Shown: positions 1 to 64,000 of the stretch, piece after piece | Layout: every line of letters starts with the position of its first letter | Numbering within the stretch: the first letter of the stretch is position 1 | Virus record (IMG/VR): IMGVR_UViG_3300037465_000480 | Source of the DNA: a virus | Direction: 5' to 3' (one strand) | DNA length: 64,000 nt | Position numbers and translations under genes: made by a program | Notes under the pieces: model-generated | The model's input: only the letters and a program-made list of their open reading frames with translations | Database searches by the model: none | What the model was told of the DNA's origin: nothing

Positions 1-180
1 ACGGATGCGAATGCAGGATATTCGTCAAATCGAAACACCTGTTACTGGACTCGTTTATCAAGGGGGTTCAGTGACTGGTTTTCATTGGCGTGCTAGGGAT
101 AAATAAAGCCCAATTGATACAAGAGCCTTTGTAAACAAGGGGGAGGATGGCTCCCTTGTCTTGTGTCCTTTTTTAGAAAT

Positions 181-245
181 AAAAAAACTCGCACATTCAT
201 ATATTATATTATATAATATAACAATGTGCGAGTTTCTAGTTTTAA
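181..245 (-). repeat. 65-bp nested palindromic element, copy 1 (inverted relative to copies 2 and 3)
   Basis: Arms AAACTCGCACATT (185-197) and AATGTGCGAGTTT (223-235) flank a 25-bp AT-rich spacer containing the palindrome TATATTATATAATATA; its reverse complement nearly equals 11341-11404. Confidence 0.9.
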
Positions 246-314
246 GACCATCAGTATAATAGCTATCGAAAAACAGGGGTTTGGGCAAGATGAACACCTA
301 ACCCCCCACCTCTC

Positions 315-337
315 ACCCCCCGCAAGGGGGTTTTGTT
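315..337 (+). terminator. Intrinsic terminator-like hairpin
   Basis: ACCCCCC-GCAA-GGGGGT followed by TTTGTT. Confidence 0.65.
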
Positions 338-359
338 ATCCAACAGCGGTGGGGGCATT

Positions 360-388
360 TTGATCTGGGGGGCATCTTGTGCTATACT
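360..388 (+). promoter_or_regulatory. Sigma70-type promoter with extended -10; predicted leaderless transcript starting at ATG 395
   Basis: TTGATC-17 bp-TATACT preceded by TGC; ATG lies 6 nt after the -10 and there is no Shine-Dalgarno. Confidence 0.65.
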
Positions 389-394
389 CATCTT

Positions 395-1108
395 ATGGGA
401 AACGTTACTGGCTGGATTAGCATAGATGACTGTCGATTGTGGGAGCGCAACCCTAACTTAGGGGATGTTCCCGCGATAAAGAGGAGCATTCAAGAATTCG
501 GTTTCCGAGGGGCTATTGCCCTGTGGCAAGATAACTTTGTCATGGGTGGCAATCATTCTGTGATGGCTCTGCGACAATTGCGAACCGAGGGATGGGAGCC
601 TTGGGGATCGGCGATTACCGCCACCTGGGAAGTTCCTTATATCGACATTTCCGATTTAGACCGAAAACAAGCCGAAAGCCTGGGGCTGGCTTTTAATCGT
701 ACTGCCCGCTTGGGGCATGACGACGATAAAATCCTGGCTGCTTTGCTGGCTGACTTGGAAAGCGACGATAACACCACCTTGCAAGATGTTATGCGCTATA
801 CCGTAGACGAAATTGACAGGATTACTTATGAGCCGGATGATCTCAAACCTGTTGGCGTGCCTAAAGATAGTGCAGGTACTGCGCGATCAACTTTTCGCAA
901 GATTAAACGGGCTTATGAAGGGCGCGATGTGCCTCGCCTGCTAAACTGGGGGGAACTCATGTTTCCTGTCCAAAAGGTTCTGTATGAAGCGGTACTGGCT
1001 TATTGCGAAAGCCAACCCGATATGAACAGGCGCGATGCTTTTCATCAATTGCTTAGACTCTCTCTCACTCATTTAGGCTTGCTAGAGGAGACAGAAGACC
1101 ATGCTTAA
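395..1108 (+). CDS. ParB/Srx-like nuclease-domain protein
   Basis: N-terminal WERNPN...AIKRSIQEFGF...MGGNH resembles the ParB N-terminal domain; start moved from TTG 377 to ATG 395. Confidence 0.75.
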   Translation: MGNVTGWISIDDCRLWERNPNLGDVPAIKRSIQEFGFRGAIALWQDNFVMGGNHSVMALRQLRTEGWEPWGSAITATWEVPYIDISDLDRKQAESLGLAFNRTARLGHDDDKILAALLADLESDDNTTLQDVMRYTVDEIDRITYEPDDLKPVGVPKDSAGTARSTFRKIKRAYEGRDVPRLLNWGELMFPVQKVLYEAVLAYCESQPDMNRRDAFHQLLRLSLTHLGLLEETEDHA

Positions 1109-2585
1109 AGTCGCCATTTTAGATGCCAATACTACCGGCGATGATACCACAGAAATGACTATTCACCTAACAAACAGTATGGTTGCCAATTGGTTGGCTT
1201 GGGAATTCGACAGCCGCAACGTCCCTATTTCTACGGATTATGCCACTAGCGACATCCTGTTTTTGGTCTACGCTGGGGCTGTCGATTGGCTGCCTGCCGT
1301 AAAACGCTTTTTGAAAAAACATGCTATCCCTAGTAGCCCTTCAGCCCGTAACCGGAAACCTTACATTATTACGGGGGGAGCTATAGACGTTGCTCCTTTT
1401 GTCGCCTTGAGCGTTGTTGACGCCTTAGCTGTAGGAGAGGCTTACCACTTTATCCGTTCCCTGATAGACCTATTAGAAAACGACAGTAGCCTAGAGGATA
1501 TTCGGGGATGGATTGTGGATTATCCCCATGCTATTGAACAAAGCCAGCTTTCCCCTTTAGCAGAAGACCCTGATTATCCTTATCTGTTGGCGTCGCCGCC
1601 CCCCAAGTTGGCATCCCCCGATGATTGGGTAGACTGGGAAGGGCAACCTTTAATCCGCAACGATGACAAGGTGGTGCGAATTGTGGCTGCCAAAGGGTGC
1701 CATTTGCGCTGTAAATTTTGCGCGACCACTTACCGCCAAACCTACCGCATTCATCCTCGGCAAGGCATGTTAGCCAAACAAGTGGAAGCCCTTAATGAGG
1801 CGGGAGAGCGCGTGAGCCTCATTACCAATGATGTTGGGGTGCTGCCCGCGCTCCATTTATTAGCTAACAAAGCGCAGCTGGATAGTCAGAGCTTGACCAT
1901 TAAATCAGTCAGAGACCCTGAAAACTTAGAGGCGATTATTGAAGCGAATACCAAGATTATTCGTTTTGGGGTAGAGGGCGTTTCCGAACGTGTCCGACAG
2001 GCTTTTGGCAAACCTATAGACGATGCCGAGCTAATTGACATCTTGGCTTATATCCATTCGCGACGCCGCAATAGCCAATTGTTTTTTATTGTCGGTAGCC
2101 CTTACGAAACCCGTGAGGATTGGGTAGCGCATGAGCGGTTTGTGCGTGCTCTTTTCAAACGGGTTGAATGGGGCGTCCTCAAGTTTAAGTACACGGCTTT
2201 TCAGCCTAACCCGCCGACCCCCTTAGCGAGGTTTTTGCCCGCCCGACAATACTACCGCAATATGGGGAAATTCAAAGATGACTATCTCAATGATTTTGTC
2301 AGCAGACATGGCCTCCTTATTTGGGCACGTAAACCCGATAACCTCATAGATACCTTGGCTGACGTGTACCACGTCCCGCGTGCTTATTTTCGCGAACTCT
2401 ATCACGATGAGGAAACCATAGACTTATTGCCTACTGTCGATATGGCACGGCGGGCGAAGTGGGAAGTAATCGACTGGCACTTAAGCCCTGATAAGCGATG
2501 GAACCTGGGGAATTCCTACGCCCGCACAATGGGGGCAATGGAACGCGCTCAACCTCAGTATGGGCTTGAAAAGTTAGAGGCTTGA
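1101..2585 (+). CDS. Radical SAM enzyme with B12-binding-like N-terminal region (TIGR03960-like)
   Basis: CxxxCxxC (GCHLRCKFC); AIP...RNRKPYIITGG...DALAVGE; GVEGVSERVR; FFIVGSPYETRED; FQPNPPTPL. Confidence 0.85.
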   Translation: MLKVAILDANTTGDDTTEMTIHLTNSMVANWLAWEFDSRNVPISTDYATSDILFLVYAGAVDWLPAVKRFLKKHAIPSSPSARNRKPYIITGGAIDVAPFVALSVVDALAVGEAYHFIRSLIDLLENDSSLEDIRGWIVDYPHAIEQSQLSPLAEDPDYPYLLASPPPKLASPDDWVDWEGQPLIRNDDKVVRIVAAKGCHLRCKFCATTYRQTYRIHPRQGMLAKQVEALNEAGERVSLITNDVGVLPALHLLANKAQLDSQSLTIKSVRDPENLEAIIEANTKIIRFGVEGVSERVRQAFGKPIDDAELIDILAYIHSRRRNSQLFFIVGSPYETREDWVAHERFVRALFKRVEWGVLKFKYTAFQPNPPTPLARFLPARQYYRNMGKFKDDYLNDFVSRHGLLIWARKPDNLIDTLADVYHVPRAYFRELYHDEETIDLLPTVDMARRAKWEVIDWHLSPDKRWNLGNSYARTMGAMERAQPQYGLEKLEA

Positions 2586-2587
2586 TC

Positions 2588-3130
2588 ATGGCAGCACCCC
2601 GAACGCAGGCACTTAAAGAATATCACCGAACCCAAATCGCCCAATTTTACCTGAAACAATATACTCAGGCAGAAATGGCGGATATGTTGGGTATCAGTAT
2701 TCAGACCGTTAATGCTGACCTCAAAGCAGTTCGGCATATGTGGGCTGAAAGTGCCATCTTCGATATGAACGAGGCAAAACAACGGGAGCTGGCACGAATA
2801 GACCAATTAGAACGCGAATACTGGCGGGCTTGGGAAGAAAGCCAAAAAGAACAAACCACTGCAAAAACCAGGGGGCGGATTGAGACGGAAGAAAGCGATG
2901 GGGACACCTACACTATCCCTGAGGCTTACGAAACCCAGCGGCAGCCCAGGTTGGGCGACCCCCGCTATCTGCAAGGCGTCCAATGGTGTATTCAGCAACG
3001 CTGTAAAATCTTGGGTATTGAGGCTCCGACTCGACAGGACATTACGTCAGGCAATCATCCCCTGTTTGATTTAGCCTCGTTATCAGAAAGTCAACTAGAG
3101 GCTTTAGCCAGAGGGTTGCAAGACGGATGA
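2588..3130 (+). CDS. terS: Terminase small subunit (HTH)
   Basis: HTH-like YTQAEMADMLGISIQTVNADL; overlaps the start of terL. Confidence 0.75.
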   Translation: MAAPRTQALKEYHRTQIAQFYLKQYTQAEMADMLGISIQTVNADLKAVRHMWAESAIFDMNEAKQRELARIDQLEREYWRAWEESQKEQTTAKTRGRIETEESDGDTYTIPEAYETQRQPRLGDPRYLQGVQWCIQQRCKILGIEAPTRQDITSGNHPLFDLASLSESQLEALARGLQDG

Positions 3131-4542
3131 TTGCGCCAGGCAGCCGCAGCCTGCTAAAAAAAAGGGTCTCCCAAGAGTTAGCCTGGCGGCAGTATCAAAA
3201 AGACGTTTTCCTTTTTGTCGACGACTGTTGCCAAATTTACGATAACCTCGCCCAAACCTGGATACCCTTTGTCCTCTGGGATTTTCAAAAAGAGGCTTTA
3301 GCCACCATCCAAGATAACCGCCTGGTGGTTTGTCTCAAGGCTCGCCAGGTAGGGTTAAGTTGGTTGGTTGTCGCCTATCTCCTACACGAATGCTTGTTTT
3401 CCCCTATTCAAGATATTCTCATTTTTTCCAGGCGCGAAACCGAAAGCATCCACTTGCTACAGGAACGGCTTATTGCTATGTATCATCATTTGCCTTATTG
3501 GGTCAGGCAGCGCGTGAGCATCGCCCAGCAAAATCAAACCTATCTCAAATTGAACAATGGCTCGGTAGTCAGGGCTTTCCCAACGGGGGTAGGCGATACC
3601 TATACAGCCACCATTGCTTTTGTGGATGAGGCTGACCTTGCTCCCGATATTGACGTTACCATTGCCAGCGTCAAGCCAACAATTGATGCTGGGGGGCAAC
3701 TGATTTTGCTAGGGAGGGTTAACAAAAGAAAGCCTGGGAGTCCCTTCAAGCAGATTTTCCAGTCTGCCAGCTTGGGCGAAAATGGTTATGCCCCGCTCTT
3801 TATCCCTTGGCATAGCCACCCCCTAAGGACGGCAGCCTGGTATGACAAGATCAAGCAGGAAGCTATCAATTTAGATGACGTGTACGAACACTACCCCAGC
3901 ACGCCAGAAGAAGCCTTATTGCCAGCCAGTACTGGAAGGGTTTATCCTGAGTTTTCTATATCAGGAAATGTTTCCCCTGAGGTAGCTTACGCCCCTGCTT
4001 ATGAAGTGGAATGGTGGTGTGACGATGGCTATACCAATCCGTTGGTCATCTTGTTTGCCCAACGGCGACATTGGCAGGGGCAGCCCGACTGCTTGGTTAT
4101 CTTTGACGAAATTTATATTACCCGCACTGACCATGACGAGGCTATTCGGTTAGCCTTGCAAAAGCCCTATGCCCCCCCTAGTGTCATCTGGTGTGACCCA
4201 TCAGCCACGCGGCTAATCTCCCGATTTACCCATGTTCGTAATTATGGTATGCTGGATTATGGTATCAAGCCATTTTCAGCCAGAGTTAACGCAGCCGTTA
4301 ATAAAGTGGCTGACGGCATCAAAGCAGTGAGATCAAGTATTGGCAGTGAACGGACGCCACGACGCCTAATCATTTCTACCCGCTGCCAAAATGTTATTAG
4401 GGAAATGAGCCAATACATGTTGTCCGAACATGGCACCCTTGGGGGAGACCCGCAGCCTATCAAAGAAAACGACCATACCTGTGATGCTATTCGTTATGGT
4501 CATACCCCTAACTTGTATAAGGACGGGTGGTTAAGTGAGTAA
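3127..4542 (+). CDS. terL: Terminase large subunit
   Basis: Walker A region KARQVGLSW, Walker B AFVDEAD, nuclease motifs CDDGYTNP and NDHTCDAIRY. Confidence 0.92.
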   Translation: MIAPGSRSLLKKRVSQELAWRQYQKDVFLFVDDCCQIYDNLAQTWIPFVLWDFQKEALATIQDNRLVVCLKARQVGLSWLVVAYLLHECLFSPIQDILIFSRRETESIHLLQERLIAMYHHLPYWVRQRVSIAQQNQTYLKLNNGSVVRAFPTGVGDTYTATIAFVDEADLAPDIDVTIASVKPTIDAGGQLILLGRVNKRKPGSPFKQIFQSASLGENGYAPLFIPWHSHPLRTAAWYDKIKQEAINLDDVYEHYPSTPEEALLPASTGRVYPEFSISGNVSPEVAYAPAYEVEWWCDDGYTNPLVILFAQRRHWQGQPDCLVIFDEIYITRTDHDEAIRLALQKPYAPPSVIWCDPSATRLISRFTHVRNYGMLDYGIKPFSARVNAAVNKVADGIKAVRSSIGSERTPRRLIISTRCQNVIREMSQYMLSEHGTLGGDPQPIKENDHTCDAIRYGHTPNLYKDGWLSE

Positions 4543-6535
4543 CGGCAACAGAACCATTCCGCCCACCCCTATTCCCGAAATTGCGGCTATTGAAACGATA
4601 CAACAGCCAGGGGTGATTGATTCTCCTTTAGCCATGGGGGCGGGCAGCCCTATAGATGGGTGGTTACTGGCTTATGACCCGAACCGCTTGTCTTTGCCCC
4701 CTTGGTGGTCTAAAGGAAGAGACCGCGTACTGCGTCAATATGTGAGAAGTTCCCTTATCCTTAGCAGTGTTGTGTATCAACGGGCGGCAGTCAATAAAAA
4801 TACGGGCTGGCGCATTGAAGTGAAAAATGACCAAGCGGAACCGAGTCTTGACCACTATACAGCCCTCATTCAAAATGCGCAATTTGGTGAGGGGTTTCGT
4901 GCTTTTATTGAACTGGTTACTCAGGATTTACTTTGCCAAGATAACGGCGCATTTATAGAACTGATTGGCGAGGGCGAAGAGCAAGCCTATAGTTATGGGG
5001 GGCAAACGTTCCGCGCCTTAGGGTGGCTCCCTAAGGAACGCATTATTGGTTTTGCCCATATCGACTCCGCCCAGGTTTGGCGAACCAATAATCGAGAATT
5101 CCCTTTTGTGTATACCAACCCCTGGAATGGCAAATTTACCATTCTGCATTGGTCGCGCATGATAGGGCTGTCCCAACTGACCCAACCTATCCAGCGAGGG
5201 CGGGGTATTGGACTGTGTGCTGCCAGCAGGGCTTTTGCTGCTTTGGAAATCATGGAGACCAGTAATCAATATGTGACCGAAAAAATGACAGGGCAATCCC
5301 CCGAAATTGCGATTGCTAAAGGGGTGGCAATTGAAGCTATCCGTGCTGCCTTAAAAGACAATGCTATAGAACGGGACGCTCGCGGGATGGTTCGCTATAA
5401 AGGCATTGCCTTTGTCGAAGGCGACCATTTGCCCAGCGGCGACCCCAGCATTCAGATTGTCGGCATAAAAAACACACCTGACGGGTGGGAACGTGAAAAG
5501 GAAATGACACTGTCCATCTATATGATCGCGATGGCATTTGCGACTGACGTAAGGGACTTGGGGTGGGCTGCACAGTATGCAGGAGACACAAAAGCTGACG
5601 CCGAAGTGCAAGATCAAAAAACGGCTAATCGCGGGCGGGCTGACATCATGCGTGATCTGGCTGATGTTATCACGCGCCGTATTCTCCCCCCAGGGCTGGC
5701 TTTTGAATTCGATGAACAGGATGATTTAGCCGACCGCCACAAAGCAGAAATTGAACATATCAGGGCGCAAACCCGCAGCCTGCGCATTACCAGCGGGGAA
5801 ATTACCCCTCATGAGGCGCGAGAAATTGCAGCCAAAACGGGCGACCTCGATCAGCGTTATTTGGCTAGCCATGTGGTGAGCGATGAAAGCAGTAATCCCC
5901 TTGTGGAATTACCAGAGGAGAAAGCCACTTCTTTTAGCAGCCTACACCATCAATTCATGGTCAAGTTCAGAGCAGCTTTAAATCGGTATCGCAAGACGGG
6001 GAATTTTGCTACCTTGCTAAACGAATGTCGCCCCCTCATCAATAACTATGGCACACGGGCTTTTTTGCAAGGCGTTAATGATGGGGGAGCCAGAGGAGCC
6101 AAGCTGTCTGACTTGACAGCCGAAGAGCTTGGCAAAATGCAGAGCCTTATTCAGCAACAAATAGACTACTTAAATAATCTAAGAGGGCTAGAAATTGATA
6201 GTCGCGCTGTTGCCAGCGAACGCGCCGAATTGTGGGCCAACAAGGGGTTAGACCATATCTACTTTTCTGGTATGTTGGCAGGTAATCAAAACGCCAATTT
6301 AGAATGGTTCTTAGGAGCCACAGAAAAGCACTGTCGAGATTGTCTCAAATACGCTGGGCGCGTGTACCGTGCTAAGACGTGGGAAAAGCATAAGATTGTG
6401 CCACGATCAGGCTTGCTAGAATGTAAGGGGTATCGTTGCGACTGTCGCTTTGAACGCAGTGATAAGCCCCTTAATCGGGGTAGACCACCTTCCCCCAGTG
6501 GCGCGAAAAAAGGACAGCACCACCATGAGCATTAG
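4535..6535 (+). CDS. Portal protein fused to a C-terminal MuF/SPP1 gp7-like head morphogenesis domain
   Basis: Follows terL; portal-like DLLCQDNGAFIEL; C-terminal EKHCRDC...CKGYRCDCRF Cys motif typical of MuF-like domains; 666 aa. Confidence 0.78.
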   Translation: MSNGNRTIPPTPIPEIAAIETIQQPGVIDSPLAMGAGSPIDGWLLAYDPNRLSLPPWWSKGRDRVLRQYVRSSLILSSVVYQRAAVNKNTGWRIEVKNDQAEPSLDHYTALIQNAQFGEGFRAFIELVTQDLLCQDNGAFIELIGEGEEQAYSYGGQTFRALGWLPKERIIGFAHIDSAQVWRTNNREFPFVYTNPWNGKFTILHWSRMIGLSQLTQPIQRGRGIGLCAASRAFAALEIMETSNQYVTEKMTGQSPEIAIAKGVAIEAIRAALKDNAIERDARGMVRYKGIAFVEGDHLPSGDPSIQIVGIKNTPDGWEREKEMTLSIYMIAMAFATDVRDLGWAAQYAGDTKADAEVQDQKTANRGRADIMRDLADVITRRILPPGLAFEFDEQDDLADRHKAEIEHIRAQTRSLRITSGEITPHEAREIAAKTGDLDQRYLASHVVSDESSNPLVELPEEKATSFSSLHHQFMVKFRAALNRYRKTGNFATLLNECRPLINNYGTRAFLQGVNDGGARGAKLSDLTAEELGKMQSLIQQQIDYLNNLRGLEIDSRAVASERAELWANKGLDHIYFSGMLAGNQNANLEWFLGATEKHCRDCLKYAGRVYRAKTWEKHKIVPRSGLLECKGYRCDCRFERSDKPLNRGRPPSPSGAKKGQHHHEH

Positions 6536-7022
6536 AGTCGTTGTAAAAAAAATAGGTAGACCACGCAAAAAACCTGCTAATGCTCCTGCCCTCATACAAG
6601 CAGCCTTAGATAAAGAGGCAGAGGCTGTCAAAAAGGACTTGGCTAGCCCCACCAAAACATGGGCACGAAAACCTTTATTTGTGGTTCGGAGAAAAAGGAA
6701 ATATACATTTGAAGTAACCACTGGTGATTTTATTTATGGTCTCCTTGACCAAGGAACGGTACCGCATATCATCGCAGCCAAAAACGCGCCCACCCTCGCT
6801 TTCAATACGCGCCCTAAATTTTCACCTAAAACCACCCCCCACAGCTTGCGGGCTAAAAAAGGAAAGAAACCAGTATCCTCCCCCGTTTTTCCTCTGGCAG
6901 TATACCACCCTGGTACTGAAGCTAGAGAATGGGTTGTCTTGGCAAATGAGAGAAGTCGTATTAGACTAAAGAAAGCAATGGATAAAATAGCGTCAAAATT
7001 AGCCAAGGGAAAAGCCTCATGA
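6525..7022 (+). CDS. Basic virion protein, possibly HK97 gp10-like neck/tail-completion protein
   Basis: Lys/Arg-rich; YGLLDQGT...HIIAAK...LAF and VYHPGTEAR motifs; ATG at 6525 after AAAGGA. Confidence 0.45.
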   Translation: MSIRVVVKKIGRPRKKPANAPALIQAALDKEAEAVKKDLASPTKTWARKPLFVVRRKRKYTFEVTTGDFIYGLLDQGTVPHIIAAKNAPTLAFNTRPKFSPKTTPHSLRAKKGKKPVSSPVFPLAVYHPGTEAREWVVLANERSRIRLKKAMDKIASKLAKGKAS

Positions 7023-8239
7023 GCCAGACCAAAGACAGACAAGCTATTTACGAAATGATTTTGATAGATACTGGCGACCCTGATTTAGCCAAGGCGGTGG
7101 CGGATGTTTATCAAAAGGCAACCATGCCCAGCAGCTTACTAGAGCGGTTCCGTGCCTTCCTCATGGGCGAAACATCCCCATTGCCCCAACAAGGGTTTCG
7201 GTTATTGGACGATGAAAACAAAACGTTTGTGGCTTGGTACAGCAACACCTACCAGGATATGGAGAGGGAATTTTTAGCGCGAGCAGGCTTTGAAAACGAC
7301 ATCGCTTTCATGGATGCCACAGGCGAATACCCTGACTTGATTTTCTTTCATCTTGACTCAGCTATTTTGGGGAAGGCTTATGGCGTTTTCCTGATTGGTA
7401 ATTTTGTAGTGGCTGTAGGAGAAATTGACACCCCATTAGGGTTAGCTTTATATGATAAAATCAAAGGTGAACAATGGGAAATGTCGCACGGGTTTTTCTA
7501 TGACCCCGAAACGTTTGATGGGGAAACCTATCATGATTTTCACACCTTTGAGATTAGCATTTTACCGCCAGGCACAGCCGCTAACCCGTTAACGGCTTTT
7601 GACTTGCCATATCGGGCAATAGAGGAAGATACAGACATGAGTAAATCACGCGTAAATCCTAAAGCGGTTGCCCGATTGCGGCAGCTTTTGGAAGGCACCG
7701 CCATTACCGTAGAAGAAGTGCTAGCCACAGGGTTAGCAGCCACAGAAGAGGCAGACCTGCGAGGCTTAGCTAGTCGACAGCGAACCGCAGCCCTACCGAC
7801 CCGCCGTAAGCCTGAGATGCCGATGGCGGCTGACGGCGAGGAAATGCTTTCTGTGGAAATTTTGCTAGAACGGATCGTCGCTTTGGAAGAGGCTGTTCAA
7901 AGCATCTTGGCTGCTCTACCTACAGAACCCATAGCAGAAGAGGAAGAGGCTTTGCCTGCCGAAGACGAAAACCCAGCTTCTGTTTCTGAGGAGACCTTGC
8001 GTGCCTTAGGGGAAACGATTACCGCGCAGCTGGGCAAAAGCCTGATTGACTACCTCGATAATCGTCTCGCACAAGTCGGCATTTTGCCTAATCAACAAAG
8101 AGGCGGATTGCATCGCGGGGCTGATTTGAGAGAGGCGTTTGACGATTACCAGGGGCAAGGGGCGAGCGAAGAGCAGGTGCTTTCTCCTTTAGAGCAAACC
8201 AGCCGTGCTATTGCGCAACGGCTACGGCATGACAGTTAA
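7019..8239 (+). CDS. Prohead protease (HK97-type) fused to an acidic scaffold
   Basis: FFHLD...MSHGF...FEISILPPGTAANPLT protease motifs; acidic helical C-terminal half; lies before the capsid gene. Confidence 0.78.
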   Translation: MSQTKDRQAIYEMILIDTGDPDLAKAVADVYQKATMPSSLLERFRAFLMGETSPLPQQGFRLLDDENKTFVAWYSNTYQDMEREFLARAGFENDIAFMDATGEYPDLIFFHLDSAILGKAYGVFLIGNFVVAVGEIDTPLGLALYDKIKGEQWEMSHGFFYDPETFDGETYHDFHTFEISILPPGTAANPLTAFDLPYRAIEEDTDMSKSRVNPKAVARLRQLLEGTAITVEEVLATGLAATEEADLRGLASRQRTAALPTRRKPEMPMAADGEEMLSVEILLERIVALEEAVQSILAALPTEPIAEEEEALPAEDENPASVSEETLRALGETITAQLGKSLIDYLDNRLAQVGILPNQQRGGLHRGADLREAFDDYQGQGASEEQVLSPLEQTSRAIAQRLRHDS

Positions 8240-8271
8240 GTTAGCCAGAAAGCGTTAGGAGGCGTCAGACT

Positions 8272-9876
8272 ATGCTAACTCATTTAGGACTAGACTATAT
8301 CAATCTCATCCGGCAAAAGGAACTTGATTTAGACGCCGCGTTAAGCCACGCCGCCCAGCAAGGCTATGGTAATAATCAAGTGCTTTTGCGCCAGCACCGT
8401 CGGGGGGGATTAGCCATCGGCTATCGCAATGATCCCCCGCTTAACCCCCAATTGCCCTATATTCATGGGGCAGGTGGGTTGCTCTCTAACCCTGGACAAA
8501 ACCCCGCCATTTTTTCAGGGGTCGTACAGGCTGTCCCTGGGATGGCAACTTTCCTGCCCATCCTGCCCGATGTGGTCTTTTCCGATGACTACGGGGGCAA
8601 CGACCAACTTTTTATCACCGCTGTTACAGGAGTGACAGCAGGCGATGATAGCTGGACCAATCAACCCGATGCCGTTTGTGCTGACGCGCCTATTGCAGGG
8701 GTCATGAAAATGTGTACCCTCACCGCTCCTTATGGGCGGTTTAGCAAAGCCACCCGCGAAATTGACCGTAAACGGATTGGCAGACTCACCAACCGAGGCG
8801 AAGCTACCGATTATGCCTTGCAAAATGCGCCTATGGCGGATGACCCCTTTACCCCCTCTCTTGTGCCACGTGGCACAGGCGATTGGCTCAACCGCGAACT
8901 ACAGGTGCGTTTCTTTGAGGCAGCGATGGGGTTTCAGCGGATGATTATCCCTCTGGCTTACTCAGGCAACCCCAGCAATAACAAAGCAGGGGGTGGCAGC
9001 CGCCAGTTTTCAGGTTTTGACTTGCTGTACAACACAGGCAAAGTAGACGGGTTTACCTCGGTTCCCTGCCCTGGGATGGACAGCCTGGTAGTAAGTATGG
9101 GGTCAGTGAATGTGAATGAGGCTGATGCCAACGGGTTGTTTTTCTATGACCACTTAGAAGGGGTCATGCGCTACCTGCGTAGCTTAGCCAGAAAAACGGG
9201 GCTAGACCCTGTTGAGTGGGTCATTTCGATGAGGGAAGATTTGTTTTACACCCTCACTGACTTGCTGCCTGTTCAGCAATATATCAAACTCATTTCGACT
9301 GTCAACACCATCAATAATGGCGATTATGGCGGTCAATTGAATTTAGCAGGGGCAGATGTTCAGGCCCTCCGCTACGAAATGCGCAATAACTACAGGCTGC
9401 CTATTGACGGATTACCTGTGCAAGTGATTGTGGACGATGGCATCGCCGAGACTGCGGGGTCTCCTGCCAGCGAATATGTGAGCGATGTCTACATTCATGC
9501 CGTCAGTGTCTTAGGTGGTGTGCCAACCTTGTATTGGCAATTCTTCAACTTTGCCAATGGGCAGGGCGAAGAATTCGATAGCTTGGTCGGAAACGATAAA
9601 TCGTTTACTACTGACGGCGGGCGGTTCTATTGGTCAAGCAACTTCAAAAACGGCTGCCTGCAAATGCAGTGGACGACCGAACCGCGTTTAGTCCAGCATG
9701 TGCCTTTCCTCTGTGCACGGCTCGATAATGTGGCGTATAAACCGACTATCCATACCCGTAGTCCGTTCCCCGCTGACGGCAACTTCTACAATGGTGGACG
9801 AACGAACGGTTCTATGGGGCGGTTCTATCCTGATTGGTCGCCTTCGACAGGCGTTAACTTGCCAGTTATCAAATAA
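8272..9876 (+). CDS. Major capsid protein
   Basis: 534 aa directly after the protease/scaffold; strong RBS (AGGAGG); followed by a terminator. Confidence 0.75.
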   Translation: MLTHLGLDYINLIRQKELDLDAALSHAAQQGYGNNQVLLRQHRRGGLAIGYRNDPPLNPQLPYIHGAGGLLSNPGQNPAIFSGVVQAVPGMATFLPILPDVVFSDDYGGNDQLFITAVTGVTAGDDSWTNQPDAVCADAPIAGVMKMCTLTAPYGRFSKATREIDRKRIGRLTNRGEATDYALQNAPMADDPFTPSLVPRGTGDWLNRELQVRFFEAAMGFQRMIIPLAYSGNPSNNKAGGGSRQFSGFDLLYNTGKVDGFTSVPCPGMDSLVVSMGSVNVNEADANGLFFYDHLEGVMRYLRSLARKTGLDPVEWVISMREDLFYTLTDLLPVQQYIKLISTVNTINNGDYGGQLNLAGADVQALRYEMRNNYRLPIDGLPVQVIVDDGIAETAGSPASEYVSDVYIHAVSVLGGVPTLYWQFFNFANGQGEEFDSLVGNDKSFTTDGGRFYWSSNFKNGCLQMQWTTEPRLVQHVPFLCARLDNVAYKPTIHTRSPFPADGNFYNGGRTNGSMGRFYPDWSPSTGVNLPVIK

Positions 9877-9891
9877 GCTGGTTAGTGGTTA

Positions 9892-9919
9892 TCTGGCGGC
9901 AAAAGAGCCGCCAGATTTT
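9892..9919 (+). terminator. Intrinsic terminator after the capsid gene
   Basis: TCTGGCGGC-AAAAGA-GCCGCCAGA then TTTT. Confidence 0.7.
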
Positions 9920-9935
9920 CTGAAAGGCAACTCAC

Positions 9936-10232
9936 ATGGCAAGCAAGCCAATGATCATGGGCAGCCCAATTTCCTATCTGGCTTTCTCGCGTTATACATC
10001 CTTGGGAACCGCCCAAACGCTAACGCCTCCCTCTGCTGCGGATGGGGTGCTGATGCAAGCCGTTACCCAAAATGTCGTTTTTTCGATTGGGTCAACAGCC
10101 ACCGCCACCAATGGTTTTATTTTGCTGGCTGGAGCCGAGCCGACCCTCGTGACTTTCCCATCAGGAACCCCTCTTAGTGTTATCCAGCAAGCGGCAGGTG
10201 CTGAGCTGCGTATTCAGTGGATAAAACTATAA
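9936..10232 (+). CDS. Small beta-rich virion protein (possible capsid decoration protein)
   Basis: 98 aa directly after the capsid gene; beta-strand-like composition. Confidence 0.45.
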   Translation: MASKPMIMGSPISYLAFSRYTSLGTAQTLTPPSAADGVLMQAVTQNVVFSIGSTATATNGFILLAGAEPTLVTFPSGTPLSVIQQAAGAELRIQWIKL

Positions 10233-10235
10233 ACC

Positions 10236-10569
10236 ATGCCAAAAAGGCTTGATAGGTCAGCCGCTAGGTTGCGCCACCCCTCTACGAACCGTTTGGGGAT
10301 AGGGTCTTCTTTCAGGCACGCGCTATGATAGCCAAGGGAGCCACCATCTGACCGATAACAACACCGTGGGCAACGCGCCAGGCAAGAAAGCTAACGCGGC
10401 TGACTTTATCCGAGCGAATTCGGAATTTTTAAGCAGCGCTGACAATACCGACCTAAGCACGGGGGACAGTGATTTTACCTTCATAGCGTGGGGACGTTCT
10501 GAAAGTCCAGCAATAGGCGTGGTGGCGGGGAGATTGGACAAATGGACTGCGATATGTCCAAAGCGTTAG
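10236..10569 (+). pseudogene. Frameshifted, truncated relic of a LamG/concanavalin-A-like virion gene
   Basis: ATG 10236 frame (MPKRLDRS...GIGSSF) stops at 10328; the +1 frame reads SGTRYDSQGSHHLTDNNTVGNAPGKKANAADFIRANSEFLSSADNTDLSTGDSDFTFIAW, resembling the start of LamG-type domains, and stops at 10569. Confidence 0.5.
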
Positions 10570-10706
10570 ATGATGCCTTAGACCGTGTAACCGAATTGTC
10601 CGATTATGGCATTCCTCTACCTGTGCTGCCTCATTCCCTTGCTGATGATCGTTAGCATCCTCAACGAAATGAAACGTATGCTATCTGTATTCTAGCCTGT
10701 TGCCTC

Positions 10707-10736
10707 TTGTTTCCTAACCATACACTAGTGTATACT
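10707..10736 (+). promoter_or_regulatory. Internal promoter for the 10771 gene
   Basis: TTGTTT-18 bp-TATACT; spacer CCTAACCATACACTAGTG shares CTAAC...GTG with the promoters at 42657 and 43745. Confidence 0.55.
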
Positions 10737-10770
10737 ACACTAAAGATAAGGAGATAAAGGAGTATCCGTT

Positions 10771-11321
10771 ATGTTCGGTAACGATCCCCGTATTCGATTA
10801 ATGTGCTGGCTCGATAAGCGTAAGCCAGTAGACCAGCAATTAATCCAGTCCATCCCTGACTTAAAAAAAAACGCCTTTTCACGTCTTCTATCCGCGATGG
10901 GCTAAGGCTTATCCTGGATTTGCGCAATGGCAATATTGACGTGTTGCTTGAATTGTTTCCCTGGGTAAAAGAGATATTGGGCAGCAAATCTGACCACGCC
11001 CCGAACACAGATAGCGGGCAAAGAGGAAACCCCTTGCCTAGCGATGAAACCTTACAAGCTATGTTGGATAGATTAGAGCATTTGATTATGAAAAGTCAAA
11101 CAGGGTTGCCAGCCGCCCCAGTCCCTAAAAGGATAACGGGTGCTGACAGGACGCTAAGCGATTCCCTGCCCTTGGATGAGGATGATTTGTTGGCATCTAT
11201 AGATATGAAAGCCGATAAGGACGCTGGCAAACGTGCCAGTGAAAATCTGCTCAAAAGTCTCATCGCTCTCCAACAGATGCCTACTAGCACCCCCAGAGAG
11301 AAACTCGGGAGTCGCGCCTAA
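10771..11321 (+). CDS. Hypothetical protein split by a -1 frameshift at an A9 tract (10863-10871)
   Basis: RBS AAGGAG then ATG 10771 (MFGNDPRIRLMCWLDKRKP...IPDLKK) stops at 10905; the -1 frame opens at 10860 just after a TGA and reads KKKRLFTSSIRDGLRLILDLRNGNIDVLLELFPW to 11321. Confidence 0.65.
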
Positions 11322-11340
11322 GCTATGCCACAGAGAGATA

Positions 11341-11404
11341 TTAAAACTAGAAACTCGCACATTGTTATATTATATAATATAATATATGAATGTGCTAGTT
11401 TTTT
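11341..11404 (+). repeat. 65-bp nested palindromic element, copy 2
   Basis: TTAAAACTAGAAACTCGCACATTGTTATATTATATAATATAATATATGAATGTGCTAGTTTTTT, immediately upstream of the GT2 gene. Confidence 0.9.
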
Positions 11405-11413
11405 AATTCACAA

Positions 11414-12229
11414 ATGGAAAAGGGTATCATGCACAGCAACCCGTTAGCGATTTCCTTGATTACCTACAATCGCCCCGATGCCTTCCTCAGGGTCGTGCAT
11501 TCGATAGAACAGTTTGTGTATTATGAAAAACGGCTTATCACTTGGGTTATTGGGGACGATGGGTCAGACAGTCCTTATGTCAGTGATTGGGCGGCTACTC
11601 ATCCCCATCTCAATACCGTGCTCTTGAAACACCATCGCCTAGGGATGCCTGGCAATTGGAATAGGACACTTGCGGAAGCGCATTCCTACGCCGATTACGT
11701 GCTGGCTTGTCAAGACGATTGGTTGTTTACTTGTCCTGTTGATTTACATCTGGCTATAGCCTTTTTAGAAGATAATCCCGAATACGGGATGGTTCGTTAT
11801 CATAAGCTCGGCGGTCATGTAGGCTTGGTTGGCGTTATCAAGCAATGGAATACACACCACAGATGGCAAGGGAAATATAGCGACACGCCTTTTGACTATG
11901 ACCCTGCATTGGTGACTTTTTGGGAACTCCTCCCCCCCTTTGGCGACAGCAACACCTATAGCCCTTACAGTGGGGGCGTCCATTTGAGAACCAAGCGGTT
12001 CACGCAGTTTTATGGCGATTATCCAGAGGGGGAAAAATTCAGCTTAGCAGAAATGGAGCATTTTCGCAGGGTGAATACGTCTTTGCGGGAAAACCTCAAT
12101 ATCGCCCCGCGTGTAGCGATGTTTCCTTATTTCGTTCTCAGCCGTTTTCAAGACATCAGCGGGGGAAGTTACCGCGATACGTCTATAGAAAGTGAGACGC
12201 TATATGTTGAAAAAAATCAATCAGCATAA
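11414..12229 (+). CDS. Glycosyltransferase family 2 (GT-A fold)
   Basis: ISLITYNRP, IGDDGS, GMPGNWN and YVLACQDDW motifs; alternative start ATG 11429. Confidence 0.82.
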   Translation: MEKGIMHSNPLAISLITYNRPDAFLRVVHSIEQFVYYEKRLITWVIGDDGSDSPYVSDWAATHPHLNTVLLKHHRLGMPGNWNRTLAEAHSYADYVLACQDDWLFTCPVDLHLAIAFLEDNPEYGMVRYHKLGGHVGLVGVIKQWNTHHRWQGKYSDTPFDYDPALVTFWELLPPFGDSNTYSPYSGGVHLRTKRFTQFYGDYPEGEKFSLAEMEHFRRVNTSLRENLNIAPRVAMFPYFVLSRFQDISGGSYRDTSIESETLYVEKNQSA

Positions 12230-12383
12230 CCTGGACTGGCTAAGGATAGGAATAGCTATTTTCCCCGTTTTGCTTATCTTAAGTTGGGTAGGCTGGCAAG
12301 CCATTGGCACACTAGGGCTGTGCTTAGTGCCTATAGCATCTTTAGCCTTTCCCTTATGGTTTATGGTAATCCTGCCGCGTTAG
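12192..12383 (+). CDS. Small membrane protein
   Basis: Two hydrophobic segments; overlaps the end of the GT2 gene. Confidence 0.45.
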   Translation: MRRYMLKKINQHNLDWLRIGIAIFPVLLILSWVGWQAIGTLGLCLVPIASLAFPLWFMVILPR

Positions 12384-12567
12384 GGGCTGTCATGAATATG
12401 AAAAATGGATACCCTTAGGAGTGGTGGTGTTTTGTCTGCTCGGTATAGCCTTTAGAGGTTATCAACGCGGGGGGATACTACACGCCATTTTACCGCCTAT
12501 GGTTTCTTTGATGACACCTATTATCTTAAAGGTGTTTGTCCTGAGGGGATTGTAAAAGGGAGACCCT

Positions 12568-12822
12568 ATGAGCCAAGAGAAAATACCCGTTTACCTACTG
12601 CAAAAAGATTTTGTCGATCAAAGTGTCGGCATCTATATCAATTTGGCAGACGCCCAACAAGCCGCCGAACAAGATAACCAGGCTTTTTTAAACTGGATCA
12701 GGAGCGAACACGGGAGAAAGTGGACAGCTTATGCTAAGCACAGCACTGCCCGCTATATCATAGAAGAAATTTGGATCGATTGGGCTTATTTACAGTGGGA
12801 CATTGGGAAAGCGACACCATGA
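12568..12822 (+). CDS. Hypothetical protein
   Basis: RBS AAGGGAG; its stop overlaps the start of the next gene (ATGA). Confidence 0.6.
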   Translation: MSQEKIPVYLLQKDFVDQSVGIYINLADAQQAAEQDNQAFLNWIRSEHGRKWTAYAKHSTARYIIEEIWIDWAYLQWDIGKATP

Positions 12823-15209
12823 AACGATTTTGGGGCATTCCTACTGTAGAAAGCCTACAAGACCATCGCAACTATGGCATTGCTCAGGTGGTCTTGGCTT
12901 TAGCTAAGCACCTGCCTGCTTTTGGCTGGGAATATACTGCTAACCCTCAGGATGCTATCTTACACGTTCATCATGGGGGAGAGGGAGAAGGGGCTAGCGA
13001 TGTGGCTATTGTACATGGCTTGCATCCTACTGCTGATATGCCAGAGCGCAGCGCCATTTTTGAAGAAATTAATCGGCGCGTTATCCAGGATGTTATCGCA
13101 GCCAGACAGGTGATTGTCCCCAGCCGTTGGGTGGCTGACTTTTTCCAAAGGGACATGCTCCTCTCGCCACAGGTTATCCAGTGGGGGGTAAGTGAGGAAT
13201 TTACCCCTGGCTCCCCACAGGGCTATATTCTGTGGAATAAAAACAGACAGGATTTTGTCTGTAATCCTGTTTGGATGAACAAGCTAGCCGCTTTACTGCC
13301 TCAGCATGTATTGGTCAGTACGTTCGGACAAGAAACCCATAACGTGCGCATTATCGGCAGGCAACCTTTTGAAAAAATGGTCAATTGGGTTAGGGGAGCC
13401 AGCCTGTATTTAGCAACGACCCGCGAAACAGGCGATATAGGCAGCCGTGAGGCTCTGGCTTGTGGTGTGCCTGTGGTCGGGTTTGCCCAAGGGGCATTAC
13501 TGGATTTTATACAGCATGGTGAAAATGGATATTTAGCCGAACCTGGCGATATAGAGGGCTTAGCTAAAGGGGTTGAATACTGCTGGGTTCATCGGGAAAG
13601 AATGAGCCGGCAAGCTCTCTATTCAGCCCAAACCTTTAATTGGGAAAAAACAGCCCAGCAAGTGGCTCATGTTTTCGATTTAGCTTTGCAGGCTAAACGT
13701 CCCTCCCCTAAAAAACTTAGTGTCGTTATCCCGTGCTATAACTATGGTCATTTGGTTAAGCGGGCTGTGGATAGTGTCCTCAAAGCCTTGGCGCATTTTG
13801 CGCTAACCACTTGGGAAATTATCATGATAGATGATTGTTCTACCGATGATAGTTGGCAGGTGCTGGCTGGATTGCATGATGGACACCATCTCTTTGCCAT
13901 GCGGCAACCAGCCAATGGGGGGGTAGCTCGCGCCAGAAATGAGGGAATTAAACAAGCCGCAGGAGAATATATTTTTTGCTTAGATGCCGATGACCAGGTA
14001 TCGCCCCCCATCTTTGATATTCTCATAGAGGCTTTGGATAGAGATCGTTTGTTAGGGATAGCTTATACCGCGTTAGGGTTAGAGCAGGGTGGGCAAACGG
14101 GTTTTCCGCCCGCAGAAGTCAATTACGATCTGCAATTCGCAGGCAGTAATCAAATCCCTACTGCCTGCTTGTTTCGGCGCGAAGACTGGCAACGCGTGGG
14201 GGGCTATAGAAGTTATATGCAACCGGCTGAGGATGCCGATTTGTGGACGCGCATGATTGGCATTACTGGGCGCAAAGCCGCCAGGGTTAGCGATGCCCCC
14301 TTGTTTATTTACAATGTCCATTCAGGTAGCTTGACCAGTGCTTACCGCCAGCAAGGAAAAGCTGACCCCTTTATGGAGCGGGGGCAAATAGGATGGGGGA
14401 CTCATCGCCCTATAGCTGCCCCACCCCCTAAAGGAAAAATCAGCAATCCTGTGTCCCATCGTGATATGCCTTTGTTGTATGTGGATATAAGCCAAGCTAG
14501 CCAAGAGGTCTTAGACTGGTTATTGATGCAATCCTTTAGAGATTGGACATTGGACGATAATCGTAATGCCCCCTTGGTATTGCGGCTCGGACAAAAGCCG
14601 CCTTCGCCTGCTTATGATTGGCTAGAGAGGGCCTTACAACAAACCTTGCTGGGAGTAAAAGATAACCCTGATGGATTGCCTATGGTGACGGCTTATCAAC
14701 TGGATAAGGATATTCTTTTGGGTGCCGACTGTAGAGAAGAGCCTTTATCAAGGTCCACTCTCCAGTTTTATGATGGGCGAAAATGTGATACAGTAGGAGT
14801 AATCATGGCGACTTGTTGCGGACGTACCATCATTAAGCAAAGGATAGCTCCAATGGATGAAAACGATTTTGTTTTGGTAGAATTGACGACAGGGGGAGCC
14901 GGCTTGGTGTGGGTTGGCAGCCCAACGGGAAAACGGTTTGATCCTGGCATCCCTGCGGAGAAAGCCTATGGGCGGCGTAAGCGCGGAGACCGCTTTTATG
15001 TACACCGCGAAGATTGGGAGGCCGCCCCGCAGATTTTTAAGCCAGTCCCTTTAGAGGCAGTACCTATTGCCGTGGCGTCTCCTGCCCCCCCTAGCGATGA
15101 CGCCCCGCCGCTGGTGCCCGTTTTAGAAGAGCCCCTTGAGGAAGTTGAACCGCCTACCCCCCCTAAACCGCTGGCTAAGCTCAAAGGGCGTGAGATAAGG
15201 CATGGCTGA
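12819..15209 (+). CDS. Bifunctional glycosyltransferase: GT4 (GT-B) + GT2 (GT-A) + C-terminal extension
   Basis: GT4 E-x7-E motif (ETGDIGSRE) and ALACGVPVV; GT2 SVVIPCYN, IDDCSTDDS, ARARNEG, CLDADD, EDADLW; tail begins MATCCG and ends Pro/Glu-rich. Confidence 0.9.
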   Translation: MKRFWGIPTVESLQDHRNYGIAQVVLALAKHLPAFGWEYTANPQDAILHVHHGGEGEGASDVAIVHGLHPTADMPERSAIFEEINRRVIQDVIAARQVIVPSRWVADFFQRDMLLSPQVIQWGVSEEFTPGSPQGYILWNKNRQDFVCNPVWMNKLAALLPQHVLVSTFGQETHNVRIIGRQPFEKMVNWVRGASLYLATTRETGDIGSREALACGVPVVGFAQGALLDFIQHGENGYLAEPGDIEGLAKGVEYCWVHRERMSRQALYSAQTFNWEKTAQQVAHVFDLALQAKRPSPKKLSVVIPCYNYGHLVKRAVDSVLKALAHFALTTWEIIMIDDCSTDDSWQVLAGLHDGHHLFAMRQPANGGVARARNEGIKQAAGEYIFCLDADDQVSPPIFDILIEALDRDRLLGIAYTALGLEQGGQTGFPPAEVNYDLQFAGSNQIPTACLFRREDWQRVGGYRSYMQPAEDADLWTRMIGITGRKAARVSDAPLFIYNVHSGSLTSAYRQQGKADPFMERGQIGWGTHRPIAAPPPKGKISNPVSHRDMPLLYVDISQASQEVLDWLLMQSFRDWTLDDNRNAPLVLRLGQKPPSPAYDWLERALQQTLLGVKDNPDGLPMVTAYQLDKDILLGADCREEPLSRSTLQFYDGRKCDTVGVIMATCCGRTIIKQRIAPMDENDFVLVELTTGGAGLVWVGSPTGKRFDPGIPAEKAYGRRKRGDRFYVHREDWEAAPQIFKPVPLEAVPIAVASPAPPSDDAPPLVPVLEEPLEEVEPPTPPKPLAKLKGREIRHG

Positions 15210-15522
15210 TTTTTGGGTCGTTTTAGCCTTGGTAAGGGTAGTTGTGCTTATCCAGCAAGATAGGGGGCCTCTGGAAATCTTGCGCACTTTGCGCCTGCTG
15301 CTTAGGCTGACAACCTTACAAGCTCATCCGCCTGAAGCCCCTCAGGAAATGTGGAATGAGAACCCTGTAGCCGATTTGTTTAGTTGCTATTGGTGTTTAT
15401 CCTTATGGCTTGGCGTGGTGGCTTGTTTTTGGCTAGAACGTCCAGCTTGGTATGCCCTGGCGTATTCAGGAGCAACCAGCTTGGTTTTATTAGGAAAAGA
15501 TTATGTTGGCAGTCACCACTAA
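15202..15522 (+). CDS. Small membrane protein, DUF1360-like
   Basis: DLFSCYWCLSLW (CxxC) motif with hydrophobic helices. Confidence 0.6.
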   Translation: MADFWVVLALVRVVVLIQQDRGPLEILRTLRLLLRLTTLQAHPPEAPQEMWNENPVADLFSCYWCLSLWLGVVACFWLERPAWYALAYSGATSLVLLGKDYVGSHH

Positions 15523-16747
15523 ACCGCTTTTGAGCTTGTTTGAATGGGCAAACATCATTGGGCTTAGTCCCTGGGTAGTCGCTCAAATTGGACTCCCCAC
15601 CGCTTTGATTGGTGGCGATGGGGCGGGCTGTGAACGGGTTATGTATCAATTCCCCCACCAAAGCTACGACGCCTTAACACGCGAAGATATAGCTGACGCA
15701 CTTTCCCAAGCAGAATTTTTAGTCGCTAAAACCCTAGGGTATTTTCCCGCCCCTAAAGAAGTTTCCGAAAAGGTCCTTTATCCGAGAAGTGGTAATTATG
15801 CTTACGGACAGCTTTGGTATGGGGCAAGTGGGCGGTATAAATCTATTCAGACCCGTTTCAATAAAATCATCAGCGTGGGACAATACACCTATAGTCAACT
15901 GAGTGCGGGAGCGGCTGTAACAGGTAGCGATACCTGGGGCGATGGTTTTAATTCTACATGGTCATGTACAGTAGGGGTTCCCGCTGGCACGACAGCAGAA
16001 GAAATCCGCGTTTATTTTACCGTCGCTGACCGTTTAAGCATCCCCTTTGACAAAGCCGAAATTCGTCCTGTATCGGTAACGATAGCCGGCAATAATGCCA
16101 CCATCACAGGGCATATGTCTCAATTGGTTAAGCCAGCCTTATATATGCAAACCTTACCTGACAAGCTGGATATTACAGGGTCTATCTTTGTGAGCCATGT
16201 GGCTATTTTTCGCGCCCAAATTGACACTACCCTTTCGGGCAATCTCATTTGGCGCAATTTTGAAGGAATGCCCCCTTGTGATGGGGAAACCGATGAACCG
16301 TGCCAAGTCGAAATGACTAGCGCATGTTTTCAAGCTACCGATAGGGAAGGCGGATGGATAGCTCCTATCCCTGCAGAATATGATGCTACCTTACAACAGT
16401 GGAAAAGGGTGTATCCTGATTGGAGCCGCTTTGCTCCTGATGAGGTTATCTTGAATTATATCTCTGGCGTTCCACTTCTTGATGGCAAGGTAGAAATGCC
16501 GTTTGCCCGTATCGTCGCTTTGCTAGCGACGGCTTTGTTACCTAATCGGTCTTGCGGTTGCCAGAGAGCTGATTTAAGGATTGTGTATTATCGGTCTATT
16601 CCTCAGGATGATGATGGGAAGTTACTGGTTATGCCATCCTTAATGGAACGGGCAAGTTATCATTTCGGGGTAGCCGGCAGAGGGGCTTTGCAAGCCTTGG
16701 AACTCATTACGCCACAAATCATCAATTATAGGAGTGCCCATGCTTAA
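15503..16747 (+). CDS. Putative head-tail adaptor/connector protein
   Basis: Position between head and tail genes; REDIADALSQAEFLVAKTLGY helical N-terminus resembles adaptor proteins. Confidence 0.5.
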   Translation: MLAVTTKPLLSLFEWANIIGLSPWVVAQIGLPTALIGGDGAGCERVMYQFPHQSYDALTREDIADALSQAEFLVAKTLGYFPAPKEVSEKVLYPRSGNYAYGQLWYGASGRYKSIQTRFNKIISVGQYTYSQLSAGAAVTGSDTWGDGFNSTWSCTVGVPAGTTAEEIRVYFTVADRLSIPFDKAEIRPVSVTIAGNNATITGHMSQLVKPALYMQTLPDKLDITGSIFVSHVAIFRAQIDTTLSGNLIWRNFEGMPPCDGETDEPCQVEMTSACFQATDREGGWIAPIPAEYDATLQQWKRVYPDWSRFAPDEVILNYISGVPLLDGKVEMPFARIVALLATALLPNRSCGCQRADLRIVYYRSIPQDDDGKLLVMPSLMERASYHFGVAGRGALQALELITPQIINYRSAHA

Positions 16748-17060
16748 TCTTGTCCAGAGAACCTATACCGATAAGGCGGGCTATGAGCATGTGGTATGGC
16801 TACCTGACTATGTGCAAGATGATTTTACAGGTGGCATTCCTGTTAGTGTTGATATACAAGCCTTAGGGCTTTCCGTAGCGATCCAAAAAACCTTATGGGA
16901 TAAAGGTATCATTTTTGTCTCGGACTGGATAAGCAAGCCAGTTTTCACTACAATTTATGCTATCTTTAGAGGTGAACATCCTGAATTAACCGAACGCGAA
17001 GCTAAACTGGCTTTGCTTAATCTCATCGAAACGGTGCGGGCAACCGCCAATAATGGGTAA
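16740..17060 (+). CDS. Hypothetical protein (tail region)
   Basis: RBS AGGAG; overlaps the previous gene. Confidence 0.55.
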   Translation: MLNLVQRTYTDKAGYEHVVWLPDYVQDDFTGGIPVSVDIQALGLSVAIQKTLWDKGIIFVSDWISKPVFTTIYAIFRGEHPELTEREAKLALLNLIETVRATANNG

Positions 17061-17071
17061 AGAGGTGGAAT

Positions 17072-18577
17072 ATGCCTAGTTACAAAGAAGACCCTACCTT
17101 AGCAGTACAAGGGGAAGTCTTTATCTTTTGGTTCGATACCGATAATCTGGCATCGAATATCTACTATGGGGGGCAGTTTGGCGTTTTGTTGCCTGATACC
17201 CTGAGTGAAAGTTTCGGGGACTTGAATTCACTCGTCGTTCCAAGCACGTCAGAAGCAAACCGTTTTCATATCGCGCGTATTTTGCGGGGTGCACCTGAGC
17301 TAGGCGAAATGTCGATTATCGAGCATCCTAAGCGCACGACTCGATCAGCCCTGGAACGCATGAAAGCGATTTTGTGTGCCAAGTCGTTTTTTATTCCCCT
17401 TAATGGCTGTACACGCCCTGACGAGATCGACTCTTTTGAGTCCGTCCTGCTGGTGTATCGAGCCTTGCAGCAAGGTATTGATTATGGCACTTTGCGTAGT
17501 CGGGAAGATAACGAACCTCTGGAAATGTCTTCGGATTTTTCCTATCTGAGGGTGGATCGTGCTTTTCCTCTGATAGCTGCCTTGCAAGGGGAGACCCCTG
17601 TTACTTCTAAAATCTTGGATGTTGTCGCTATTGATACTGTCTCCTGTGGAGATTGTGCGGCATTTGCCAGCGGGCAAGATAGCTGGTATGCCCTGACCGA
17701 TCAAAGCGGGGGTAGCCCTGGATATCCGAGCCTGGTTATTGGAACCAAGGATGGGGGGAGCAATTACAACACGTCCGTTATCACCAGCCTGGGGACTACC
17801 CAAGCGAATGCTATGGCACAAGTGGGCAGTTTTTTAATGGTTGTTAGCCAAACTGACCTGGCGCATCATTACTGCCGCATCAGCAACTTGTTCGCTGGCG
17901 GCAGTCCCTGGACAAAGGTATCGAGTGGCTATGTCGCTAGCAAGGGTCCGCGCTGTATTGCCGTCGCCTCTCCTTTTGAAGTGTACATTGGTGGTGCCGG
18001 TGGGTATATCTACAAATCAGCCGACTTCCAAACCGCTGTGACTGTTTCGCATGATGGGAGTTTGACAGCTCAACCAATTAACGCTATCCAAGCAACAGGA
18101 CAGACCATCCTCGCCGTAGGTGACTCTAACGCAGTGTTGTTTAGTTCTAATGGTGGTTCCACTTGGACATTCGTGACAGGTCCTACGGTAGGCGTTGCTT
18201 TAAAGTCGTGCTGGATTGTCAGCCAGACGGCTTGGTGGGTGGGGACTGCTAACGGCAAACTCTACTACACGATTGATAGTGGTGCTAATTGGACACAGCT
18301 AACCCTACCTGACCAGAGCAGCATTACGGCTATCAACGACATTGTTTTTGACGATGACAACCCTCTGTCTGGGGCGCTGGTTGCCACTAAGGGAAGTGCT
18401 GCCGTTTTGTACCGTACTCTTACAGGGGGGAGACGGTGGGGGTATCAGTCGCCTTATATCACGAATGTCTCTGGGGTAGCGACGCTCAATGCAGCCGCCG
18501 TCTTAGGCGTCGACAAGATTATCGCAGGTGGTGAAAAGACCGCTGGCGGCGATGGGGCACTGATTGTCGCAGCCTAG
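17072..18577 (+). CDS. Putative major tail (tube) protein with C-terminal BNR/YCF48-like beta-propeller
   Basis: Directly precedes the chaperone pair and tape measure; Asp-box-like repeats TKDGGSNY, SSNGGSTW, TIDSGANW, TLTGGRRW. Confidence 0.6.
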   Translation: MPSYKEDPTLAVQGEVFIFWFDTDNLASNIYYGGQFGVLLPDTLSESFGDLNSLVVPSTSEANRFHIARILRGAPELGEMSIIEHPKRTTRSALERMKAILCAKSFFIPLNGCTRPDEIDSFESVLLVYRALQQGIDYGTLRSREDNEPLEMSSDFSYLRVDRAFPLIAALQGETPVTSKILDVVAIDTVSCGDCAAFASGQDSWYALTDQSGGSPGYPSLVIGTKDGGSNYNTSVITSLGTTQANAMAQVGSFLMVVSQTDLAHHYCRISNLFAGGSPWTKVSSGYVASKGPRCIAVASPFEVYIGGAGGYIYKSADFQTAVTVSHDGSLTAQPINAIQATGQTILAVGDSNAVLFSSNGGSTWTFVTGPTVGVALKSCWIVSQTAWWVGTANGKLYYTIDSGANWTQLTLPDQSSITAINDIVFDDDNPLSGALVATKGSAAVLYRTLTGGRRWGYQSPYITNVSGVATLNAAAVLGVDKIIAGGEKTAGGDGALIVAA

Positions 18578-18599
18578 TAAGCTAAGCAAGGAAGATGGG

Positions 18600-19103
18600 A
18601 TGAGTAAAAACGTAGGGTCTGCAATTGAAGAGCGGGTAAACGGCAATCATAAGATGCCTATCTATACCACAGGTTTTGGGTACGCATTGGAACTTGCCCC
18701 TGTAGGAGCATCCTTGCTTGACCGCTGGGAGCAACGCTACCTCAGACACCACCCGCAGCCTGAGCCGCCTATCCTCACTCTGGAAAATGGCGATACTTGG
18801 CAAGACGTGAATGATGCCGCCTACCGTGAGGCTCTCAGTGCTTGGCACAATCGCCATAACCGCGCGATGCTTAAATTTGTCCTGCGCCTGGGGGTGAAAA
18901 CAGCACCACCCCCAGGCTGGACACATCCCGCCCCTGAATTACTGGATGAGGACGAGATCGCAGACCCTAACGATACCGATAGCCAAAAATTTTTTTGGCT
19001 AGAGACTATTCTCAATGGCGATGACATTCAATATCTCCCTCAGGCGATTTTGGGTATCAGTAACGTTACTGAGGCGGGTATTGCAGACAGTGAAAAAAAA
19101 TGA
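18600..19103 (+). CDS. Tail assembly chaperone (gpG-like)
   Basis: Lies between tail tube and tape measure; ends GAA AAA AAA TGA. Confidence 0.72.
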   Translation: MSKNVGSAIEERVNGNHKMPIYTTGFGYALELAPVGASLLDRWEQRYLRHHPQPEPPILTLENGDTWQDVNDAAYREALSAWHNRHNRAMLKFVLRLGVKTAPPPGWTHPAPELLDEDEIADPNDTDSQKFFWLETILNGDDIQYLPQAILGISNVTEAGIADSEKK

Positions 19104-19372
19104 ACGTGCGGGTTAACGGCGTGAATGTTTTAGATGTGGTGGTGCAGCCTAAGACTGGCAAGGGAGCCAAGAAAAAAACAAGCCGTTATACCACCGTGAG
19201 TTTACAAGCCGAGCTGCGGTTTGCCGCACAATGGGCAGGGTATCGCTGGGAAGATTTTTTGAGGTTGCCAGGGTGTGGATATTGGGATAAGGAAGGGCGA
19301 GGATGTCAAGCTGACATCCTTATCATGTTCCGTATTCACAAAAAGTTAGAAGAATTAGCCTGGGCTGAATAA
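19100..19372 (+). CDS. Tail assembly chaperone extension (gpT-like), reached by -1 frameshift
   Basis: Lies in the -1 frame; slippery heptamer A AAA AAA at 19094-19100. Confidence 0.68.
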   Translation: MNVRVNGVNVLDVVVQPKTGKGAKKKTSRYTTVSLQAELRFAAQWAGYRWEDFLRLPGCGYWDKEGRGCQADILIMFRIHKKLEELAWAE

Positions 19373-22300
19373 TGGGCAGTGGATTAGAGCGTAGCGGGGT
19401 AGAGCTGGTTGTCATCGGGGCTGATAAGGCAGTCACCGACTTAAACCGCTTTAATACTGCCCTGGGAAAACTACAAAGCGAATCAGGGCGCGGCGTAGGG
19501 CTAATTACTTTCAACAGGACAATGGGACAAGTCACCACTTCTATGGGCAAAATGGGAGGTGGGCTTCAGGGGTTGCTGAGCAAGTTCTCAGGCGCGGGGC
19601 GACAGATGGGGGCTTTTGCTCAAGTGATGGGGATGGTTTCTCCTGCCGCAGGGGGAGCGATAGCCTCTACCACAGGATTAACAGCCGCATTAGGGACTTT
19701 AGGTGCAACGGCAGGTGCGGTAGCTCTGCCGCTCGTTGCAGCCACAGCCGCCTTAGCTGGTTTTGCTGCTTTGGGAGCCAGAGGTGCAAACTTGCAGCCG
19801 ACCCTTATGGCGTTTGGAAACCTGGTGGGGTCAGTGACTGACGCAGGCGCAGCCTTAGAACAAATGCGAAAAGACACCAGAGGAACGATTGCTGATTTTG
19901 AACTCATGCGCCTAGCGACAAGTTCTCTAGTGGGAACCAACCGCGCTTTCAGAGAGGCGGTGGTTAAGGATTTTGGGTTGATTGTCGATGCCGCTAATCG
20001 TATCGCGACGGCTACTGGACAATCCGCCGAGGTCGTCAGAGAAAAATTCATTAGAGGTCTTCGCTTAGGTAGCAAAAGGCTAGTGGATGATATTGGCGTT
20101 ATTGTTGATGCTTCAAAAGCCTACGAAACCTATGCTGCCTCTATTGGAAAATCCGCCACTGCGTTAACTGATTCAGAAAAGCAGACCGCTTTTGCTATGG
20201 CGGCTATAGAACAGCTTAAAACAAGCATTGGTGAGTTTGGCGAACCCATTGCTGTTTTAGATGCTCTCAAAATCCCTTTAGTAGCTATCACCAACATCCT
20301 GGATAAATTAGGGTTGGCTTTGCAACCTATTTTCACCCCCTTTGTGCAAGGGATAGCGGCTCTCTTTTCTGCTTTGCAAACAGGAGCAACCTATCTAATC
20401 TCTATTTTTGCATCTTTCGCTCAGGCTGTAGGAGCACTTATCACAGGTATCGCCAGCATTTTTCGTGCCTTTTTTAATTTGGTGTTTGGTGGGTTTTTCC
20501 GCTTGGCTGGACAAATCCTGCCTTATGTCGTGGCAGGCTTTAAGCTCTTTTGGATGGGCGTTAAGGCAGCCATAACAGGCATTACCAACATTGTCGTAGG
20601 GGTGCTGAATACTTTTGCCAGTGTGAGGGATAAAATTTTTGGCGGGCTGAATATTGACATCGAAAAGCTAGCGTTCAATATGGCGCGTGGCGGTGGGTAT
20701 GTCATCGGCTCTTTTGCGGCAGGGCTGCTGCGAGGTGGAACGTTTGTGGTCAGAGCGGTTACGAAAATCGCTCAAATTGTAGCAGACTTTTTGCAGGGGT
20801 TTTCTCCCCCTAAGACAGGCCCCTTAAGCGAAATTGATGAGGGGGGTAAAAATGTCATTCGTACCTGGGCGGATGGGTTCATCAAAGGCTTTATGAACCC
20901 TGCCGAACAAGTAGCCGAACAAGTGAATGAAAAGCTAGGCGAAATAGCCAGCTTTAGCAAAGAACAAGTGGCGTCTCGGTTAGAGGCTTTAGAATTGTCT
21001 ATCCGCCCCTTTGTAGAACAATTAAAAATCGCCAAGGCAGAAATGGAGGCGATAGCAGGCTGGGTAGACCCTGCTTTAGAGGCGGTTGAGCGGCAAAGAA
21101 AACGCGCCCTAGAATTATTCGCGCAAGGCAAAATTTCTGCTGAGCAACTCCGAGAACTTGATGAGCAGTTTGAGATGCTTACCCTGTTCAAAAACCAACA
21201 GCAAGAAATTGTCGATAGCGCGACTATCCAGTTAGCCATCGCGCAATCTCAAATCGCCACAGAGAAAGCCTTATTAGAAATTCAAGGTGAACGGCTTAAA
21301 GGGCAAGAGGCTATTGCCGACCTAGCAGAAGACATTGCCAAGCCCGAAGTACCAGCCAAGGGCGGCACGGGCGAAAAGGAACCTAAGCCAGCTAAAGAAG
21401 GGGCAGGGGCAGGGGCAGGGGCAGCGGCAGGGGCAGGAGAGGCTTCGCCCGCAGAAGAGCCATCTGTCCCCTTTGAAGGTGGGGCTGCCCCCCAAATACT
21501 CGACCCTGCCGCTGTTCAGCACGCAATGGAGGTCTTAGGCGCTGGTGCCGCCAGAGGCTTAGAAAATTCAGGGTATCATGAAGCTGTCGCCGCTTTTGAG
21601 GAGTCAACAGCAGGACTTTCGACTCAGATACAAAGGATAGCCGAAAGCGACCCCATACAATCTATCAAGGATAAATTCGCAGGATTAGAAAATGTCGCTA
21701 ATGCCCCCTTAGAGGCTCTTAAATCAGCTTTTAGGGGGGCGGTCTCCTTTATTGAAGGTGTGCTAAAAGGTTTGGAACGTGGTGTTCAAGCAACGTTTGG
21801 TTTTATAACGGGGATAGTCAACACCTTTGTTAACATTTTCAATACCATTTTGAGTATGATGGGCACAGCTTTGCAGAATGTCTTAGGCAGCGCGGGAGGG
21901 CAAAGAATTATTAGAGACTTCCAAACAGCTTGGCAAGGATTACAATCCGTTTTTAATGGCGTGCGAGAAGTGGTAGGGGGCGTGTTAACGGCTATTTACA
22001 ATTTCTTTGTAGGGAAAATAGTTAACGGAATTATACCTATCATTGATAGTCTGGTAACGATTTTCAATAATGTAAAAGAGGCTCTCAATTCATTCGCTGG
22101 CACTGTTTCCAGTACCTTTTCTAAAGCAATCACCCCCATTGAAGAGCTGATTACAACCTTAGGACAAAGGTTGTTTGAAACCCTGGATACAGTCGCCGCC
22201 ACCATCGGCGACAAACTCGCGCCCATTAGTAACGCATTCGGTTCAGTTTTTGGGTTTGGCGAAGATGCTGCACAGGCTGTAGGAGAGGGGGTAGATATTC

Positions 22301-23061
22301 ATTCCGCTATCAAATCGCTAGTGGCTCCTGATGGGTTACTGGGAGAAAACGGGGCATTTATCACAGGGATTGATGCTATCTTCGCCCCTGGTGGGCTTTT
22401 AGATACTGCGATAGCCAGTGTGCCAGCCATCTTTACTTCTATGCGGAAAAATATCGAAAATGCCATTACCAACTTAATGACCTGGTTAGATCTTAATTTC
22501 GTGAGCAAATTTGAAGCAGGCAGGGATGCCGTGATAGGGGCTATTCAAGCAGTGATCGACAAGTTTGGTAATTTTGCCTCTGAATTAGGGGGGGCTTTGT
22601 CAGGCTTAGGGCAAGCCTTGGTTGCGCATTTCGGGATGCCTGTACAAGACATCTTTAATCGCATTCTGACGGCGGCTGAATCAGCTATCAATTTGTTGAT
22701 TGATGGGTACAATGCTATCCCTGCCCTGCCTGATATAGGGCATGTTTCTTTTGGGAGTGTCAACATCTTTGGGGCGGCTAAAGGGGGGCGCAATCTCAGG
22801 GGGTGGGGTATTGTAGGAGAAAGGGGCCCTGAATTAATCTATCTCCCACGTCCTGCCGATATTATCCCTAACCGCGAAAGCGAAAACCTGCTTTCTTCCT
22901 TAGCCTCGCCGCGTCCTATTCCTTTACCCCCTACGCAGCGCGAGGGATTTGGCACCCAGAATATTGACCGTAGCCGCATTTATAACAACACCTTCAATAA
23001 TGCCGGACCTGATGAGGCATTATTGACCTTACGTATGATGGAGGCTTTCGGTAGGTCATGA
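19372..23061 (+). CDS. Tape measure protein
   Basis: 1229 aa, Ala/Gly-rich amphipathic helices; C-terminal GIVGERGPELI motif. Confidence 0.92.
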   Translation: MGSGLERSGVELVVIGADKAVTDLNRFNTALGKLQSESGRGVGLITFNRTMGQVTTSMGKMGGGLQGLLSKFSGAGRQMGAFAQVMGMVSPAAGGAIASTTGLTAALGTLGATAGAVALPLVAATAALAGFAALGARGANLQPTLMAFGNLVGSVTDAGAALEQMRKDTRGTIADFELMRLATSSLVGTNRAFREAVVKDFGLIVDAANRIATATGQSAEVVREKFIRGLRLGSKRLVDDIGVIVDASKAYETYAASIGKSATALTDSEKQTAFAMAAIEQLKTSIGEFGEPIAVLDALKIPLVAITNILDKLGLALQPIFTPFVQGIAALFSALQTGATYLISIFASFAQAVGALITGIASIFRAFFNLVFGGFFRLAGQILPYVVAGFKLFWMGVKAAITGITNIVVGVLNTFASVRDKIFGGLNIDIEKLAFNMARGGGYVIGSFAAGLLRGGTFVVRAVTKIAQIVADFLQGFSPPKTGPLSEIDEGGKNVIRTWADGFIKGFMNPAEQVAEQVNEKLGEIASFSKEQVASRLEALELSIRPFVEQLKIAKAEMEAIAGWVDPALEAVERQRKRALELFAQGKISAEQLRELDEQFEMLTLFKNQQQEIVDSATIQLAIAQSQIATEKALLEIQGERLKGQEAIADLAEDIAKPEVPAKGGTGEKEPKPAKEGAGAGAGAAAGAGEASPAEEPSVPFEGGAAPQILDPAAVQHAMEVLGAGAARGLENSGYHEAVAAFEESTAGLSTQIQRIAESDPIQSIKDKFAGLENVANAPLEALKSAFRGAVSFIEGVLKGLERGVQATFGFITGIVNTFVNIFNTILSMMGTALQNVLGSAGGQRIIRDFQTAWQGLQSVFNGVREVVGGVLTAIYNFFVGKIVNGIIPIIDSLVTIFNNVKEALNSFAGTVSSTFSKAITPIEELITTLGQRLFETLDTVAATIGDKLAPISNAFGSVFGFGEDAAQAVGEGVDIHSAIKSLVAPDGLLGENGAFITGIDAIFAPGGLLDTAIASVPAIFTSMRKNIENAITNLMTWLDLNFVSKFEAGRDAVIGAIQAVIDKFGNFASELGGALSGLGQALVAHFGMPVQDIFNRILTAAESAINLLIDGYNAIPALPDIGHVSFGSVNIFGAAKGGRNLRGWGIVGERGPELIYLPRPADIIPNRESENLLSSLASPRPIPLPPTQREGFGTQNIDRSRIYNNTFNNAGPDEALLTLRMMEAFGRS

Positions 23062-24281
23062 CGGTTTTTTTAGGGGATTATCAGTTAGCAGTCTATCATC
23101 CTCTTACGCGGGTTTTGCTGGATATTGTTACACAAGACAGATGGTTTGATCTTAAATACTCCCTGGTGTTGAACGGGGTAGGCAGGTTGCGAGTGAGCTT
23201 GCCGATTACTGACCCGCTGGTTGATTGGGCAACGCTTACTGATGTCATTGTGGTGGTAATGCGCCGCCATACCGAAAATGGCATTTTTGAAAACGAGGGA
23301 GCCTATCTCATCAGGTATTCCGATACTTCCGAAATTGACGAACGGACAGGACGCGAAATTGTTATCTTGGCAGGGCAGCACGCAAACCACCTGTTAGCCA
23401 GGCGTCAGATTAATGTAGACGATGACCCTGTAGGCGTTGCAGGGTTTGTAACTCGATCAGGGGACGCGCCCCTGGTGATGGGCGATTATGTGCGTTACCA
23501 ATGTGTTGATCCGCAAGTCAACACCTTTAGGGCAATGCCTTACTTTTTGATTGCTCCAAGTGAACTACGCTCCTACTTTGATACTTTCCAGAGGCGCAAT
23601 ACTGACGATAACCTGTTGGCAGTGTTACAAGAAATTGCCAATCAAGACCAAAACACCTGGTGTGATTTTACGGTTGAATATGAACATCCTTACTTTGTTT
23701 TTTATCCGCGCCAAATAGGAACGGATAAAAGCGAAACCGCTAATTATCTGGATTTTTTACTCTTTAACCCTAAACGCGGGAACCTTACCAAGCCAAGGCT
23801 TACTTGGGATAGGGACGAGGAAATTACAGGATGCTATGTGGCTGGTCAGGGGCTAACCGCTGATCGGGTGTTTATTTTATTCACGGCGGATACCAGTGAA
23901 GATAGTCCTTACAACTTGATAGAGGCTGTCACTGATGGGCGAAGTTATGAGAGCTATTCGGAGATTGAGTCCGCAGGTATTAGCTACTTAAACGAACATC
24001 GGGCTGAACAAAAATTTGAGTTTGAGCTAGATATAGATGGTCAAGCATCGCGTTATCGTGTAGACTGGGAATTAGGCGATATTGTCAGTGTGGGCTATGT
24101 TGACTATGCGGAAGACCATCGCATTATTCAGGTAGAGGTTACATTAGGTGGGGGGTTTGAGGAAAGGATAAAAATTAAAACCCAAAAATGGAGACTGACG
24201 GTAGCCTCTGCTGGAGCTTTGCTTATTGACAGTGATGGGTACTTTTTGCTTGACAGTGACGGATATTATCTGAGCGATTAA
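23058..24281 (+). CDS. Minor tail/baseplate hub protein (Tal, ReqiPepy6 gp37-like)
   Basis: Follows the TMP; YVAGQG...R and YRVDWELGDIVSV motifs. Confidence 0.72.
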   Translation: MTVFLGDYQLAVYHPLTRVLLDIVTQDRWFDLKYSLVLNGVGRLRVSLPITDPLVDWATLTDVIVVVMRRHTENGIFENEGAYLIRYSDTSEIDERTGREIVILAGQHANHLLARRQINVDDDPVGVAGFVTRSGDAPLVMGDYVRYQCVDPQVNTFRAMPYFLIAPSELRSYFDTFQRRNTDDNLLAVLQEIANQDQNTWCDFTVEYEHPYFVFYPRQIGTDKSETANYLDFLLFNPKRGNLTKPRLTWDRDEEITGCYVAGQGLTADRVFILFTADTSEDSPYNLIEAVTDGRSYESYSEIESAGISYLNEHRAEQKFEFELDIDGQASRYRVDWELGDIVSVGYVDYAEDHRIIQVEVTLGGGFEERIKIKTQKWRLTVASAGALLIDSDGYFLLDSDGYYLSD

Positions 24282-24286
24282 AGACA

Positions 24287-25489
24287 ATGCCACCTAATCC
24301 CGTACCTACCCGCCAAATAGATAACGATGCCGTAATCCAGTGGATTAGGCGTGTCGTCAGGTCTTCTATACCAGGCAGCCTGCCTGATAGTGGCTTTATC
24401 TTTGATTGGTTCGAAACCGATGGTTATCATTGGATTAACAGCGCAGGAACGGAATACGTAGCCGCTTACGACAGCTTAGCGAATGTGGTAGCTACCCGCT
24501 TTAAAGTAGCCAGCGCGACCATTGTCACCTTGTCCAGCGACGCTTTTACAGCAACCCTGCCTTATCATATTGTCGCCGCCGAAACAGGTACGGCTGACAA
24601 TTTAGCCACCATCACCGCAGCCAGCGGCAACACCTTTCTCATTATTCAGCCTGATGTTGGTGATACCATTACCGTTAAGCACGGTATGGGTAACATCTTC
24701 CTTAATGGGGCGGCTGATATTGCGTTGTCTGGCAACATGACCTTGCTCCTGTTCTATGATGGCACTAACTGGGCGGATTTGGGGGCTGGCTCCTCTGGAA
24801 GTGGGGCGCCAACGAATGCGACCTACATTACCCAAACCCCGAATGGAACCTTAAGCAATGAGCAAGCCCTTTCTGCTCTGGCTACAGGTATCTTGAAAAG
24901 CACCACAGGCACGGGTGTGGTGTCTATCGCTGTAGCAGGTACGGACTATTCGGAACCTTTAACGGTTAAAGAAATTGATGGGACGCCGAGTGCCTCACCT
25001 GTGAAAACGATCAGGGTGGAAAACGGAACCTTGACCAATGACGGGGGTGGGCAAGTCACCATCAAACCCTATCTCATCCTCAACCTTAATCCCACAGCTT
25101 TCACGGGGTCAGTCGACCCTTACGGGTCAACATCCATGACAGCGGCAGCCCAAAACAGGCGGTTTACGGGGATTATCCCCATTGGCTACACAACCATTGC
25201 CAAAATGCGGGCGCGATTTGTCATCACAGGGGCAGCAGGCAATGAACAAGGGGACTGGTATATCGGGGCTGACGCAATAGATGAGGTGGCAGGAGCGAAT
25301 GTGGTTTCTACGCTAAATGCGACATTAACGCTTACTGCCAATGGCGATATACACGAATACAACCTGGATAGTTTGGCTTCCAGTCTGACCATCGCCGAGG
25401 GCGACAGTTTAGGAGTACGGTTCGTTTTTGATCGTATCGGCGGGACTGCCACAATTGAATTAATGAGCGTAGAGGTGTGGTTACAATGA
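24287..25489 (+). CDS. Tail fibre / minor tail protein
   Basis: Thr/Gly/Ala-rich; VAAETGTADNLATI and APTNATYITQTPNGTLSNEQAL segments are fibre-like. Confidence 0.62.
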   Translation: MPPNPVPTRQIDNDAVIQWIRRVVRSSIPGSLPDSGFIFDWFETDGYHWINSAGTEYVAAYDSLANVVATRFKVASATIVTLSSDAFTATLPYHIVAAETGTADNLATITAASGNTFLIIQPDVGDTITVKHGMGNIFLNGAADIALSGNMTLLLFYDGTNWADLGAGSSGSGAPTNATYITQTPNGTLSNEQALSALATGILKSTTGTGVVSIAVAGTDYSEPLTVKEIDGTPSASPVKTIRVENGTLTNDGGGQVTIKPYLILNLNPTAFTGSVDPYGSTSMTAAAQNRRFTGIIPIGYTTIAKMRARFVITGAAGNEQGDWYIGADAIDEVAGANVVSTLNATLTLTANGDIHEYNLDSLASSLTIAEGDSLGVRFVFDRIGGTATIELMSVEVWLQ

Positions 25490-25920
25490 CCGTCACAGTA
25501 AGCGTCCCTTGGAAACCGAGTTTTTATCCTGCTTTGGAATTAGCGATTAAAAACGCGCTACCCCCTACAATCGCTTTCCAAAGCGGTTTCAAGCCCCCTA
25601 ATCGCGGCAATATCCTGCAAATCGAGGGGGAGTTTTCATCACAAGAGATTACAACTTTACAAGCCATTCTTGATGGTCACGCCAGCCTGAGTCCGTCTGC
25701 CAGCCAAGCCAGCATTACAGCGAATGGGGTAGCAGAGTCGGTGGTGACAGTCCACGGACTGACCACGTTCAATTACAGGGTGTGGCTGAGTGGGGTGGTG
25801 GTGCTGAGTGGGACGATCAGTGATGGCAGTTTGGAATATAGCACGGACACACCTGGGGCGTATACGATTGAAGTGATGGATGGAAATAGCACGGGGTATG
25901 TAGAGGTGGTGGCAAATTGA
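25486..25920 (+). CDS. Hypothetical tail-associated protein
   Basis: Overlaps neighbours by 4 bp; beta-rich C-terminus. Confidence 0.5.
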   Translation: MTVTVSVPWKPSFYPALELAIKNALPPTIAFQSGFKPPNRGNILQIEGEFSSQEITTLQAILDGHASLSPSASQASITANGVAESVVTVHGLTTFNYRVWLSGVVVLSGTISDGSLEYSTDTPGAYTIEVMDGNSTGYVEVVAN

Positions 25921-26444
25921 AAAAACATTGGCTTTATCTCAAGTATGTTTTGCGCCATAAGTGGTATGTGTTTCTGGCGTGCCTGGAATATGGCTTGGTC
26001 TGGCGCGGCATTAAACACGATTGGACGAAGTTTCTGCCCTCGGAATGGTTTCCCTATGCTGAATATTTTTATGGGGACAAGCGTCCTGACGTGGGGACAA
26101 CTGGTTATAATCACGCTCGGCATCAAGAGGATAAACAGTTCAATTATGCCTGGAATCACCACCAGAAACGCAATCCCCATCACTGGCAATATTATGTTGT
26201 CAATTATGACGATGGTCGCACATTCGTACTCGAAATGCCCAAAGCAGATATGAAGGAAATGTTATGTGATTGGCGCGGCGCAGGTAGGGCACAGGGAAAA
26301 CCCAACATTTGGGAATGGTATGAAGCCAACAAAGAGAAAATGCAATTGCACCCTGAAACCCGTGCCTGGATTGAAGCAGAATTGGGCAAACAACGTAGAA
26401 AACACGAACAAGAAATGCGCTTACGGCAGTTAGGAATTTTGTAG
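25917..26444 (+). CDS. DUF5662-like (HD-type, His-rich) protein
   Basis: RHKWYV...HDWTKF...AWNHHQKRNPHHWQY...EMLCDW pattern. Confidence 0.65.
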   Translation: MKKHWLYLKYVLRHKWYVFLACLEYGLVWRGIKHDWTKFLPSEWFPYAEYFYGDKRPDVGTTGYNHARHQEDKQFNYAWNHHQKRNPHHWQYYVVNYDDGRTFVLEMPKADMKEMLCDWRGAGRAQGKPNIWEWYEANKEKMQLHPETRAWIEAELGKQRRKHEQEMRLRQLGIL

Positions 26445-26452
26445 GAGTCACT

Positions 26453-26641
26453 ATGGCAAAAGTACAGTACACCAGCGACCAAGCAAACGCCCTCAAAGCG
26501 AAAGCCCAATTTAATCAGGCTTACGAAGCCCTCACTACGGGTTGGGCGGCTCTCGATCAAGCTGGCAAACAAGCTGCCTTACAGCAAGGATTGATGGTAA
26601 CCATGCGGATTGTGCGCTATATCATGGGACGCTTGTTATGA
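26453..26641 (+). CDS. Hypothetical protein
   Basis: RBS AGGAG; 62 aa; coupled to the next gene. Confidence 0.55.
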   Translation: MAKVQYTSDQANALKAKAQFNQAYEALTTGWAALDQAGKQAALQQGLMVTMRIVRYIMGRLL

Positions 26642-27039
26642 AAACCACAGAAGACCGCTTGGCTGAAATACAAGCACAATTACGCAATGTGCAAAAGCAA
26701 TCTGTTCGCAGTGAGGTTACAGGGGGAATACAATCTGCTCTTTGGAACGAATTACCTGCGGCTTATCAGGTAGGGCGCGTGTATGTGGTGACAGACATAT
26801 TACAAGGGGTGCTTTTCCTCGATATGGGCAGCGATTTGGGCTTTTTGCCAATCGGCATGTTGCCCAATCTAACAGTAGCGGAATTGCAGTCTTCTAGTAA
26901 TGTGCCTACTGGGGCGATGGCTTTAGCTACCAACGGGAGACGGACAGGCGAATTAGGCGAGCATGGTAGCGGATGTCCCGTCTGGTTTGATGGGGTGGTA
27001 TGGCGTACCTTTTATGATAATTCTGAGGTTTTGGCATGA
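26638..27039 (+). CDS. Hypothetical tail-associated protein
   Basis: ATG overlaps the previous stop; ALATNGRRTGE...CPVWFDGVVW. Confidence 0.5.
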   Translation: MKTTEDRLAEIQAQLRNVQKQSVRSEVTGGIQSALWNELPAAYQVGRVYVVTDILQGVLFLDMGSDLGFLPIGMLPNLTVAELQSSSNVPTGAMALATNGRRTGELGEHGSGCPVWFDGVVWRTFYDNSEVLA

Positions 27040-27935
27040 TAACCGAATTGCATTCGATTACCACAGCAGACGGGCAAACCTACATTCTTAACGACGGAGT
27101 AAGCCGCTGGGTATCTGTACCAACACCAGGCAATTTAGGACTTCCCCCTTTTAAGGCGGTAACGGAAAGAGGATACAAGCAAAATAGGGAAAATGAAGTA
27201 TCGCTGTATTTGCAGCCTAGAACATTGCAAATCACGTTTCAACATAACGGATGCAGCCGTGAGGAATATTGGCAAATGAGAGCCGCCCTACTAGACATCT
27301 GCCGCCCTAACAGAGAGGGGCTGGCAGTCTATACCTTCATTAACGAGGCGCGGGTTAAGCGTGCCATTCAAGGCAGGATACAATCCCCTACGTTTGCCGA
27401 AAGCGATATTGAAGAATGGAAAGAATGGGAGTTTAACGAACCTATTCAAATAGATTGTTACGACCCCACCTTTTACGACCCTGACATCAAACAAGCCTCT
27501 TTTGTGCATACGGCGGCTGACCCTGCTTTGGTCTTCCCCGCTGCTTTTCCTATCTATTTTGACAGTGCCATAGATGCTTACAATGCTGCTATCGCTTACC
27601 ATGGCACATGGGAAACTTTTCCCATCTTGATTGTCACAGGACAGGCACAGGGGATTATTATGGAGCATGAGGATTTAGGCTTGTTTATCTATTTTTTGGG
27701 CACGGTAGCGGTAGGGGAGACCTTAACGATTGATTTACGCAACCGAACCGTAGAGAGTGATTTGAAAGGCAACCGCTTTACCGAACTGGCTCCTATCAGT
27801 GATTTAACCTCTTGGAGACTCCTACCAGCCCCGCAAGTTAGCGGGGGCGTGAACAATATCCAGATTGGGATAGACGGAATAACCCCAGAAACCACAGTCA
27901 CCTTACGCTTTTATGAGAGGTACATCGGCATATGA
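27036..27935 (+). CDS. Distal tail protein (Dit, siphovirus tail component)
   Basis: YLQPRTLQITF, DCYDPTFYD, YHGTWETFPILIVTG, ETLTIDL and LLPAP..GVNNI motifs typical of Dit. Confidence 0.72.
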   Translation: MITELHSITTADGQTYILNDGVSRWVSVPTPGNLGLPPFKAVTERGYKQNRENEVSLYLQPRTLQITFQHNGCSREEYWQMRAALLDICRPNREGLAVYTFINEARVKRAIQGRIQSPTFAESDIEEWKEWEFNEPIQIDCYDPTFYDPDIKQASFVHTAADPALVFPAAFPIYFDSAIDAYNAAIAYHGTWETFPILIVTGQAQGIIMEHEDLGLFIYFLGTVAVGETLTIDLRNRTVESDLKGNRFTELAPISDLTSWRLLPAPQVSGGVNNIQIGIDGITPETTVTLRFYERYIGI

Positions 27936-29368
27936 CCATCACCACGCGCCCTTATGATGGCAGCGGTTTATCAGGCGATAGCGGGCCTTATAGCAGTGCC
28001 CAATGGCGCAAGACCTGGTTTGATTTACTGGGGAAACGGGGAAGCGCGACCAATAACGCTGGCAACCTGGGGGTGTTGTATGGGGTGTTAAACGAATTAA
28101 GGGTGGATGCCAACAGCCCAGCTGCCATGAACGTTAAGGTCAAGAGCGGGGCGGCTTGTATTCAAGGTATGTGGCTCGAAAACGATGCCGATGTTACCGT
28201 AACCGTGCCAAGCAATTCGACAGGCTCAACCCGCTATGACATCATTTATGCCCAATATGATGCAACCACCCGCTTAGGCAGTATCAATATCGCTGTAGGC
28301 ACGACTGTTTTACCCACCCTCACCCAAAGCCTGGGGGGAACCTACCAAATACCTTTAGCTTATCTGGCTGTCCCCAATGGCGCAACCAGCATAACAGCGG
28401 CGATGATTTTTGATTATCGCGGCTGGGCGAATATGCCAGAGACAGTAGGCACGCTTGTGCAAAACGTCTCTGGGGGGGCTTTGGATCATGGCGATGTGGT
28501 TGTCTGGTCTACGAGTACCAGCAGGGGGGTAACGACTAGCAGCACTGCCTTAAATCACGTAGCAGGGGTGGTCGAAGGCTATATCCCGAATAATGGGTGG
28601 GGAAGGATAATCACCAAGGGAGTACACCGCGTTAACATTGGCGGAAATACAGTGGCTAGAGGGGATGTTCTGTCACAGTCTACCAGTGTGAAAGTGGCGG
28701 CTGCCTTGAATGCCCTAACCTCTTTTGCTGTGGCTGTGGAACCATCTTCAGCAGTGGTGAATGGGCGCATTCTCGCAGAAATAAACGCCCTTCCTTTTCC
28801 GCGTATTATGACCGCGCAAGGCGATTTAATTGTCCTCAATAATGCTAACCAACATGTGAGGAGAGCGCGACCGACAAACGGTTTTCCCCTGATTGGTGAC
28901 AGTAGCCAAGCCACAGGTTACAAGGATGGGGGGCAACTTAAAACTTCCATTGTCAGGATGGGAACCAAACTCACGCTGACAGGGGATTTAGCCATTACCG
29001 CAGGGGTGGCTACTGATATTACCTGGCAAAATGAGGTTTACGATTCCAATACCTTTATTGCAGTCCCAGCAGTATCTATCACTATTCCATCAGGGTTGGG
29101 AGGTCTTTACCTGGTATTGGGCAATCTGGATATTGGCAGCGGTTCTGGCGGGAGTTTATTGATGGAACTAAAAGTTAATGGTGTGGTAGTGCTAAATTTG
29201 CGTGGGGTGACAACGGCTACACGGGCAACCGCTTTCTTTAGCGTCCCCTTGGTAATGTCGGCTGCGGATGCTTTGAAAGTGACCGTCACCATCACAGGTG
29301 GGGCAACCCATACCCTGTATTCAGGCACTGCCAACACGTTTTTTGCTATCGAATATCTAGGTACATAG
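27932..29368 (+). CDS. Upper baseplate / receptor-binding tail fibre protein
   Basis: MNVKVKSGAACIQG...RYDIIYA...YQIPLAYLAVPNGATSI..IFDYR N-terminus; C-terminal beta-sandwich. Confidence 0.68.
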   Translation: MTITTRPYDGSGLSGDSGPYSSAQWRKTWFDLLGKRGSATNNAGNLGVLYGVLNELRVDANSPAAMNVKVKSGAACIQGMWLENDADVTVTVPSNSTGSTRYDIIYAQYDATTRLGSINIAVGTTVLPTLTQSLGGTYQIPLAYLAVPNGATSITAAMIFDYRGWANMPETVGTLVQNVSGGALDHGDVVVWSTSTSRGVTTSSTALNHVAGVVEGYIPNNGWGRIITKGVHRVNIGGNTVARGDVLSQSTSVKVAAALNALTSFAVAVEPSSAVVNGRILAEINALPFPRIMTAQGDLIVLNNANQHVRRARPTNGFPLIGDSSQATGYKDGGQLKTSIVRMGTKLTLTGDLAITAGVATDITWQNEVYDSNTFIAVPAVSITIPSGLGGLYLVLGNLDIGSGSGGSLLMELKVNGVVVLNLRGVTTATRATAFFSVPLVMSAADALKVTVTITGGATHTLYSGTANTFFAIEYLGT

Positions 29369-29375
29369 AGGGGTA

Positions 29376-29440
29376 TTAAAACGAGAAACTAGCACATTCA
29401 TATATTAGATTATATAATATATAAATGTGTAAGTTTTTCA
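29376..29440 (+). repeat. 65-bp nested palindromic element, copy 3 (most diverged)
   Basis: TTAAAACGAGAAACTAGCACATTCATATATTAGATTATATAATATATAAATGTGTAAGTTTTTC; same orientation as copy 2. Confidence 0.85.
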
Positions 29441-29455
29441 AGCTAGAGGTGAGCG

Positions 29456-29983
29456 ATGTTGGCAAGAACAGATTTTTCACGGTGGCAATCTTGGGTAAAA
29501 AACATCCTGGCAGTGTTCATCCCTGATTCTTTTCTAGGATGGACTTCTCTTATCAAGGCACATGTTTTGATTGGCATTGGGGGGTTTTATGCGTACTATA
29601 GTCATGACTACTCTCAGGGGGTAATTGAAAAAATTGGGGACATTCTACCTGTCCCGATTTACGCCAGCCTGTTTTTGGTAACAGGGGGCATGTGTCTTTA
29701 CATGGCACTATTTACCCAGTTGCCTAAGGCAGGGCATGTAGCGTTAATGTCCAGTCCCATTTTATTACATGTGACGATGGTCTTTAGGGATGGGCTAGGT
29801 GGGCAACGGGGCGGGTTTTTAGTGGCTGTCTATTTGCTGGCTTTGTATGCGGAAACGGTGCTCATTTCGCTTCATGAATTCAGGGCTCATCAGCCTGTAA
29901 GAAACCCTTCAGAACCGATATACGATTCCGAGAAATCTATACCAGAAATTGAACTAGAGAGGCTACTAGCTGTCGAACGGTGA
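29456..29983 (+). CDS. Multi-pass membrane protein (holin/antiholin candidate)
   Basis: About four hydrophobic segments; lies after the tail genes. Confidence 0.55.
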   Translation: MLARTDFSRWQSWVKNILAVFIPDSFLGWTSLIKAHVLIGIGGFYAYYSHDYSQGVIEKIGDILPVPIYASLFLVTGGMCLYMALFTQLPKAGHVALMSSPILLHVTMVFRDGLGGQRGGFLVAVYLLALYAETVLISLHEFRAHQPVRNPSEPIYDSEKSIPEIELERLLAVER

Positions 29984-30207
29984 ACGATATGCCGGAGGAT
30001 GTTTTCAATGTGGTGATGGTGCTGGGAACTTTTTTGTATAGCCTATGGGCTGCTCACCAGGCACGAAAAGAGAGTCGAGAACGACCTCGTTATCGCTATA
30101 CAGAAAAGCAGTTAATGGCTTTGCGTAAATTAGCCTTGGAAGGGATTATTGCTAAAATGGAATTGCAACGCTGCTTAGAAGAACAGCGCTTGGTTAATCA
30201 AGAATAG
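29980..30207 (+). CDS. Small membrane-anchored protein
   Basis: One N-terminal hydrophobic segment and a charged helical tail. Confidence 0.5.
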   Translation: MNDMPEDVFNVVMVLGTFLYSLWAAHQARKESRERPRYRYTEKQLMALRKLALEGIIAKMELQRCLEEQRLVNQE

Positions 30208-30218
30208 GAGCAAGGGAA

Positions 30219-30797
30219 ATGACGATGAAACGCATGATTTGGGCTGTGATTTGCCTATTGGTAGGGCTGATAGGGCTGTTGACTTATCGCCCGACTACTG
30301 CCCTGGCTGGGCAGTGTTGTGACGATAGGGTTTCCCTGGATAATCAAGAGGGCATACCATCCGATAGTGAGGTTTCCGACATAGTAGAAGAGGAACCCCC
30401 ACCGCCTAACTGGTTTGACGAATTTATTGAGGCAGCCATCCTGTTTGCCCCCACCATTACCTTTGCTGTGGGGACAGTTTGGAAACCTGTTATCAAGTCG
30501 TTGCTGTTGCCGTTGCTGTCATCATCGCAGACGCCAGCCAGTAATGGGCGGCTGAAACTCTATAACGACTTCCTCATTATCCTAGGGGTAGTTGTGTTAT
30601 CTGCCTATTATGTTTTTGTGCAAGACAACAACTTGCTACAAACCGCAGATAATCCTTATATCCAGGATTTGGGGATACAAGGGCAGCAGATCGTTTCTTT
30701 TGTTGCCATTGCTATTATCGCTATGTGCTACGCCGAGGTTTGGGCAGGGTTGCGTACCCTACCGCCTATTTTGCGGCGCATTGCTAAAGCTGTATAA
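30219..30797 (+). CDS. Membrane protein with signal-like N-terminus (holin candidate)
   Basis: Hydrophobic N-terminus, acidic linker, three further hydrophobic segments. Confidence 0.5.
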   Translation: MTMKRMIWAVICLLVGLIGLLTYRPTTALAGQCCDDRVSLDNQEGIPSDSEVSDIVEEEPPPPNWFDEFIEAAILFAPTITFAVGTVWKPVIKSLLLPLLSSSQTPASNGRLKLYNDFLIILGVVVLSAYYVFVQDNNLLQTADNPYIQDLGIQGQQIVSFVAIAIIAMCYAEVWAGLRTLPPILRRIAKAV

Positions 30798-30900
30798 TGG
30801 TCAAAGAGGAAGCAGGGTAGCCTTGCCTCCTCTCGTTTCTGTCATCTGATAAAAAGGGACACAGAGCCTCCCTATTCTCTCCTGTATTCAGCGTGTACAG

Positions 30901-30927
30901 CCCTTGTAATTTTTACAAGGGTTTTTT
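30901..30927 (+). terminator. Intrinsic terminator closing the late operon
   Basis: CCCTTGTAA-TTT-TTACAAGGG followed by T6. Confidence 0.8.
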
Positions 30928-30930
30928 CCC

Positions 30931-30959
30931 TTGTTTTTCTTTTTCTTCTTTGCTATAAT
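30931..30959 (+). promoter_or_regulatory. Sigma70-type promoter of the replication operon
   Basis: TTGTTT-17 bp-TATAAT with TGC extended -10. Confidence 0.6.
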
Positions 30960-30989
30960 TGATTGTAGCGAAAAGAAAAGGAAAAAAGG

Positions 30990-32747
30990 ATGATAATCCT
31001 CAAACCTCATCAGGAGCAAGCCTTACAAGCCATTCATGAAAAGCTACGCAAAGGGCAAGCGACTATCTGTGCCATTGCTACAGGGGGTGGCAAAACAGAG
31101 GTTGGCTTACAATGGCTAGCAGACAGTTGGGCAAATGGGGCAACGGGGATGCTCTGGATATGCCACCACCAAGAATTAGTCGAAGAGCCTGCCAAACGAG
31201 TGCGCGAATCCTGGTCTGGTGCCTTGCCAACACCCACCTTGGTAATGGGCAAGGATAATCAATTTAGTCCTTTCGTCACAGCCAGTATTCAGACCCTCTA
31301 TAGACCAAATCGCCTTGACGATTTGCTTAACAACATGCCCTTAAGCCATGTTGTTTATGACGAGGCTCATCATGCCGTTGCCAAGGAAAATCTTAGGGTT
31401 ATCCGCGCTATCCGTGAGCGCTATCCGCAAGTCAAAATAGTAGGGCTAACTGCCACTCCTAAGCGGGCTGACCAAACAGGAATGCAGTATGCTTTTGATA
31501 GCGTCGCTTTCAAATATCCTATCAATCAAGCCATCAAGGATGGGGTGCTTGTGCCTTTTGTAGGCTTGGGGGTAGCTTTATCCAATACGTCCTTTGCTGG
31601 ATTAAAACAAGAGAGAACGGCTGACGACGAGCGCGAATACCAAGTCGGCGACCAAACCGCTGTTATGCGAGCCAGTAATGCCCATGAATTAATTTTTGCC
31701 GCTTGGCTAAAACATGCCGGAGATCGACAAACCATCATTTTTGCTCCCACTGTCGATTATGCCCATTTTCTAGCGCATTATTGGCAAACCCAAGGAGAGC
31801 TAGCGATAGCTGTTGACGGAACCACTCCAAAGGAAGAGAGGAACCGCATTGTACGGGATTTTCGGGAAGGGAATATTCAAATTGTTATCAATTGCGCTTT
31901 ATGGACAGAGGGTTTTGATGCTCCTAACACGAGTTGTATCGTTATTGCCAGGACAGTAGGCAGTGACAGCTTATATCTGCAAATGATGGGCAGGGGACTA
32001 CGCCCCGCACCTTGGGCAGGAAAACACGATTGCTTAATCCTGGATTGTATCCCTAAAGATGCCCGTGATATTCGCTTAGCAGGCGATGTTTTGTCAGGCA
32101 AGCCCCCCGAACAGCGCAAATTAGAAGAGCGAGCCTCAAGCGCGGGGATTGTGATGAGTGCGTTTGGGATCAATAGCCAGGGGCAAGGCATAGATGGTGA
32201 TCCTGATAAGATCGTTGTTTCGGTACTCAATTACATGCAGAAAACTACCTTGGCTTGGGTGTATCAGGGGGATGTTGCTTCAGTTGCTATTGGTACCACA
32301 GATAGCGGCATTCCCTTAGCGTTGACCATTGTTTTTCCTCAGAATGGGCGACTTGCTAAGGCACGGCAATTAGCAGAGCAAGTAGGGTGTTCTATCCCTA
32401 CGGAAGCGGAAAACATCTATCTTAGACTGGAGACTACCTATAATCTGTATGTCTTGCGAGGAGGCGATTTGCACTTTGTGGGAGCGGAAAGCAGTTGGGA
32501 AAGTGCCAGTGAATTAGCTGAAGAATACGTTAGCCAGCAAGGTAACGATATGCTGAGTAATCGTGATAAAGGTTGGCGTAGCCAGCCCAAAACCGACAAA
32601 CAAATCGCCATGCTTGCCAGACTGGGGATAAGGCAGGACAAAATCAAAACTAAGGGCGAGGCAGCACAAGCCATAACCCATGCTAAGGTTTTGGGAGCCT
32701 TAAGACAGAGGAAGATTATTCCAAGAGGAGACAATAGCAATGGCTAA
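30990..32747 (+). CDS. SF2 DEAD/DEAH-box helicase (ResIII/IRC3-like)
   Basis: TGGGKT, DEAHH, GLTATP, TEGFDAP, QMMGRGLR. Confidence 0.92.
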   Translation: MIILKPHQEQALQAIHEKLRKGQATICAIATGGGKTEVGLQWLADSWANGATGMLWICHHQELVEEPAKRVRESWSGALPTPTLVMGKDNQFSPFVTASIQTLYRPNRLDDLLNNMPLSHVVYDEAHHAVAKENLRVIRAIRERYPQVKIVGLTATPKRADQTGMQYAFDSVAFKYPINQAIKDGVLVPFVGLGVALSNTSFAGLKQERTADDEREYQVGDQTAVMRASNAHELIFAAWLKHAGDRQTIIFAPTVDYAHFLAHYWQTQGELAIAVDGTTPKEERNRIVRDFREGNIQIVINCALWTEGFDAPNTSCIVIARTVGSDSLYLQMMGRGLRPAPWAGKHDCLILDCIPKDARDIRLAGDVLSGKPPEQRKLEERASSAGIVMSAFGINSQGQGIDGDPDKIVVSVLNYMQKTTLAWVYQGDVASVAIGTTDSGIPLALTIVFPQNGRLAKARQLAEQVGCSIPTEAENIYLRLETTYNLYVLRGGDLHFVGAESSWESASELAEEYVSQQGNDMLSNRDKGWRSQPKTDKQIAMLARLGIRQDKIKTKGEAAQAITHAKVLGALRQRKIIPRGDNSNG

Positions 32748-32952
32748 GACAATCACAAGACGCCAAATCAAGAAACTCGCCTGTGAATTGTATCAAGAAA
32801 AGGTGGACATTTGGCAAGGTTATCATGTGGACAAGGGCAGGCGGGGATGGATCATGCAACGCTTTGGGCGAGGGGAAGTTTTCCTCGGCGAAACGTTGCT
32901 AGAGGCTTATGATACGTTGCTGATTTGGCATGAATTGAAGACTGAAGGATAG
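32740..32952 (+). CDS. Hypothetical protein
   Basis: RBS AGGAG; overlaps the helicase stop. Confidence 0.55.
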   Translation: MAKTITRRQIKKLACELYQEKVDIWQGYHVDKGRRGWIMQRFGRGEVFLGETLLEAYDTLLIWHELKTEG

Positions 32953-32957
32953 TTGTC

Positions 32958-33248
32958 ATGCCACCAAGAGACAAAATCAAGCAATTGATTAGCGAGGTTA
33001 GGGCACAATGTCCTAATCCCGCAGACGGGCTAGCCTTGTCTCTGGTTATCTGGCAGGTCTTACAAAGGTATTTTGCCAGGCCTATCGACAAACGCTTAGT
33101 ATTCGACTATAAAAGGATGCAAGCCTTAGCCTTGGCTCTACACGGTGAAGCCAGCTTGCCTGTAACCTACCACGATAAAAATTTAGAATATGCCATGTAT
33201 CTCTATACCTATATCAAGTGTGCCATTCAGGATGGAAAAGATGGATAA
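32958..33248 (+). CDS. Hypothetical protein
   Basis: In operon context; overlaps the primase start. Confidence 0.55.
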   Translation: MPPRDKIKQLISEVRAQCPNPADGLALSLVIWQVLQRYFARPIDKRLVFDYKRMQALALALHGEASLPVTYHDKNLEYAMYLYTYIKCAIQDGKDG

Positions 33249-34137
33249 CAACATCTTGCTGAATTTAGCCAAGTTGCTACATGCCCACTATCGACAATCA
33301 CCCCCGTCTCATAAAGGCTGGCACGCTGACTGCCCTTTCTGCGGAAAACCTGCCAAGAGAGGGCAAAAGCATTTCTTTTTTAACGAAAGGGGCTATATCT
33401 GTTGGGTATGTCAGAGGCAGGGGGGGCTTTTTTCCTTAGCTCAGGAATTACATATGTTAGCCCCAGAAACTGGGGGCAGGCTTAGCCTGCCCCAAGCCCC
33501 CAAGGAAAAGGTAGCACCCCCTAGCTGCTTTGATTTACGGCTTTTGAAGGAATATGAAGCGTCCCCTCAGAAAAACGCGCTATGGGCGTCCTATAAGCCC
33601 TTGACGCCAGCCACTATAGAAAAATATCGCCTGGGGGTAGGGTGCTTGCCTAAGGGCAAAAAAGGGGAAACACGCCTCATTATCCCTATTTTGCGGGATG
33701 GGCAGCTTGTTATGTTGCGGGGGCGTAGTCTCCCTGGTATATCTGCTCATACTCCCAAGTGGTTAACCAATGGTACTCCCCCCAGGCTTTTCGGGCAGTT
33801 AGACGCGCCGCCCCGTGCCACCCTGGTGATCTGCGAAAACATGGCGGATGCTTTATGGCTTAATCAGGAATATCCTTCTTTGTATGCGCTTGCCCCTAGC
33901 GGCGGGGCGGCATCCTGGCAGGCAGGCTGGGGAAAAGTCATTAACCACATGCAGCCTGATTTTGTGCTGATTTTGCTCGATAACGATCCCGCAGGCAGAT
34001 TAGGAGCCAGCAAAATTGGCAGGAGTCTTCATGCTTATCGGGTTCCGTATAGTATTTTTGATTGGAACAAAATCCCAGACGCGCCCCCTAAAGCAGATTT
34101 AGGGTGGTTAATTGAATATAAAGGAATAAGGCTATGA
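33241..34137 (+). CDS. DNA primase (Zn finger + TOPRIM)
   Basis: CPFC...H...CWVC Zn-binding motif; ICENMADAL and LLDNDPAG TOPRIM motifs. Confidence 0.85.
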   Translation: MDNNILLNLAKLLHAHYRQSPPSHKGWHADCPFCGKPAKRGQKHFFFNERGYICWVCQRQGGLFSLAQELHMLAPETGGRLSLPQAPKEKVAPPSCFDLRLLKEYEASPQKNALWASYKPLTPATIEKYRLGVGCLPKGKKGETRLIIPILRDGQLVMLRGRSLPGISAHTPKWLTNGTPPRLFGQLDAPPRATLVICENMADALWLNQEYPSLYALAPSGGAASWQAGWGKVINHMQPDFVLILLDNDPAGRLGASKIGRSLHAYRVPYSIFDWNKIPDAPPKADLGWLIEYKGIRL

Positions 34138-34484
34138 GAACACCTAAGACAGAAGTTGATAGCAAAGACCGAAAACTGCTCTCTGCAATTGCCATTCTCA
34201 GTGTGAGAGGGGAAACGCTCACCCTGAAGGGCATTGGGCAAGAGGCAGGCCATATCACCTCTGGGGCGGTAGCTTACCGCTTGCGCTGGCTAGCAGAGCG
34301 GGGGTTCCTCATCCAACGTGAGCGAAGCTGGGAATTAACCCGCGATGGCTTAGCATTGATTAGCAAGCCTGAAACGACCACCATAGAGGAAGCTACCCGC
34401 TGGGCAAACATGTTAGCCTTGGCTAAAGTCCATTCTGAACGGATTGCCGAATGGCTAACCCAAGCTCCTGAATATCCCTATTAA
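34134..34484 (+). CDS. Winged-helix transcription regulator (LexA/MarR-like DNA-binding domain)
   Basis: TLKGIGQEAG..TSGAVAYRLRWLAERGFL...WELT. Confidence 0.7.
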   Translation: MRTPKTEVDSKDRKLLSAIAILSVRGETLTLKGIGQEAGHITSGAVAYRLRWLAERGFLIQRERSWELTRDGLALISKPETTTIEEATRWANMLALAKVHSERIAEWLTQAPEYPY

Positions 34485-34551
34485 AGCATCTTCGCTATTC
34501 CAAAAAAGGCAGGGATGCTTTAAAAAGAAGGCTAAGCAAAAGGAAAAGGCT

Positions 34552-34920
34552 ATGAAAATAACCACCGTTAGCACTGCTTTTCATTTGAAAATCCCCTTGG
34601 TGGACTATGGCAACGCAGAAATCAGTGTGAGCTATTCCGCCACTTTAGAAGAGGGCGATGATCCGCGTCGTGTCGCTCAGGAATTAACCGAATTAGCCAG
34701 GCAGGACGTGGCTAACCAAGTTATGCCTATCGCTGTCGCGCGATTAGCGCAAACGGACATCGCTCATGTTGCCGCCTTGGTCAAGGAATGGAAACCCCTA
34801 CAGATCCTAAGACTGCTTATGCCGCAAATTGACTTTTCGCAGTTTGTGGCGTTAAATGAAGAGCATCAAAAGCTACTGAATGCTCTTTGGTTTGTCCCTG
34901 TAAAAGAAAGCGAAAAATAA
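34552..34920 (+). CDS. Hypothetical protein
   Basis: AAAAGGAAAAGG RBS; coupled to the next gene. Confidence 0.6.
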   Translation: MKITTVSTAFHLKIPLVDYGNAEISVSYSATLEEGDDPRRVAQELTELARQDVANQVMPIAVARLAQTDIAHVAALVKEWKPLQILRLLMPQIDFSQFVALNEEHQKLLNALWFVPVKESEK

Positions 34921-36251
34921 TGAGTACGTTTTCACGCAATAAACCCCCCATTGATGAACTGTATGAACCTAAGCCTGCTTATTTAGGGCAGGGTTTCCAA
35001 GTTTTGTGTCAATTGCGTAAGGGGGATAAAGCTATTTCCCCGAAGACTGGCAACCCTTACCCTGTTAATCTGGACTATTGGCGTGCCAGCGACTTTCTCA
35101 ATGTTCGTGTCCAGGAGGCGTTTTATGCTTTGTATGGCGAAAAGCCTAGCGAAATTGATAATGTTGTTTTGCTAGGGCAAACCGTCAGTCAGGCAGTGCC
35201 ACTGGTGTATGAACAGTGGGGAGAGCAATCGGGACTCAGCAGACGGTGTGATGGGTATTCCTGCTATCTATGGCGGGATGAGAAAGACCCGCGTTTAATG
35301 CGAAATGAGCCTATTGCTTGCAAGCAACACGATGAGCCACCGTGTGAATGTGTTCTGACGGCGCGTTTGACCTTGATCTTGCCTGATTTAATCAGGCGGT
35401 CTAGGGAGATGGGGGTCGTCAGGCTGACTTTGCGCAATCCAAAGGACATTAAAGCCCTCTTGGATATTATCGTAGACACAGGAGAAAAACCGAGTATCCC
35501 CCGCTTGCTAGGTGTTCCATTGTCTACTATGCGGTGGCGCATTACCCGCGTTCCCGTTCCTATGACCCGCTGGGAGAAAGCAGGGAATACCACCTGGAAA
35601 CCTGCCAAGGTAACTCAGATGATGGTAGGTTTTGTGCCTGATTTGCCGAACATGGTAGATTTAGGGGTTTTGCCTCCCCACATTCTCTCAGGAATGCTAG
35701 GGATTGATACCCCCCCTGATCTAACAGTCGCCTTGCCTGCTGAGGCGGATGCCCCTGTTGCCAATCAAACAACCCTCGATTTGTTAGCACAAGGCATCGC
35801 CTTAGAAGACGTGGAGCCCCGCCAAGATTTAATCCGCATAGCGAACGCTTATGGAGAAATGGTAGTTACTCAAGAGGGTAAACACCCTCACCTGATTACC
35901 TTTGAGGAACTTGCCACATTTTATCGCCTGGATTTAACATCGCCTCTTGCCAGTTTGGAAAAGGCAGTTTTGGAAAGCCTTTTGGAAGAAGGAATGTTGC
36001 TTATCTTCGATAAAGGCATAGCCACCCTGCAGGTAGAGGGGCAGTTCATTGATCGTCCTATCGTTTGGTTACAAGGGGGGCTGAACCAAGAAACGCCTAT
36101 CATGCTGGACAGCAAGCACCTACCCGATTCGATTGTCGGATCTTGGGAATTGACCCCCGAAAATCCAGATAGGAAGGTTCATTTTGCCGACGTTTTGGTA
36201 GTGCGTTTGGCATACACTCATAAAGGCAATTTGCAAGCTATCCCCACCTAG
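34920..36251 (+). CDS. Recombination directionality factor-like (phiC31 gp3-like) protein with C-terminal extension
   Basis: LRKGDK...PVNLDYWR...RRCDG...CECVLTARLTLILP motifs. Confidence 0.65.
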   Translation: MSTFSRNKPPIDELYEPKPAYLGQGFQVLCQLRKGDKAISPKTGNPYPVNLDYWRASDFLNVRVQEAFYALYGEKPSEIDNVVLLGQTVSQAVPLVYEQWGEQSGLSRRCDGYSCYLWRDEKDPRLMRNEPIACKQHDEPPCECVLTARLTLILPDLIRRSREMGVVRLTLRNPKDIKALLDIIVDTGEKPSIPRLLGVPLSTMRWRITRVPVPMTRWEKAGNTTWKPAKVTQMMVGFVPDLPNMVDLGVLPPHILSGMLGIDTPPDLTVALPAEADAPVANQTTLDLLAQGIALEDVEPRQDLIRIANAYGEMVVTQEGKHPHLITFEELATFYRLDLTSPLASLEKAVLESLLEEGMLLIFDKGIATLQVEGQFIDRPIVWLQGGLNQETPIMLDSKHLPDSIVGSWELTPENPDRKVHFADVLVVRLAYTHKGNLQAIPT

Positions 36252-36266
36252 GAAGGGATAGCTAAA

Positions 36267-38315
36267 ATGTCCAGTGAATTAGCCTTACTGATTGAGGAAA
36301 TTCGTAGGGAGTACCAAGCTGCCCAGCAAAAGCGGTGGGTACTCCCTACCCCGCCAGAGGAGATAGATTATCAAAATTATCCTCATTTGCAATGGCTCCC
36401 CCTTTCAGGTGAGGAGCCTCCCCTGCCTAAAGAAGAAACCATTGCAAATGTGAGAAAGGGGTTAGAACAGAATATCAGGGACTATCTTAGCACAGAACGC
36501 GAAAAACCGAGCTTGCTACTAGTGCGGGTCGCTCCAGGGGTAGGGAAAACCCATGCTGGGGTACAGCTTGCCCAGGACAGGGCTAAGGCAGGCGATACGG
36601 TCTTATGGGCTGCCCAACGTCATGATATGTTTGAGCAATTATCCTTAATCCCAGGCTTTGATCCCGTCTTTTGGCAACACTGGCGCCCTATGCAACTAGA
36701 GCCTGTCGAGACTTGTCGCTATACCCCTTATCAACATGTTTGGGTTAAAAAGGGGTATCCCTCTTTTACCTTATGTAAATCCTTGTGCACTTTTGACAAT
36801 CACTTAAGCCATTGTCCTTTTCGTCGGCAAGCCCACGCAACGCAGCCTATTTGTTTCGTAATGCACCAACACTTGGTGTTGGGTATTGGCAGGACAGCTT
36901 GGGACTGGGGCATTATTGACGAATTGCCTATTCAGGCTTTTTTGTCAACCAGGCACATTCCCCGCAAGGAAATGGCTATTCAAGGGGGCAAACCAGAAGT
37001 GCGGGATTTTGCTGTCCGCTTGATGGATTTAGCCAGCGGGCTAGGAGAGCATGAAACTTTATCAGGCAAGCCGCTGATGGATGCTATCAAAGAAGTTCTT
37101 CGCCAAGTATGGTATGCTTTGGAAAAATTTGAGGACGCGCTACCGTTTGTCCCGCGTGTTTTTCAGCCTGAGGACGTGGCGAAAGCTCCTTATTTCTATC
37201 TGCCTGACCTGCTTAAAATCCTGTCAAGAGAATGGGCGGTCTATCAACAGGGCTGGGAGAAATGGGCAGAACGCGTCTTTCTAACGAAAGACGGGCTCGA
37301 TTTGGTAGGTAGAGCCAGAGAATGGGATAGCTTGCCAGATAAGCTGATTTGCTTTGATGCCACAGCCAGCCCTACAGTATATGAATTTATTTTCCCAGAA
37401 AGGGAAATTCTCTCTTATGCGCCAGTCACCCAGGGGCAGGGAAAAGTTTTTCAAATCACTGGCAGGTTGTACGGGCAAGGAACCTTACAAGCCGAAACGG
37501 ACTGTGGGGAGGTGGGCGATTTAATCGCAGCTATTGAAAAATTGAGAGACATTCACCACTATAAAAGTATCGGGGTGGTTTGCCACAAATCAGCCACTGC
37601 CCGCTTTGCTGAATGTTTTGGCGAGTCCGCTGTTTTGCATTTTTATGGTCAGCGAGGGACAAACAGTTTGCAGGATGTGGACGCTTTATTTATTTGCGGT
37701 ACACCTTCCCCATCGCCACAGAGCTTGCTTACTCAGGCAACCGCTTTAGATGATCAGCGAATGGAACCTTTTTATCCGCAGTATAGCTATCAAAAGCTCC
37801 CTTACCTTATCCGTCCTGAGGCTGCCCATGTAGCAGGTCATCCGCTGCATTATCCTGTGAGACTCATTGGCGGGTATCATGGCCAGCCTGCCTTACAAGG
37901 GCTACTATCTCAACACCGTGAATACGAAATTGTGCAGGCTTTGCATCGCAGCCGCCTCAGCATTCGCTCCACTGACGTATGGGTGTTTAGCCCCATTCCC
38001 CTACCCGATATCATTCTGGACGGCATTTTCCCTTATCCGCCGATTGCACCCCAGGGGATAGGCTGGAAACACTGGCTTAAAATGGAGCCTTGGTTACTTC
38101 GTGAATGGTCAATAGGAAATGGGGTAGGCAGGCATGAATTAGCCTCCTTCGCTCAAATTTCGCCCAAGAGTGTCTACAACCAAGGATGGCTACCAGCCAT
38201 ACAAGAGCATATGCGTGATGAACGGGGAAACCCCCTTTGGGACTGGGAAGATGATCCCCTTTTCATAGGGAAAAGAGGACCTCGGATACAACGGCTTAAA
38301 CCAGTGAGTCGCTAA
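36267..38315 (+). CDS. Second helicase-like ATPase, with features of the DinG/XPD Fe-S type
   Basis: Walker A PGVGKT, Walker B IIDE, four-Cys cluster C...CKSLC...CPF, CFDATA, IVQALHRSR. Confidence 0.68.
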   Translation: MSSELALLIEEIRREYQAAQQKRWVLPTPPEEIDYQNYPHLQWLPLSGEEPPLPKEETIANVRKGLEQNIRDYLSTEREKPSLLLVRVAPGVGKTHAGVQLAQDRAKAGDTVLWAAQRHDMFEQLSLIPGFDPVFWQHWRPMQLEPVETCRYTPYQHVWVKKGYPSFTLCKSLCTFDNHLSHCPFRRQAHATQPICFVMHQHLVLGIGRTAWDWGIIDELPIQAFLSTRHIPRKEMAIQGGKPEVRDFAVRLMDLASGLGEHETLSGKPLMDAIKEVLRQVWYALEKFEDALPFVPRVFQPEDVAKAPYFYLPDLLKILSREWAVYQQGWEKWAERVFLTKDGLDLVGRAREWDSLPDKLICFDATASPTVYEFIFPEREILSYAPVTQGQGKVFQITGRLYGQGTLQAETDCGEVGDLIAAIEKLRDIHHYKSIGVVCHKSATARFAECFGESAVLHFYGQRGTNSLQDVDALFICGTPSPSPQSLLTQATALDDQRMEPFYPQYSYQKLPYLIRPEAAHVAGHPLHYPVRLIGGYHGQPALQGLLSQHREYEIVQALHRSRLSIRSTDVWVFSPIPLPDIILDGIFPYPPIAPQGIGWKHWLKMEPWLLREWSIGNGVGRHELASFAQISPKSVYNQGWLPAIQEHMRDERGNPLWDWEDDPLFIGKRGPRIQRLKPVSR

Positions 38316-38323
38316 AACCAAAA

Positions 38324-38339
38324 CCCGCCTTTCGGCGGG
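38324..38339. terminator. GC-rich hairpin after the replication operon
   Basis: CCCGCC-TTTC-GGCGGG; A-rich upstream, weak T tract downstream. Confidence 0.5.
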
Positions 38340-38427
38340 CTTACGAAAAGGAAAAGGTAACGTGTAATGAGAAGGGGAGTGCAGATTTCTGCCTGCGGAA
38401 AACTCATTACCACCAACTTATATAGTC

Positions 38428-38456
38428 TAGCACAAAAAGCAGTCCTCTTCTATAAT
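38428..38456 (+). promoter_or_regulatory. Promoter of the endolysin gene, predicted leaderless
   Basis: TAGCAC-17 bp-TATAAT; ATG 38464 lies 7 nt downstream with no Shine-Dalgarno. Confidence 0.55.
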
Positions 38457-38463
38457 GTATTGT

Positions 38464-39174
38464 ATGAGTATTCGATTGTATCCCCCCGTAAAACCCTTGA
38501 TTATTACCCAACCCTACGGGGCTAACCCTGCGTATTATCGCCAGTTTGGGCTAGATGGTCATGAGGGGATAGATTACGCGCTATCTTCTGGACAGGTGGT
38601 GTTCGCTTGTGCTGATGGGATCGTCAAAATGGTTAAGCCTGGGATGGATAGTGGGTGGCATAATTACGGGATACACCTACGAATTGCTCATGCAGATGGA
38701 TATGAGACTATCTATGCCCATCTGCAGACGGTTTTGGTTAGGGAAGGGCAAAGCGTTTTAGCAGGCGATAAAATCGCTCGGGGGGATAACACGGGGAATA
38801 GCACCGGCAACCATTTGCATCTTACGCTCAAAAAAGATGGGATAATTATTGACCCTACCCCTTATATAGTCGCCCTTTCTCCTGATCCTCCCCCTGCCAT
38901 GATATTACCACCAGGGACACGCATTATTAAAGTGGCTACAGATGCTTTGCGCGTTAGGAAAAGCCCTAGCTTAAAAGGGGAGATCGTTACCACAGTGCCA
39001 CGCAATACCAGGCTCTATTTAGGCAATCAGCACGAGCAAGCAGATGGTTGGCAGTGGGGCAAATTGATTATGCCCCATCCTATTATCCTCGGTGGCGAGA
39101 CCGTTGATTTAGGGGGGCTGTGGGTAGCTTTGTGGGAAATTGTCATTGGGCAACGATTGGTCGTCTTTTTGTGA
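38464..39174 (+). CDS. Endolysin: M23 peptidase + SH3-like domain
   Basis: HEGIDY (HxxxD), NYG, YAHL, STGNHLH; C-terminal ALRVRKSPS...IVTTVP. Confidence 0.85.
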   Translation: MSIRLYPPVKPLIITQPYGANPAYYRQFGLDGHEGIDYALSSGQVVFACADGIVKMVKPGMDSGWHNYGIHLRIAHADGYETIYAHLQTVLVREGQSVLAGDKIARGDNTGNSTGNHLHLTLKKDGIIIDPTPYIVALSPDPPPAMILPPGTRIIKVATDALRVRKSPSLKGEIVTTVPRNTRLYLGNQHEQADGWQWGKLIMPHPIILGGETVDLGGLWVALWEIVIGQRLVVFL

Positions 39175-39446
39175 GAACCAAAGCCAAAAGGGACAAAAGC
39201 GAAAGCCTCATTATTGAAGGCTTGCGGCAGGCAGGCTATAGCGTTTATCCCCTTAGTCAAGCAGGATTACCCGATTTATTGGTCGGCAGACACGGGAAAA
39301 CGTACCTTATTGAATGTAAGTCGCGTTATGGCAAGCTCACCGCTGCCCAAATCAACTTTTATGATGAGTGGGATGGCACCCCCCTCATCATTGCTTATTC
39401 CTTGGAAGATGCCTTAAAAGGCTTAGCCGCTTTGGAAAGCGGCTAA
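39171..39446 (+). CDS. PD-(D/E)XK nuclease (VRR-NUC / Holliday junction resolvase-like)
   Basis: GLPDLLVG...LIECK...LTAAQ; GTG start overlaps the endolysin stop. Confidence 0.82.
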   Translation: MRTKAKRDKSESLIIEGLRQAGYSVYPLSQAGLPDLLVGRHGKTYLIECKSRYGKLTAAQINFYDEWDGTPLIIAYSLEDALKGLAALESG

Positions 39447-39518
39447 GGAGAAGGTTTCTATAGCTCAAACTATCGTGCTTGTGATATAAGCCATTCTAGC
39501 AGAAAGTGGTTCTAAAAA

Positions 39519-39642
39519 AAGTCAAAAACCCTCTTGCAATACCTTGTGCTTTTTTGTAAAATAGGGAAGAAAATAAGGAAAAGTCAAAAACCCCCTTGCA
39601 ATACCTTGTGCTTTTTTGTAAAATAGGGAAGAAAATAAGGAA
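39519..39642 (+). repeat. Tandem duplication of a 62-bp promoter unit
   Basis: Each unit carries TTGCAA-17 bp-TAAAAT (39534-39562 and 39596-39624); one mismatch seen between units. Confidence 0.88.
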
Positions 39643-39655
39643 AAGGAGAAACACT

Positions 39656-40420
39656 ATGCAACCCTCAGAAAACCAGTCCCCAGAAAAAAGCTATTTTGCT
39701 TATGTGGTGGTTCATGTGAATTCAGGCTATGCTATTGGATTCAAGATTGCCGAAAACCCACCTGCCCTTTCCCCGCTACCCTGGATCGAAACCATTATCT
39801 TAGGCATTTATAGCGACTATGGGGAGGCTGTCGAGACCCTGGATAAAGCCAAACGAAGCTGGTCGCCTTTAGAGTATGTGCAGCAGCATGGCGGGGCAGC
39901 CGTGCTAGAGGCTGAAACCATTTTGCGGAAATCGGCTTGGGAAAAGGAAGATTTAGAATTGGCAGCCCGTACCATGCAGCAATTAAAGGAGGCTTGGGAG
40001 ATATTGGAGGCAAAATATCAGGAAGCCTGGCGCGAAATGGAAGAGCGATTCGCTAAAGAGAATGCCCATCTTATCCGCCACCGTGCCCGAGTTGCCTCTA
40101 TGATGGATGATTTAGAAGACGAAATCCGTCAGCAAGGCGTGGCGATTTACCGCCAAACGGGAGAGCGTGCCCTAGCCGCAGGAGTGACTATCAATCATCG
40201 TCAAGTGGTGGTCATCGCTAGTCAGGGCGAATTGCAAAGCCATTTTGAATGGTTTGCCAAACACATGCCCATCGTTATCATGATTGATATTAAAGGACTC
40301 ATTCACCAATTGCAAACGCCTGAATTCAAAGCAGAGGGGAGTATTCCTGAGGAAATAGAAGAATTATATCAGCGGGATGTCCCCTATGTGACTATAGCCT
40401 CTTCATTAAAACGGAAATAA
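39656..40420 (+). CDS. Hypothetical early protein with coiled-coil C-terminal half (weak Mu Gam-like character)
   Basis: RBS AAGGAG; long charged helix followed by beta-like GVTINHRQVV. Confidence 0.5.
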   Translation: MQPSENQSPEKSYFAYVVVHVNSGYAIGFKIAENPPALSPLPWIETIILGIYSDYGEAVETLDKAKRSWSPLEYVQQHGGAAVLEAETILRKSAWEKEDLELAARTMQQLKEAWEILEAKYQEAWREMEERFAKENAHLIRHRARVASMMDDLEDEIRQQGVAIYRQTGERALAAGVTINHRQVVVIASQGELQSHFEWFAKHMPIVIMIDIKGLIHQLQTPEFKAEGSIPEEIEELYQRDVPYVTIASSLKRK

Positions 40421-40434
40421 GGTGTGTAGCCAGT

Positions 40435-40466
40435 CCTCTAGGGCAACAGAAATGTTGCCCTAGAGG
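40435..40466. other. 14-bp perfect hairpin with GAAA tetraloop
   Basis: CCTCTAGGGCAACA-GAAA-TGTTGCCCTAGAGG; no T tract on either strand. Confidence 0.8.
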
Positions 40467-40502
40467 GATCGTCCTAAAAAACAAAAGAGAAAAGGAAAAA
40501 CC

Positions 40503-41210
40503 ATGAAAAACCTGGCTAGCCGAATGCCCTTGTGGGAAAAATCCTATGGGGGCTTTTTAGAAACGACAGGAACCATTTGGCAGCAAATGAAAGATGAGAT
40601 AGGGCTTCCCGTGTGGGATGAGGGACCATCCTCGTCGTTGCCAGGATTGATGACACGCCTCATTACGCCAGACTCGCTTTTGCCTGATAATCCTCAAAAA
40701 CGAACAACGGACGGTATTGAAAACGGGGAGAGACAAGCGGAAAAAGCTAGCGCGGCTTGGGTAAGGGATGTTTATATTCCCTGGTGCGTCAAGGAAGAAT
40801 ACATTGCCATTGGGTTAGCCGCTTTCACGAATGCCTATCACGCCAGACAGTCTTTAGCATGGCACTACACACCACGCCTGGCTTATGCCTGGCTGTCTTT
40901 AGCTGCCAGAAAAGCGGGGATGGTTTGGCAACAGGATGAATTTGAAAAGGAAATGGAAGCGGAGCATTTTTTCTTGCTTCCCCCTCTAAGCCGTATTCAA
41001 ATCACGAACCGTCCTGATGACATCTTGTTTAATCACAGTGCAGGATACCAAACGATTGCTACGATAGGCGATAAGTTGGTTATGGTTTATCTATCTGAGG
41101 GAGCCAATTGGAATATAAGCGAACATGTTTATTTTGACCAGGATGCTTACTACAAAGCGGTTACACACTATGTATGGCAACAGCTCGGTCTCCCCCTGAA
41201 GGGTGTATGA
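40503..41210 (+). CDS. Hypothetical early protein
   Basis: AAAAGGAAAA RBS; 235 aa. Confidence 0.65.
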   Translation: MKNLASRMPLWEKSYGGFLETTGTIWQQMKDEIGLPVWDEGPSSSLPGLMTRLITPDSLLPDNPQKRTTDGIENGERQAEKASAAWVRDVYIPWCVKEEYIAIGLAAFTNAYHARQSLAWHYTPRLAYAWLSLAARKAGMVWQQDEFEKEMEAEHFFLLPPLSRIQITNRPDDILFNHSAGYQTIATIGDKLVMVYLSEGANWNISEHVYFDQDAYYKAVTHYVWQQLGLPLKGV

Positions 41211-41410
41211 TTTACGATCTGGACGATTTGAAACAGCTTGTCGAAAAACAAAAGCCAGGGACTAAATGGAATAGGACCTGGCTTTTGAAGGAATTGCTAT
41301 GGGCATTAAATGAGGCTATACGCTACCGTGCCTTATGGCGCAAATCATTAGAGGATGCTACCTTTTGGCGCAAGGAATGGGAAAAACTGAAAAGAGGAGA
41401 CGATGGATAA
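41207..41410 (+). CDS. Hypothetical protein
   Basis: ATG overlaps the previous stop; overlaps the next gene. Confidence 0.55.
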   Translation: MIYDLDDLKQLVEKQKPGTKWNRTWLLKELLWALNEAIRYRALWRKSLEDATFWRKEWEKLKRGDDG

Positions 41411-42326
41411 AAAATGGGATACCCTTTGGTATGAGTGGTTAGCGAGTCTGACTCTTCCGACCCGTTATGCTTATCAAGCGGATTGGAAAACCTTCCGCCT
41501 TTGGTCAAATATCCCCCCTTGGCAAATTAGCCAAGGGACAATGAAAGGTTATGTTGGCTATTTGCAAAAGTCAGGCAAGTATTCTCCTTATACCATCAAT
41601 AGGAAAATCACTGCTATCAGTAGCTTTTTGCGCTATGCTGTGGAAAAGAGGGTGTTGCCAGAACATCCTTTAAAGGAGGGTCTCAGGGTAGACTTGCCTC
41701 ACTTGGCTTTAGCAAGTAAAAGCAAGGTAGGGATAACTCATCCATTTTCTTATGATCCCGTTATGCCTTATGTCCTGATGAGCAGCTTGCTTGACACTCG
41801 TGCTTGGTATCATGCCCGCAATAAAGCCGTTATCGCTCTCTTGCTCATTACGGGTATTGCGCCGCGTTATCTGACTTCGCCCCCGATAACGTCTCATAGC
41901 CTGGATAATCGCAAGGGTGTGTTCATCCATCCTGGAACGGGCAGGAAAGTTTTTTTGCCTGATAAACTCGTTGCCATCCTGAGGGAGTATATCGCTTTAG
42001 AAAACGAGTACGGCAGGTCGCCTAACGCTAAAAATGCCTTTCCAGTCTTTTGGCATTCGCCTACAACGGGGATGGTTTTATCAGCCTACGATTTATCATC
42101 TATTGTCCGCAATGTGGGCATAAGGCTAGGGTTGGACAAACAAGGGGAATTGCGACCAGGGACACTACGTATTATCCACGAGGTAGAGGCACGCAGGGGG
42201 ACATACACCCTGTATCAAGGTGTTTCTACTTTAGCCAATGCCCAAGAGCGAACAGACCATTATCTAGCCAGCGAAGAGGTTATGACGAGATTGGCTAATC
42301 GCTTTATCCAGGATAAGGATAGCTAG
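41403..42326 (+). CDS. Tyrosine recombinase/integrase-like protein with degenerate catalytic motifs
   Basis: Core-binding domain TRYAYQADW...SPYTINRKITAISSFLRY; box I LLLITGIAPRYL; box II PGTLRII; C-terminal TDHY. Confidence 0.72.
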   Translation: MDKKWDTLWYEWLASLTLPTRYAYQADWKTFRLWSNIPPWQISQGTMKGYVGYLQKSGKYSPYTINRKITAISSFLRYAVEKRVLPEHPLKEGLRVDLPHLALASKSKVGITHPFSYDPVMPYVLMSSLLDTRAWYHARNKAVIALLLITGIAPRYLTSPPITSHSLDNRKGVFIHPGTGRKVFLPDKLVAILREYIALENEYGRSPNAKNAFPVFWHSPTTGMVLSAYDLSSIVRNVGIRLGLDKQGELRPGTLRIIHEVEARRGTYTLYQGVSTLANAQERTDHYLASEEVMTRLANRFIQDKDS

Positions 42327-42328
42327 CG

Positions 42329-42535
42329 ATGAAAACTTTTCTCTTGGCTGTAGGAGTTATCATTCTTGTTCCGATGGCATTATATAGCCTAGGTTATCCT
42401 CTGTGCGCTATAGCTTGGTTATGGTGCTGGATAGCTATCATCCTCTATGCCACAGGCGATGAGATACAGAAACTTAAAAAAGCTGCCGCCCTCTCTCATC
42501 CCCCGCCTGATCCTCCTCCCCATTCTTTAAACTGA
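42329..42535 (+). CDS. Small membrane protein
   Basis: Two hydrophobic segments and a Pro-rich tail. Confidence 0.55.
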   Translation: MKTFLLAVGVIILVPMALYSLGYPLCAIAWLWCWIAIILYATGDEIQKLKKAAALSHPPPDPPPHSLN

Positions 42536-42539
42536 GTAT

Positions 42540-42567
42540 CTAAACCCTCTGATAACAGAGGGTTTAG
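42540..42567 (+). terminator. 12-bp hairpin, terminator-like
   Basis: CTAAACCCTCTG-ATAA-CAGAGGGTTTAG; weak T tract. Confidence 0.55.
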
Positions 42568-42645
42568 GATTGTCTTCTCCCCCGCGTGCCATATCCAAAA
42601 TTAGAACAAAATATAGAACATAAACCTACGCTTTTCTAAAATAGA

Positions 42646-42712
42646 AAATTAGGGTATTGACACTAACTGCTTAGCAGGTGTATACTGTAAGTACAGCAAA
42701 AGGAAAGAAAAG
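42646..42712 (+). promoter_or_regulatory. Early promoter/RBS block, copy A
   Basis: TTGACA-18 bp-TATACT (42657-42686); the 67-bp block recurs at 43734-43800 with 3 mismatches. Confidence 0.8.
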
Positions 42713-42731
42713 AAAGGAAAAGGAAAACACC

Positions 42732-43064
42732 ATGAATAGCCAGACCCACACCGCCACCCAGCTAAGCTATATCCAAAAAAGCATTCGGGTATGCTTGGAC
42801 ACAAAAGCCATCCTTTTAGAAACTATCACCTTCTTACTGGATAGCGCGAGCGAATGGGAAGCCCGCTATAACCGCTACATTCAGCGAGGGTATACTTGGC
42901 TAGAGGATGAGGATATTTTGAGCCTGTGCATTGCCAACTATATGGATGCCATGCTTAAAATTGATGGGCTCATCGAGCAAGTTATCCAGGTTGATGAAAG
43001 ACTGGCAGACCATGTTGCATGGTATTATCTTCGCGTCAACAAGCCTCAAATCCCAGTTTCCTAA
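42732..43064 (+). CDS. Hypothetical early protein
   Basis: ATG after AAAGGAAAAGGAAAACACC, downstream of promoter A. Confidence 0.6.
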   Translation: MNSQTHTATQLSYIQKSIRVCLDTKAILLETITFLLDSASEWEARYNRYIQRGYTWLEDEDILSLCIANYMDAMLKIDGLIEQVIQVDERLADHVAWYYLRVNKPQIPVS

Positions 43065-43080
43065 ACCCAAGTCCCTAAAA

Positions 43081-43110
43081 GGAGATATAAGGAGATATAA
43101 GGAGATATCA
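43081..43110 (+). repeat. Three tandem GGAGATATAA/GGAGATATCA units
   Basis: Read directly: ggagatataa ggagatataa ggagatatca. Confidence 0.9.
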
Positions 43111-43166
43111 TAAAGCCGTCAAGCCCTTACCCTAGATGAGCATCAAAGACCCAATCAACGAATTGG

Positions 43167-43220
43167 GTTCCCGCTCGCATTGGCTACCTTACCGCAATAT
43201 GCGCCAATGCGAGCGGGAAC
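43167..43220. other. 18-bp perfect inverted repeat with 18-nt loop
   Basis: GTTCCCGCTCGCATTGGC ... GCCAATGCGAGCGGGAAC. Confidence 0.85.
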
Positions 43221-43317
43221 TTTGGGTGCATCGTCCCCCTAACTTGTATGAACGGGATACTTTAGCTGACCAAGCCATCCGTGGTTTGGATTGGCTGATT
43301 TTTCAGATGAGTTAACC

Positions 43318-43611
43318 ATGAAAAACCATTATCGAATGTTTTATGGCAGTAACCAGGCTTATTGCCTAAGCCTAGGAGTCTATGATGGTCACAGGTTCCT
43401 AGGAGACTTCTATCAAGCCTTTTGGCAAGTGTGTCTAAATCACCTGGTAGAGGGCAAAGAAACGAACCGCCCTGAGCATATTCATATCCATTGGCAAAAA
43501 GCCACCATCGCCGAGGGTCGGGAGCGTGTTTCCTGCGAGCTGCCAATAGAGAGGGAATTGAATGGGCAGTCGTGGCGATCCTGGATGGGGGGTGGAAGAC
43601 TGAAAAAATGA
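43318..43611 (+). CDS. Hypothetical early protein
   Basis: ATG 43318 (MKNHYRMF...); its stop overlaps a 38-aa ORF at 43608-43724. Confidence 0.5.
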   Translation: MKNHYRMFYGSNQAYCLSLGVYDGHRFLGDFYQAFWQVCLNHLVEGKETNRPEHIHIHWQKATIAEGRERVSCELPIERELNGQSWRSWMGGGRLKK

Positions 43612-43733
43612 TTAAGGCTCGTAAATCAACAGGGCGTTTTGTCGTCCAGCTCCGCAAAACAGGCAGGGCAATTTCCCTGGATGAGGCTTTACAAGGTAAG
43701 CTCCCCCGACTTACCCAATTTTGAAAATTCGCT

Positions 43734-43800
43734 AAATTGGGGTATTGACACTAACTGCTTAGCAAGTGTATACTGTAAGTACAGCAATAGGAAAGAAAAG
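43734..43800 (+). promoter_or_regulatory. Early promoter/RBS block, copy B
   Basis: TTGACA-18 bp-TATACT (43745-43774); near-identical to 42646-42712. Confidence 0.8.
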
Positions 43801-43806
43801 GAAACC

Positions 43807-44574
43807 ATGCAAACACCAACCGATTTGAACGACCCCGAAATTTTGGAAAATCTCATCCAGCTAGTGGACGAGCATCGCTATGTTTTGACCATTTGGACAA
43901 ATGGCAGCACCGACTTGTTAGAGGCAGTGCACTATGCAGGTTATGATTGGACAGAACTAGGGAACCTGTATTGGGGTGATTATCGTTTCTTTGTTTGGGA
44001 TTACGGACAATCCCAATATCCTCATTTCGGATATGATCCAGGCTATGGTCTGGATTATTGTTACTACGGAATGCCGCCAGCTTGGGAGGCTTTCTTTGAC
44101 TCCTACGGGGAATATACCGACCACTGGAACGGTTGCGATGTCAACACGTGGCAACCATCCCCCCTGTTTGAAGAAATGCGGAGCATTCTAAATCAAGGAT
44201 GGCATGAATTAGCCGACCCCTTTAGCGACCTTTTCAAAATGGTGGTCGATTTGCTTAAGCCGTCCACCCTTGACCCTAGCCAGCCCTACCAACCTAGCAA
44301 GGCTGAATTAGCTCCCCCGTTTTATATGCTTACCTACAAAGAAACCTACCGCAGGGTTTACCGCTTAATTCGCTTAATCCACCGCCTAGAAAGCTATCCT
44401 GGTGGCAATTGGTGGGCTAAGACCAAGCCTGCTATCCACATGGTAAGGCAACAGCTAGCCAGCTTTCAAACCGCTTGCCCTAAGATTGTTCAGGCAGCAC
44501 GGCAAGCTTGGGAGCAGTCCCACCCCTTAGCCGTTATCAGTAAGGAGAATGCGCATGAGCAAGCGACATTTTAA
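43807..44574 (+). CDS. Hypothetical Trp/Tyr-rich early protein
   Basis: ATG after AAAGGAAACC, downstream of promoter B. Confidence 0.65.
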   Translation: MQTPTDLNDPEILENLIQLVDEHRYVLTIWTNGSTDLLEAVHYAGYDWTELGNLYWGDYRFFVWDYGQSQYPHFGYDPGYGLDYCYYGMPPAWEAFFDSYGEYTDHWNGCDVNTWQPSPLFEEMRSILNQGWHELADPFSDLFKMVVDLLKPSTLDPSQPYQPSKAELAPPFYMLTYKETYRRVYRLIRLIHRLESYPGGNWWAKTKPAIHMVRQQLASFQTACPKIVQAARQAWEQSHPLAVISKENAHEQATF

Positions 44575-44782
44575 GATGACCGTTTGGAGTGACATTTTTG
44601 ACGCCCATCAGGTAAGCCTACCTGGTGGGGAAACCATCAGCCTGGGTGAAAAAATCACCGAGGCAGGAGGCTGGAGCGAATACGTTGCCGACTTGATCGA
44701 AAAGGATGCTCCAGGCTTTCGGGCTTTGCGCCAGCGACATCGCGCCCTGTGCCGCCGACGAAACAAGGAGAAAGCAGATTAA
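44555..44782 (+). CDS. Hypothetical protein
   Basis: RBS AAGGAG 7 nt before the ATG. Confidence 0.55.
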   Translation: MSKRHFKMTVWSDIFDAHQVSLPGGETISLGEKITEAGGWSEYVADLIEKDAPGFRALRQRHRALCRRRNKEKAD

Positions 44783-44785
44783 ATC

Positions 44786-44914
44786 ATGCTGATCGTGAAT
44801 TTTGAGGTAGAGCTTTTTGTAGAGGCTATAGACTATCGGTTATGGCTGAAGACGGGTAAGCTGCCGCTTAATTGGGCAATTGCCCTTACTTTCCTGAGCG
44901 ATTTTCCCCCCTGA
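44786..44914 (+). CDS. Small ORF (42 aa), not in the supplied track
   Basis: MLIVNFEVELFVEAIDYRLWLKTGKLPLNWAIALTFLSDFPP; AGGAG upstream; starts 4 nt after the previous stop. Confidence 0.4.
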   Translation: MLIVNFEVELFVEAIDYRLWLKTGKLPLNWAIALTFLSDFPP

Positions 44915-44975
44915 TCCGAACATCTGATGCCGGCATCCTCCCCAATACTTACCGTGTTCATCTATGAGCTGAAAA

Positions 44976-45005
44976 GGTATAGCCTCATCTGCATGAGGCT
45001 ATACC
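44976..45005. other. 13-bp perfect hairpin
   Basis: GGTATAGCCTCAT-CTGC-ATGAGGCTATACC. Confidence 0.8.
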
Positions 45006-45083
45006 AGACATCGCTAAGCTATTAAGCCTGGAAACAGGAGAATTCGGGATAAACAAAATCAGTATCGAACAGCAAGACAAAGG

Positions 45084-45245
45084 ATGAACCAAGGAAAAAA
45101 ACTCGCGTCAGTACGGGGTAGGAAAAACAGCCTTCCCCCCCGCAGCCGCATTAGCCCCTCTCTGCGAGCCAAGCTGGATGCCTTGCTTCTTTTATCAGGA
45201 AAATCGTTTAGCGACTGGCTAGAAGACCGTATAAAAGAAAAATAG
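45084..45245 (+). CDS. Small ribbon-helix-helix-like DNA-binding protein (53 aa), not in the supplied track
   Basis: ...RSRISPSLRAKLDALLLLSGKSFSDWLEDRIKEK: short strand plus two helices with an S-x-S-D/E-W-L pattern; AAAGG directly upstream. Confidence 0.55.
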   Translation: MNQGKKLASVRGRKNSLPPRSRISPSLRAKLDALLLLSGKSFSDWLEDRIKEK

Positions 45246-45492
45246 AAAGCCCCCCCAAAGTTACCAGTATGCCCACAGAAGTATGGTTTGTCTGCCATGC
45301 CGATTATTGGGAACGGATGCGAATGCAGGATATTCGTCAAATCGAAACACCTGTTACTGGACTCGTTTATCAAGGGGGTTCAGTGACTGGTTTTCATTGG
45401 CGTGCTAGGGATAAATAAAGCCCAATTGATACAAGAGCCTTTGTAAACAAGGGGGAGGATGGCTCCCTTGTCTTGTGTCCTTTTTTAGAAAT

Positions 45493-45557
45493 AAAAAAAC
45501 TCGCACATTCATATATTATATTATATAATATAACAATGTGCGAGTTTCTAGTTTTAA
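45493..45557 (-). repeat. Palindromic element copy 1 (second genome pass)
   Basis: Equals 181-245 +45312. Confidence 0.85.
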
Positions 45558-45706
45558 GACCATCAGTATAATAGCTATCGAAAAACAGGGGTTTGGGCAA
45601 GATGAACACCTAACCCCCCACCTCTCACCCCCCGCAAGGGGGTTTTGTTATCCAACAGCGGTGGGGGCATTTTGATCTGGGGGGCATCTTGTGCTATACT
45701 CATCTT

Positions 45707-46420
45707 ATGGGAAACGTTACTGGCTGGATTAGCATAGATGACTGTCGATTGTGGGAGCGCAACCCTAACTTAGGGGATGTTCCCGCGATAAAGAGGAGCA
45801 TTCAAGAATTCGGTTTCCGAGGGGCTATTGCCCTGTGGCAAGATAACTTTGTCATGGGTGGCAATCATTCTGTGATGGCTCTGCGACAATTGCGAACCGA
45901 GGGATGGGAGCCTTGGGGATCGGCGATTACCGCCACCTGGGAAGTTCCTTATATCGACATTTCCGATTTAGACCGAAAACAAGCCGAAAGCCTGGGGCTG
46001 GCTTTTAATCGTACTGCCCGCTTGGGGCATGACGACGATAAAATCCTGGCTGCTTTGCTGGCTGACTTGGAAAGCGACGATAACACCACCTTGCAAGATG
46101 TTATGCGCTATACCGTAGACGAAATTGACAGGATTACTTATGAGCCGGATGATCTCAAACCTGTTGGCGTGCCTAAAGATAGTGCAGGTACTGCGCGATC
46201 AACTTTTCGCAAGATTAAACGGGCTTATGAAGGGCGCGATGTGCCTCGCCTGCTAAACTGGGGGGAACTCATGTTTCCTGTCCAAAAGGTTCTGTATGAA
46301 GCGGTACTGGCTTATTGCGAAAGCCAACCCGATATGAACAGGCGCGATGCTTTTCATCAATTGCTTAGACTCTCTCTCACTCATTTAGGCTTGCTAGAGG
46401 AGACAGAAGACCATGCTTAA
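45707..46420 (+). CDS. ParB-like protein (second pass)
   Basis: Identical to 395-1108. Confidence 0.75.
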   Translation: MGNVTGWISIDDCRLWERNPNLGDVPAIKRSIQEFGFRGAIALWQDNFVMGGNHSVMALRQLRTEGWEPWGSAITATWEVPYIDISDLDRKQAESLGLAFNRTARLGHDDDKILAALLADLESDDNTTLQDVMRYTVDEIDRITYEPDDLKPVGVPKDSAGTARSTFRKIKRAYEGRDVPRLLNWGELMFPVQKVLYEAVLAYCESQPDMNRRDAFHQLLRLSLTHLGLLEETEDHA

Positions 46421-47897
46421 AGTCGCCATTTTAGATGCCAATACTACCGGCGATGATACCACAGAAATGACTATTCACCTAACAAACAGTATGGTTGCCA
46501 ATTGGTTGGCTTGGGAATTCGACAGCCGCAACGTCCCTATTTCTACGGATTATGCCACTAGCGACATCCTGTTTTTGGTCTACGCTGGGGCTGTCGATTG
46601 GCTGCCTGCCGTAAAACGCTTTTTGAAAAAACATGCTATCCCTAGTAGCCCTTCAGCCCGTAACCGGAAACCTTACATTATTACGGGGGGAGCTATAGAC
46701 GTTGCTCCTTTTGTCGCCTTGAGCGTTGTTGACGCCTTAGCTGTAGGAGAGGCTTACCACTTTATCCGTTCCCTGATAGACCTATTAGAAAACGACAGTA
46801 GCCTAGAGGATATTCGGGGATGGATTGTGGATTATCCCCATGCTATTGAACAAAGCCAGCTTTCCCCTTTAGCAGAAGACCCTGATTATCCTTATCTGTT
46901 GGCGTCGCCGCCCCCCAAGTTGGCATCCCCCGATGATTGGGTAGACTGGGAAGGGCAACCTTTAATCCGCAACGATGACAAGGTGGTGCGAATTGTGGCT
47001 GCCAAAGGGTGCCATTTGCGCTGTAAATTTTGCGCGACCACTTACCGCCAAACCTACCGCATTCATCCTCGGCAAGGCATGTTAGCCAAACAAGTGGAAG
47101 CCCTTAATGAGGCGGGAGAGCGCGTGAGCCTCATTACCAATGATGTTGGGGTGCTGCCCGCGCTCCATTTATTAGCTAACAAAGCGCAGCTGGATAGTCA
47201 GAGCTTGACCATTAAATCAGTCAGAGACCCTGAAAACTTAGAGGCGATTATTGAAGCGAATACCAAGATTATTCGTTTTGGGGTAGAGGGCGTTTCCGAA
47301 CGTGTCCGACAGGCTTTTGGCAAACCTATAGACGATGCCGAGCTAATTGACATCTTGGCTTATATCCATTCGCGACGCCGCAATAGCCAATTGTTTTTTA
47401 TTGTCGGTAGCCCTTACGAAACCCGTGAGGATTGGGTAGCGCATGAGCGGTTTGTGCGTGCTCTTTTCAAACGGGTTGAATGGGGCGTCCTCAAGTTTAA
47501 GTACACGGCTTTTCAGCCTAACCCGCCGACCCCCTTAGCGAGGTTTTTGCCCGCCCGACAATACTACCGCAATATGGGGAAATTCAAAGATGACTATCTC
47601 AATGATTTTGTCAGCAGACATGGCCTCCTTATTTGGGCACGTAAACCCGATAACCTCATAGATACCTTGGCTGACGTGTACCACGTCCCGCGTGCTTATT
47701 TTCGCGAACTCTATCACGATGAGGAAACCATAGACTTATTGCCTACTGTCGATATGGCACGGCGGGCGAAGTGGGAAGTAATCGACTGGCACTTAAGCCC
47801 TGATAAGCGATGGAACCTGGGGAATTCCTACGCCCGCACAATGGGGGCAATGGAACGCGCTCAACCTCAGTATGGGCTTGAAAAGTTAGAGGCTTGA
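46413..47897 (+). CDS. Radical SAM enzyme (second pass)
   Basis: Identical to 1101-2585. Confidence 0.85.
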   Translation: MLKVAILDANTTGDDTTEMTIHLTNSMVANWLAWEFDSRNVPISTDYATSDILFLVYAGAVDWLPAVKRFLKKHAIPSSPSARNRKPYIITGGAIDVAPFVALSVVDALAVGEAYHFIRSLIDLLENDSSLEDIRGWIVDYPHAIEQSQLSPLAEDPDYPYLLASPPPKLASPDDWVDWEGQPLIRNDDKVVRIVAAKGCHLRCKFCATTYRQTYRIHPRQGMLAKQVEALNEAGERVSLITNDVGVLPALHLLANKAQLDSQSLTIKSVRDPENLEAIIEANTKIIRFGVEGVSERVRQAFGKPIDDAELIDILAYIHSRRRNSQLFFIVGSPYETREDWVAHERFVRALFKRVEWGVLKFKYTAFQPNPPTPLARFLPARQYYRNMGKFKDDYLNDFVSRHGLLIWARKPDNLIDTLADVYHVPRAYFRELYHDEETIDLLPTVDMARRAKWEVIDWHLSPDKRWNLGNSYARTMGAMERAQPQYGLEKLEA

Positions 47898-47899
47898 TC

Positions 47900-48442
47900 A
47901 TGGCAGCACCCCGAACGCAGGCACTTAAAGAATATCACCGAACCCAAATCGCCCAATTTTACCTGAAACAATATACTCAGGCAGAAATGGCGGATATGTT
48001 GGGTATCAGTATTCAGACCGTTAATGCTGACCTCAAAGCAGTTCGGCATATGTGGGCTGAAAGTGCCATCTTCGATATGAACGAGGCAAAACAACGGGAG
48101 CTGGCACGAATAGACCAATTAGAACGCGAATACTGGCGGGCTTGGGAAGAAAGCCAAAAAGAACAAACCACTGCAAAAACCAGGGGGCGGATTGAGACGG
48201 AAGAAAGCGATGGGGACACCTACACTATCCCTGAGGCTTACGAAACCCAGCGGCAGCCCAGGTTGGGCGACCCCCGCTATCTGCAAGGCGTCCAATGGTG
48301 TATTCAGCAACGCTGTAAAATCTTGGGTATTGAGGCTCCGACTCGACAGGACATTACGTCAGGCAATCATCCCCTGTTTGATTTAGCCTCGTTATCAGAA
48401 AGTCAACTAGAGGCTTTAGCCAGAGGGTTGCAAGACGGATGA
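47900..48442 (+). CDS. terS: Terminase small subunit (second pass)
   Basis: Identical to 2588-3130. Confidence 0.75.
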   Translation: MAAPRTQALKEYHRTQIAQFYLKQYTQAEMADMLGISIQTVNADLKAVRHMWAESAIFDMNEAKQRELARIDQLEREYWRAWEESQKEQTTAKTRGRIETEESDGDTYTIPEAYETQRQPRLGDPRYLQGVQWCIQQRCKILGIEAPTRQDITSGNHPLFDLASLSESQLEALARGLQDG

Positions 48443-49854
48443 TTGCGCCAGGCAGCCGCAGCCTGCTAAAAAAAAGGGTCTCCCAAGAGTTAGCCTGGCG
48501 GCAGTATCAAAAAGACGTTTTCCTTTTTGTCGACGACTGTTGCCAAATTTACGATAACCTCGCCCAAACCTGGATACCCTTTGTCCTCTGGGATTTTCAA
48601 AAAGAGGCTTTAGCCACCATCCAAGATAACCGCCTGGTGGTTTGTCTCAAGGCTCGCCAGGTAGGGTTAAGTTGGTTGGTTGTCGCCTATCTCCTACACG
48701 AATGCTTGTTTTCCCCTATTCAAGATATTCTCATTTTTTCCAGGCGCGAAACCGAAAGCATCCACTTGCTACAGGAACGGCTTATTGCTATGTATCATCA
48801 TTTGCCTTATTGGGTCAGGCAGCGCGTGAGCATCGCCCAGCAAAATCAAACCTATCTCAAATTGAACAATGGCTCGGTAGTCAGGGCTTTCCCAACGGGG
48901 GTAGGCGATACCTATACAGCCACCATTGCTTTTGTGGATGAGGCTGACCTTGCTCCCGATATTGACGTTACCATTGCCAGCGTCAAGCCAACAATTGATG
49001 CTGGGGGGCAACTGATTTTGCTAGGGAGGGTTAACAAAAGAAAGCCTGGGAGTCCCTTCAAGCAGATTTTCCAGTCTGCCAGCTTGGGCGAAAATGGTTA
49101 TGCCCCGCTCTTTATCCCTTGGCATAGCCACCCCCTAAGGACGGCAGCCTGGTATGACAAGATCAAGCAGGAAGCTATCAATTTAGATGACGTGTACGAA
49201 CACTACCCCAGCACGCCAGAAGAAGCCTTATTGCCAGCCAGTACTGGAAGGGTTTATCCTGAGTTTTCTATATCAGGAAATGTTTCCCCTGAGGTAGCTT
49301 ACGCCCCTGCTTATGAAGTGGAATGGTGGTGTGACGATGGCTATACCAATCCGTTGGTCATCTTGTTTGCCCAACGGCGACATTGGCAGGGGCAGCCCGA
49401 CTGCTTGGTTATCTTTGACGAAATTTATATTACCCGCACTGACCATGACGAGGCTATTCGGTTAGCCTTGCAAAAGCCCTATGCCCCCCCTAGTGTCATC
49501 TGGTGTGACCCATCAGCCACGCGGCTAATCTCCCGATTTACCCATGTTCGTAATTATGGTATGCTGGATTATGGTATCAAGCCATTTTCAGCCAGAGTTA
49601 ACGCAGCCGTTAATAAAGTGGCTGACGGCATCAAAGCAGTGAGATCAAGTATTGGCAGTGAACGGACGCCACGACGCCTAATCATTTCTACCCGCTGCCA
49701 AAATGTTATTAGGGAAATGAGCCAATACATGTTGTCCGAACATGGCACCCTTGGGGGAGACCCGCAGCCTATCAAAGAAAACGACCATACCTGTGATGCT
49801 ATTCGTTATGGTCATACCCCTAACTTGTATAAGGACGGGTGGTTAAGTGAGTAA
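48439..49854 (+). CDS. terL: Terminase large subunit (second pass)
   Basis: Identical to 3127-4542. Confidence 0.92.
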   Translation: MIAPGSRSLLKKRVSQELAWRQYQKDVFLFVDDCCQIYDNLAQTWIPFVLWDFQKEALATIQDNRLVVCLKARQVGLSWLVVAYLLHECLFSPIQDILIFSRRETESIHLLQERLIAMYHHLPYWVRQRVSIAQQNQTYLKLNNGSVVRAFPTGVGDTYTATIAFVDEADLAPDIDVTIASVKPTIDAGGQLILLGRVNKRKPGSPFKQIFQSASLGENGYAPLFIPWHSHPLRTAAWYDKIKQEAINLDDVYEHYPSTPEEALLPASTGRVYPEFSISGNVSPEVAYAPAYEVEWWCDDGYTNPLVILFAQRRHWQGQPDCLVIFDEIYITRTDHDEAIRLALQKPYAPPSVIWCDPSATRLISRFTHVRNYGMLDYGIKPFSARVNAAVNKVADGIKAVRSSIGSERTPRRLIISTRCQNVIREMSQYMLSEHGTLGGDPQPIKENDHTCDAIRYGHTPNLYKDGWLSE

Positions 49855-51847
49855 CGGCAACAGAACCATTCCGCCCACCCCTATTCCCGAAATTGCGGCT
49901 ATTGAAACGATACAACAGCCAGGGGTGATTGATTCTCCTTTAGCCATGGGGGCGGGCAGCCCTATAGATGGGTGGTTACTGGCTTATGACCCGAACCGCT
50001 TGTCTTTGCCCCCTTGGTGGTCTAAAGGAAGAGACCGCGTACTGCGTCAATATGTGAGAAGTTCCCTTATCCTTAGCAGTGTTGTGTATCAACGGGCGGC
50101 AGTCAATAAAAATACGGGCTGGCGCATTGAAGTGAAAAATGACCAAGCGGAACCGAGTCTTGACCACTATACAGCCCTCATTCAAAATGCGCAATTTGGT
50201 GAGGGGTTTCGTGCTTTTATTGAACTGGTTACTCAGGATTTACTTTGCCAAGATAACGGCGCATTTATAGAACTGATTGGCGAGGGCGAAGAGCAAGCCT
50301 ATAGTTATGGGGGGCAAACGTTCCGCGCCTTAGGGTGGCTCCCTAAGGAACGCATTATTGGTTTTGCCCATATCGACTCCGCCCAGGTTTGGCGAACCAA
50401 TAATCGAGAATTCCCTTTTGTGTATACCAACCCCTGGAATGGCAAATTTACCATTCTGCATTGGTCGCGCATGATAGGGCTGTCCCAACTGACCCAACCT
50501 ATCCAGCGAGGGCGGGGTATTGGACTGTGTGCTGCCAGCAGGGCTTTTGCTGCTTTGGAAATCATGGAGACCAGTAATCAATATGTGACCGAAAAAATGA
50601 CAGGGCAATCCCCCGAAATTGCGATTGCTAAAGGGGTGGCAATTGAAGCTATCCGTGCTGCCTTAAAAGACAATGCTATAGAACGGGACGCTCGCGGGAT
50701 GGTTCGCTATAAAGGCATTGCCTTTGTCGAAGGCGACCATTTGCCCAGCGGCGACCCCAGCATTCAGATTGTCGGCATAAAAAACACACCTGACGGGTGG
50801 GAACGTGAAAAGGAAATGACACTGTCCATCTATATGATCGCGATGGCATTTGCGACTGACGTAAGGGACTTGGGGTGGGCTGCACAGTATGCAGGAGACA
50901 CAAAAGCTGACGCCGAAGTGCAAGATCAAAAAACGGCTAATCGCGGGCGGGCTGACATCATGCGTGATCTGGCTGATGTTATCACGCGCCGTATTCTCCC
51001 CCCAGGGCTGGCTTTTGAATTCGATGAACAGGATGATTTAGCCGACCGCCACAAAGCAGAAATTGAACATATCAGGGCGCAAACCCGCAGCCTGCGCATT
51101 ACCAGCGGGGAAATTACCCCTCATGAGGCGCGAGAAATTGCAGCCAAAACGGGCGACCTCGATCAGCGTTATTTGGCTAGCCATGTGGTGAGCGATGAAA
51201 GCAGTAATCCCCTTGTGGAATTACCAGAGGAGAAAGCCACTTCTTTTAGCAGCCTACACCATCAATTCATGGTCAAGTTCAGAGCAGCTTTAAATCGGTA
51301 TCGCAAGACGGGGAATTTTGCTACCTTGCTAAACGAATGTCGCCCCCTCATCAATAACTATGGCACACGGGCTTTTTTGCAAGGCGTTAATGATGGGGGA
51401 GCCAGAGGAGCCAAGCTGTCTGACTTGACAGCCGAAGAGCTTGGCAAAATGCAGAGCCTTATTCAGCAACAAATAGACTACTTAAATAATCTAAGAGGGC
51501 TAGAAATTGATAGTCGCGCTGTTGCCAGCGAACGCGCCGAATTGTGGGCCAACAAGGGGTTAGACCATATCTACTTTTCTGGTATGTTGGCAGGTAATCA
51601 AAACGCCAATTTAGAATGGTTCTTAGGAGCCACAGAAAAGCACTGTCGAGATTGTCTCAAATACGCTGGGCGCGTGTACCGTGCTAAGACGTGGGAAAAG
51701 CATAAGATTGTGCCACGATCAGGCTTGCTAGAATGTAAGGGGTATCGTTGCGACTGTCGCTTTGAACGCAGTGATAAGCCCCTTAATCGGGGTAGACCAC
51801 CTTCCCCCAGTGGCGCGAAAAAAGGACAGCACCACCATGAGCATTAG
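49847..51847 (+). CDS. Portal-MuF fusion (second pass)
   Basis: Identical to 4535-6535. Confidence 0.78.
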   Translation: MSNGNRTIPPTPIPEIAAIETIQQPGVIDSPLAMGAGSPIDGWLLAYDPNRLSLPPWWSKGRDRVLRQYVRSSLILSSVVYQRAAVNKNTGWRIEVKNDQAEPSLDHYTALIQNAQFGEGFRAFIELVTQDLLCQDNGAFIELIGEGEEQAYSYGGQTFRALGWLPKERIIGFAHIDSAQVWRTNNREFPFVYTNPWNGKFTILHWSRMIGLSQLTQPIQRGRGIGLCAASRAFAALEIMETSNQYVTEKMTGQSPEIAIAKGVAIEAIRAALKDNAIERDARGMVRYKGIAFVEGDHLPSGDPSIQIVGIKNTPDGWEREKEMTLSIYMIAMAFATDVRDLGWAAQYAGDTKADAEVQDQKTANRGRADIMRDLADVITRRILPPGLAFEFDEQDDLADRHKAEIEHIRAQTRSLRITSGEITPHEAREIAAKTGDLDQRYLASHVVSDESSNPLVELPEEKATSFSSLHHQFMVKFRAALNRYRKTGNFATLLNECRPLINNYGTRAFLQGVNDGGARGAKLSDLTAEELGKMQSLIQQQIDYLNNLRGLEIDSRAVASERAELWANKGLDHIYFSGMLAGNQNANLEWFLGATEKHCRDCLKYAGRVYRAKTWEKHKIVPRSGLLECKGYRCDCRFERSDKPLNRGRPPSPSGAKKGQHHHEH

Positions 51848-52334
51848 AGTCGTTGTAAAAAAAATAGGTAGACCACGCAAAAAACCTGCTAATGCTCCTG
51901 CCCTCATACAAGCAGCCTTAGATAAAGAGGCAGAGGCTGTCAAAAAGGACTTGGCTAGCCCCACCAAAACATGGGCACGAAAACCTTTATTTGTGGTTCG
52001 GAGAAAAAGGAAATATACATTTGAAGTAACCACTGGTGATTTTATTTATGGTCTCCTTGACCAAGGAACGGTACCGCATATCATCGCAGCCAAAAACGCG
52101 CCCACCCTCGCTTTCAATACGCGCCCTAAATTTTCACCTAAAACCACCCCCCACAGCTTGCGGGCTAAAAAAGGAAAGAAACCAGTATCCTCCCCCGTTT
52201 TTCCTCTGGCAGTATACCACCCTGGTACTGAAGCTAGAGAATGGGTTGTCTTGGCAAATGAGAGAAGTCGTATTAGACTAAAGAAAGCAATGGATAAAAT
52301 AGCGTCAAAATTAGCCAAGGGAAAAGCCTCATGA
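51837..52334 (+). CDS. Neck-like virion protein (second pass)
   Basis: Identical to 6525-7022. Confidence 0.45.
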   Translation: MSIRVVVKKIGRPRKKPANAPALIQAALDKEAEAVKKDLASPTKTWARKPLFVVRRKRKYTFEVTTGDFIYGLLDQGTVPHIIAAKNAPTLAFNTRPKFSPKTTPHSLRAKKGKKPVSSPVFPLAVYHPGTEAREWVVLANERSRIRLKKAMDKIASKLAKGKAS

Positions 52335-53551
52335 GCCAGACCAAAGACAGACAAGCTATTTACGAAATGATTTTGATAGATACTGGCGACCCTGATTTAG
52401 CCAAGGCGGTGGCGGATGTTTATCAAAAGGCAACCATGCCCAGCAGCTTACTAGAGCGGTTCCGTGCCTTCCTCATGGGCGAAACATCCCCATTGCCCCA
52501 ACAAGGGTTTCGGTTATTGGACGATGAAAACAAAACGTTTGTGGCTTGGTACAGCAACACCTACCAGGATATGGAGAGGGAATTTTTAGCGCGAGCAGGC
52601 TTTGAAAACGACATCGCTTTCATGGATGCCACAGGCGAATACCCTGACTTGATTTTCTTTCATCTTGACTCAGCTATTTTGGGGAAGGCTTATGGCGTTT
52701 TCCTGATTGGTAATTTTGTAGTGGCTGTAGGAGAAATTGACACCCCATTAGGGTTAGCTTTATATGATAAAATCAAAGGTGAACAATGGGAAATGTCGCA
52801 CGGGTTTTTCTATGACCCCGAAACGTTTGATGGGGAAACCTATCATGATTTTCACACCTTTGAGATTAGCATTTTACCGCCAGGCACAGCCGCTAACCCG
52901 TTAACGGCTTTTGACTTGCCATATCGGGCAATAGAGGAAGATACAGACATGAGTAAATCACGCGTAAATCCTAAAGCGGTTGCCCGATTGCGGCAGCTTT
53001 TGGAAGGCACCGCCATTACCGTAGAAGAAGTGCTAGCCACAGGGTTAGCAGCCACAGAAGAGGCAGACCTGCGAGGCTTAGCTAGTCGACAGCGAACCGC
53101 AGCCCTACCGACCCGCCGTAAGCCTGAGATGCCGATGGCGGCTGACGGCGAGGAAATGCTTTCTGTGGAAATTTTGCTAGAACGGATCGTCGCTTTGGAA
53201 GAGGCTGTTCAAAGCATCTTGGCTGCTCTACCTACAGAACCCATAGCAGAAGAGGAAGAGGCTTTGCCTGCCGAAGACGAAAACCCAGCTTCTGTTTCTG
53301 AGGAGACCTTGCGTGCCTTAGGGGAAACGATTACCGCGCAGCTGGGCAAAAGCCTGATTGACTACCTCGATAATCGTCTCGCACAAGTCGGCATTTTGCC
53401 TAATCAACAAAGAGGCGGATTGCATCGCGGGGCTGATTTGAGAGAGGCGTTTGACGATTACCAGGGGCAAGGGGCGAGCGAAGAGCAGGTGCTTTCTCCT
53501 TTAGAGCAAACCAGCCGTGCTATTGCGCAACGGCTACGGCATGACAGTTAA
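52331..53551 (+). CDS. Prohead protease/scaffold (second pass)
   Basis: Identical to 7019-8239. Confidence 0.78.
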   Translation: MSQTKDRQAIYEMILIDTGDPDLAKAVADVYQKATMPSSLLERFRAFLMGETSPLPQQGFRLLDDENKTFVAWYSNTYQDMEREFLARAGFENDIAFMDATGEYPDLIFFHLDSAILGKAYGVFLIGNFVVAVGEIDTPLGLALYDKIKGEQWEMSHGFFYDPETFDGETYHDFHTFEISILPPGTAANPLTAFDLPYRAIEEDTDMSKSRVNPKAVARLRQLLEGTAITVEEVLATGLAATEEADLRGLASRQRTAALPTRRKPEMPMAADGEEMLSVEILLERIVALEEAVQSILAALPTEPIAEEEEALPAEDENPASVSEETLRALGETITAQLGKSLIDYLDNRLAQVGILPNQQRGGLHRGADLREAFDDYQGQGASEEQVLSPLEQTSRAIAQRLRHDS

Positions 53552-53583
53552 GTTAGCCAGAAAGCGTTAGGAGGCGTCAGACT

Positions 53584-55188
53584 ATGCTAACTCATTTAGG
53601 ACTAGACTATATCAATCTCATCCGGCAAAAGGAACTTGATTTAGACGCCGCGTTAAGCCACGCCGCCCAGCAAGGCTATGGTAATAATCAAGTGCTTTTG
53701 CGCCAGCACCGTCGGGGGGGATTAGCCATCGGCTATCGCAATGATCCCCCGCTTAACCCCCAATTGCCCTATATTCATGGGGCAGGTGGGTTGCTCTCTA
53801 ACCCTGGACAAAACCCCGCCATTTTTTCAGGGGTCGTACAGGCTGTCCCTGGGATGGCAACTTTCCTGCCCATCCTGCCCGATGTGGTCTTTTCCGATGA
53901 CTACGGGGGCAACGACCAACTTTTTATCACCGCTGTTACAGGAGTGACAGCAGGCGATGATAGCTGGACCAATCAACCCGATGCCGTTTGTGCTGACGCG
54001 CCTATTGCAGGGGTCATGAAAATGTGTACCCTCACCGCTCCTTATGGGCGGTTTAGCAAAGCCACCCGCGAAATTGACCGTAAACGGATTGGCAGACTCA
54101 CCAACCGAGGCGAAGCTACCGATTATGCCTTGCAAAATGCGCCTATGGCGGATGACCCCTTTACCCCCTCTCTTGTGCCACGTGGCACAGGCGATTGGCT
54201 CAACCGCGAACTACAGGTGCGTTTCTTTGAGGCAGCGATGGGGTTTCAGCGGATGATTATCCCTCTGGCTTACTCAGGCAACCCCAGCAATAACAAAGCA
54301 GGGGGTGGCAGCCGCCAGTTTTCAGGTTTTGACTTGCTGTACAACACAGGCAAAGTAGACGGGTTTACCTCGGTTCCCTGCCCTGGGATGGACAGCCTGG
54401 TAGTAAGTATGGGGTCAGTGAATGTGAATGAGGCTGATGCCAACGGGTTGTTTTTCTATGACCACTTAGAAGGGGTCATGCGCTACCTGCGTAGCTTAGC
54501 CAGAAAAACGGGGCTAGACCCTGTTGAGTGGGTCATTTCGATGAGGGAAGATTTGTTTTACACCCTCACTGACTTGCTGCCTGTTCAGCAATATATCAAA
54601 CTCATTTCGACTGTCAACACCATCAATAATGGCGATTATGGCGGTCAATTGAATTTAGCAGGGGCAGATGTTCAGGCCCTCCGCTACGAAATGCGCAATA
54701 ACTACAGGCTGCCTATTGACGGATTACCTGTGCAAGTGATTGTGGACGATGGCATCGCCGAGACTGCGGGGTCTCCTGCCAGCGAATATGTGAGCGATGT
54801 CTACATTCATGCCGTCAGTGTCTTAGGTGGTGTGCCAACCTTGTATTGGCAATTCTTCAACTTTGCCAATGGGCAGGGCGAAGAATTCGATAGCTTGGTC
54901 GGAAACGATAAATCGTTTACTACTGACGGCGGGCGGTTCTATTGGTCAAGCAACTTCAAAAACGGCTGCCTGCAAATGCAGTGGACGACCGAACCGCGTT
55001 TAGTCCAGCATGTGCCTTTCCTCTGTGCACGGCTCGATAATGTGGCGTATAAACCGACTATCCATACCCGTAGTCCGTTCCCCGCTGACGGCAACTTCTA
55101 CAATGGTGGACGAACGAACGGTTCTATGGGGCGGTTCTATCCTGATTGGTCGCCTTCGACAGGCGTTAACTTGCCAGTTATCAAATAA
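53584..55188 (+). CDS. Major capsid protein (second pass)
   Basis: Identical to 8272-9876. Confidence 0.75.
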   Translation: MLTHLGLDYINLIRQKELDLDAALSHAAQQGYGNNQVLLRQHRRGGLAIGYRNDPPLNPQLPYIHGAGGLLSNPGQNPAIFSGVVQAVPGMATFLPILPDVVFSDDYGGNDQLFITAVTGVTAGDDSWTNQPDAVCADAPIAGVMKMCTLTAPYGRFSKATREIDRKRIGRLTNRGEATDYALQNAPMADDPFTPSLVPRGTGDWLNRELQVRFFEAAMGFQRMIIPLAYSGNPSNNKAGGGSRQFSGFDLLYNTGKVDGFTSVPCPGMDSLVVSMGSVNVNEADANGLFFYDHLEGVMRYLRSLARKTGLDPVEWVISMREDLFYTLTDLLPVQQYIKLISTVNTINNGDYGGQLNLAGADVQALRYEMRNNYRLPIDGLPVQVIVDDGIAETAGSPASEYVSDVYIHAVSVLGGVPTLYWQFFNFANGQGEEFDSLVGNDKSFTTDGGRFYWSSNFKNGCLQMQWTTEPRLVQHVPFLCARLDNVAYKPTIHTRSPFPADGNFYNGGRTNGSMGRFYPDWSPSTGVNLPVIK

Positions 55189-56082
55189 GCTGGTTAGTGG
55201 TTATCTGGCGGCAAAAGAGCCGCCAGATTTTCTGAAAGGCAACTCACATGGCAAGCAAGCCAATGATCATGGGCAGCCCAATTTCCTATCTGGCTTTCTC
55301 GCGTTATACATCCTTGGGAACCGCCCAAACGCTAACGCCTCCCTCTGCTGCGGATGGGGTGCTGATGCAAGCCGTTACCCAAAATGTCGTTTTTTCGATT
55401 GGGTCAACAGCCACCGCCACCAATGGTTTTATTTTGCTGGCTGGAGCCGAGCCGACCCTCGTGACTTTCCCATCAGGAACCCCTCTTAGTGTTATCCAGC
55501 AAGCGGCAGGTGCTGAGCTGCGTATTCAGTGGATAAAACTATAAACCATGCCAAAAAGGCTTGATAGGTCAGCCGCTAGGTTGCGCCACCCCTCTACGAA
55601 CCGTTTGGGGATAGGGTCTTCTTTCAGGCACGCGCTATGATAGCCAAGGGAGCCACCATCTGACCGATAACAACACCGTGGGCAACGCGCCAGGCAAGAA
55701 AGCTAACGCGGCTGACTTTATCCGAGCGAATTCGGAATTTTTAAGCAGCGCTGACAATACCGACCTAAGCACGGGGGACAGTGATTTTACCTTCATAGCG
55801 TGGGGACGTTCTGAAAGTCCAGCAATAGGCGTGGTGGCGGGGAGATTGGACAAATGGACTGCGATATGTCCAAAGCGTTAGATGATGCCTTAGACCGTGT
55901 AACCGAATTGTCCGATTATGGCATTCCTCTACCTGTGCTGCCTCATTCCCTTGCTGATGATCGTTAGCATCCTCAACGAAATGAAACGTATGCTATCTGT
56001 ATTCTAGCCTGTTGCCTCTTGTTTCCTAACCATACACTAGTGTATACTACACTAAAGATAAGGAGATAAAGGAGTATCCGTT

Positions 56083-56633
56083 ATGTTCGGTAACGATCCC
56101 CGTATTCGATTAATGTGCTGGCTCGATAAGCGTAAGCCAGTAGACCAGCAATTAATCCAGTCCATCCCTGACTTAAAAAAAAACGCCTTTTCACGTCTTC
56201 TATCCGCGATGGGCTAAGGCTTATCCTGGATTTGCGCAATGGCAATATTGACGTGTTGCTTGAATTGTTTCCCTGGGTAAAAGAGATATTGGGCAGCAAA
56301 TCTGACCACGCCCCGAACACAGATAGCGGGCAAAGAGGAAACCCCTTGCCTAGCGATGAAACCTTACAAGCTATGTTGGATAGATTAGAGCATTTGATTA
56401 TGAAAAGTCAAACAGGGTTGCCAGCCGCCCCAGTCCCTAAAAGGATAACGGGTGCTGACAGGACGCTAAGCGATTCCCTGCCCTTGGATGAGGATGATTT
56501 GTTGGCATCTATAGATATGAAAGCCGATAAGGACGCTGGCAAACGTGCCAGTGAAAATCTGCTCAAAAGTCTCATCGCTCTCCAACAGATGCCTACTAGC
56601 ACCCCCAGAGAGAAACTCGGGAGTCGCGCCTAA
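56083..56633 (+). CDS. A9-split hypothetical gene (second pass)
   Basis: Same A9 tract as the first copy. Confidence 0.6.
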
Positions 56634-56652
56634 GCTATGCCACAGAGAGATA

Positions 56653-56716
56653 TTAAAACTAGAAACTCGCACATTGTTATATTATATAATATAATATATG
56701 AATGTGCTAGTTTTTT
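56653..56716 (+). repeat. Palindromic element copy 2 (second pass)
   Basis: Equals 11341-11404 +45312. Confidence 0.85.
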
Positions 56717-56725
56717 AATTCACAA

Positions 56726-57541
56726 ATGGAAAAGGGTATCATGCACAGCAACCCGTTAGCGATTTCCTTGATTACCTACAATCGCCCCGATGCCTTCCTC
56801 AGGGTCGTGCATTCGATAGAACAGTTTGTGTATTATGAAAAACGGCTTATCACTTGGGTTATTGGGGACGATGGGTCAGACAGTCCTTATGTCAGTGATT
56901 GGGCGGCTACTCATCCCCATCTCAATACCGTGCTCTTGAAACACCATCGCCTAGGGATGCCTGGCAATTGGAATAGGACACTTGCGGAAGCGCATTCCTA
57001 CGCCGATTACGTGCTGGCTTGTCAAGACGATTGGTTGTTTACTTGTCCTGTTGATTTACATCTGGCTATAGCCTTTTTAGAAGATAATCCCGAATACGGG
57101 ATGGTTCGTTATCATAAGCTCGGCGGTCATGTAGGCTTGGTTGGCGTTATCAAGCAATGGAATACACACCACAGATGGCAAGGGAAATATAGCGACACGC
57201 CTTTTGACTATGACCCTGCATTGGTGACTTTTTGGGAACTCCTCCCCCCCTTTGGCGACAGCAACACCTATAGCCCTTACAGTGGGGGCGTCCATTTGAG
57301 AACCAAGCGGTTCACGCAGTTTTATGGCGATTATCCAGAGGGGGAAAAATTCAGCTTAGCAGAAATGGAGCATTTTCGCAGGGTGAATACGTCTTTGCGG
57401 GAAAACCTCAATATCGCCCCGCGTGTAGCGATGTTTCCTTATTTCGTTCTCAGCCGTTTTCAAGACATCAGCGGGGGAAGTTACCGCGATACGTCTATAG
57501 AAAGTGAGACGCTATATGTTGAAAAAAATCAATCAGCATAA
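56726..57541 (+). CDS. GT2 glycosyltransferase (second pass)
   Basis: Identical to 11414-12229. Confidence 0.82.
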   Translation: MEKGIMHSNPLAISLITYNRPDAFLRVVHSIEQFVYYEKRLITWVIGDDGSDSPYVSDWAATHPHLNTVLLKHHRLGMPGNWNRTLAEAHSYADYVLACQDDWLFTCPVDLHLAIAFLEDNPEYGMVRYHKLGGHVGLVGVIKQWNTHHRWQGKYSDTPFDYDPALVTFWELLPPFGDSNTYSPYSGGVHLRTKRFTQFYGDYPEGEKFSLAEMEHFRRVNTSLRENLNIAPRVAMFPYFVLSRFQDISGGSYRDTSIESETLYVEKNQSA

Positions 57542-58130
57542 CCTGGACTGGCTAAGGATAGGAATAGCTATTTTCCCCGTTTTGCTTATCTTAAGTTGGG
57601 TAGGCTGGCAAGCCATTGGCACACTAGGGCTGTGCTTAGTGCCTATAGCATCTTTAGCCTTTCCCTTATGGTTTATGGTAATCCTGCCGCGTTAGGGGCT
57701 GTCATGAATATGAAAAATGGATACCCTTAGGAGTGGTGGTGTTTTGTCTGCTCGGTATAGCCTTTAGAGGTTATCAACGCGGGGGGATACTACACGCCAT
57801 TTTACCGCCTATGGTTTCTTTGATGACACCTATTATCTTAAAGGTGTTTGTCCTGAGGGGATTGTAAAAGGGAGACCCTATGAGCCAAGAGAAAATACCC
57901 GTTTACCTACTGCAAAAAGATTTTGTCGATCAAAGTGTCGGCATCTATATCAATTTGGCAGACGCCCAACAAGCCGCCGAACAAGATAACCAGGCTTTTT
58001 TAAACTGGATCAGGAGCGAACACGGGAGAAAGTGGACAGCTTATGCTAAGCACAGCACTGCCCGCTATATCATAGAAGAAATTTGGATCGATTGGGCTTA
58101 TTTACAGTGGGACATTGGGAAAGCGACACC

Positions 58131-60521
58131 ATGAAACGATTTTGGGGCATTCCTACTGTAGAAAGCCTACAAGACCATCGCAACTATGGCATTGCTCAGG
58201 TGGTCTTGGCTTTAGCTAAGCACCTGCCTGCTTTTGGCTGGGAATATACTGCTAACCCTCAGGATGCTATCTTACACGTTCATCATGGGGGAGAGGGAGA
58301 AGGGGCTAGCGATGTGGCTATTGTACATGGCTTGCATCCTACTGCTGATATGCCAGAGCGCAGCGCCATTTTTGAAGAAATTAATCGGCGCGTTATCCAG
58401 GATGTTATCGCAGCCAGACAGGTGATTGTCCCCAGCCGTTGGGTGGCTGACTTTTTCCAAAGGGACATGCTCCTCTCGCCACAGGTTATCCAGTGGGGGG
58501 TAAGTGAGGAATTTACCCCTGGCTCCCCACAGGGCTATATTCTGTGGAATAAAAACAGACAGGATTTTGTCTGTAATCCTGTTTGGATGAACAAGCTAGC
58601 CGCTTTACTGCCTCAGCATGTATTGGTCAGTACGTTCGGACAAGAAACCCATAACGTGCGCATTATCGGCAGGCAACCTTTTGAAAAAATGGTCAATTGG
58701 GTTAGGGGAGCCAGCCTGTATTTAGCAACGACCCGCGAAACAGGCGATATAGGCAGCCGTGAGGCTCTGGCTTGTGGTGTGCCTGTGGTCGGGTTTGCCC
58801 AAGGGGCATTACTGGATTTTATACAGCATGGTGAAAATGGATATTTAGCCGAACCTGGCGATATAGAGGGCTTAGCTAAAGGGGTTGAATACTGCTGGGT
58901 TCATCGGGAAAGAATGAGCCGGCAAGCTCTCTATTCAGCCCAAACCTTTAATTGGGAAAAAACAGCCCAGCAAGTGGCTCATGTTTTCGATTTAGCTTTG
59001 CAGGCTAAACGTCCCTCCCCTAAAAAACTTAGTGTCGTTATCCCGTGCTATAACTATGGTCATTTGGTTAAGCGGGCTGTGGATAGTGTCCTCAAAGCCT
59101 TGGCGCATTTTGCGCTAACCACTTGGGAAATTATCATGATAGATGATTGTTCTACCGATGATAGTTGGCAGGTGCTGGCTGGATTGCATGATGGACACCA
59201 TCTCTTTGCCATGCGGCAACCAGCCAATGGGGGGGTAGCTCGCGCCAGAAATGAGGGAATTAAACAAGCCGCAGGAGAATATATTTTTTGCTTAGATGCC
59301 GATGACCAGGTATCGCCCCCCATCTTTGATATTCTCATAGAGGCTTTGGATAGAGATCGTTTGTTAGGGATAGCTTATACCGCGTTAGGGTTAGAGCAGG
59401 GTGGGCAAACGGGTTTTCCGCCCGCAGAAGTCAATTACGATCTGCAATTCGCAGGCAGTAATCAAATCCCTACTGCCTGCTTGTTTCGGCGCGAAGACTG
59501 GCAACGCGTGGGGGGCTATAGAAGTTATATGCAACCGGCTGAGGATGCCGATTTGTGGACGCGCATGATTGGCATTACTGGGCGCAAAGCCGCCAGGGTT
59601 AGCGATGCCCCCTTGTTTATTTACAATGTCCATTCAGGTAGCTTGACCAGTGCTTACCGCCAGCAAGGAAAAGCTGACCCCTTTATGGAGCGGGGGCAAA
59701 TAGGATGGGGGACTCATCGCCCTATAGCTGCCCCACCCCCTAAAGGAAAAATCAGCAATCCTGTGTCCCATCGTGATATGCCTTTGTTGTATGTGGATAT
59801 AAGCCAAGCTAGCCAAGAGGTCTTAGACTGGTTATTGATGCAATCCTTTAGAGATTGGACATTGGACGATAATCGTAATGCCCCCTTGGTATTGCGGCTC
59901 GGACAAAAGCCGCCTTCGCCTGCTTATGATTGGCTAGAGAGGGCCTTACAACAAACCTTGCTGGGAGTAAAAGATAACCCTGATGGATTGCCTATGGTGA
60001 CGGCTTATCAACTGGATAAGGATATTCTTTTGGGTGCCGACTGTAGAGAAGAGCCTTTATCAAGGTCCACTCTCCAGTTTTATGATGGGCGAAAATGTGA
60101 TACAGTAGGAGTAATCATGGCGACTTGTTGCGGACGTACCATCATTAAGCAAAGGATAGCTCCAATGGATGAAAACGATTTTGTTTTGGTAGAATTGACG
60201 ACAGGGGGAGCCGGCTTGGTGTGGGTTGGCAGCCCAACGGGAAAACGGTTTGATCCTGGCATCCCTGCGGAGAAAGCCTATGGGCGGCGTAAGCGCGGAG
60301 ACCGCTTTTATGTACACCGCGAAGATTGGGAGGCCGCCCCGCAGATTTTTAAGCCAGTCCCTTTAGAGGCAGTACCTATTGCCGTGGCGTCTCCTGCCCC
60401 CCCTAGCGATGACGCCCCGCCGCTGGTGCCCGTTTTAGAAGAGCCCCTTGAGGAAGTTGAACCGCCTACCCCCCCTAAACCGCTGGCTAAGCTCAAAGGG
60501 CGTGAGATAAGGCATGGCTGA
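58131..60521 (+). CDS. GT4-GT2 glycosyltransferase (second pass)
   Basis: Identical to 12819-15209. Confidence 0.9.
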   Translation: MKRFWGIPTVESLQDHRNYGIAQVVLALAKHLPAFGWEYTANPQDAILHVHHGGEGEGASDVAIVHGLHPTADMPERSAIFEEINRRVIQDVIAARQVIVPSRWVADFFQRDMLLSPQVIQWGVSEEFTPGSPQGYILWNKNRQDFVCNPVWMNKLAALLPQHVLVSTFGQETHNVRIIGRQPFEKMVNWVRGASLYLATTRETGDIGSREALACGVPVVGFAQGALLDFIQHGENGYLAEPGDIEGLAKGVEYCWVHRERMSRQALYSAQTFNWEKTAQQVAHVFDLALQAKRPSPKKLSVVIPCYNYGHLVKRAVDSVLKALAHFALTTWEIIMIDDCSTDDSWQVLAGLHDGHHLFAMRQPANGGVARARNEGIKQAAGEYIFCLDADDQVSPPIFDILIEALDRDRLLGIAYTALGLEQGGQTGFPPAEVNYDLQFAGSNQIPTACLFRREDWQRVGGYRSYMQPAEDADLWTRMIGITGRKAARVSDAPLFIYNVHSGSLTSAYRQQGKADPFMERGQIGWGTHRPIAAPPPKGKISNPVSHRDMPLLYVDISQASQEVLDWLLMQSFRDWTLDDNRNAPLVLRLGQKPPSPAYDWLERALQQTLLGVKDNPDGLPMVTAYQLDKDILLGADCREEPLSRSTLQFYDGRKCDTVGVIMATCCGRTIIKQRIAPMDENDFVLVELTTGGAGLVWVGSPTGKRFDPGIPAEKAYGRRKRGDRFYVHREDWEAAPQIFKPVPLEAVPIAVASPAPPSDDAPPLVPVLEEPLEEVEPPTPPKPLAKLKGREIRHG

Positions 60522-60834
60522 TTTTTGGGTCGTTTTAGCCTTGGTAAGGGTAGTTGTGCTTATCCAGCAAGATAGGGGGCCTCTGGAAATCTTGCGCACT
60601 TTGCGCCTGCTGCTTAGGCTGACAACCTTACAAGCTCATCCGCCTGAAGCCCCTCAGGAAATGTGGAATGAGAACCCTGTAGCCGATTTGTTTAGTTGCT
60701 ATTGGTGTTTATCCTTATGGCTTGGCGTGGTGGCTTGTTTTTGGCTAGAACGTCCAGCTTGGTATGCCCTGGCGTATTCAGGAGCAACCAGCTTGGTTTT
60801 ATTAGGAAAAGATTATGTTGGCAGTCACCACTAA
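60514..60834 (+). CDS. DUF1360-like membrane protein (second pass)
   Basis: Identical to 15202-15522. Confidence 0.6.
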   Translation: MADFWVVLALVRVVVLIQQDRGPLEILRTLRLLLRLTTLQAHPPEAPQEMWNENPVADLFSCYWCLSLWLGVVACFWLERPAWYALAYSGATSLVLLGKDYVGSHH

Positions 60835-62059
60835 ACCGCTTTTGAGCTTGTTTGAATGGGCAAACATCATTGGGCTTAGTCCCTGGGTAGTCGCTCAAAT
60901 TGGACTCCCCACCGCTTTGATTGGTGGCGATGGGGCGGGCTGTGAACGGGTTATGTATCAATTCCCCCACCAAAGCTACGACGCCTTAACACGCGAAGAT
61001 ATAGCTGACGCACTTTCCCAAGCAGAATTTTTAGTCGCTAAAACCCTAGGGTATTTTCCCGCCCCTAAAGAAGTTTCCGAAAAGGTCCTTTATCCGAGAA
61101 GTGGTAATTATGCTTACGGACAGCTTTGGTATGGGGCAAGTGGGCGGTATAAATCTATTCAGACCCGTTTCAATAAAATCATCAGCGTGGGACAATACAC
61201 CTATAGTCAACTGAGTGCGGGAGCGGCTGTAACAGGTAGCGATACCTGGGGCGATGGTTTTAATTCTACATGGTCATGTACAGTAGGGGTTCCCGCTGGC
61301 ACGACAGCAGAAGAAATCCGCGTTTATTTTACCGTCGCTGACCGTTTAAGCATCCCCTTTGACAAAGCCGAAATTCGTCCTGTATCGGTAACGATAGCCG
61401 GCAATAATGCCACCATCACAGGGCATATGTCTCAATTGGTTAAGCCAGCCTTATATATGCAAACCTTACCTGACAAGCTGGATATTACAGGGTCTATCTT
61501 TGTGAGCCATGTGGCTATTTTTCGCGCCCAAATTGACACTACCCTTTCGGGCAATCTCATTTGGCGCAATTTTGAAGGAATGCCCCCTTGTGATGGGGAA
61601 ACCGATGAACCGTGCCAAGTCGAAATGACTAGCGCATGTTTTCAAGCTACCGATAGGGAAGGCGGATGGATAGCTCCTATCCCTGCAGAATATGATGCTA
61701 CCTTACAACAGTGGAAAAGGGTGTATCCTGATTGGAGCCGCTTTGCTCCTGATGAGGTTATCTTGAATTATATCTCTGGCGTTCCACTTCTTGATGGCAA
61801 GGTAGAAATGCCGTTTGCCCGTATCGTCGCTTTGCTAGCGACGGCTTTGTTACCTAATCGGTCTTGCGGTTGCCAGAGAGCTGATTTAAGGATTGTGTAT
61901 TATCGGTCTATTCCTCAGGATGATGATGGGAAGTTACTGGTTATGCCATCCTTAATGGAACGGGCAAGTTATCATTTCGGGGTAGCCGGCAGAGGGGCTT
62001 TGCAAGCCTTGGAACTCATTACGCCACAAATCATCAATTATAGGAGTGCCCATGCTTAA
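60815..62059 (+). CDS. Putative head-tail adaptor (second pass)
   Basis: Identical to 15503-16747. Confidence 0.5.
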   Translation: MLAVTTKPLLSLFEWANIIGLSPWVVAQIGLPTALIGGDGAGCERVMYQFPHQSYDALTREDIADALSQAEFLVAKTLGYFPAPKEVSEKVLYPRSGNYAYGQLWYGASGRYKSIQTRFNKIISVGQYTYSQLSAGAAVTGSDTWGDGFNSTWSCTVGVPAGTTAEEIRVYFTVADRLSIPFDKAEIRPVSVTIAGNNATITGHMSQLVKPALYMQTLPDKLDITGSIFVSHVAIFRAQIDTTLSGNLIWRNFEGMPPCDGETDEPCQVEMTSACFQATDREGGWIAPIPAEYDATLQQWKRVYPDWSRFAPDEVILNYISGVPLLDGKVEMPFARIVALLATALLPNRSCGCQRADLRIVYYRSIPQDDDGKLLVMPSLMERASYHFGVAGRGALQALELITPQIINYRSAHA

Positions 62060-62383
62060 TCTTGTCCAGAGAACCTATACCGATAAGGCGGGCTATGAGC
62101 ATGTGGTATGGCTACCTGACTATGTGCAAGATGATTTTACAGGTGGCATTCCTGTTAGTGTTGATATACAAGCCTTAGGGCTTTCCGTAGCGATCCAAAA
62201 AACCTTATGGGATAAAGGTATCATTTTTGTCTCGGACTGGATAAGCAAGCCAGTTTTCACTACAATTTATGCTATCTTTAGAGGTGAACATCCTGAATTA
62301 ACCGAACGCGAAGCTAAACTGGCTTTGCTTAATCTCATCGAAACGGTGCGGGCAACCGCCAATAATGGGTAAAGAGGTGGAAT

Positions 62384-63889
62384 ATGCCTAGTTACAAAGA
62401 AGACCCTACCTTAGCAGTACAAGGGGAAGTCTTTATCTTTTGGTTCGATACCGATAATCTGGCATCGAATATCTACTATGGGGGGCAGTTTGGCGTTTTG
62501 TTGCCTGATACCCTGAGTGAAAGTTTCGGGGACTTGAATTCACTCGTCGTTCCAAGCACGTCAGAAGCAAACCGTTTTCATATCGCGCGTATTTTGCGGG
62601 GTGCACCTGAGCTAGGCGAAATGTCGATTATCGAGCATCCTAAGCGCACGACTCGATCAGCCCTGGAACGCATGAAAGCGATTTTGTGTGCCAAGTCGTT
62701 TTTTATTCCCCTTAATGGCTGTACACGCCCTGACGAGATCGACTCTTTTGAGTCCGTCCTGCTGGTGTATCGAGCCTTGCAGCAAGGTATTGATTATGGC
62801 ACTTTGCGTAGTCGGGAAGATAACGAACCTCTGGAAATGTCTTCGGATTTTTCCTATCTGAGGGTGGATCGTGCTTTTCCTCTGATAGCTGCCTTGCAAG
62901 GGGAGACCCCTGTTACTTCTAAAATCTTGGATGTTGTCGCTATTGATACTGTCTCCTGTGGAGATTGTGCGGCATTTGCCAGCGGGCAAGATAGCTGGTA
63001 TGCCCTGACCGATCAAAGCGGGGGTAGCCCTGGATATCCGAGCCTGGTTATTGGAACCAAGGATGGGGGGAGCAATTACAACACGTCCGTTATCACCAGC
63101 CTGGGGACTACCCAAGCGAATGCTATGGCACAAGTGGGCAGTTTTTTAATGGTTGTTAGCCAAACTGACCTGGCGCATCATTACTGCCGCATCAGCAACT
63201 TGTTCGCTGGCGGCAGTCCCTGGACAAAGGTATCGAGTGGCTATGTCGCTAGCAAGGGTCCGCGCTGTATTGCCGTCGCCTCTCCTTTTGAAGTGTACAT
63301 TGGTGGTGCCGGTGGGTATATCTACAAATCAGCCGACTTCCAAACCGCTGTGACTGTTTCGCATGATGGGAGTTTGACAGCTCAACCAATTAACGCTATC
63401 CAAGCAACAGGACAGACCATCCTCGCCGTAGGTGACTCTAACGCAGTGTTGTTTAGTTCTAATGGTGGTTCCACTTGGACATTCGTGACAGGTCCTACGG
63501 TAGGCGTTGCTTTAAAGTCGTGCTGGATTGTCAGCCAGACGGCTTGGTGGGTGGGGACTGCTAACGGCAAACTCTACTACACGATTGATAGTGGTGCTAA
63601 TTGGACACAGCTAACCCTACCTGACCAGAGCAGCATTACGGCTATCAACGACATTGTTTTTGACGATGACAACCCTCTGTCTGGGGCGCTGGTTGCCACT
63701 AAGGGAAGTGCTGCCGTTTTGTACCGTACTCTTACAGGGGGGAGACGGTGGGGGTATCAGTCGCCTTATATCACGAATGTCTCTGGGGTAGCGACGCTCA
63801 ATGCAGCCGCCGTCTTAGGCGTCGACAAGATTATCGCAGGTGGTGAAAAGACCGCTGGCGGCGATGGGGCACTGATTGTCGCAGCCTAG
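62384..63889 (+). CDS. Putative tail tube/beta-propeller protein (second pass)
   Basis: Identical to 17072-18577. Confidence 0.6.
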   Translation: MPSYKEDPTLAVQGEVFIFWFDTDNLASNIYYGGQFGVLLPDTLSESFGDLNSLVVPSTSEANRFHIARILRGAPELGEMSIIEHPKRTTRSALERMKAILCAKSFFIPLNGCTRPDEIDSFESVLLVYRALQQGIDYGTLRSREDNEPLEMSSDFSYLRVDRAFPLIAALQGETPVTSKILDVVAIDTVSCGDCAAFASGQDSWYALTDQSGGSPGYPSLVIGTKDGGSNYNTSVITSLGTTQANAMAQVGSFLMVVSQTDLAHHYCRISNLFAGGSPWTKVSSGYVASKGPRCIAVASPFEVYIGGAGGYIYKSADFQTAVTVSHDGSLTAQPINAIQATGQTILAVGDSNAVLFSSNGGSTWTFVTGPTVGVALKSCWIVSQTAWWVGTANGKLYYTIDSGANWTQLTLPDQSSITAINDIVFDDDNPLSGALVATKGSAAVLYRTLTGGRRWGYQSPYITNVSGVATLNAAAVLGVDKIIAGGEKTAGGDGALIVAA

Positions 63890-64000
63890 TAAGCTAAGCA
63901 AGGAAGATGGGATGAGTAAAAACGTAGGGTCTGCAATTGAAGAGCGGGTAAACGGCAATCATAAGATGCCTATCTATACCACAGGTTTTGGGTACGCATT

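Follow-up and report, generated by a model that had tools for sequence, protein, structure and literature searches.

The presence of three copies of one long palindromic cassette in a phage genome raises the question of whether such elements are sites of DNA rearrangement, as well as binding sites or signals read in RNA. The window, i.e. the whole stretch of 64,000 nucleotides that was analysed, contains a circular phage genome of 45,312 bp read 1.41 times, so that the two further cassette sites in its second part are copies 1 and 2 again (Table 1), and the cassette occurs exactly three times per genome unit. The phage is tailed, uncultured and of freshwater origin. An independent JGI contig was 100% identical over copies 1 and 2, Logan contigs from two studies carried the copies with the same flanks as the reference, and a 28-kb Logan contig ran from copy 2 through copy 3 in the reference arrangement. 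The agreement of these assemblies indicates that the sites are not assembly artefacts.

Table 1. Palindromic cassettes and neighbouring control features, in positions of the window.
Feature	Position	Strand	Details
Copy 1	178..245	- (canonical)	Dyad 185-235; repeated at 45490-45557
Copy 2	11341..11408	+	Dyad 11351-11401, then T6; stop codon 11321 upstream, next ATG 11414; repeated at 56653-56720
Copy 3	29376..29441	+	Dyad 29386-29436, then T5; stop codon 29368, ribosome-binding site GAGGTG 29446-29451, ATG 29456
GC-rich hairpin, distal T6 run	137..175	+	After the last small early ORF, just before copy 1
Ordinary GC-rich intrinsic terminator	315..340	+	Between copy 1 and the first late promoter
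Promoter TTGATC-17-TATACT	360..388	+	TGTGC immediately precedes the -10 box; 6 nt separate the promoter from the ATG of the ParB-like gene at 395
Early-type promoter TTGTTT-18-TATACT	10707..10736	+	Lies in the head block and drives a short unit up to copy 2
Terminator (30899-30934), then promoter TTGTTT-17-TGcTATAAT	30899..30959	+	The late gene string actually ends here, and the replication block begins

Re-alignment recovered the three sites where an earlier note on this DNA had placed them, with slightly refined extents, and confirmed the parts that it had described, namely conserved arms, an AT-rich core of about 25 bp and, in copies 1 and 2, an inner palindrome of that core (TATATTATATAATATA). 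The cassette is non-coding and spans about 68 bp, made of a 51-bp dyad and polar flanks. In the dyad, 13-bp arms (AAACT[C/A]GCACATT) surround a nearly pure A/T core, the spacer between the arms being exactly 25 bp in all three copies; the 5' flank reads TTAAAAC[T/G]AG, and the 3' flank is a run of five to seven T residues, T7, T6 or T5 standing directly 3' of each dyad in the canonical orientation. The cassette contains three AAACTNG heptads, including an extra AAACTAG, and its CACATT and AATGTG boxes lie 31 bp apart, centre to centre, which is about three helical turns. Copies 2 and 3 have an uncompensated mismatch at arm position 6. Every copy has TTAA at its left edge, and at the right edge the copies read TTAA, TCAA or TTAT. 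The reverse complement of copy 1 shares 97% identity with copy 2 over 68 nt, and copy 3 shares 83-85% with copy 2. The alignment bore out the inversion of copy 1 relative to the two others, its canonical strand being the minus strand. As to the asymmetry of the element, it holds for the flanks, which are the main seat of polarity, but the core of copy 3 aligns as a mosaic of both orientations.

The cassette is a real element, confined to this phage lineage. Matches to the pattern AAACTMGCACATT-N20-30-AATGTG fell solely at the cassette sites, and 100 dinucleotide shuffles gave none; across the genome, the arm at up to two mismatches was found only as the six arms of the three sites, and the flank TTAAAACTAGAAACT only at the cassettes, plus one match with three mismatches per genome unit. 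Searches of 2.9 million viral contigs (IMG/VR), of JGI metagenome contigs and of 185,579 GTDB genomes gave no cassette from outside this phage, the few matches being unrelated hairpins. Conservation in related phages, which the earlier note had proposed as a check, failed to appear, relatives at about 50% protein identity being devoid of the motif. Any function of the cassette would hence be dispensable or recent, since these relatives manage without it. In run X1, the unitig common to copies 1 and 2 had a depth of 120, about twice the phage depth, which argues against an abundant extra source of the cassette in that run.

The surroundings of the copies are informative as to their role. Copies 2 and 3 start 19 and 7 nt past a stop codon and end 5-15 nt upstream of the next ribosome-binding site or start codon, and the distance from dyad centre to the next ATG is 38, 45 and 185 bp across the three copies. 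Copy 1 lies at the end of the early operon, and copy 2 at the end of the unit driven from 10707. The claim that the palindromes sit exactly at module boundaries was only partly right, copies 2 and 3 being internal to a string of late genes that runs uninterrupted in relatives. There, the matching junctions are 22 bp and 0-1 bp long, or carry an ordinary terminator, which designates copies 2 and 3 as lineage-specific inserts into a co-transcribed late operon. Without the cassette, the spacers would shrink to about 20 bp, similar to what the relatives have, and each copy adjoins DNA without a counterpart in at least one relative. In one relative (L056), the junction between a variable gene and GT2 bears an ordinary GC-rich terminator, then a promoter-like TGTGCTATTCT beside the ATG. 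At unit boundaries in the present phage and in another relative (L061), terminators are paired with promoters.

Promoters were defined here by a -35 box TTGnnn and a -10 box TAnnnT, 16-18 bp apart and facing the downstream gene. The genome has seven convincing ones, all with a TTG -35 box and all located in other gaps. In the gene direction, none of the cassettes contains a TTG -35 box 16-18 bp from any -10-like hexamer, which speaks against a plain sigma-70 promoter, and a conserved -35 box is absent from them in both directions. The only matches of the promoter scan within the cassettes run antisense (TTAAAA-16-TATTAT and TTGAAA-16-TATTAT), and the -10-like hexamers in the palindromes are explained by the A/T-richness of the core. 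The regulatory reading of the earlier note, operators or late promoters, thus survives only in a broad form, as a transcription-boundary element, while its sigma-70 promoter version is unsupported. No TTG-type promoter was found between 11322 and 30797, those of the late region being only at 360 and 10707, so that transcription must cross copies 2 and 3 or start inside them.

The cassettes look most like leaky transcription-boundary hairpins, more so than DNA-rearrangement sites. The reading that we favour, to which we give a probability of about 0.35 from sequence features, is an RNA hairpin followed by a U-tract, acting as a leaky terminator or as a processing or stabilising site. One cassette of about 68 bp would have spread within the lineage, into the early/late control gap and into two short intercistronic spacers of the late operon. 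Its transcript would form a hairpin of 22-25 bp, with GC-containing lower arms and an AU-only upper stem, then a U-tract, and this RNA would behave as a leaky intrinsic terminator (attenuator), possibly also as a site for double-strand-specific processing or 3'-end stabilisation; we infer that the element works as RNA and that it stops transcription only in part. Copy 1 would help to close the early operon. Copy 2 would end the small unit started at the internal early-type promoter and lower expression between the head genes and the glycosyltransferase and tail genes, and copy 3 would provide a second step-down, ahead of the membrane-protein genes. The inversion of copy 1 would be tolerated because a hairpin forms in either orientation.

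RNA folding of both strands gave -19 to -27 kcal/mol, with z scores of -4.4 to -7.4 and no shuffle equalling them. On the plus strand, the tails are T6 (copy 2), T5 (copy 3) and TTTCTAGTTTT (copy 1). Approximate Carafa-type scores for this strand were -1.5 for copy 2, -22 for copy 3 and -16 for copy 1, versus +6 to +17 for ordinary terminators of this genome by the same formula; such borderline-to-weak values agree with leakiness. By this approximate formula, copy 1 alone reached a high score on the minus strand (+28). Two analogies point the same way: the promoter at 10707, its gene and copy 2 recall the promoter-gene-terminator layout of a phage 'moron', and the terminator at the equivalent junction of L056 may be a positional counterpart of the cassette. 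Several features go against the hairpin reading. The A/U-only 25-nt upper stem differs from the short GC-rich terminators of this genome, the mismatch at arm position 6 lacks compensation, and copy 1 scores best as a terminator towards the minus strand, on which no credible gene was seen. Moreover, the near-identity of copies 1 and 2, the exact spacing and the three heptads exceed the needs of a hairpin, and would suit a protein site.

These last features lead to a tentative but quite conceivable explanation, in which the sites are operators with dyad symmetry for a single phage DNA-binding protein that would activate, repress or act as a roadblock. A dimer or tetramer of it would bind the 13-bp arms as well as the extra AAACTAG heptad, spanning an A/T core that is flexible or can melt, and would thereby govern transcription into the blocks of head, tail and membrane genes. 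The conserved arms with their fixed spacing, placing the boxes about three helical turns apart, and the limitation to three sites without stray half-sites are in line with it, and a dyad would by nature be indifferent to orientation. Other regulatory repeats of this genome, namely promoter repeats of 70 bp and 62 bp, likewise consist of near-identical copies, and large control-region palindromes occur in relatives, i.e. a 56-bp perfect dyad in the L038-type relative and a 45-bp dyad over a TTGACT-17-TATAAT promoter in L061. Candidate binders would be the product of a 53-aa ORF at 45084, ribbon-helix-helix-like by eye and without a family match, the ParB-like protein and the integrase-like protein. 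Operators would nevertheless leave the polar T-run and the TTAAAAC flank unexplained, the distance to a -10 box or a start codon is not fixed, there is no conserved -35 box, and the junctions of relatives have no equivalent, contrary to what a conserved late-control site would predict. It is unlikely that the cassette is a palindromic insert without function, selfish or neutral (of MITE or REP type, or from an illegitimate duplication), that landed three times in tolerant intergenic DNA, even if it is lineage-specific, discrete and present in both orientations, leaves short spacers once removed, and shows in copies 1 and 2 an identity suggestive of recent spread. The TTAA edges give a faint hint of target duplication, but are not consistent with one across the copies; no copy was found outside the phage in the three collections, run X1 revealed no abundant extra source, and no transposase was found in the phage. 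The element accordingly differs from MITE/REP-like mobile palindromes, in having neither outside copies nor a consistent target-site duplication.

A role in replication or segregation, as dispersed origin-type elements or ParB-like loading sites, appears rather improbable to us. In one version, initiator sites would surround an A/T core that melts easily or forms a cruciform, as in HSV oriS; in the other, the copies would resemble the scattered centromere sites of the phage-plasmid N15. An A/T-only core within inverted arms, with a one-sided third box, is an origin-like architecture, and as single-stranded DNA the sites reach folding energies of -10 to -19 kcal/mol (z -4.5 to -8). Copy 3 is followed at 1.5 kb by genes for an SF2 helicase and a primase, copy 1 is followed at 150 bp by a ParB-like gene (PHROG 723, E 9e-22), and hairpins on both sides would shield copy 1 from transcription. 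Against this, copies 2 and 3 occupy actively transcribed operon junctions, and in L061, which shares the helicase, the primase and a 682-aa module with 40-49% identity, the 21.7 kb that were read contain no comparable palindrome. As to ParB-parS, defined by a parS-type palindrome of about 16 bp with ParA and ParB, no ParA partner was found and the arms are unlike parS by eye. It is similarly improbable that the cassettes are DNA sites rather than RNA signals in a wider sense, either as three dispersed elements of origin type or sites where the helicase or the ParB-like protein is loaded, whose core would melt or extrude a cruciform and whose inverted copy would set a defined geometry of replication or condensation, or as the smallest self-spreading palindromic element so far observed to move within a phage genome.

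Site-specific recombination, which the earlier note had put forward with an inversion of the 11-kb head block between copies 1 and 2 and an excision of the 18-kb tail block between copies 2 and 3, is in our view highly improbable. Inverted and direct repeats are present as needed, the 13-bp arms equal those of loxP in length, and an integrase-like gene, the sole recombinase-like one, lies at 41403-42326. The spacer of 25 bp nevertheless departs from the 6-8 bp of tyrosine-recombinase core sites (lox, dif, FRT or attP core, with 9-13-bp arms), the dyad length is odd, and excision between copies 2 and 3 would lose tail genes. The integrase-like protein matched only N-terminal SAM-like models, while its L057 homologue also matches the catalytic PF00589. 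No serine recombinase was present among the scanned ORFs, Pfam and PHROGs scans of about 45 ORFs giving no resolvase/invertase family, and the geometry of Hin/Gin-type invertases (26-bp sites, 2-bp crossover) differs from that of the cassette. The contigs, which drop rare forms, contained no junction of an inverted or deleted form, and the independent JGI and Logan assemblies show the reference arrangement only, so that the recombination claim is poorly supported. The three copies and the odd-length, imperfect 51-bp dyad do not fit a protelomerase target of the telRL type, which is one perfect palindrome of even length beside a protelomerase gene, and protein family scans of the phage ORFs detected no protelomerase-like protein.

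Known systems resemble the cassette in part. Lambdoid phages have intrinsic, partly bidirectional terminators and the promoter-gene-terminator 'moron' layout. Likewise, the cassette hairpin comes right after a stop codon and precedes a T-run, its A-rich opposite side would give a weaker tail in the reverse direction, and copy 2 closes a unit with its own promoter; unlike intrinsic terminators, its stem is unusually long, with an A/U-only upper half and borderline scores on the transcribed strand, and the three copies share sequence well past folding needs. The RNase III sites of phage T7 (R0.3 to R18.5) are hairpins between cistrons that span about two turns of the helix and have an internal loop; they are mutually different in sequence and without a U-tract. 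The cassette hairpins share this build and are similarly placed inside long polycistronic transcripts, where a downstream promoter is unnecessary, but are near-identical, possess a U-tract and are only putative cleavage sites. Dispersed dyad operators, such as the C1 operators of phage P1, the inverted repeats of phiC31 and the 17-bp dyads of Cluster O mycobacteriophages, number from about 14 to dozens per genome and measure 13-17 bp; they share with the cassette the recurrence of one conserved dyad at several intergenic places, but not its 51 bp, long A/T spacer and three copies. HSV-1 oriS/oriL comprise an A/T-centred palindrome with inverted protein boxes and a one-sided third box, in three copies per genome that encodes an SF2 helicase. 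The A/T centre, third box, copy number and encoded SF2 helicase are alike, whereas initiator binding is only conjectural for the cassette and a relative with the same replication genes lacks it. Promoter-early stem-loops (PeSLs) of T4-type phages are cassettes that combine a terminator with a promoter; they occur in dozens of transcription-oriented copies, with a clear sigma-70 promoter and a short stem-loop (PMC2839356, PMC4122927). Both are short conserved non-coding repeat cassettes in intergenic positions beside lineage-variable DNA, with a stem-loop thought to be a terminator. By contrast, the present cassette has three copies, one inverted, a 51-bp dyad, a 25-bp A/T core and no recognisable -35 box, hence no sigma-70 promoter joined to its stem-loop, and contigs showed neither a mini-circle of the PeSL type nor a deletion junction for it.

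If the cassettes are attenuators or processing sites, one lineage of a syntenic phage group would have re-tuned its 30-kb late operon with a ready-made hairpin cassette at two junctions and no new promoters, a compact case of regulatory evolution by cassette duplication, and the cassette could perhaps be used as a portable insulator part. Protein sites, if that is what they are, would form a clean three-site regulon for a yet-unnamed regulator. The practical value is modest pending host or RNA data. The phage group has no cultured member, and a weak lead suggests that the host may belong to Chloroflexota.

The cassette is a real and statistically solid element: the earlier note had described a palindrome at three sites with the first copy inverted, and this was confirmed, shuffled sequence giving no such site. 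Three copies are found per genome unit. Read 5' to 3' in its canonical order, the cassette comprises a flank TTAAAAC[T/G]AG, an arm AAACT[C/A]GCACATT, a 25-bp core of almost pure A/T which is palindromic in itself, an opposite arm AATGTG..AGTTT, and two to four extra T. The first heptad of the arm is repeated in the left flank, so that each cassette carries the AAACTNG box three times, twice in direct and once in inverted orientation. Copy 2 and the reverse complement of copy 1 share 97% identity over 68 nt, and between copies 2 and 3 the identity is 83-85%; the core of copy 3 is a mosaic of both orientations, which indicates that a consistent polarity of the cassette resides in the flanks. 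Arm and flank have no occurrence elsewhere in the genome, and the cassette folds strongly as RNA (both strands) and as single-stranded DNA.

The window is one circular or permuted genome of 45,312 bp read 1.41 times, since its bases 1-18688 are identical to 45313-64000. All credible genes lie on the + strand, and include those for siphovirus tail proteins, two glycosyltransferases, an SF2 helicase, a primase and an M23 peptidase. A 104-aa minus-strand ORF beside copy 1 (45059-45373), the sole long one near that copy on that strand, was rejected as a gene: its sequence reads as non-coding, and two short plus-strand ORFs covering the same DNA (45084 and 45269) look genuine. The orientation of copy 1 thus does not follow a gene. 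Two freshwater metagenome studies contain the phage, and over 15.3 kb it has 100% identity with a JGI contig. In INPHARED, no match was found at the DNA level or for the capsid protein, and the terminase matched at only about 30% identity. Terminase and endolysin neighbours give weak hints of a host in the phylum Chloroflexota. In the genome unit (1-45312), GGCC occurs 12 times versus about 159 expected from base composition, GATC 70 times versus about 177, and the cyanobacterial HIP1 octamer GCGATCGC not at all, which suggests restriction-site avoidance.

Coordinates of the cassettes and surrounding features, with junction lengths in this phage and its relatives (L038-type, L056 and L061 contigs)
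Feature	Position or length	Detail
Cassette copy 1	178-245	inverted
Cassette copy 2	11341-11408	
Cassette copy 3	29376-29441	
Junction before GT2 gene (copy 2)	this phage 92 bp; L038-type 22 bp	
Junction before GT2 gene, L056		GC-rich terminator and promoter-like TGTGCTATTCT next to ATG
Junction after 478-aa tail gene (copy 3)	this phage 87 bp; L038-type 1 bp; L061 0 bp	
Variable DNA right of copy 1		ParB-like and radical SAM pair
Variable DNA left of copy 2		unit from 10707 promoter
Variable DNA right of copy 3		first two membrane-protein genes
TTG-type promoters	360, 10707, 30931, 39534, 39596, 42657, 43745	from scan
Ordinary short GC-rich terminators	315-340, 30899-30934, 40526-40558	
Large terminase	3127-4542	
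Tape-measure protein	19372-23061	

Promoters were sought in intergenic DNA as TTGnnn-16/18-TAnnnT, with at least 5 of 6 consensus positions in the -10 hexamer. Seven matches were counted, several being near-identical repeats of one another; a further one at 30771, flagged as intergenic, overlaps the stop codon of the gene before it and was left out. From the positions of promoters and terminators, the late gene string is therefore placed at 395-30797, with the terminator at 30899 closing it and a separate promoter at 30931 serving the replication block. The scan found no TTG-type promoter from 11322 to 30797. Transcription of the genes for glycosyltransferases, tail and membrane proteins must therefore either traverse copies 2 and 3 or begin within them. 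The -10-like hexamers in the palindromes are accounted for by the A/T-rich core; in the gene direction no -35 box accompanies them, and the only scan matches point antisense. A promoter in the right arm, where TGTGC-TAGTTT resembles the TGTGCTATACT promoter at 360, was dropped as the main reading because the hexamer varies (TAGTTT, AAGTTT, GAGTTT) and its best versions are not consistently gene-facing. By eye, the cassette matches none of the sigma-54, CRP, LexA, Fur and T4-late motifs. On a Carafa-type terminator score, the + strand gave -16 for copy 1, -1.5 for copy 2 and -22 for copy 3, the ordinary terminators of this genome gave +6 to +17, and the minus strand of copy 1 gave +28. The copies would be leaky at best on the transcribed strand, which is exactly what the absence of downstream promoters requires.

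Comparison covered L038-type contigs (39.7 of 48 kb), L056, L057 and L061 (21.7 kb). The nearest relatives by large terminase reach only 51-54% identity; L061, found via a protein database, has the tail, helicase, primase and 682-aa genes in common with this phage, and likewise an all-plus layout. Structural gene order is conserved. The search of related phages for which the earlier note had called gave no match: neither this motif nor any analogous repeated large palindrome occurs in the four relatives read (L038-type, namely L038, L039 and L040; L056; L057; and the 21.7 kb of L061). The junctions that hold copies 2 and 3 are short in the L038-type relative, as is that of copy 3 in L061, and spacers of about 20 bp are left in this phage once the 68-bp cassette is subtracted; on this comparison, both copies are lineage-specific insertions into co-transcribed junctions. 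Every copy adjoins DNA missing from at least one relative, the third membrane-protein gene (192 aa) being common to this phage and L061. Elsewhere, a loose pattern gave eight chance matches in IMG/VR, all without the A/T core, and a strict two-arm pattern gave 14 unrelated, mostly terminator-like hairpins in JGI metagenome contigs and GTDB genomes. The phage's own contig was not recovered from the IMG/VR, JGI and GTDB collections, which thus do not include the source sample. Rfam gave no match at the cassette sites, and a helicase search of IMG/VR yielded no relatives.

From a mechanistic point of view, the cassette is confined to this lineage and probably exerts a regulatory effect through the transcript. 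Our preferred reading, tentative at a probability of about one in three, is a boundary hairpin acting in RNA as an attenuator, a processing site or a 3'-end stabiliser which would be leaky on the transcribed strand and pass late transcription downstream. In favour of this reading, copies 2 and 3 come immediately behind stop codons, a U-tract follows the hairpin, read-through is needed, L056 has an analogous feature at the corresponding position, a moron-like unit ends at copy 2, and a hairpin tolerates either orientation. A protein may instead recognize the cassette as a dyad operator, a possible reading suggested by an upper stem of A/U alone, the invariant spacing, the triplet of AAACTNG heptads, the close match between copies 1 and 2, and the best terminator orientation of copy 1, which faces the wrong way; large dyads in control regions of two relatives show operator use of this kind in this phage group. 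A selfish insert is unlikely, no donor family having appeared in any collection searched, and an origin or ParB site is slightly more doubtful still, given that L061 has the same replication genes yet lacks the element. Something else takes up the remaining probability.

Site-specific recombination, the other function proposed in the earlier note, is highly improbable, and the cassettes are very probably not a rearrangement system. Tyrosine-recombinase sites have a crossover region of 6-8 bp, which the 25-bp spacer does not fit. The integrase-like protein matches N-terminal models only (its L057 homologue additionally matches a catalytic model), and ORF scans revealed no serine recombinase. 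Assembled contigs were in reference order only: one from JGI covers copies 1 and 2 together, and one of 28 kb from Logan extends from copy 2 across copy 3. In the two DNA runs the remaining contigs end within copies 1 and 2, as expected from the 55-nt unitig, at twice phage depth, that these copies have in common; no inversion or deletion joint was seen in contigs of these runs, which may miss rare recombinants. A lone "opposite strands" joint proved to be copy 3 aligned onto copy 2. The nearest described kind of element is the PeSL, the promoter-early stem-loop cassette of T4-type phages (PMC2839356, PMC4122927). The present cassette lacks the recognizable promoter that defines a PeSL, and its size, number of copies and orientation are different; we therefore call it a repeated intergenic boundary cassette of a phage, and not a PeSL.

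Other control elements were observed. At 360-397 (= 45672-45709), a TTGATC-17-TATACT promoter after TGTGC leaves 6 nt between its end and the ATG of the ParB-like gene, a spacing that predicts leaderless or near-leaderless late mRNA. In L056 (14620-14650), TGTGCTATTCT lies 7 nt upstream of the GT2 gene ATG, and a promoter nearly abutting the ATG may be a family trait. A 70-bp repeat (42646-42715 and 43734-43803, 94% identical) carries TTGACA-18-TATACT, with a small palindrome CTGCTTAGCAG in the spacer and CTGTAAGTACAG just past the -10 box, both likely operators of early promoters; its second copy falls within the long ORF called at 43639, which thus probably starts near 43810. A tandem 62-bp duplication (39517-39640, 98% identical) has a TTGCAA-17-TAAAAT promoter in each unit, and a perfect 18-bp inverted repeat GTTCCCGCTCGCATTGGC with an 18-nt loop lies between two early genes (43167-43220). 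Sequencing run X2, from the second metagenome study, shows seven substitutions and two one-base indels clustered within 70 bp (44937-45005) around a perfect 13-bp hairpin (44976-45005), with four other differences across the rest of the 19 kb compared.

Among the relatives, L038 carries at 8926-8981 one perfect 56-bp palindrome (28+28, no spacer), in a divergent control region by a long TATA-rich tract. It is single-copy in 39.7 kb, identical in three assemblies and absent from IMG/VR; its length recalls protelomerase targets, but no such gene was seen. In L061, a 45-bp palindrome (18614-18658) overlaps a perfect TTGACT-17-TATAAT promoter, and a conserved translation-start region AAAGGATTGAACGATG occurs five times (9529-9553, 13356-13380, 13582-13605, 17758-17774, 18886-18902), twice following AAACTAGAAA, the 10-mer that also forms the cassette's left flank. 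The gap after its membrane-protein genes (8430-8870) holds two terminator-plus-TGnTATAAT cassettes and sequences with the tRNA T-arm motifs GGTTCGAATCC and GGTTCGAGTCC. Tail-gene order at 24287-29368 is not that of the L038-type relative (13195-18104 of its contig L060), where the 494-aa tail gene comes before the homologues of 25477-25920 and 26453-26641. In this phage these genes lie upstream of the 26542-29368 genes, accompanied by two additional ones, a 400-aa gene and a DUF5662 gene. A 108-aa protein (39120-39446), the only early gene product in common with the L038-type relative, weakly matches Holliday-junction resolvase and VRR-NUC nuclease families (Pfam E about 0.01; PHROG 5702 E 1e-7), and a nuclease of this kind could cut extruded cruciforms. 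Finally, a 454-aa replication-block protein (34887-36251) has a Gp3-like "recombination directionality factor-like" domain (PF18897, E 2.5e-13) and is conserved in L061 (14224-15372).

Follow-up and report, generated by a model that had tools for sequence, protein, structure and literature searches.

To our knowledge, the post-replicative base modifications described so far are made by SN2 methyltransferases, by glycosyl or amino-acid transferases and by oxygen-dependent dioxygenases, with radical SAM chemistry represented by a single tailoring isomerase. Whether restriction or CRISPR defence succeeds depends on phage DNA modifications, which have also been a repeated source of new enzymology and tools. 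ParB reportedly directs DNA modification, a statement for which others cite Iyer et al. 2013, and the sole radical SAM enzyme that we know to have been shown to take part in installing a phage DNA modification is gp53 of Pseudomonas phage M6. This N-alpha-glycinylthymidine isomerase is an SPL-like enzyme (Lee et al. 2021, PMC8989533); its tailoring step depends on 5-hmdU and on the prior action of a kinase and an amino-acid transferase (PMC8989533). For phage T-dioxygenases, as in the pair 5mYOX176 and ParB176, a ParB-like activator is required only when the substrate is dsDNA (O'Toole et al., PNAS 2026, PMC13229309). That activator consists of an NBD and a CTD, lacks an obvious DNA-binding domain and still works when residues of its NTP site are mutated, and terminases are frequent neighbours of the ParB-dependent 5mYOX systems (PMC13229309). 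Phages also encode fusions of ParB_N with DNA methyltransferases (PHROG 498; Kaljevic et al. 2025, PMC12704722).

Here, we analysed a stretch of 64,000 nucleotides (the window) from an uncultured freshwater phage. The window repeats itself exactly after 45,312 bases (0 mismatches across 18,688 bases) and represents a 45,312-bp circular phage genome covered 1.4 times; the promoter-like site and the ParB-like and radical SAM genes discussed below thus recur, as wrap-around of the circle, in a second identical copy at 45672..47897 (+ strand). The sequence occurs in two freshwater metagenome runs, as assembled contigs only, without RNA. The preliminary description reported a ParB-like gene overlapping a radical SAM gene and translationally coupled to terS and terL, and every part of this arrangement was found in its place: terminator-like hairpins are followed by a promoter-like site and then by the ParB-like, radical SAM, terS-like and TerL genes, all four overlapping and all on the + strand. 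The ParB-like gene (395..1108, 237 aa) lies in an ORF at 377..1108 with an alternative TTG start at 377, although the ATG at 395 is likely the true start, since P0089, a database entry with the identical protein, is 237 aa long. The overlap with the radical SAM gene (1101..2585, 494 aa) is 8 nt, and the ATG of the latter lies within CCATGCTTAA. The small-terminase-like (terS-like) gene (2582..3130, 182 aa) precedes TerL and shows weak HTH, sigma-70 region 4 and Terminase_5 matches; its TTG start at 2582 overlaps the radical SAM stop, an alternative ATG is found at 2588, and its orthologues come after the radical SAM gene in three other loci (L001, L024 and L038). It overlaps the gene for the large terminase subunit, TerL (3127..4542, 471 aa), as ATGA. 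TerL was identified by PHROG 2 (E 7e-23) and six further TerL PHROGs, and its gene in turn overlaps the next by 8 nt. The product of this last gene in the coupled series (4535..6535, + strand, 666 aa) had no direct family match but is a probable portal protein, as it shares a BLAST cluster (c15) with a gene of locus L003 that carries PF04860 (Phage_portal).

Upstream, a terminator-like hairpin with a C-rich stem, a GCAA loop and a T run (315..331, + strand; 45627-45643 in the second copy) closes the region ahead of the operon. The non-coding region just upstream of the operon is rich in repeats and hairpins. The promoter ascribed to the pair corresponds to a sigma-70-like match, TTGATC-17-TATACT with an extended TG, at 360..388 (+ strand; 45672-45700 in the second copy), which is a consensus match at 9 of 12 positions in a region where such sites are not more numerous than in shuffled sequences (4 vs 2.5 +/- 1.9). 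The site is a candidate promoter. Its putative -10 box ends 6 nt ahead of the ATG at 395, so that the predicted transcript would have little or no leader. The promoter-like site is overlapped by two tandem copies of GGGGGCATYTTG at 351-379 (45663-45691 in the second copy).

The radical SAM enzyme was recognized by PF04055 (56.4 bits vs a cut-off of 29.5), by weak matches to B12-type NCBIfam models, by its structural model and by the family alignment, and the CxxxCxxC motif reported earlier is borne out as C200-C204-C207, invariant in 29 homologues (alignment A1). These are the only conserved cysteines of the family, all cysteine columns of the N-domain staying at or below 52%. The model (pLDDT 89.5) comprises a Rossmann N-domain (residues ~1-135), a linker, the core (189-380) and a helical C-domain (381-480), and the Rossmann-domain motifs GG (92-93) and GE (112-113) are invariant in the alignment. 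The enzyme family is basic, with a mean pI of 8.4 and a core charge of +7. A methylthiotransferase of the MiaB, RimO or MtaB kind was considered and rejected, as the N-domain has no auxiliary-cluster cysteines and there was no TRAM or UPF0004 match; QueE/7-deazaguanine, TET/JBP and SPL-like readings were likewise rejected for want of family matches, SPL moreover superposing on the core only (Z 10).

The enzyme had been called TIGR03960-like and B12-type rather than QueE-like, and this holds for kinship and fold but not for family membership. TIGR03960 gave 24.3 bits, over the core only, vs a cut-off of 462.3; PF19864 (Radical_SAM_N2) gave 19.5 bits vs a gathering score of 29; and the PF02310 B12-binding HMM had no match at E <= 0.1. 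Of the three HMMs proposed for checking, TIGR03960, PF04055 and PF02310, only PF04055 thus matched above its threshold. Precomputed PF19864 matches exist for about one-third of the homologues, and in the nearest ESM Atlas clusters every second member has one. When the enzyme family was aligned by hhalign with TIGR03960-like cellular paralogues, which themselves score 55-150 bits on TIGR03960, the alignment covered the N-domain and the core with 99.7% probability (E 1.6e-25), and the ESM Atlas contains proteins at TM 0.80 that carry PF19864 and PF04055, some of them also DUF2344. Judged from these sequence comparisons, the enzyme is a distant homologue of the TIGR03960-like proteins and stands outside that family. 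It has homologous N-domain and core regions to the TIGR03960/PF19864 bacterial proteins, for which we know of no function, but differs from them in forming a separate viral branch with ParB or Csf partners and in lacking the DUF2344 (TIGR03936) to which they are often fused: no such fusion or adjacency was found, as the enzyme ends at 494 aa and is flanked by the ParB-like gene on one side and the terS-like gene on the other.

Structure prediction, also proposed as a check, recovered a cobalamin-type Rossmann fold. The top solved structures for the enzyme model were MgmA, AprD4, TsrM and OxsB. MgmA, the cobalamin-dependent methyl-coenzyme M reductase glutamine C-methyltransferase (PDB 9ccb; TIGR04014), aligned with a Z-score of 22.3 over 357 residues (rmsd 3.4 A, 17% identity), spanning residues 3-426 with both Rossmann domain and core, 5 units above AprD4, CysS, MiaB and TsrM; its family was also the best NCBIfam match (TIGR04014, 36.6 bits vs a cut-off of 360). 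TsrM, OxsB, TokK and CysS superpose on the model from residue 1. By these superpositions, the enzyme shares with MgmA and the class B methylases (TsrM, TokK, CysS and OxsB) a cobalamin-type Rossmann domain ahead of the radical SAM core, and differs from MgmA, whose substrate is an archaeal protein, in its C-terminal domain. AprD4, which ranks second among the structural matches, has the same Rossmann domain and does not use cobalamin, so the fold alone cannot decide cobalamin binding; the modelled fold suggests that the phage enzyme may use it.

The partner was assigned to ParB by PHROG 723 and 620 (E 1e-21 and 5e-19) and by its fold, the top PDB matches of the model (pLDDT 84.8) in Foldseek being ParB-CDP (6sdk), Myxococcus xanthus ParB, Noc, KorB and PadC. 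It combines an N-terminal ParB nucleotide-binding domain of the CTPase-type fold, a poorly ordered helical linker and a conserved C-domain of about 65 aa with alpha-beta-beta-alpha-alpha topology, which is preceded by a helix conserved in the family alignment as [ST]-x-[WF]-x-x-[MVI]. PF02195 did not match the window protein, and matched the orthologue of locus L014 (32.6 vs 26.3 bits). The GxxR arginine, present in 24 of 30 aligned partners, is lost in the window protein (GGNHS). It is not a canonical ParB, as no HTH_ParB match was found in it and none of the window ORFs tested encodes ParA. In the ESM Atlas, the C-domain weakly resembles ribbon-helix-helix (CopG) proteins, with TM 0.45-0.52 across some 55 residues, which we regard as a lead only. 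The partners are acidic (pI 4.9 in the window, 4.8 as the family mean) and, given that they have no ParB HTH, may not bind DNA at all. A complex prediction for the enzyme and the ParB-like protein from alignments A1 and A3 scored 0.17 against a mark of 0.32, a result that counts neither way; we infer a physical complex of the two.

This layout resembles that of the 5mYOX-ParB systems, in which a phage enzyme that acts on completed DNA is accompanied by a small ParB-fold protein with an N-terminal nucleotide-binding-type domain, a C-domain and no obvious HTH, and in which terminases are neighbours; NTP-site residues, dispensable there, are partly lost in the window protein. The putative catalyst differs, being here an oxygen-sensitive radical SAM enzyme with a predicted cobalamin-type domain and not an Fe(II)/2-oxoglutarate dioxygenase, and the window pair has no glycosyltransferase or other tailoring genes beside it. 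As in the ParB_N-methyltransferase fusions, a ParB fold is coupled to a SAM-using enzyme, which here would act on DNA, in the same slot before terS and TerL, but the two are separate proteins and the chemistry would be radical rather than an SN2 transfer to N6, N4 or C5. In contrast to gp53, which has no Rossmann domain, the window enzyme has one, and no 5-hmdU, kinase or amino-acid-transferase genes were found here.

We surveyed the neighbourhoods of 40 non-redundant homologous loci, and the linkage to ParB and terminase genes was strong. Of 33 informative non-redundant cases, 27 have the ParB-like gene directly upstream of the radical SAM gene, and 36 loci in all (29 non-redundant) show this adjacency, mostly with overlaps of 4-26 nt. 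Since the order ParB-like, radical SAM, terminase recurs in 29 non-redundant loci on other contigs, the pairing is not due to chance. It is seen in both deep clades of the viral enzyme family, which forms a separate branch of viral and prophage-like contigs (support 87/64). TerL is encoded 1-6 genes downstream in 34 of the 40 loci, the other 6 having no TerL nearby, and the downstream TerLs belong to at least five PHROG families (2, 9, 38, 979 and 3717). The position of the module is thus constant even where the packaging systems are unrelated. In two loci, ParB-N6/N4-methyltransferase fusions occupy the same slot (L033 and L034), the one in L034 lying between the radical SAM pair and terS. 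The pair thus recurs in dozens of unrelated phages. The window enzyme had no match in a tblastn search of 50,697 cultured-phage records; this search, in which a member of the short subfamily was also used, gave only weak partial matches, in Streptomyces phage SF3 and Microcystis phage MaAM05, and yielded no cultured phage with the pair.

Three contigs form a clade (support 99/93) in which the ParB-like gene is replaced by an array-less type IV cassette of Csf1, Csf2, Csf3 and Cas6, the last found in two of the three. Csf2 (E 1e-14 to 1e-18), Csf3 (1e-11 to 1e-20) and Csf1 (1e-4) were all matched below the curated cut-offs. No CRISPR arrays were found within the 11-13 kb examined around these orthologues, and the window itself contains no csf genes. 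Type IV-B loci consist of csf1-cas11-csf2-csf3 plus a CysH-like gene. In the three contigs (L003, L004/L008 and L007), the radical SAM orthologue comes after csf3, in the position of the accessory enzyme of such an array-less cassette, with the difference that it is a radical SAM enzyme and not a CysH-like PP-loop protein. The swap of ParB for Csf and the ParB-methyltransferase fusions in the same slot make a DNA-modifying role more likely. Against this role stands the closest solved relative, MgmA, which methylates a protein.

The pair probably puts on DNA a chemical mark that is still to be identified, as the preliminary description had proposed; the Csf swap and the fusions strengthen that proposal, which stays an inference with a protein substrate as the possible alternative. 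Its claim of a new system holds in part, given that ParB-partnered phage DNA-modifying enzymes have been published (PMC13229309) and that our literature search found no paper describing a ParB-like/radical SAM pair at the terminase. The earlier finding that no queCDEF, dpdA, TET/JBP or methyltransferase gene is recognizable elsewhere was borne out for the ORFs tested: Pfam and PHROGs detected no other DNA-modification genes among 30 further window ORFs, many of them orphans that may yet encode such functions, and no TET/JBP-type Fe(II)/2-oxoglutarate dioxygenase in these ORFs or in the pair. In most loci, tailoring genes are likewise missing beside the pair, as would be expected if the modification took one step.

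Our best explanation, which we hold tentatively and at somewhat less than an even chance, is that the two proteins form a two-component nucleic-acid-modifying module, expressed together with the packaging genes, in which a ParB-fold adaptor enables cobalamin-dependent C-methylation of phage DNA. The enzyme is most likely a partner-directed nucleic-acid-modifying enzyme, a one-step DNA C-methylase, with chemistry and substrate deduced from its relatives and partners. The basic radical SAM enzyme would be the catalyst and the acidic ParB-fold protein its obligate adaptor or activator, giving it access to duplex phage DNA in the manner of the ParB-like activator of the ParB-dependent phage thymine dioxygenases. 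The target would be a carbon atom, of a base or of a sugar, in phage DNA that has just been replicated and is yet to be packaged. In a single-step reaction, a first SAM would methylate cobalamin and a second would be cleaved at the [4Fe-4S] cluster, yielding a 5'-deoxyadenosyl radical that takes a hydrogen from the substrate; the substrate radical would then receive the methyl group from methylcobalamin. The mark could protect progeny DNA against host restriction. A broader formulation, namely a cobalamin-dependent radical SAM alkylase that acts directly on duplex DNA and reaches it through either a ParB-fold adaptor or a crRNA-guided type IV complex, appears to us rather unlikely.

That the enzyme modifies a protein is unlikely in our estimate; by this reading, it would methylate or cross-link a residue in its ParB-like partner or in terminase, portal or capsid, much as MgmA methylates a glutamine in its own substrate. 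MgmA is both the closest structure and the best NCBIfam match, the pair is predicted to be co-transcribed with virion and packaging genes, and the small, acidic partner has in its [ST]-x-[WF]-x-x-[MVI] helix a possible recognition or substrate element. However, identity to MgmA is just 17%, and the nucleic-acid-guided Csf cassette that replaces ParB is implausible as a protein substrate. TerL, terS and portal families also vary widely while the enzyme is conserved, making a conserved protein target other than the partner improbable. The fixed position directly before terS and TerL, the translational coupling and the repeat- and hairpin-rich region just upstream would also suit an accessory to packaging, with the ParB-like protein marking or binding pac or cos and the radical enzyme nicking or processing DNA for terminase to start. 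HNH or ParB-like nucleases assist some terminases, but we know of no radical SAM enzyme that serves packaging. Most phages package without the module, which is common to phages with at least five TerL families and is found without a nearby TerL in 6 of 40 loci, and we regard this possibility as the most improbable of those considered.

Modification of RNA, for example of tRNA or rRNA of the host or of an RNA that the partner complex binds, could retune translation or gene expression late in infection. The structural neighbours include MiaB, RimO, MtaB and RlmN, no function is known for the cellular TIGR03960-like relatives, and type IV-B Csf complexes reportedly assemble on RNA (PMC7937560), so that the partner swap is equally compatible with an RNA substrate. 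Such a role is nevertheless quite unlikely, as the enzyme has no TRAM or other RNA-binding domain and lacks the three N-domain cysteines of methylthiotransferases, and as ParB-fold partners and the terminase slot are otherwise tied to DNA enzymes, namely the ParB-methyltransferase fusions and ParB-5mYOX (PMC13229309; PMC12704722). Mobile elements reportedly use type IV CRISPR systems when competing with one another (bioRxiv 10.1101/780106), and the pair might be an offensive or counter-defence effector that damages or marks host or competitor DNA, or destroys a defence metabolite, with ParB or Csf as the targeting device. We consider this very unlikely: PADLOC defence models gave nothing for the enzymes, the sole match of the ParB domain being to the corresponding portion of a model for a type II methyltransferase, and the predicted expression with late packaging genes suits self-marking better than attack.

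If DNA modification by the pair is true, a stand-alone cobalamin-type radical SAM enzyme with a ParB-fold helper would represent a new chemistry for alkylating unactivated DNA carbons and a new class of post-replicative DNA modification, in which a carbon-carbon bond is made by radical chemistry. With just two genes in 2.2 kb, and with members in about 80 sequence clusters, the module offers an easy choice of candidates for expression. The exchange of ParB for Csf links orphan phage ParB proteins with the accessory enzymes of type IV-B systems, such that one assay tests both, and it would provide the first clue to the role of accessory enzymes in array-less type IV-B CRISPR systems.

The pair opens the late packaging operon of an uncultured phage whose genome is complete and assembled as a circle. 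The 64 kb window covers a 45,312-bp sequence about 1.4 times over, with bases 1-18,688 recurring exactly from 45,313 onward (0 mismatches), and its source is a circular or permuted 45,312-bp genome. This sequence was present in two freshwater metagenome runs. An identical ParB-like protein also occurs on a contig of 90,748 bp; at roughly double the genome length, this contig suggests a head-to-tail dimer in some assemblies. All large ORFs of the window are on the + strand. They include a tailed-phage gene set (TerL of PHROG 2, a portal-like gene, tail genes and a head protein), as well as a helicase, a primase and an M23 peptidase (38455-39174, + strand), which is likely the lysin. A temperate lifestyle is possible, judging from a + strand gene (41403-42326) whose product matches PHROG 1 only over residues 4-151, where phage integrases have their N-terminal SAM-like domain.

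The operon is preceded by about 900 bp of low coding density (44,782-45,688, equivalent to window positions up to 376) with several hairpins at its end, and a terminator-like C-rich hairpin is predicted at 315-331 on the + strand. Three repeat elements were found here: a palindrome, close to perfect, whose 25-nt arms flank an AT-rich centre (185-235, also 45497-45547), a perfect 13-nt inverted repeat (44976-45005) and a tandem GGGGGCATYTTG pair (351-379) overlapping a promoter-like site. Possible roles for them are as operators, terminators, or sites of packaging or replication. The preliminary description gave the pair its own promoter; a + strand consensus match exists at 360-388 (TTGATC-17-TATACT with an extended TG), but such matches are not enriched over shuffled sequences. 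Its view that the two genes overlap and are coupled to terS and TerL was borne out by junctions of 4-8 nt along the + strand. The ParB-like gene (395-1108; longest ORF from TTG 377; identical database protein of 237 aa) overlaps the radical SAM gene (1101-2585) by 8 nt, which in turn overlaps the terS-like gene (2582-3130) by 4 nt; the latter joins the TerL gene (3127-4542) at an ATGA, and the following gene (4535-6535) overlaps TerL by 8 nt.

The enzyme matches the radical SAM profile PF04055 (56.4 bits), as had been anticipated, and its remaining family matches are all weak and far under their cut-offs. These include TIGR04014 (MgmA; 36.6 bits), PF19864 (19.5 bits against 29) and several further B12-type radical SAM families. 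It had been described as TIGR03960-like and B12-type. Membership did not hold, with 24.3 bits against a TIGR03960 cut-off of 462 and no match to the PF02310 profile, but kinship and fold did. Profile-profile comparison with eight cellular proteins carrying PF19864 and PF04055, themselves sub-threshold TIGR03960 relatives, gave 99.7% probability (E 1.6e-25, residues 18-392), and bacterial proteins with these two domains, some fused to DUF2344, were retrieved from the ESM Atlas at TM 0.80. A literature search on TIGR03960 and DUF2344 found nothing. The AlphaFold model (pLDDT 89.5) contains the expected Rossmann N-domain, followed by a radical SAM core and a helical C-domain. MgmA (9ccb), a methylase that depends on cobalamin, gave the best structural alignment (Z 22.3; 357 residues, between model residues 3 and 426), ahead of AprD4 (17.5), CysS (17.2), MiaB (17.1), TsrM (16.7) and OxsB (16.1); spore photoproduct lyase aligned with the core only (Z 10). 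Since AprD4 has the same Rossmann domain and does not use cobalamin, the sequence of the enzyme does not by itself imply cobalamin binding. In an alignment of 29 homologues, C200, C204 and C207 are invariant, as are the GG (92-93) and GE (112-113) motifs that follow Rossmann strands. No further conserved cysteine was found in this alignment, which rules out both an auxiliary cluster and a methylthiotransferase. A radical SAM core matching the enzyme-family profile (approximately E 1e-23 to 1e-26) is also present, within several matched stretches, in P0173, P0177, P0205 and P0210, four giant proteins of the 50%-identity library that are 1,820-2,331 aa long.

The window partner had no match in a Pfam search; it matches the ParB-like PHROGs 723 and 620 (E 1e-21 and 5e-19), and its model (pLDDT 84.8) superposes on ParB-CDP, Myxococcus xanthus ParB, Noc, KorB and PadC. 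Thirty radical-SAM-linked partners were aligned, and they share a ParB N-domain, then a variable linker, an [ST]-x-[WF]-x-x-[MVI] helix and, at the C-terminus, a conserved domain of some 65 residues, with no ParB HTH detected. Of the 30, 24 retain the GxxR arginine, which the window protein (GGNHS) has lost. Mean pI is 4.8 for the partners, which are acidic, and 8.4 for the basic enzymes (core charge +7), and the partner diverges much faster than the enzyme: between the window and locus L001 from another contig, identity is 22% for the partner and 55% for the enzyme. The last beta-alpha-alpha part of the window partner (residues 186-228) weakly resembles ribbon-helix-helix (CopG) proteins (ESM Atlas TM 0.45-0.52); if the likeness is real, this part would be a dimeric element through which the acidic partner could bind DNA. 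The partner has the same layout as the ParB-like activator required by a subclass of phage thymine dioxygenases, which comprises an NBD and a CTD, has no evident DNA-binding domain, is required on dsDNA only and persists in its function after mutation of NTP-site residues; terminases often neighbour these dioxygenases (O'Toole et al., PMC13229309).

The enzyme family comprises a long subfamily, including the window enzyme, and a short one of about 405-435 aa. We detected 84 relatives among 90%-identity clusters, metagenomic throughout and mostly of 470-500 aa, and 77 among 50%-identity representatives at E <= 1e-30; their ESM Atlas clusters are 84-100% viral. The proposed survey for ParB and terminase linkage, for which genes were called and clustered in 65 fetched loci and counts made over 40 non-redundant loci of the viral family, confirmed the association. 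The gene directly upstream of the enzyme is ParB-like in 27 loci, csf3 in three and another gene in three, with seven cut by a contig edge; almost always, the ParB-like stop overlaps the enzyme start by 4-26 nt. TerL lies on the same strand within two genes downstream in 27/40 and within six in 34/40. As these TerLs span PHROGs 2, 9, 38, 979 and 3717, the pair keeps its place across unrelated packaging modules. ParB-linked enzymes occur in both deep viral clades of the tree, and the ParB link is thus probably ancestral to the family. The window terS-like protein is close to those at L038:2872-3396 (E 4e-37) and L024:1957-2511 (E 4e-35), loci whose enzymes belong to a different subfamily and are only about 28% identical to that of the window, so that the pair and the packaging genes reassort independently. 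Known DNA methylases share the slot with the pair, given a ParB_N-N6/N4-methyltransferase fusion at L034:4029-5216 (PHROG 498, E 2e-93), between the pair and terS, and a ParB_N-DNA methyltransferase fusion at L033:10994-12193 (PHROG 498, E 7e-66), four genes downstream of it. In L034, two different ParB-partnered enzymes thus stand side by side ahead of terS.

In three uncultured phage contigs, the enzyme orthologue (42-46% identical to that of the window) accompanies an array-less type IV-like CRISPR cassette: L003:3404-8444 (56-kb contig), L004:3114-7491 (64.6-kb contig; the same as L008) and L007:4676-9431. A csf1-like gene comes first, then a small gene the size of cas11, csf2 and csf3, and the radical SAM gene stands directly after csf3, the position of the CysH-like gene in subtype IV-B. 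Matches were obtained to Csf1 (E 1e-4), Csf2 (1e-14 to 1e-18) and Csf3 (1e-11 to 1e-20), and to Cas6 in two of the contigs (3e-10 and 6e-15); all lie under curated cut-offs, and by these scores the cassette is divergent. No CRISPR array was found within the fetched DNA. In L003, terS, TerL and portal genes come directly after the cassette. The three cassette-linked enzymes group as a single clade (99/93) that is the sister of the ParB-linked clade of the window. One and the same enzyme has interchangeable partners: a ParB-fold adaptor, or a complex that is RNA-guided and binds nucleic acids. L004 also encodes, downstream of the radical SAM gene (7567-10327), a ParA-like ATPase, a protein weakly matching HTH_ParB, DUF488 and DUF5131 (Gp37/Gp68), with an integrase and a Prim-Pol gene upstream, and may be a phage-plasmid. 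Beside the Prim-Pol gene, a GGGGGGTGATCGCA....TGCAAC unit occurs in four imperfect repeats (L008:3965-4146), which look like iterons of a replication origin, and reading them as a CRISPR array was set aside.

Tentatively, and with slightly less than even confidence, we propose that the two proteins are the components of a DNA-marking module, expressed alongside the packaging genes. In the window copy probably NTP-independent, the ParB-fold protein would make duplex DNA accessible to the enzyme, which would perform a single radical step, most likely cobalamin-dependent C-methylation. Tailoring genes are missing from most loci, which fits a one-step reaction. The complex between the two proteins and the enzyme's substrate, cofactor and product are what we infer; the pair's anatomy, folds, conservation, fixed position and partner swap are established.

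We take this swap as the strongest argument for a nucleic acid substrate. Action on a protein, as by the structurally closest MgmA, is unlikely, and RNA is a slightly poorer candidate than protein. An offensive or counter-defence effector is improbable. Least probable is a packaging accessory.

The phage module is real and conserved. A survey of the ParB-CTPase fold describes ParB-methyltransferase fusions in phages and does not mention radical SAM (PMC12704722). The one radical SAM enzyme shown to act in DNA modification, M6 gp53, works as an SPL-like tailoring isomerase and needs a 5-hmdU pathway (PMC8989533); it differs from the window enzyme in both family and job. Phage DNA-modifying enzymes partnered with ParB were already known, and the pair would add to these a radical SAM enzyme, of a class hitherto not tied to direct DNA modification, together with its link to type IV-B CRISPR cassettes.
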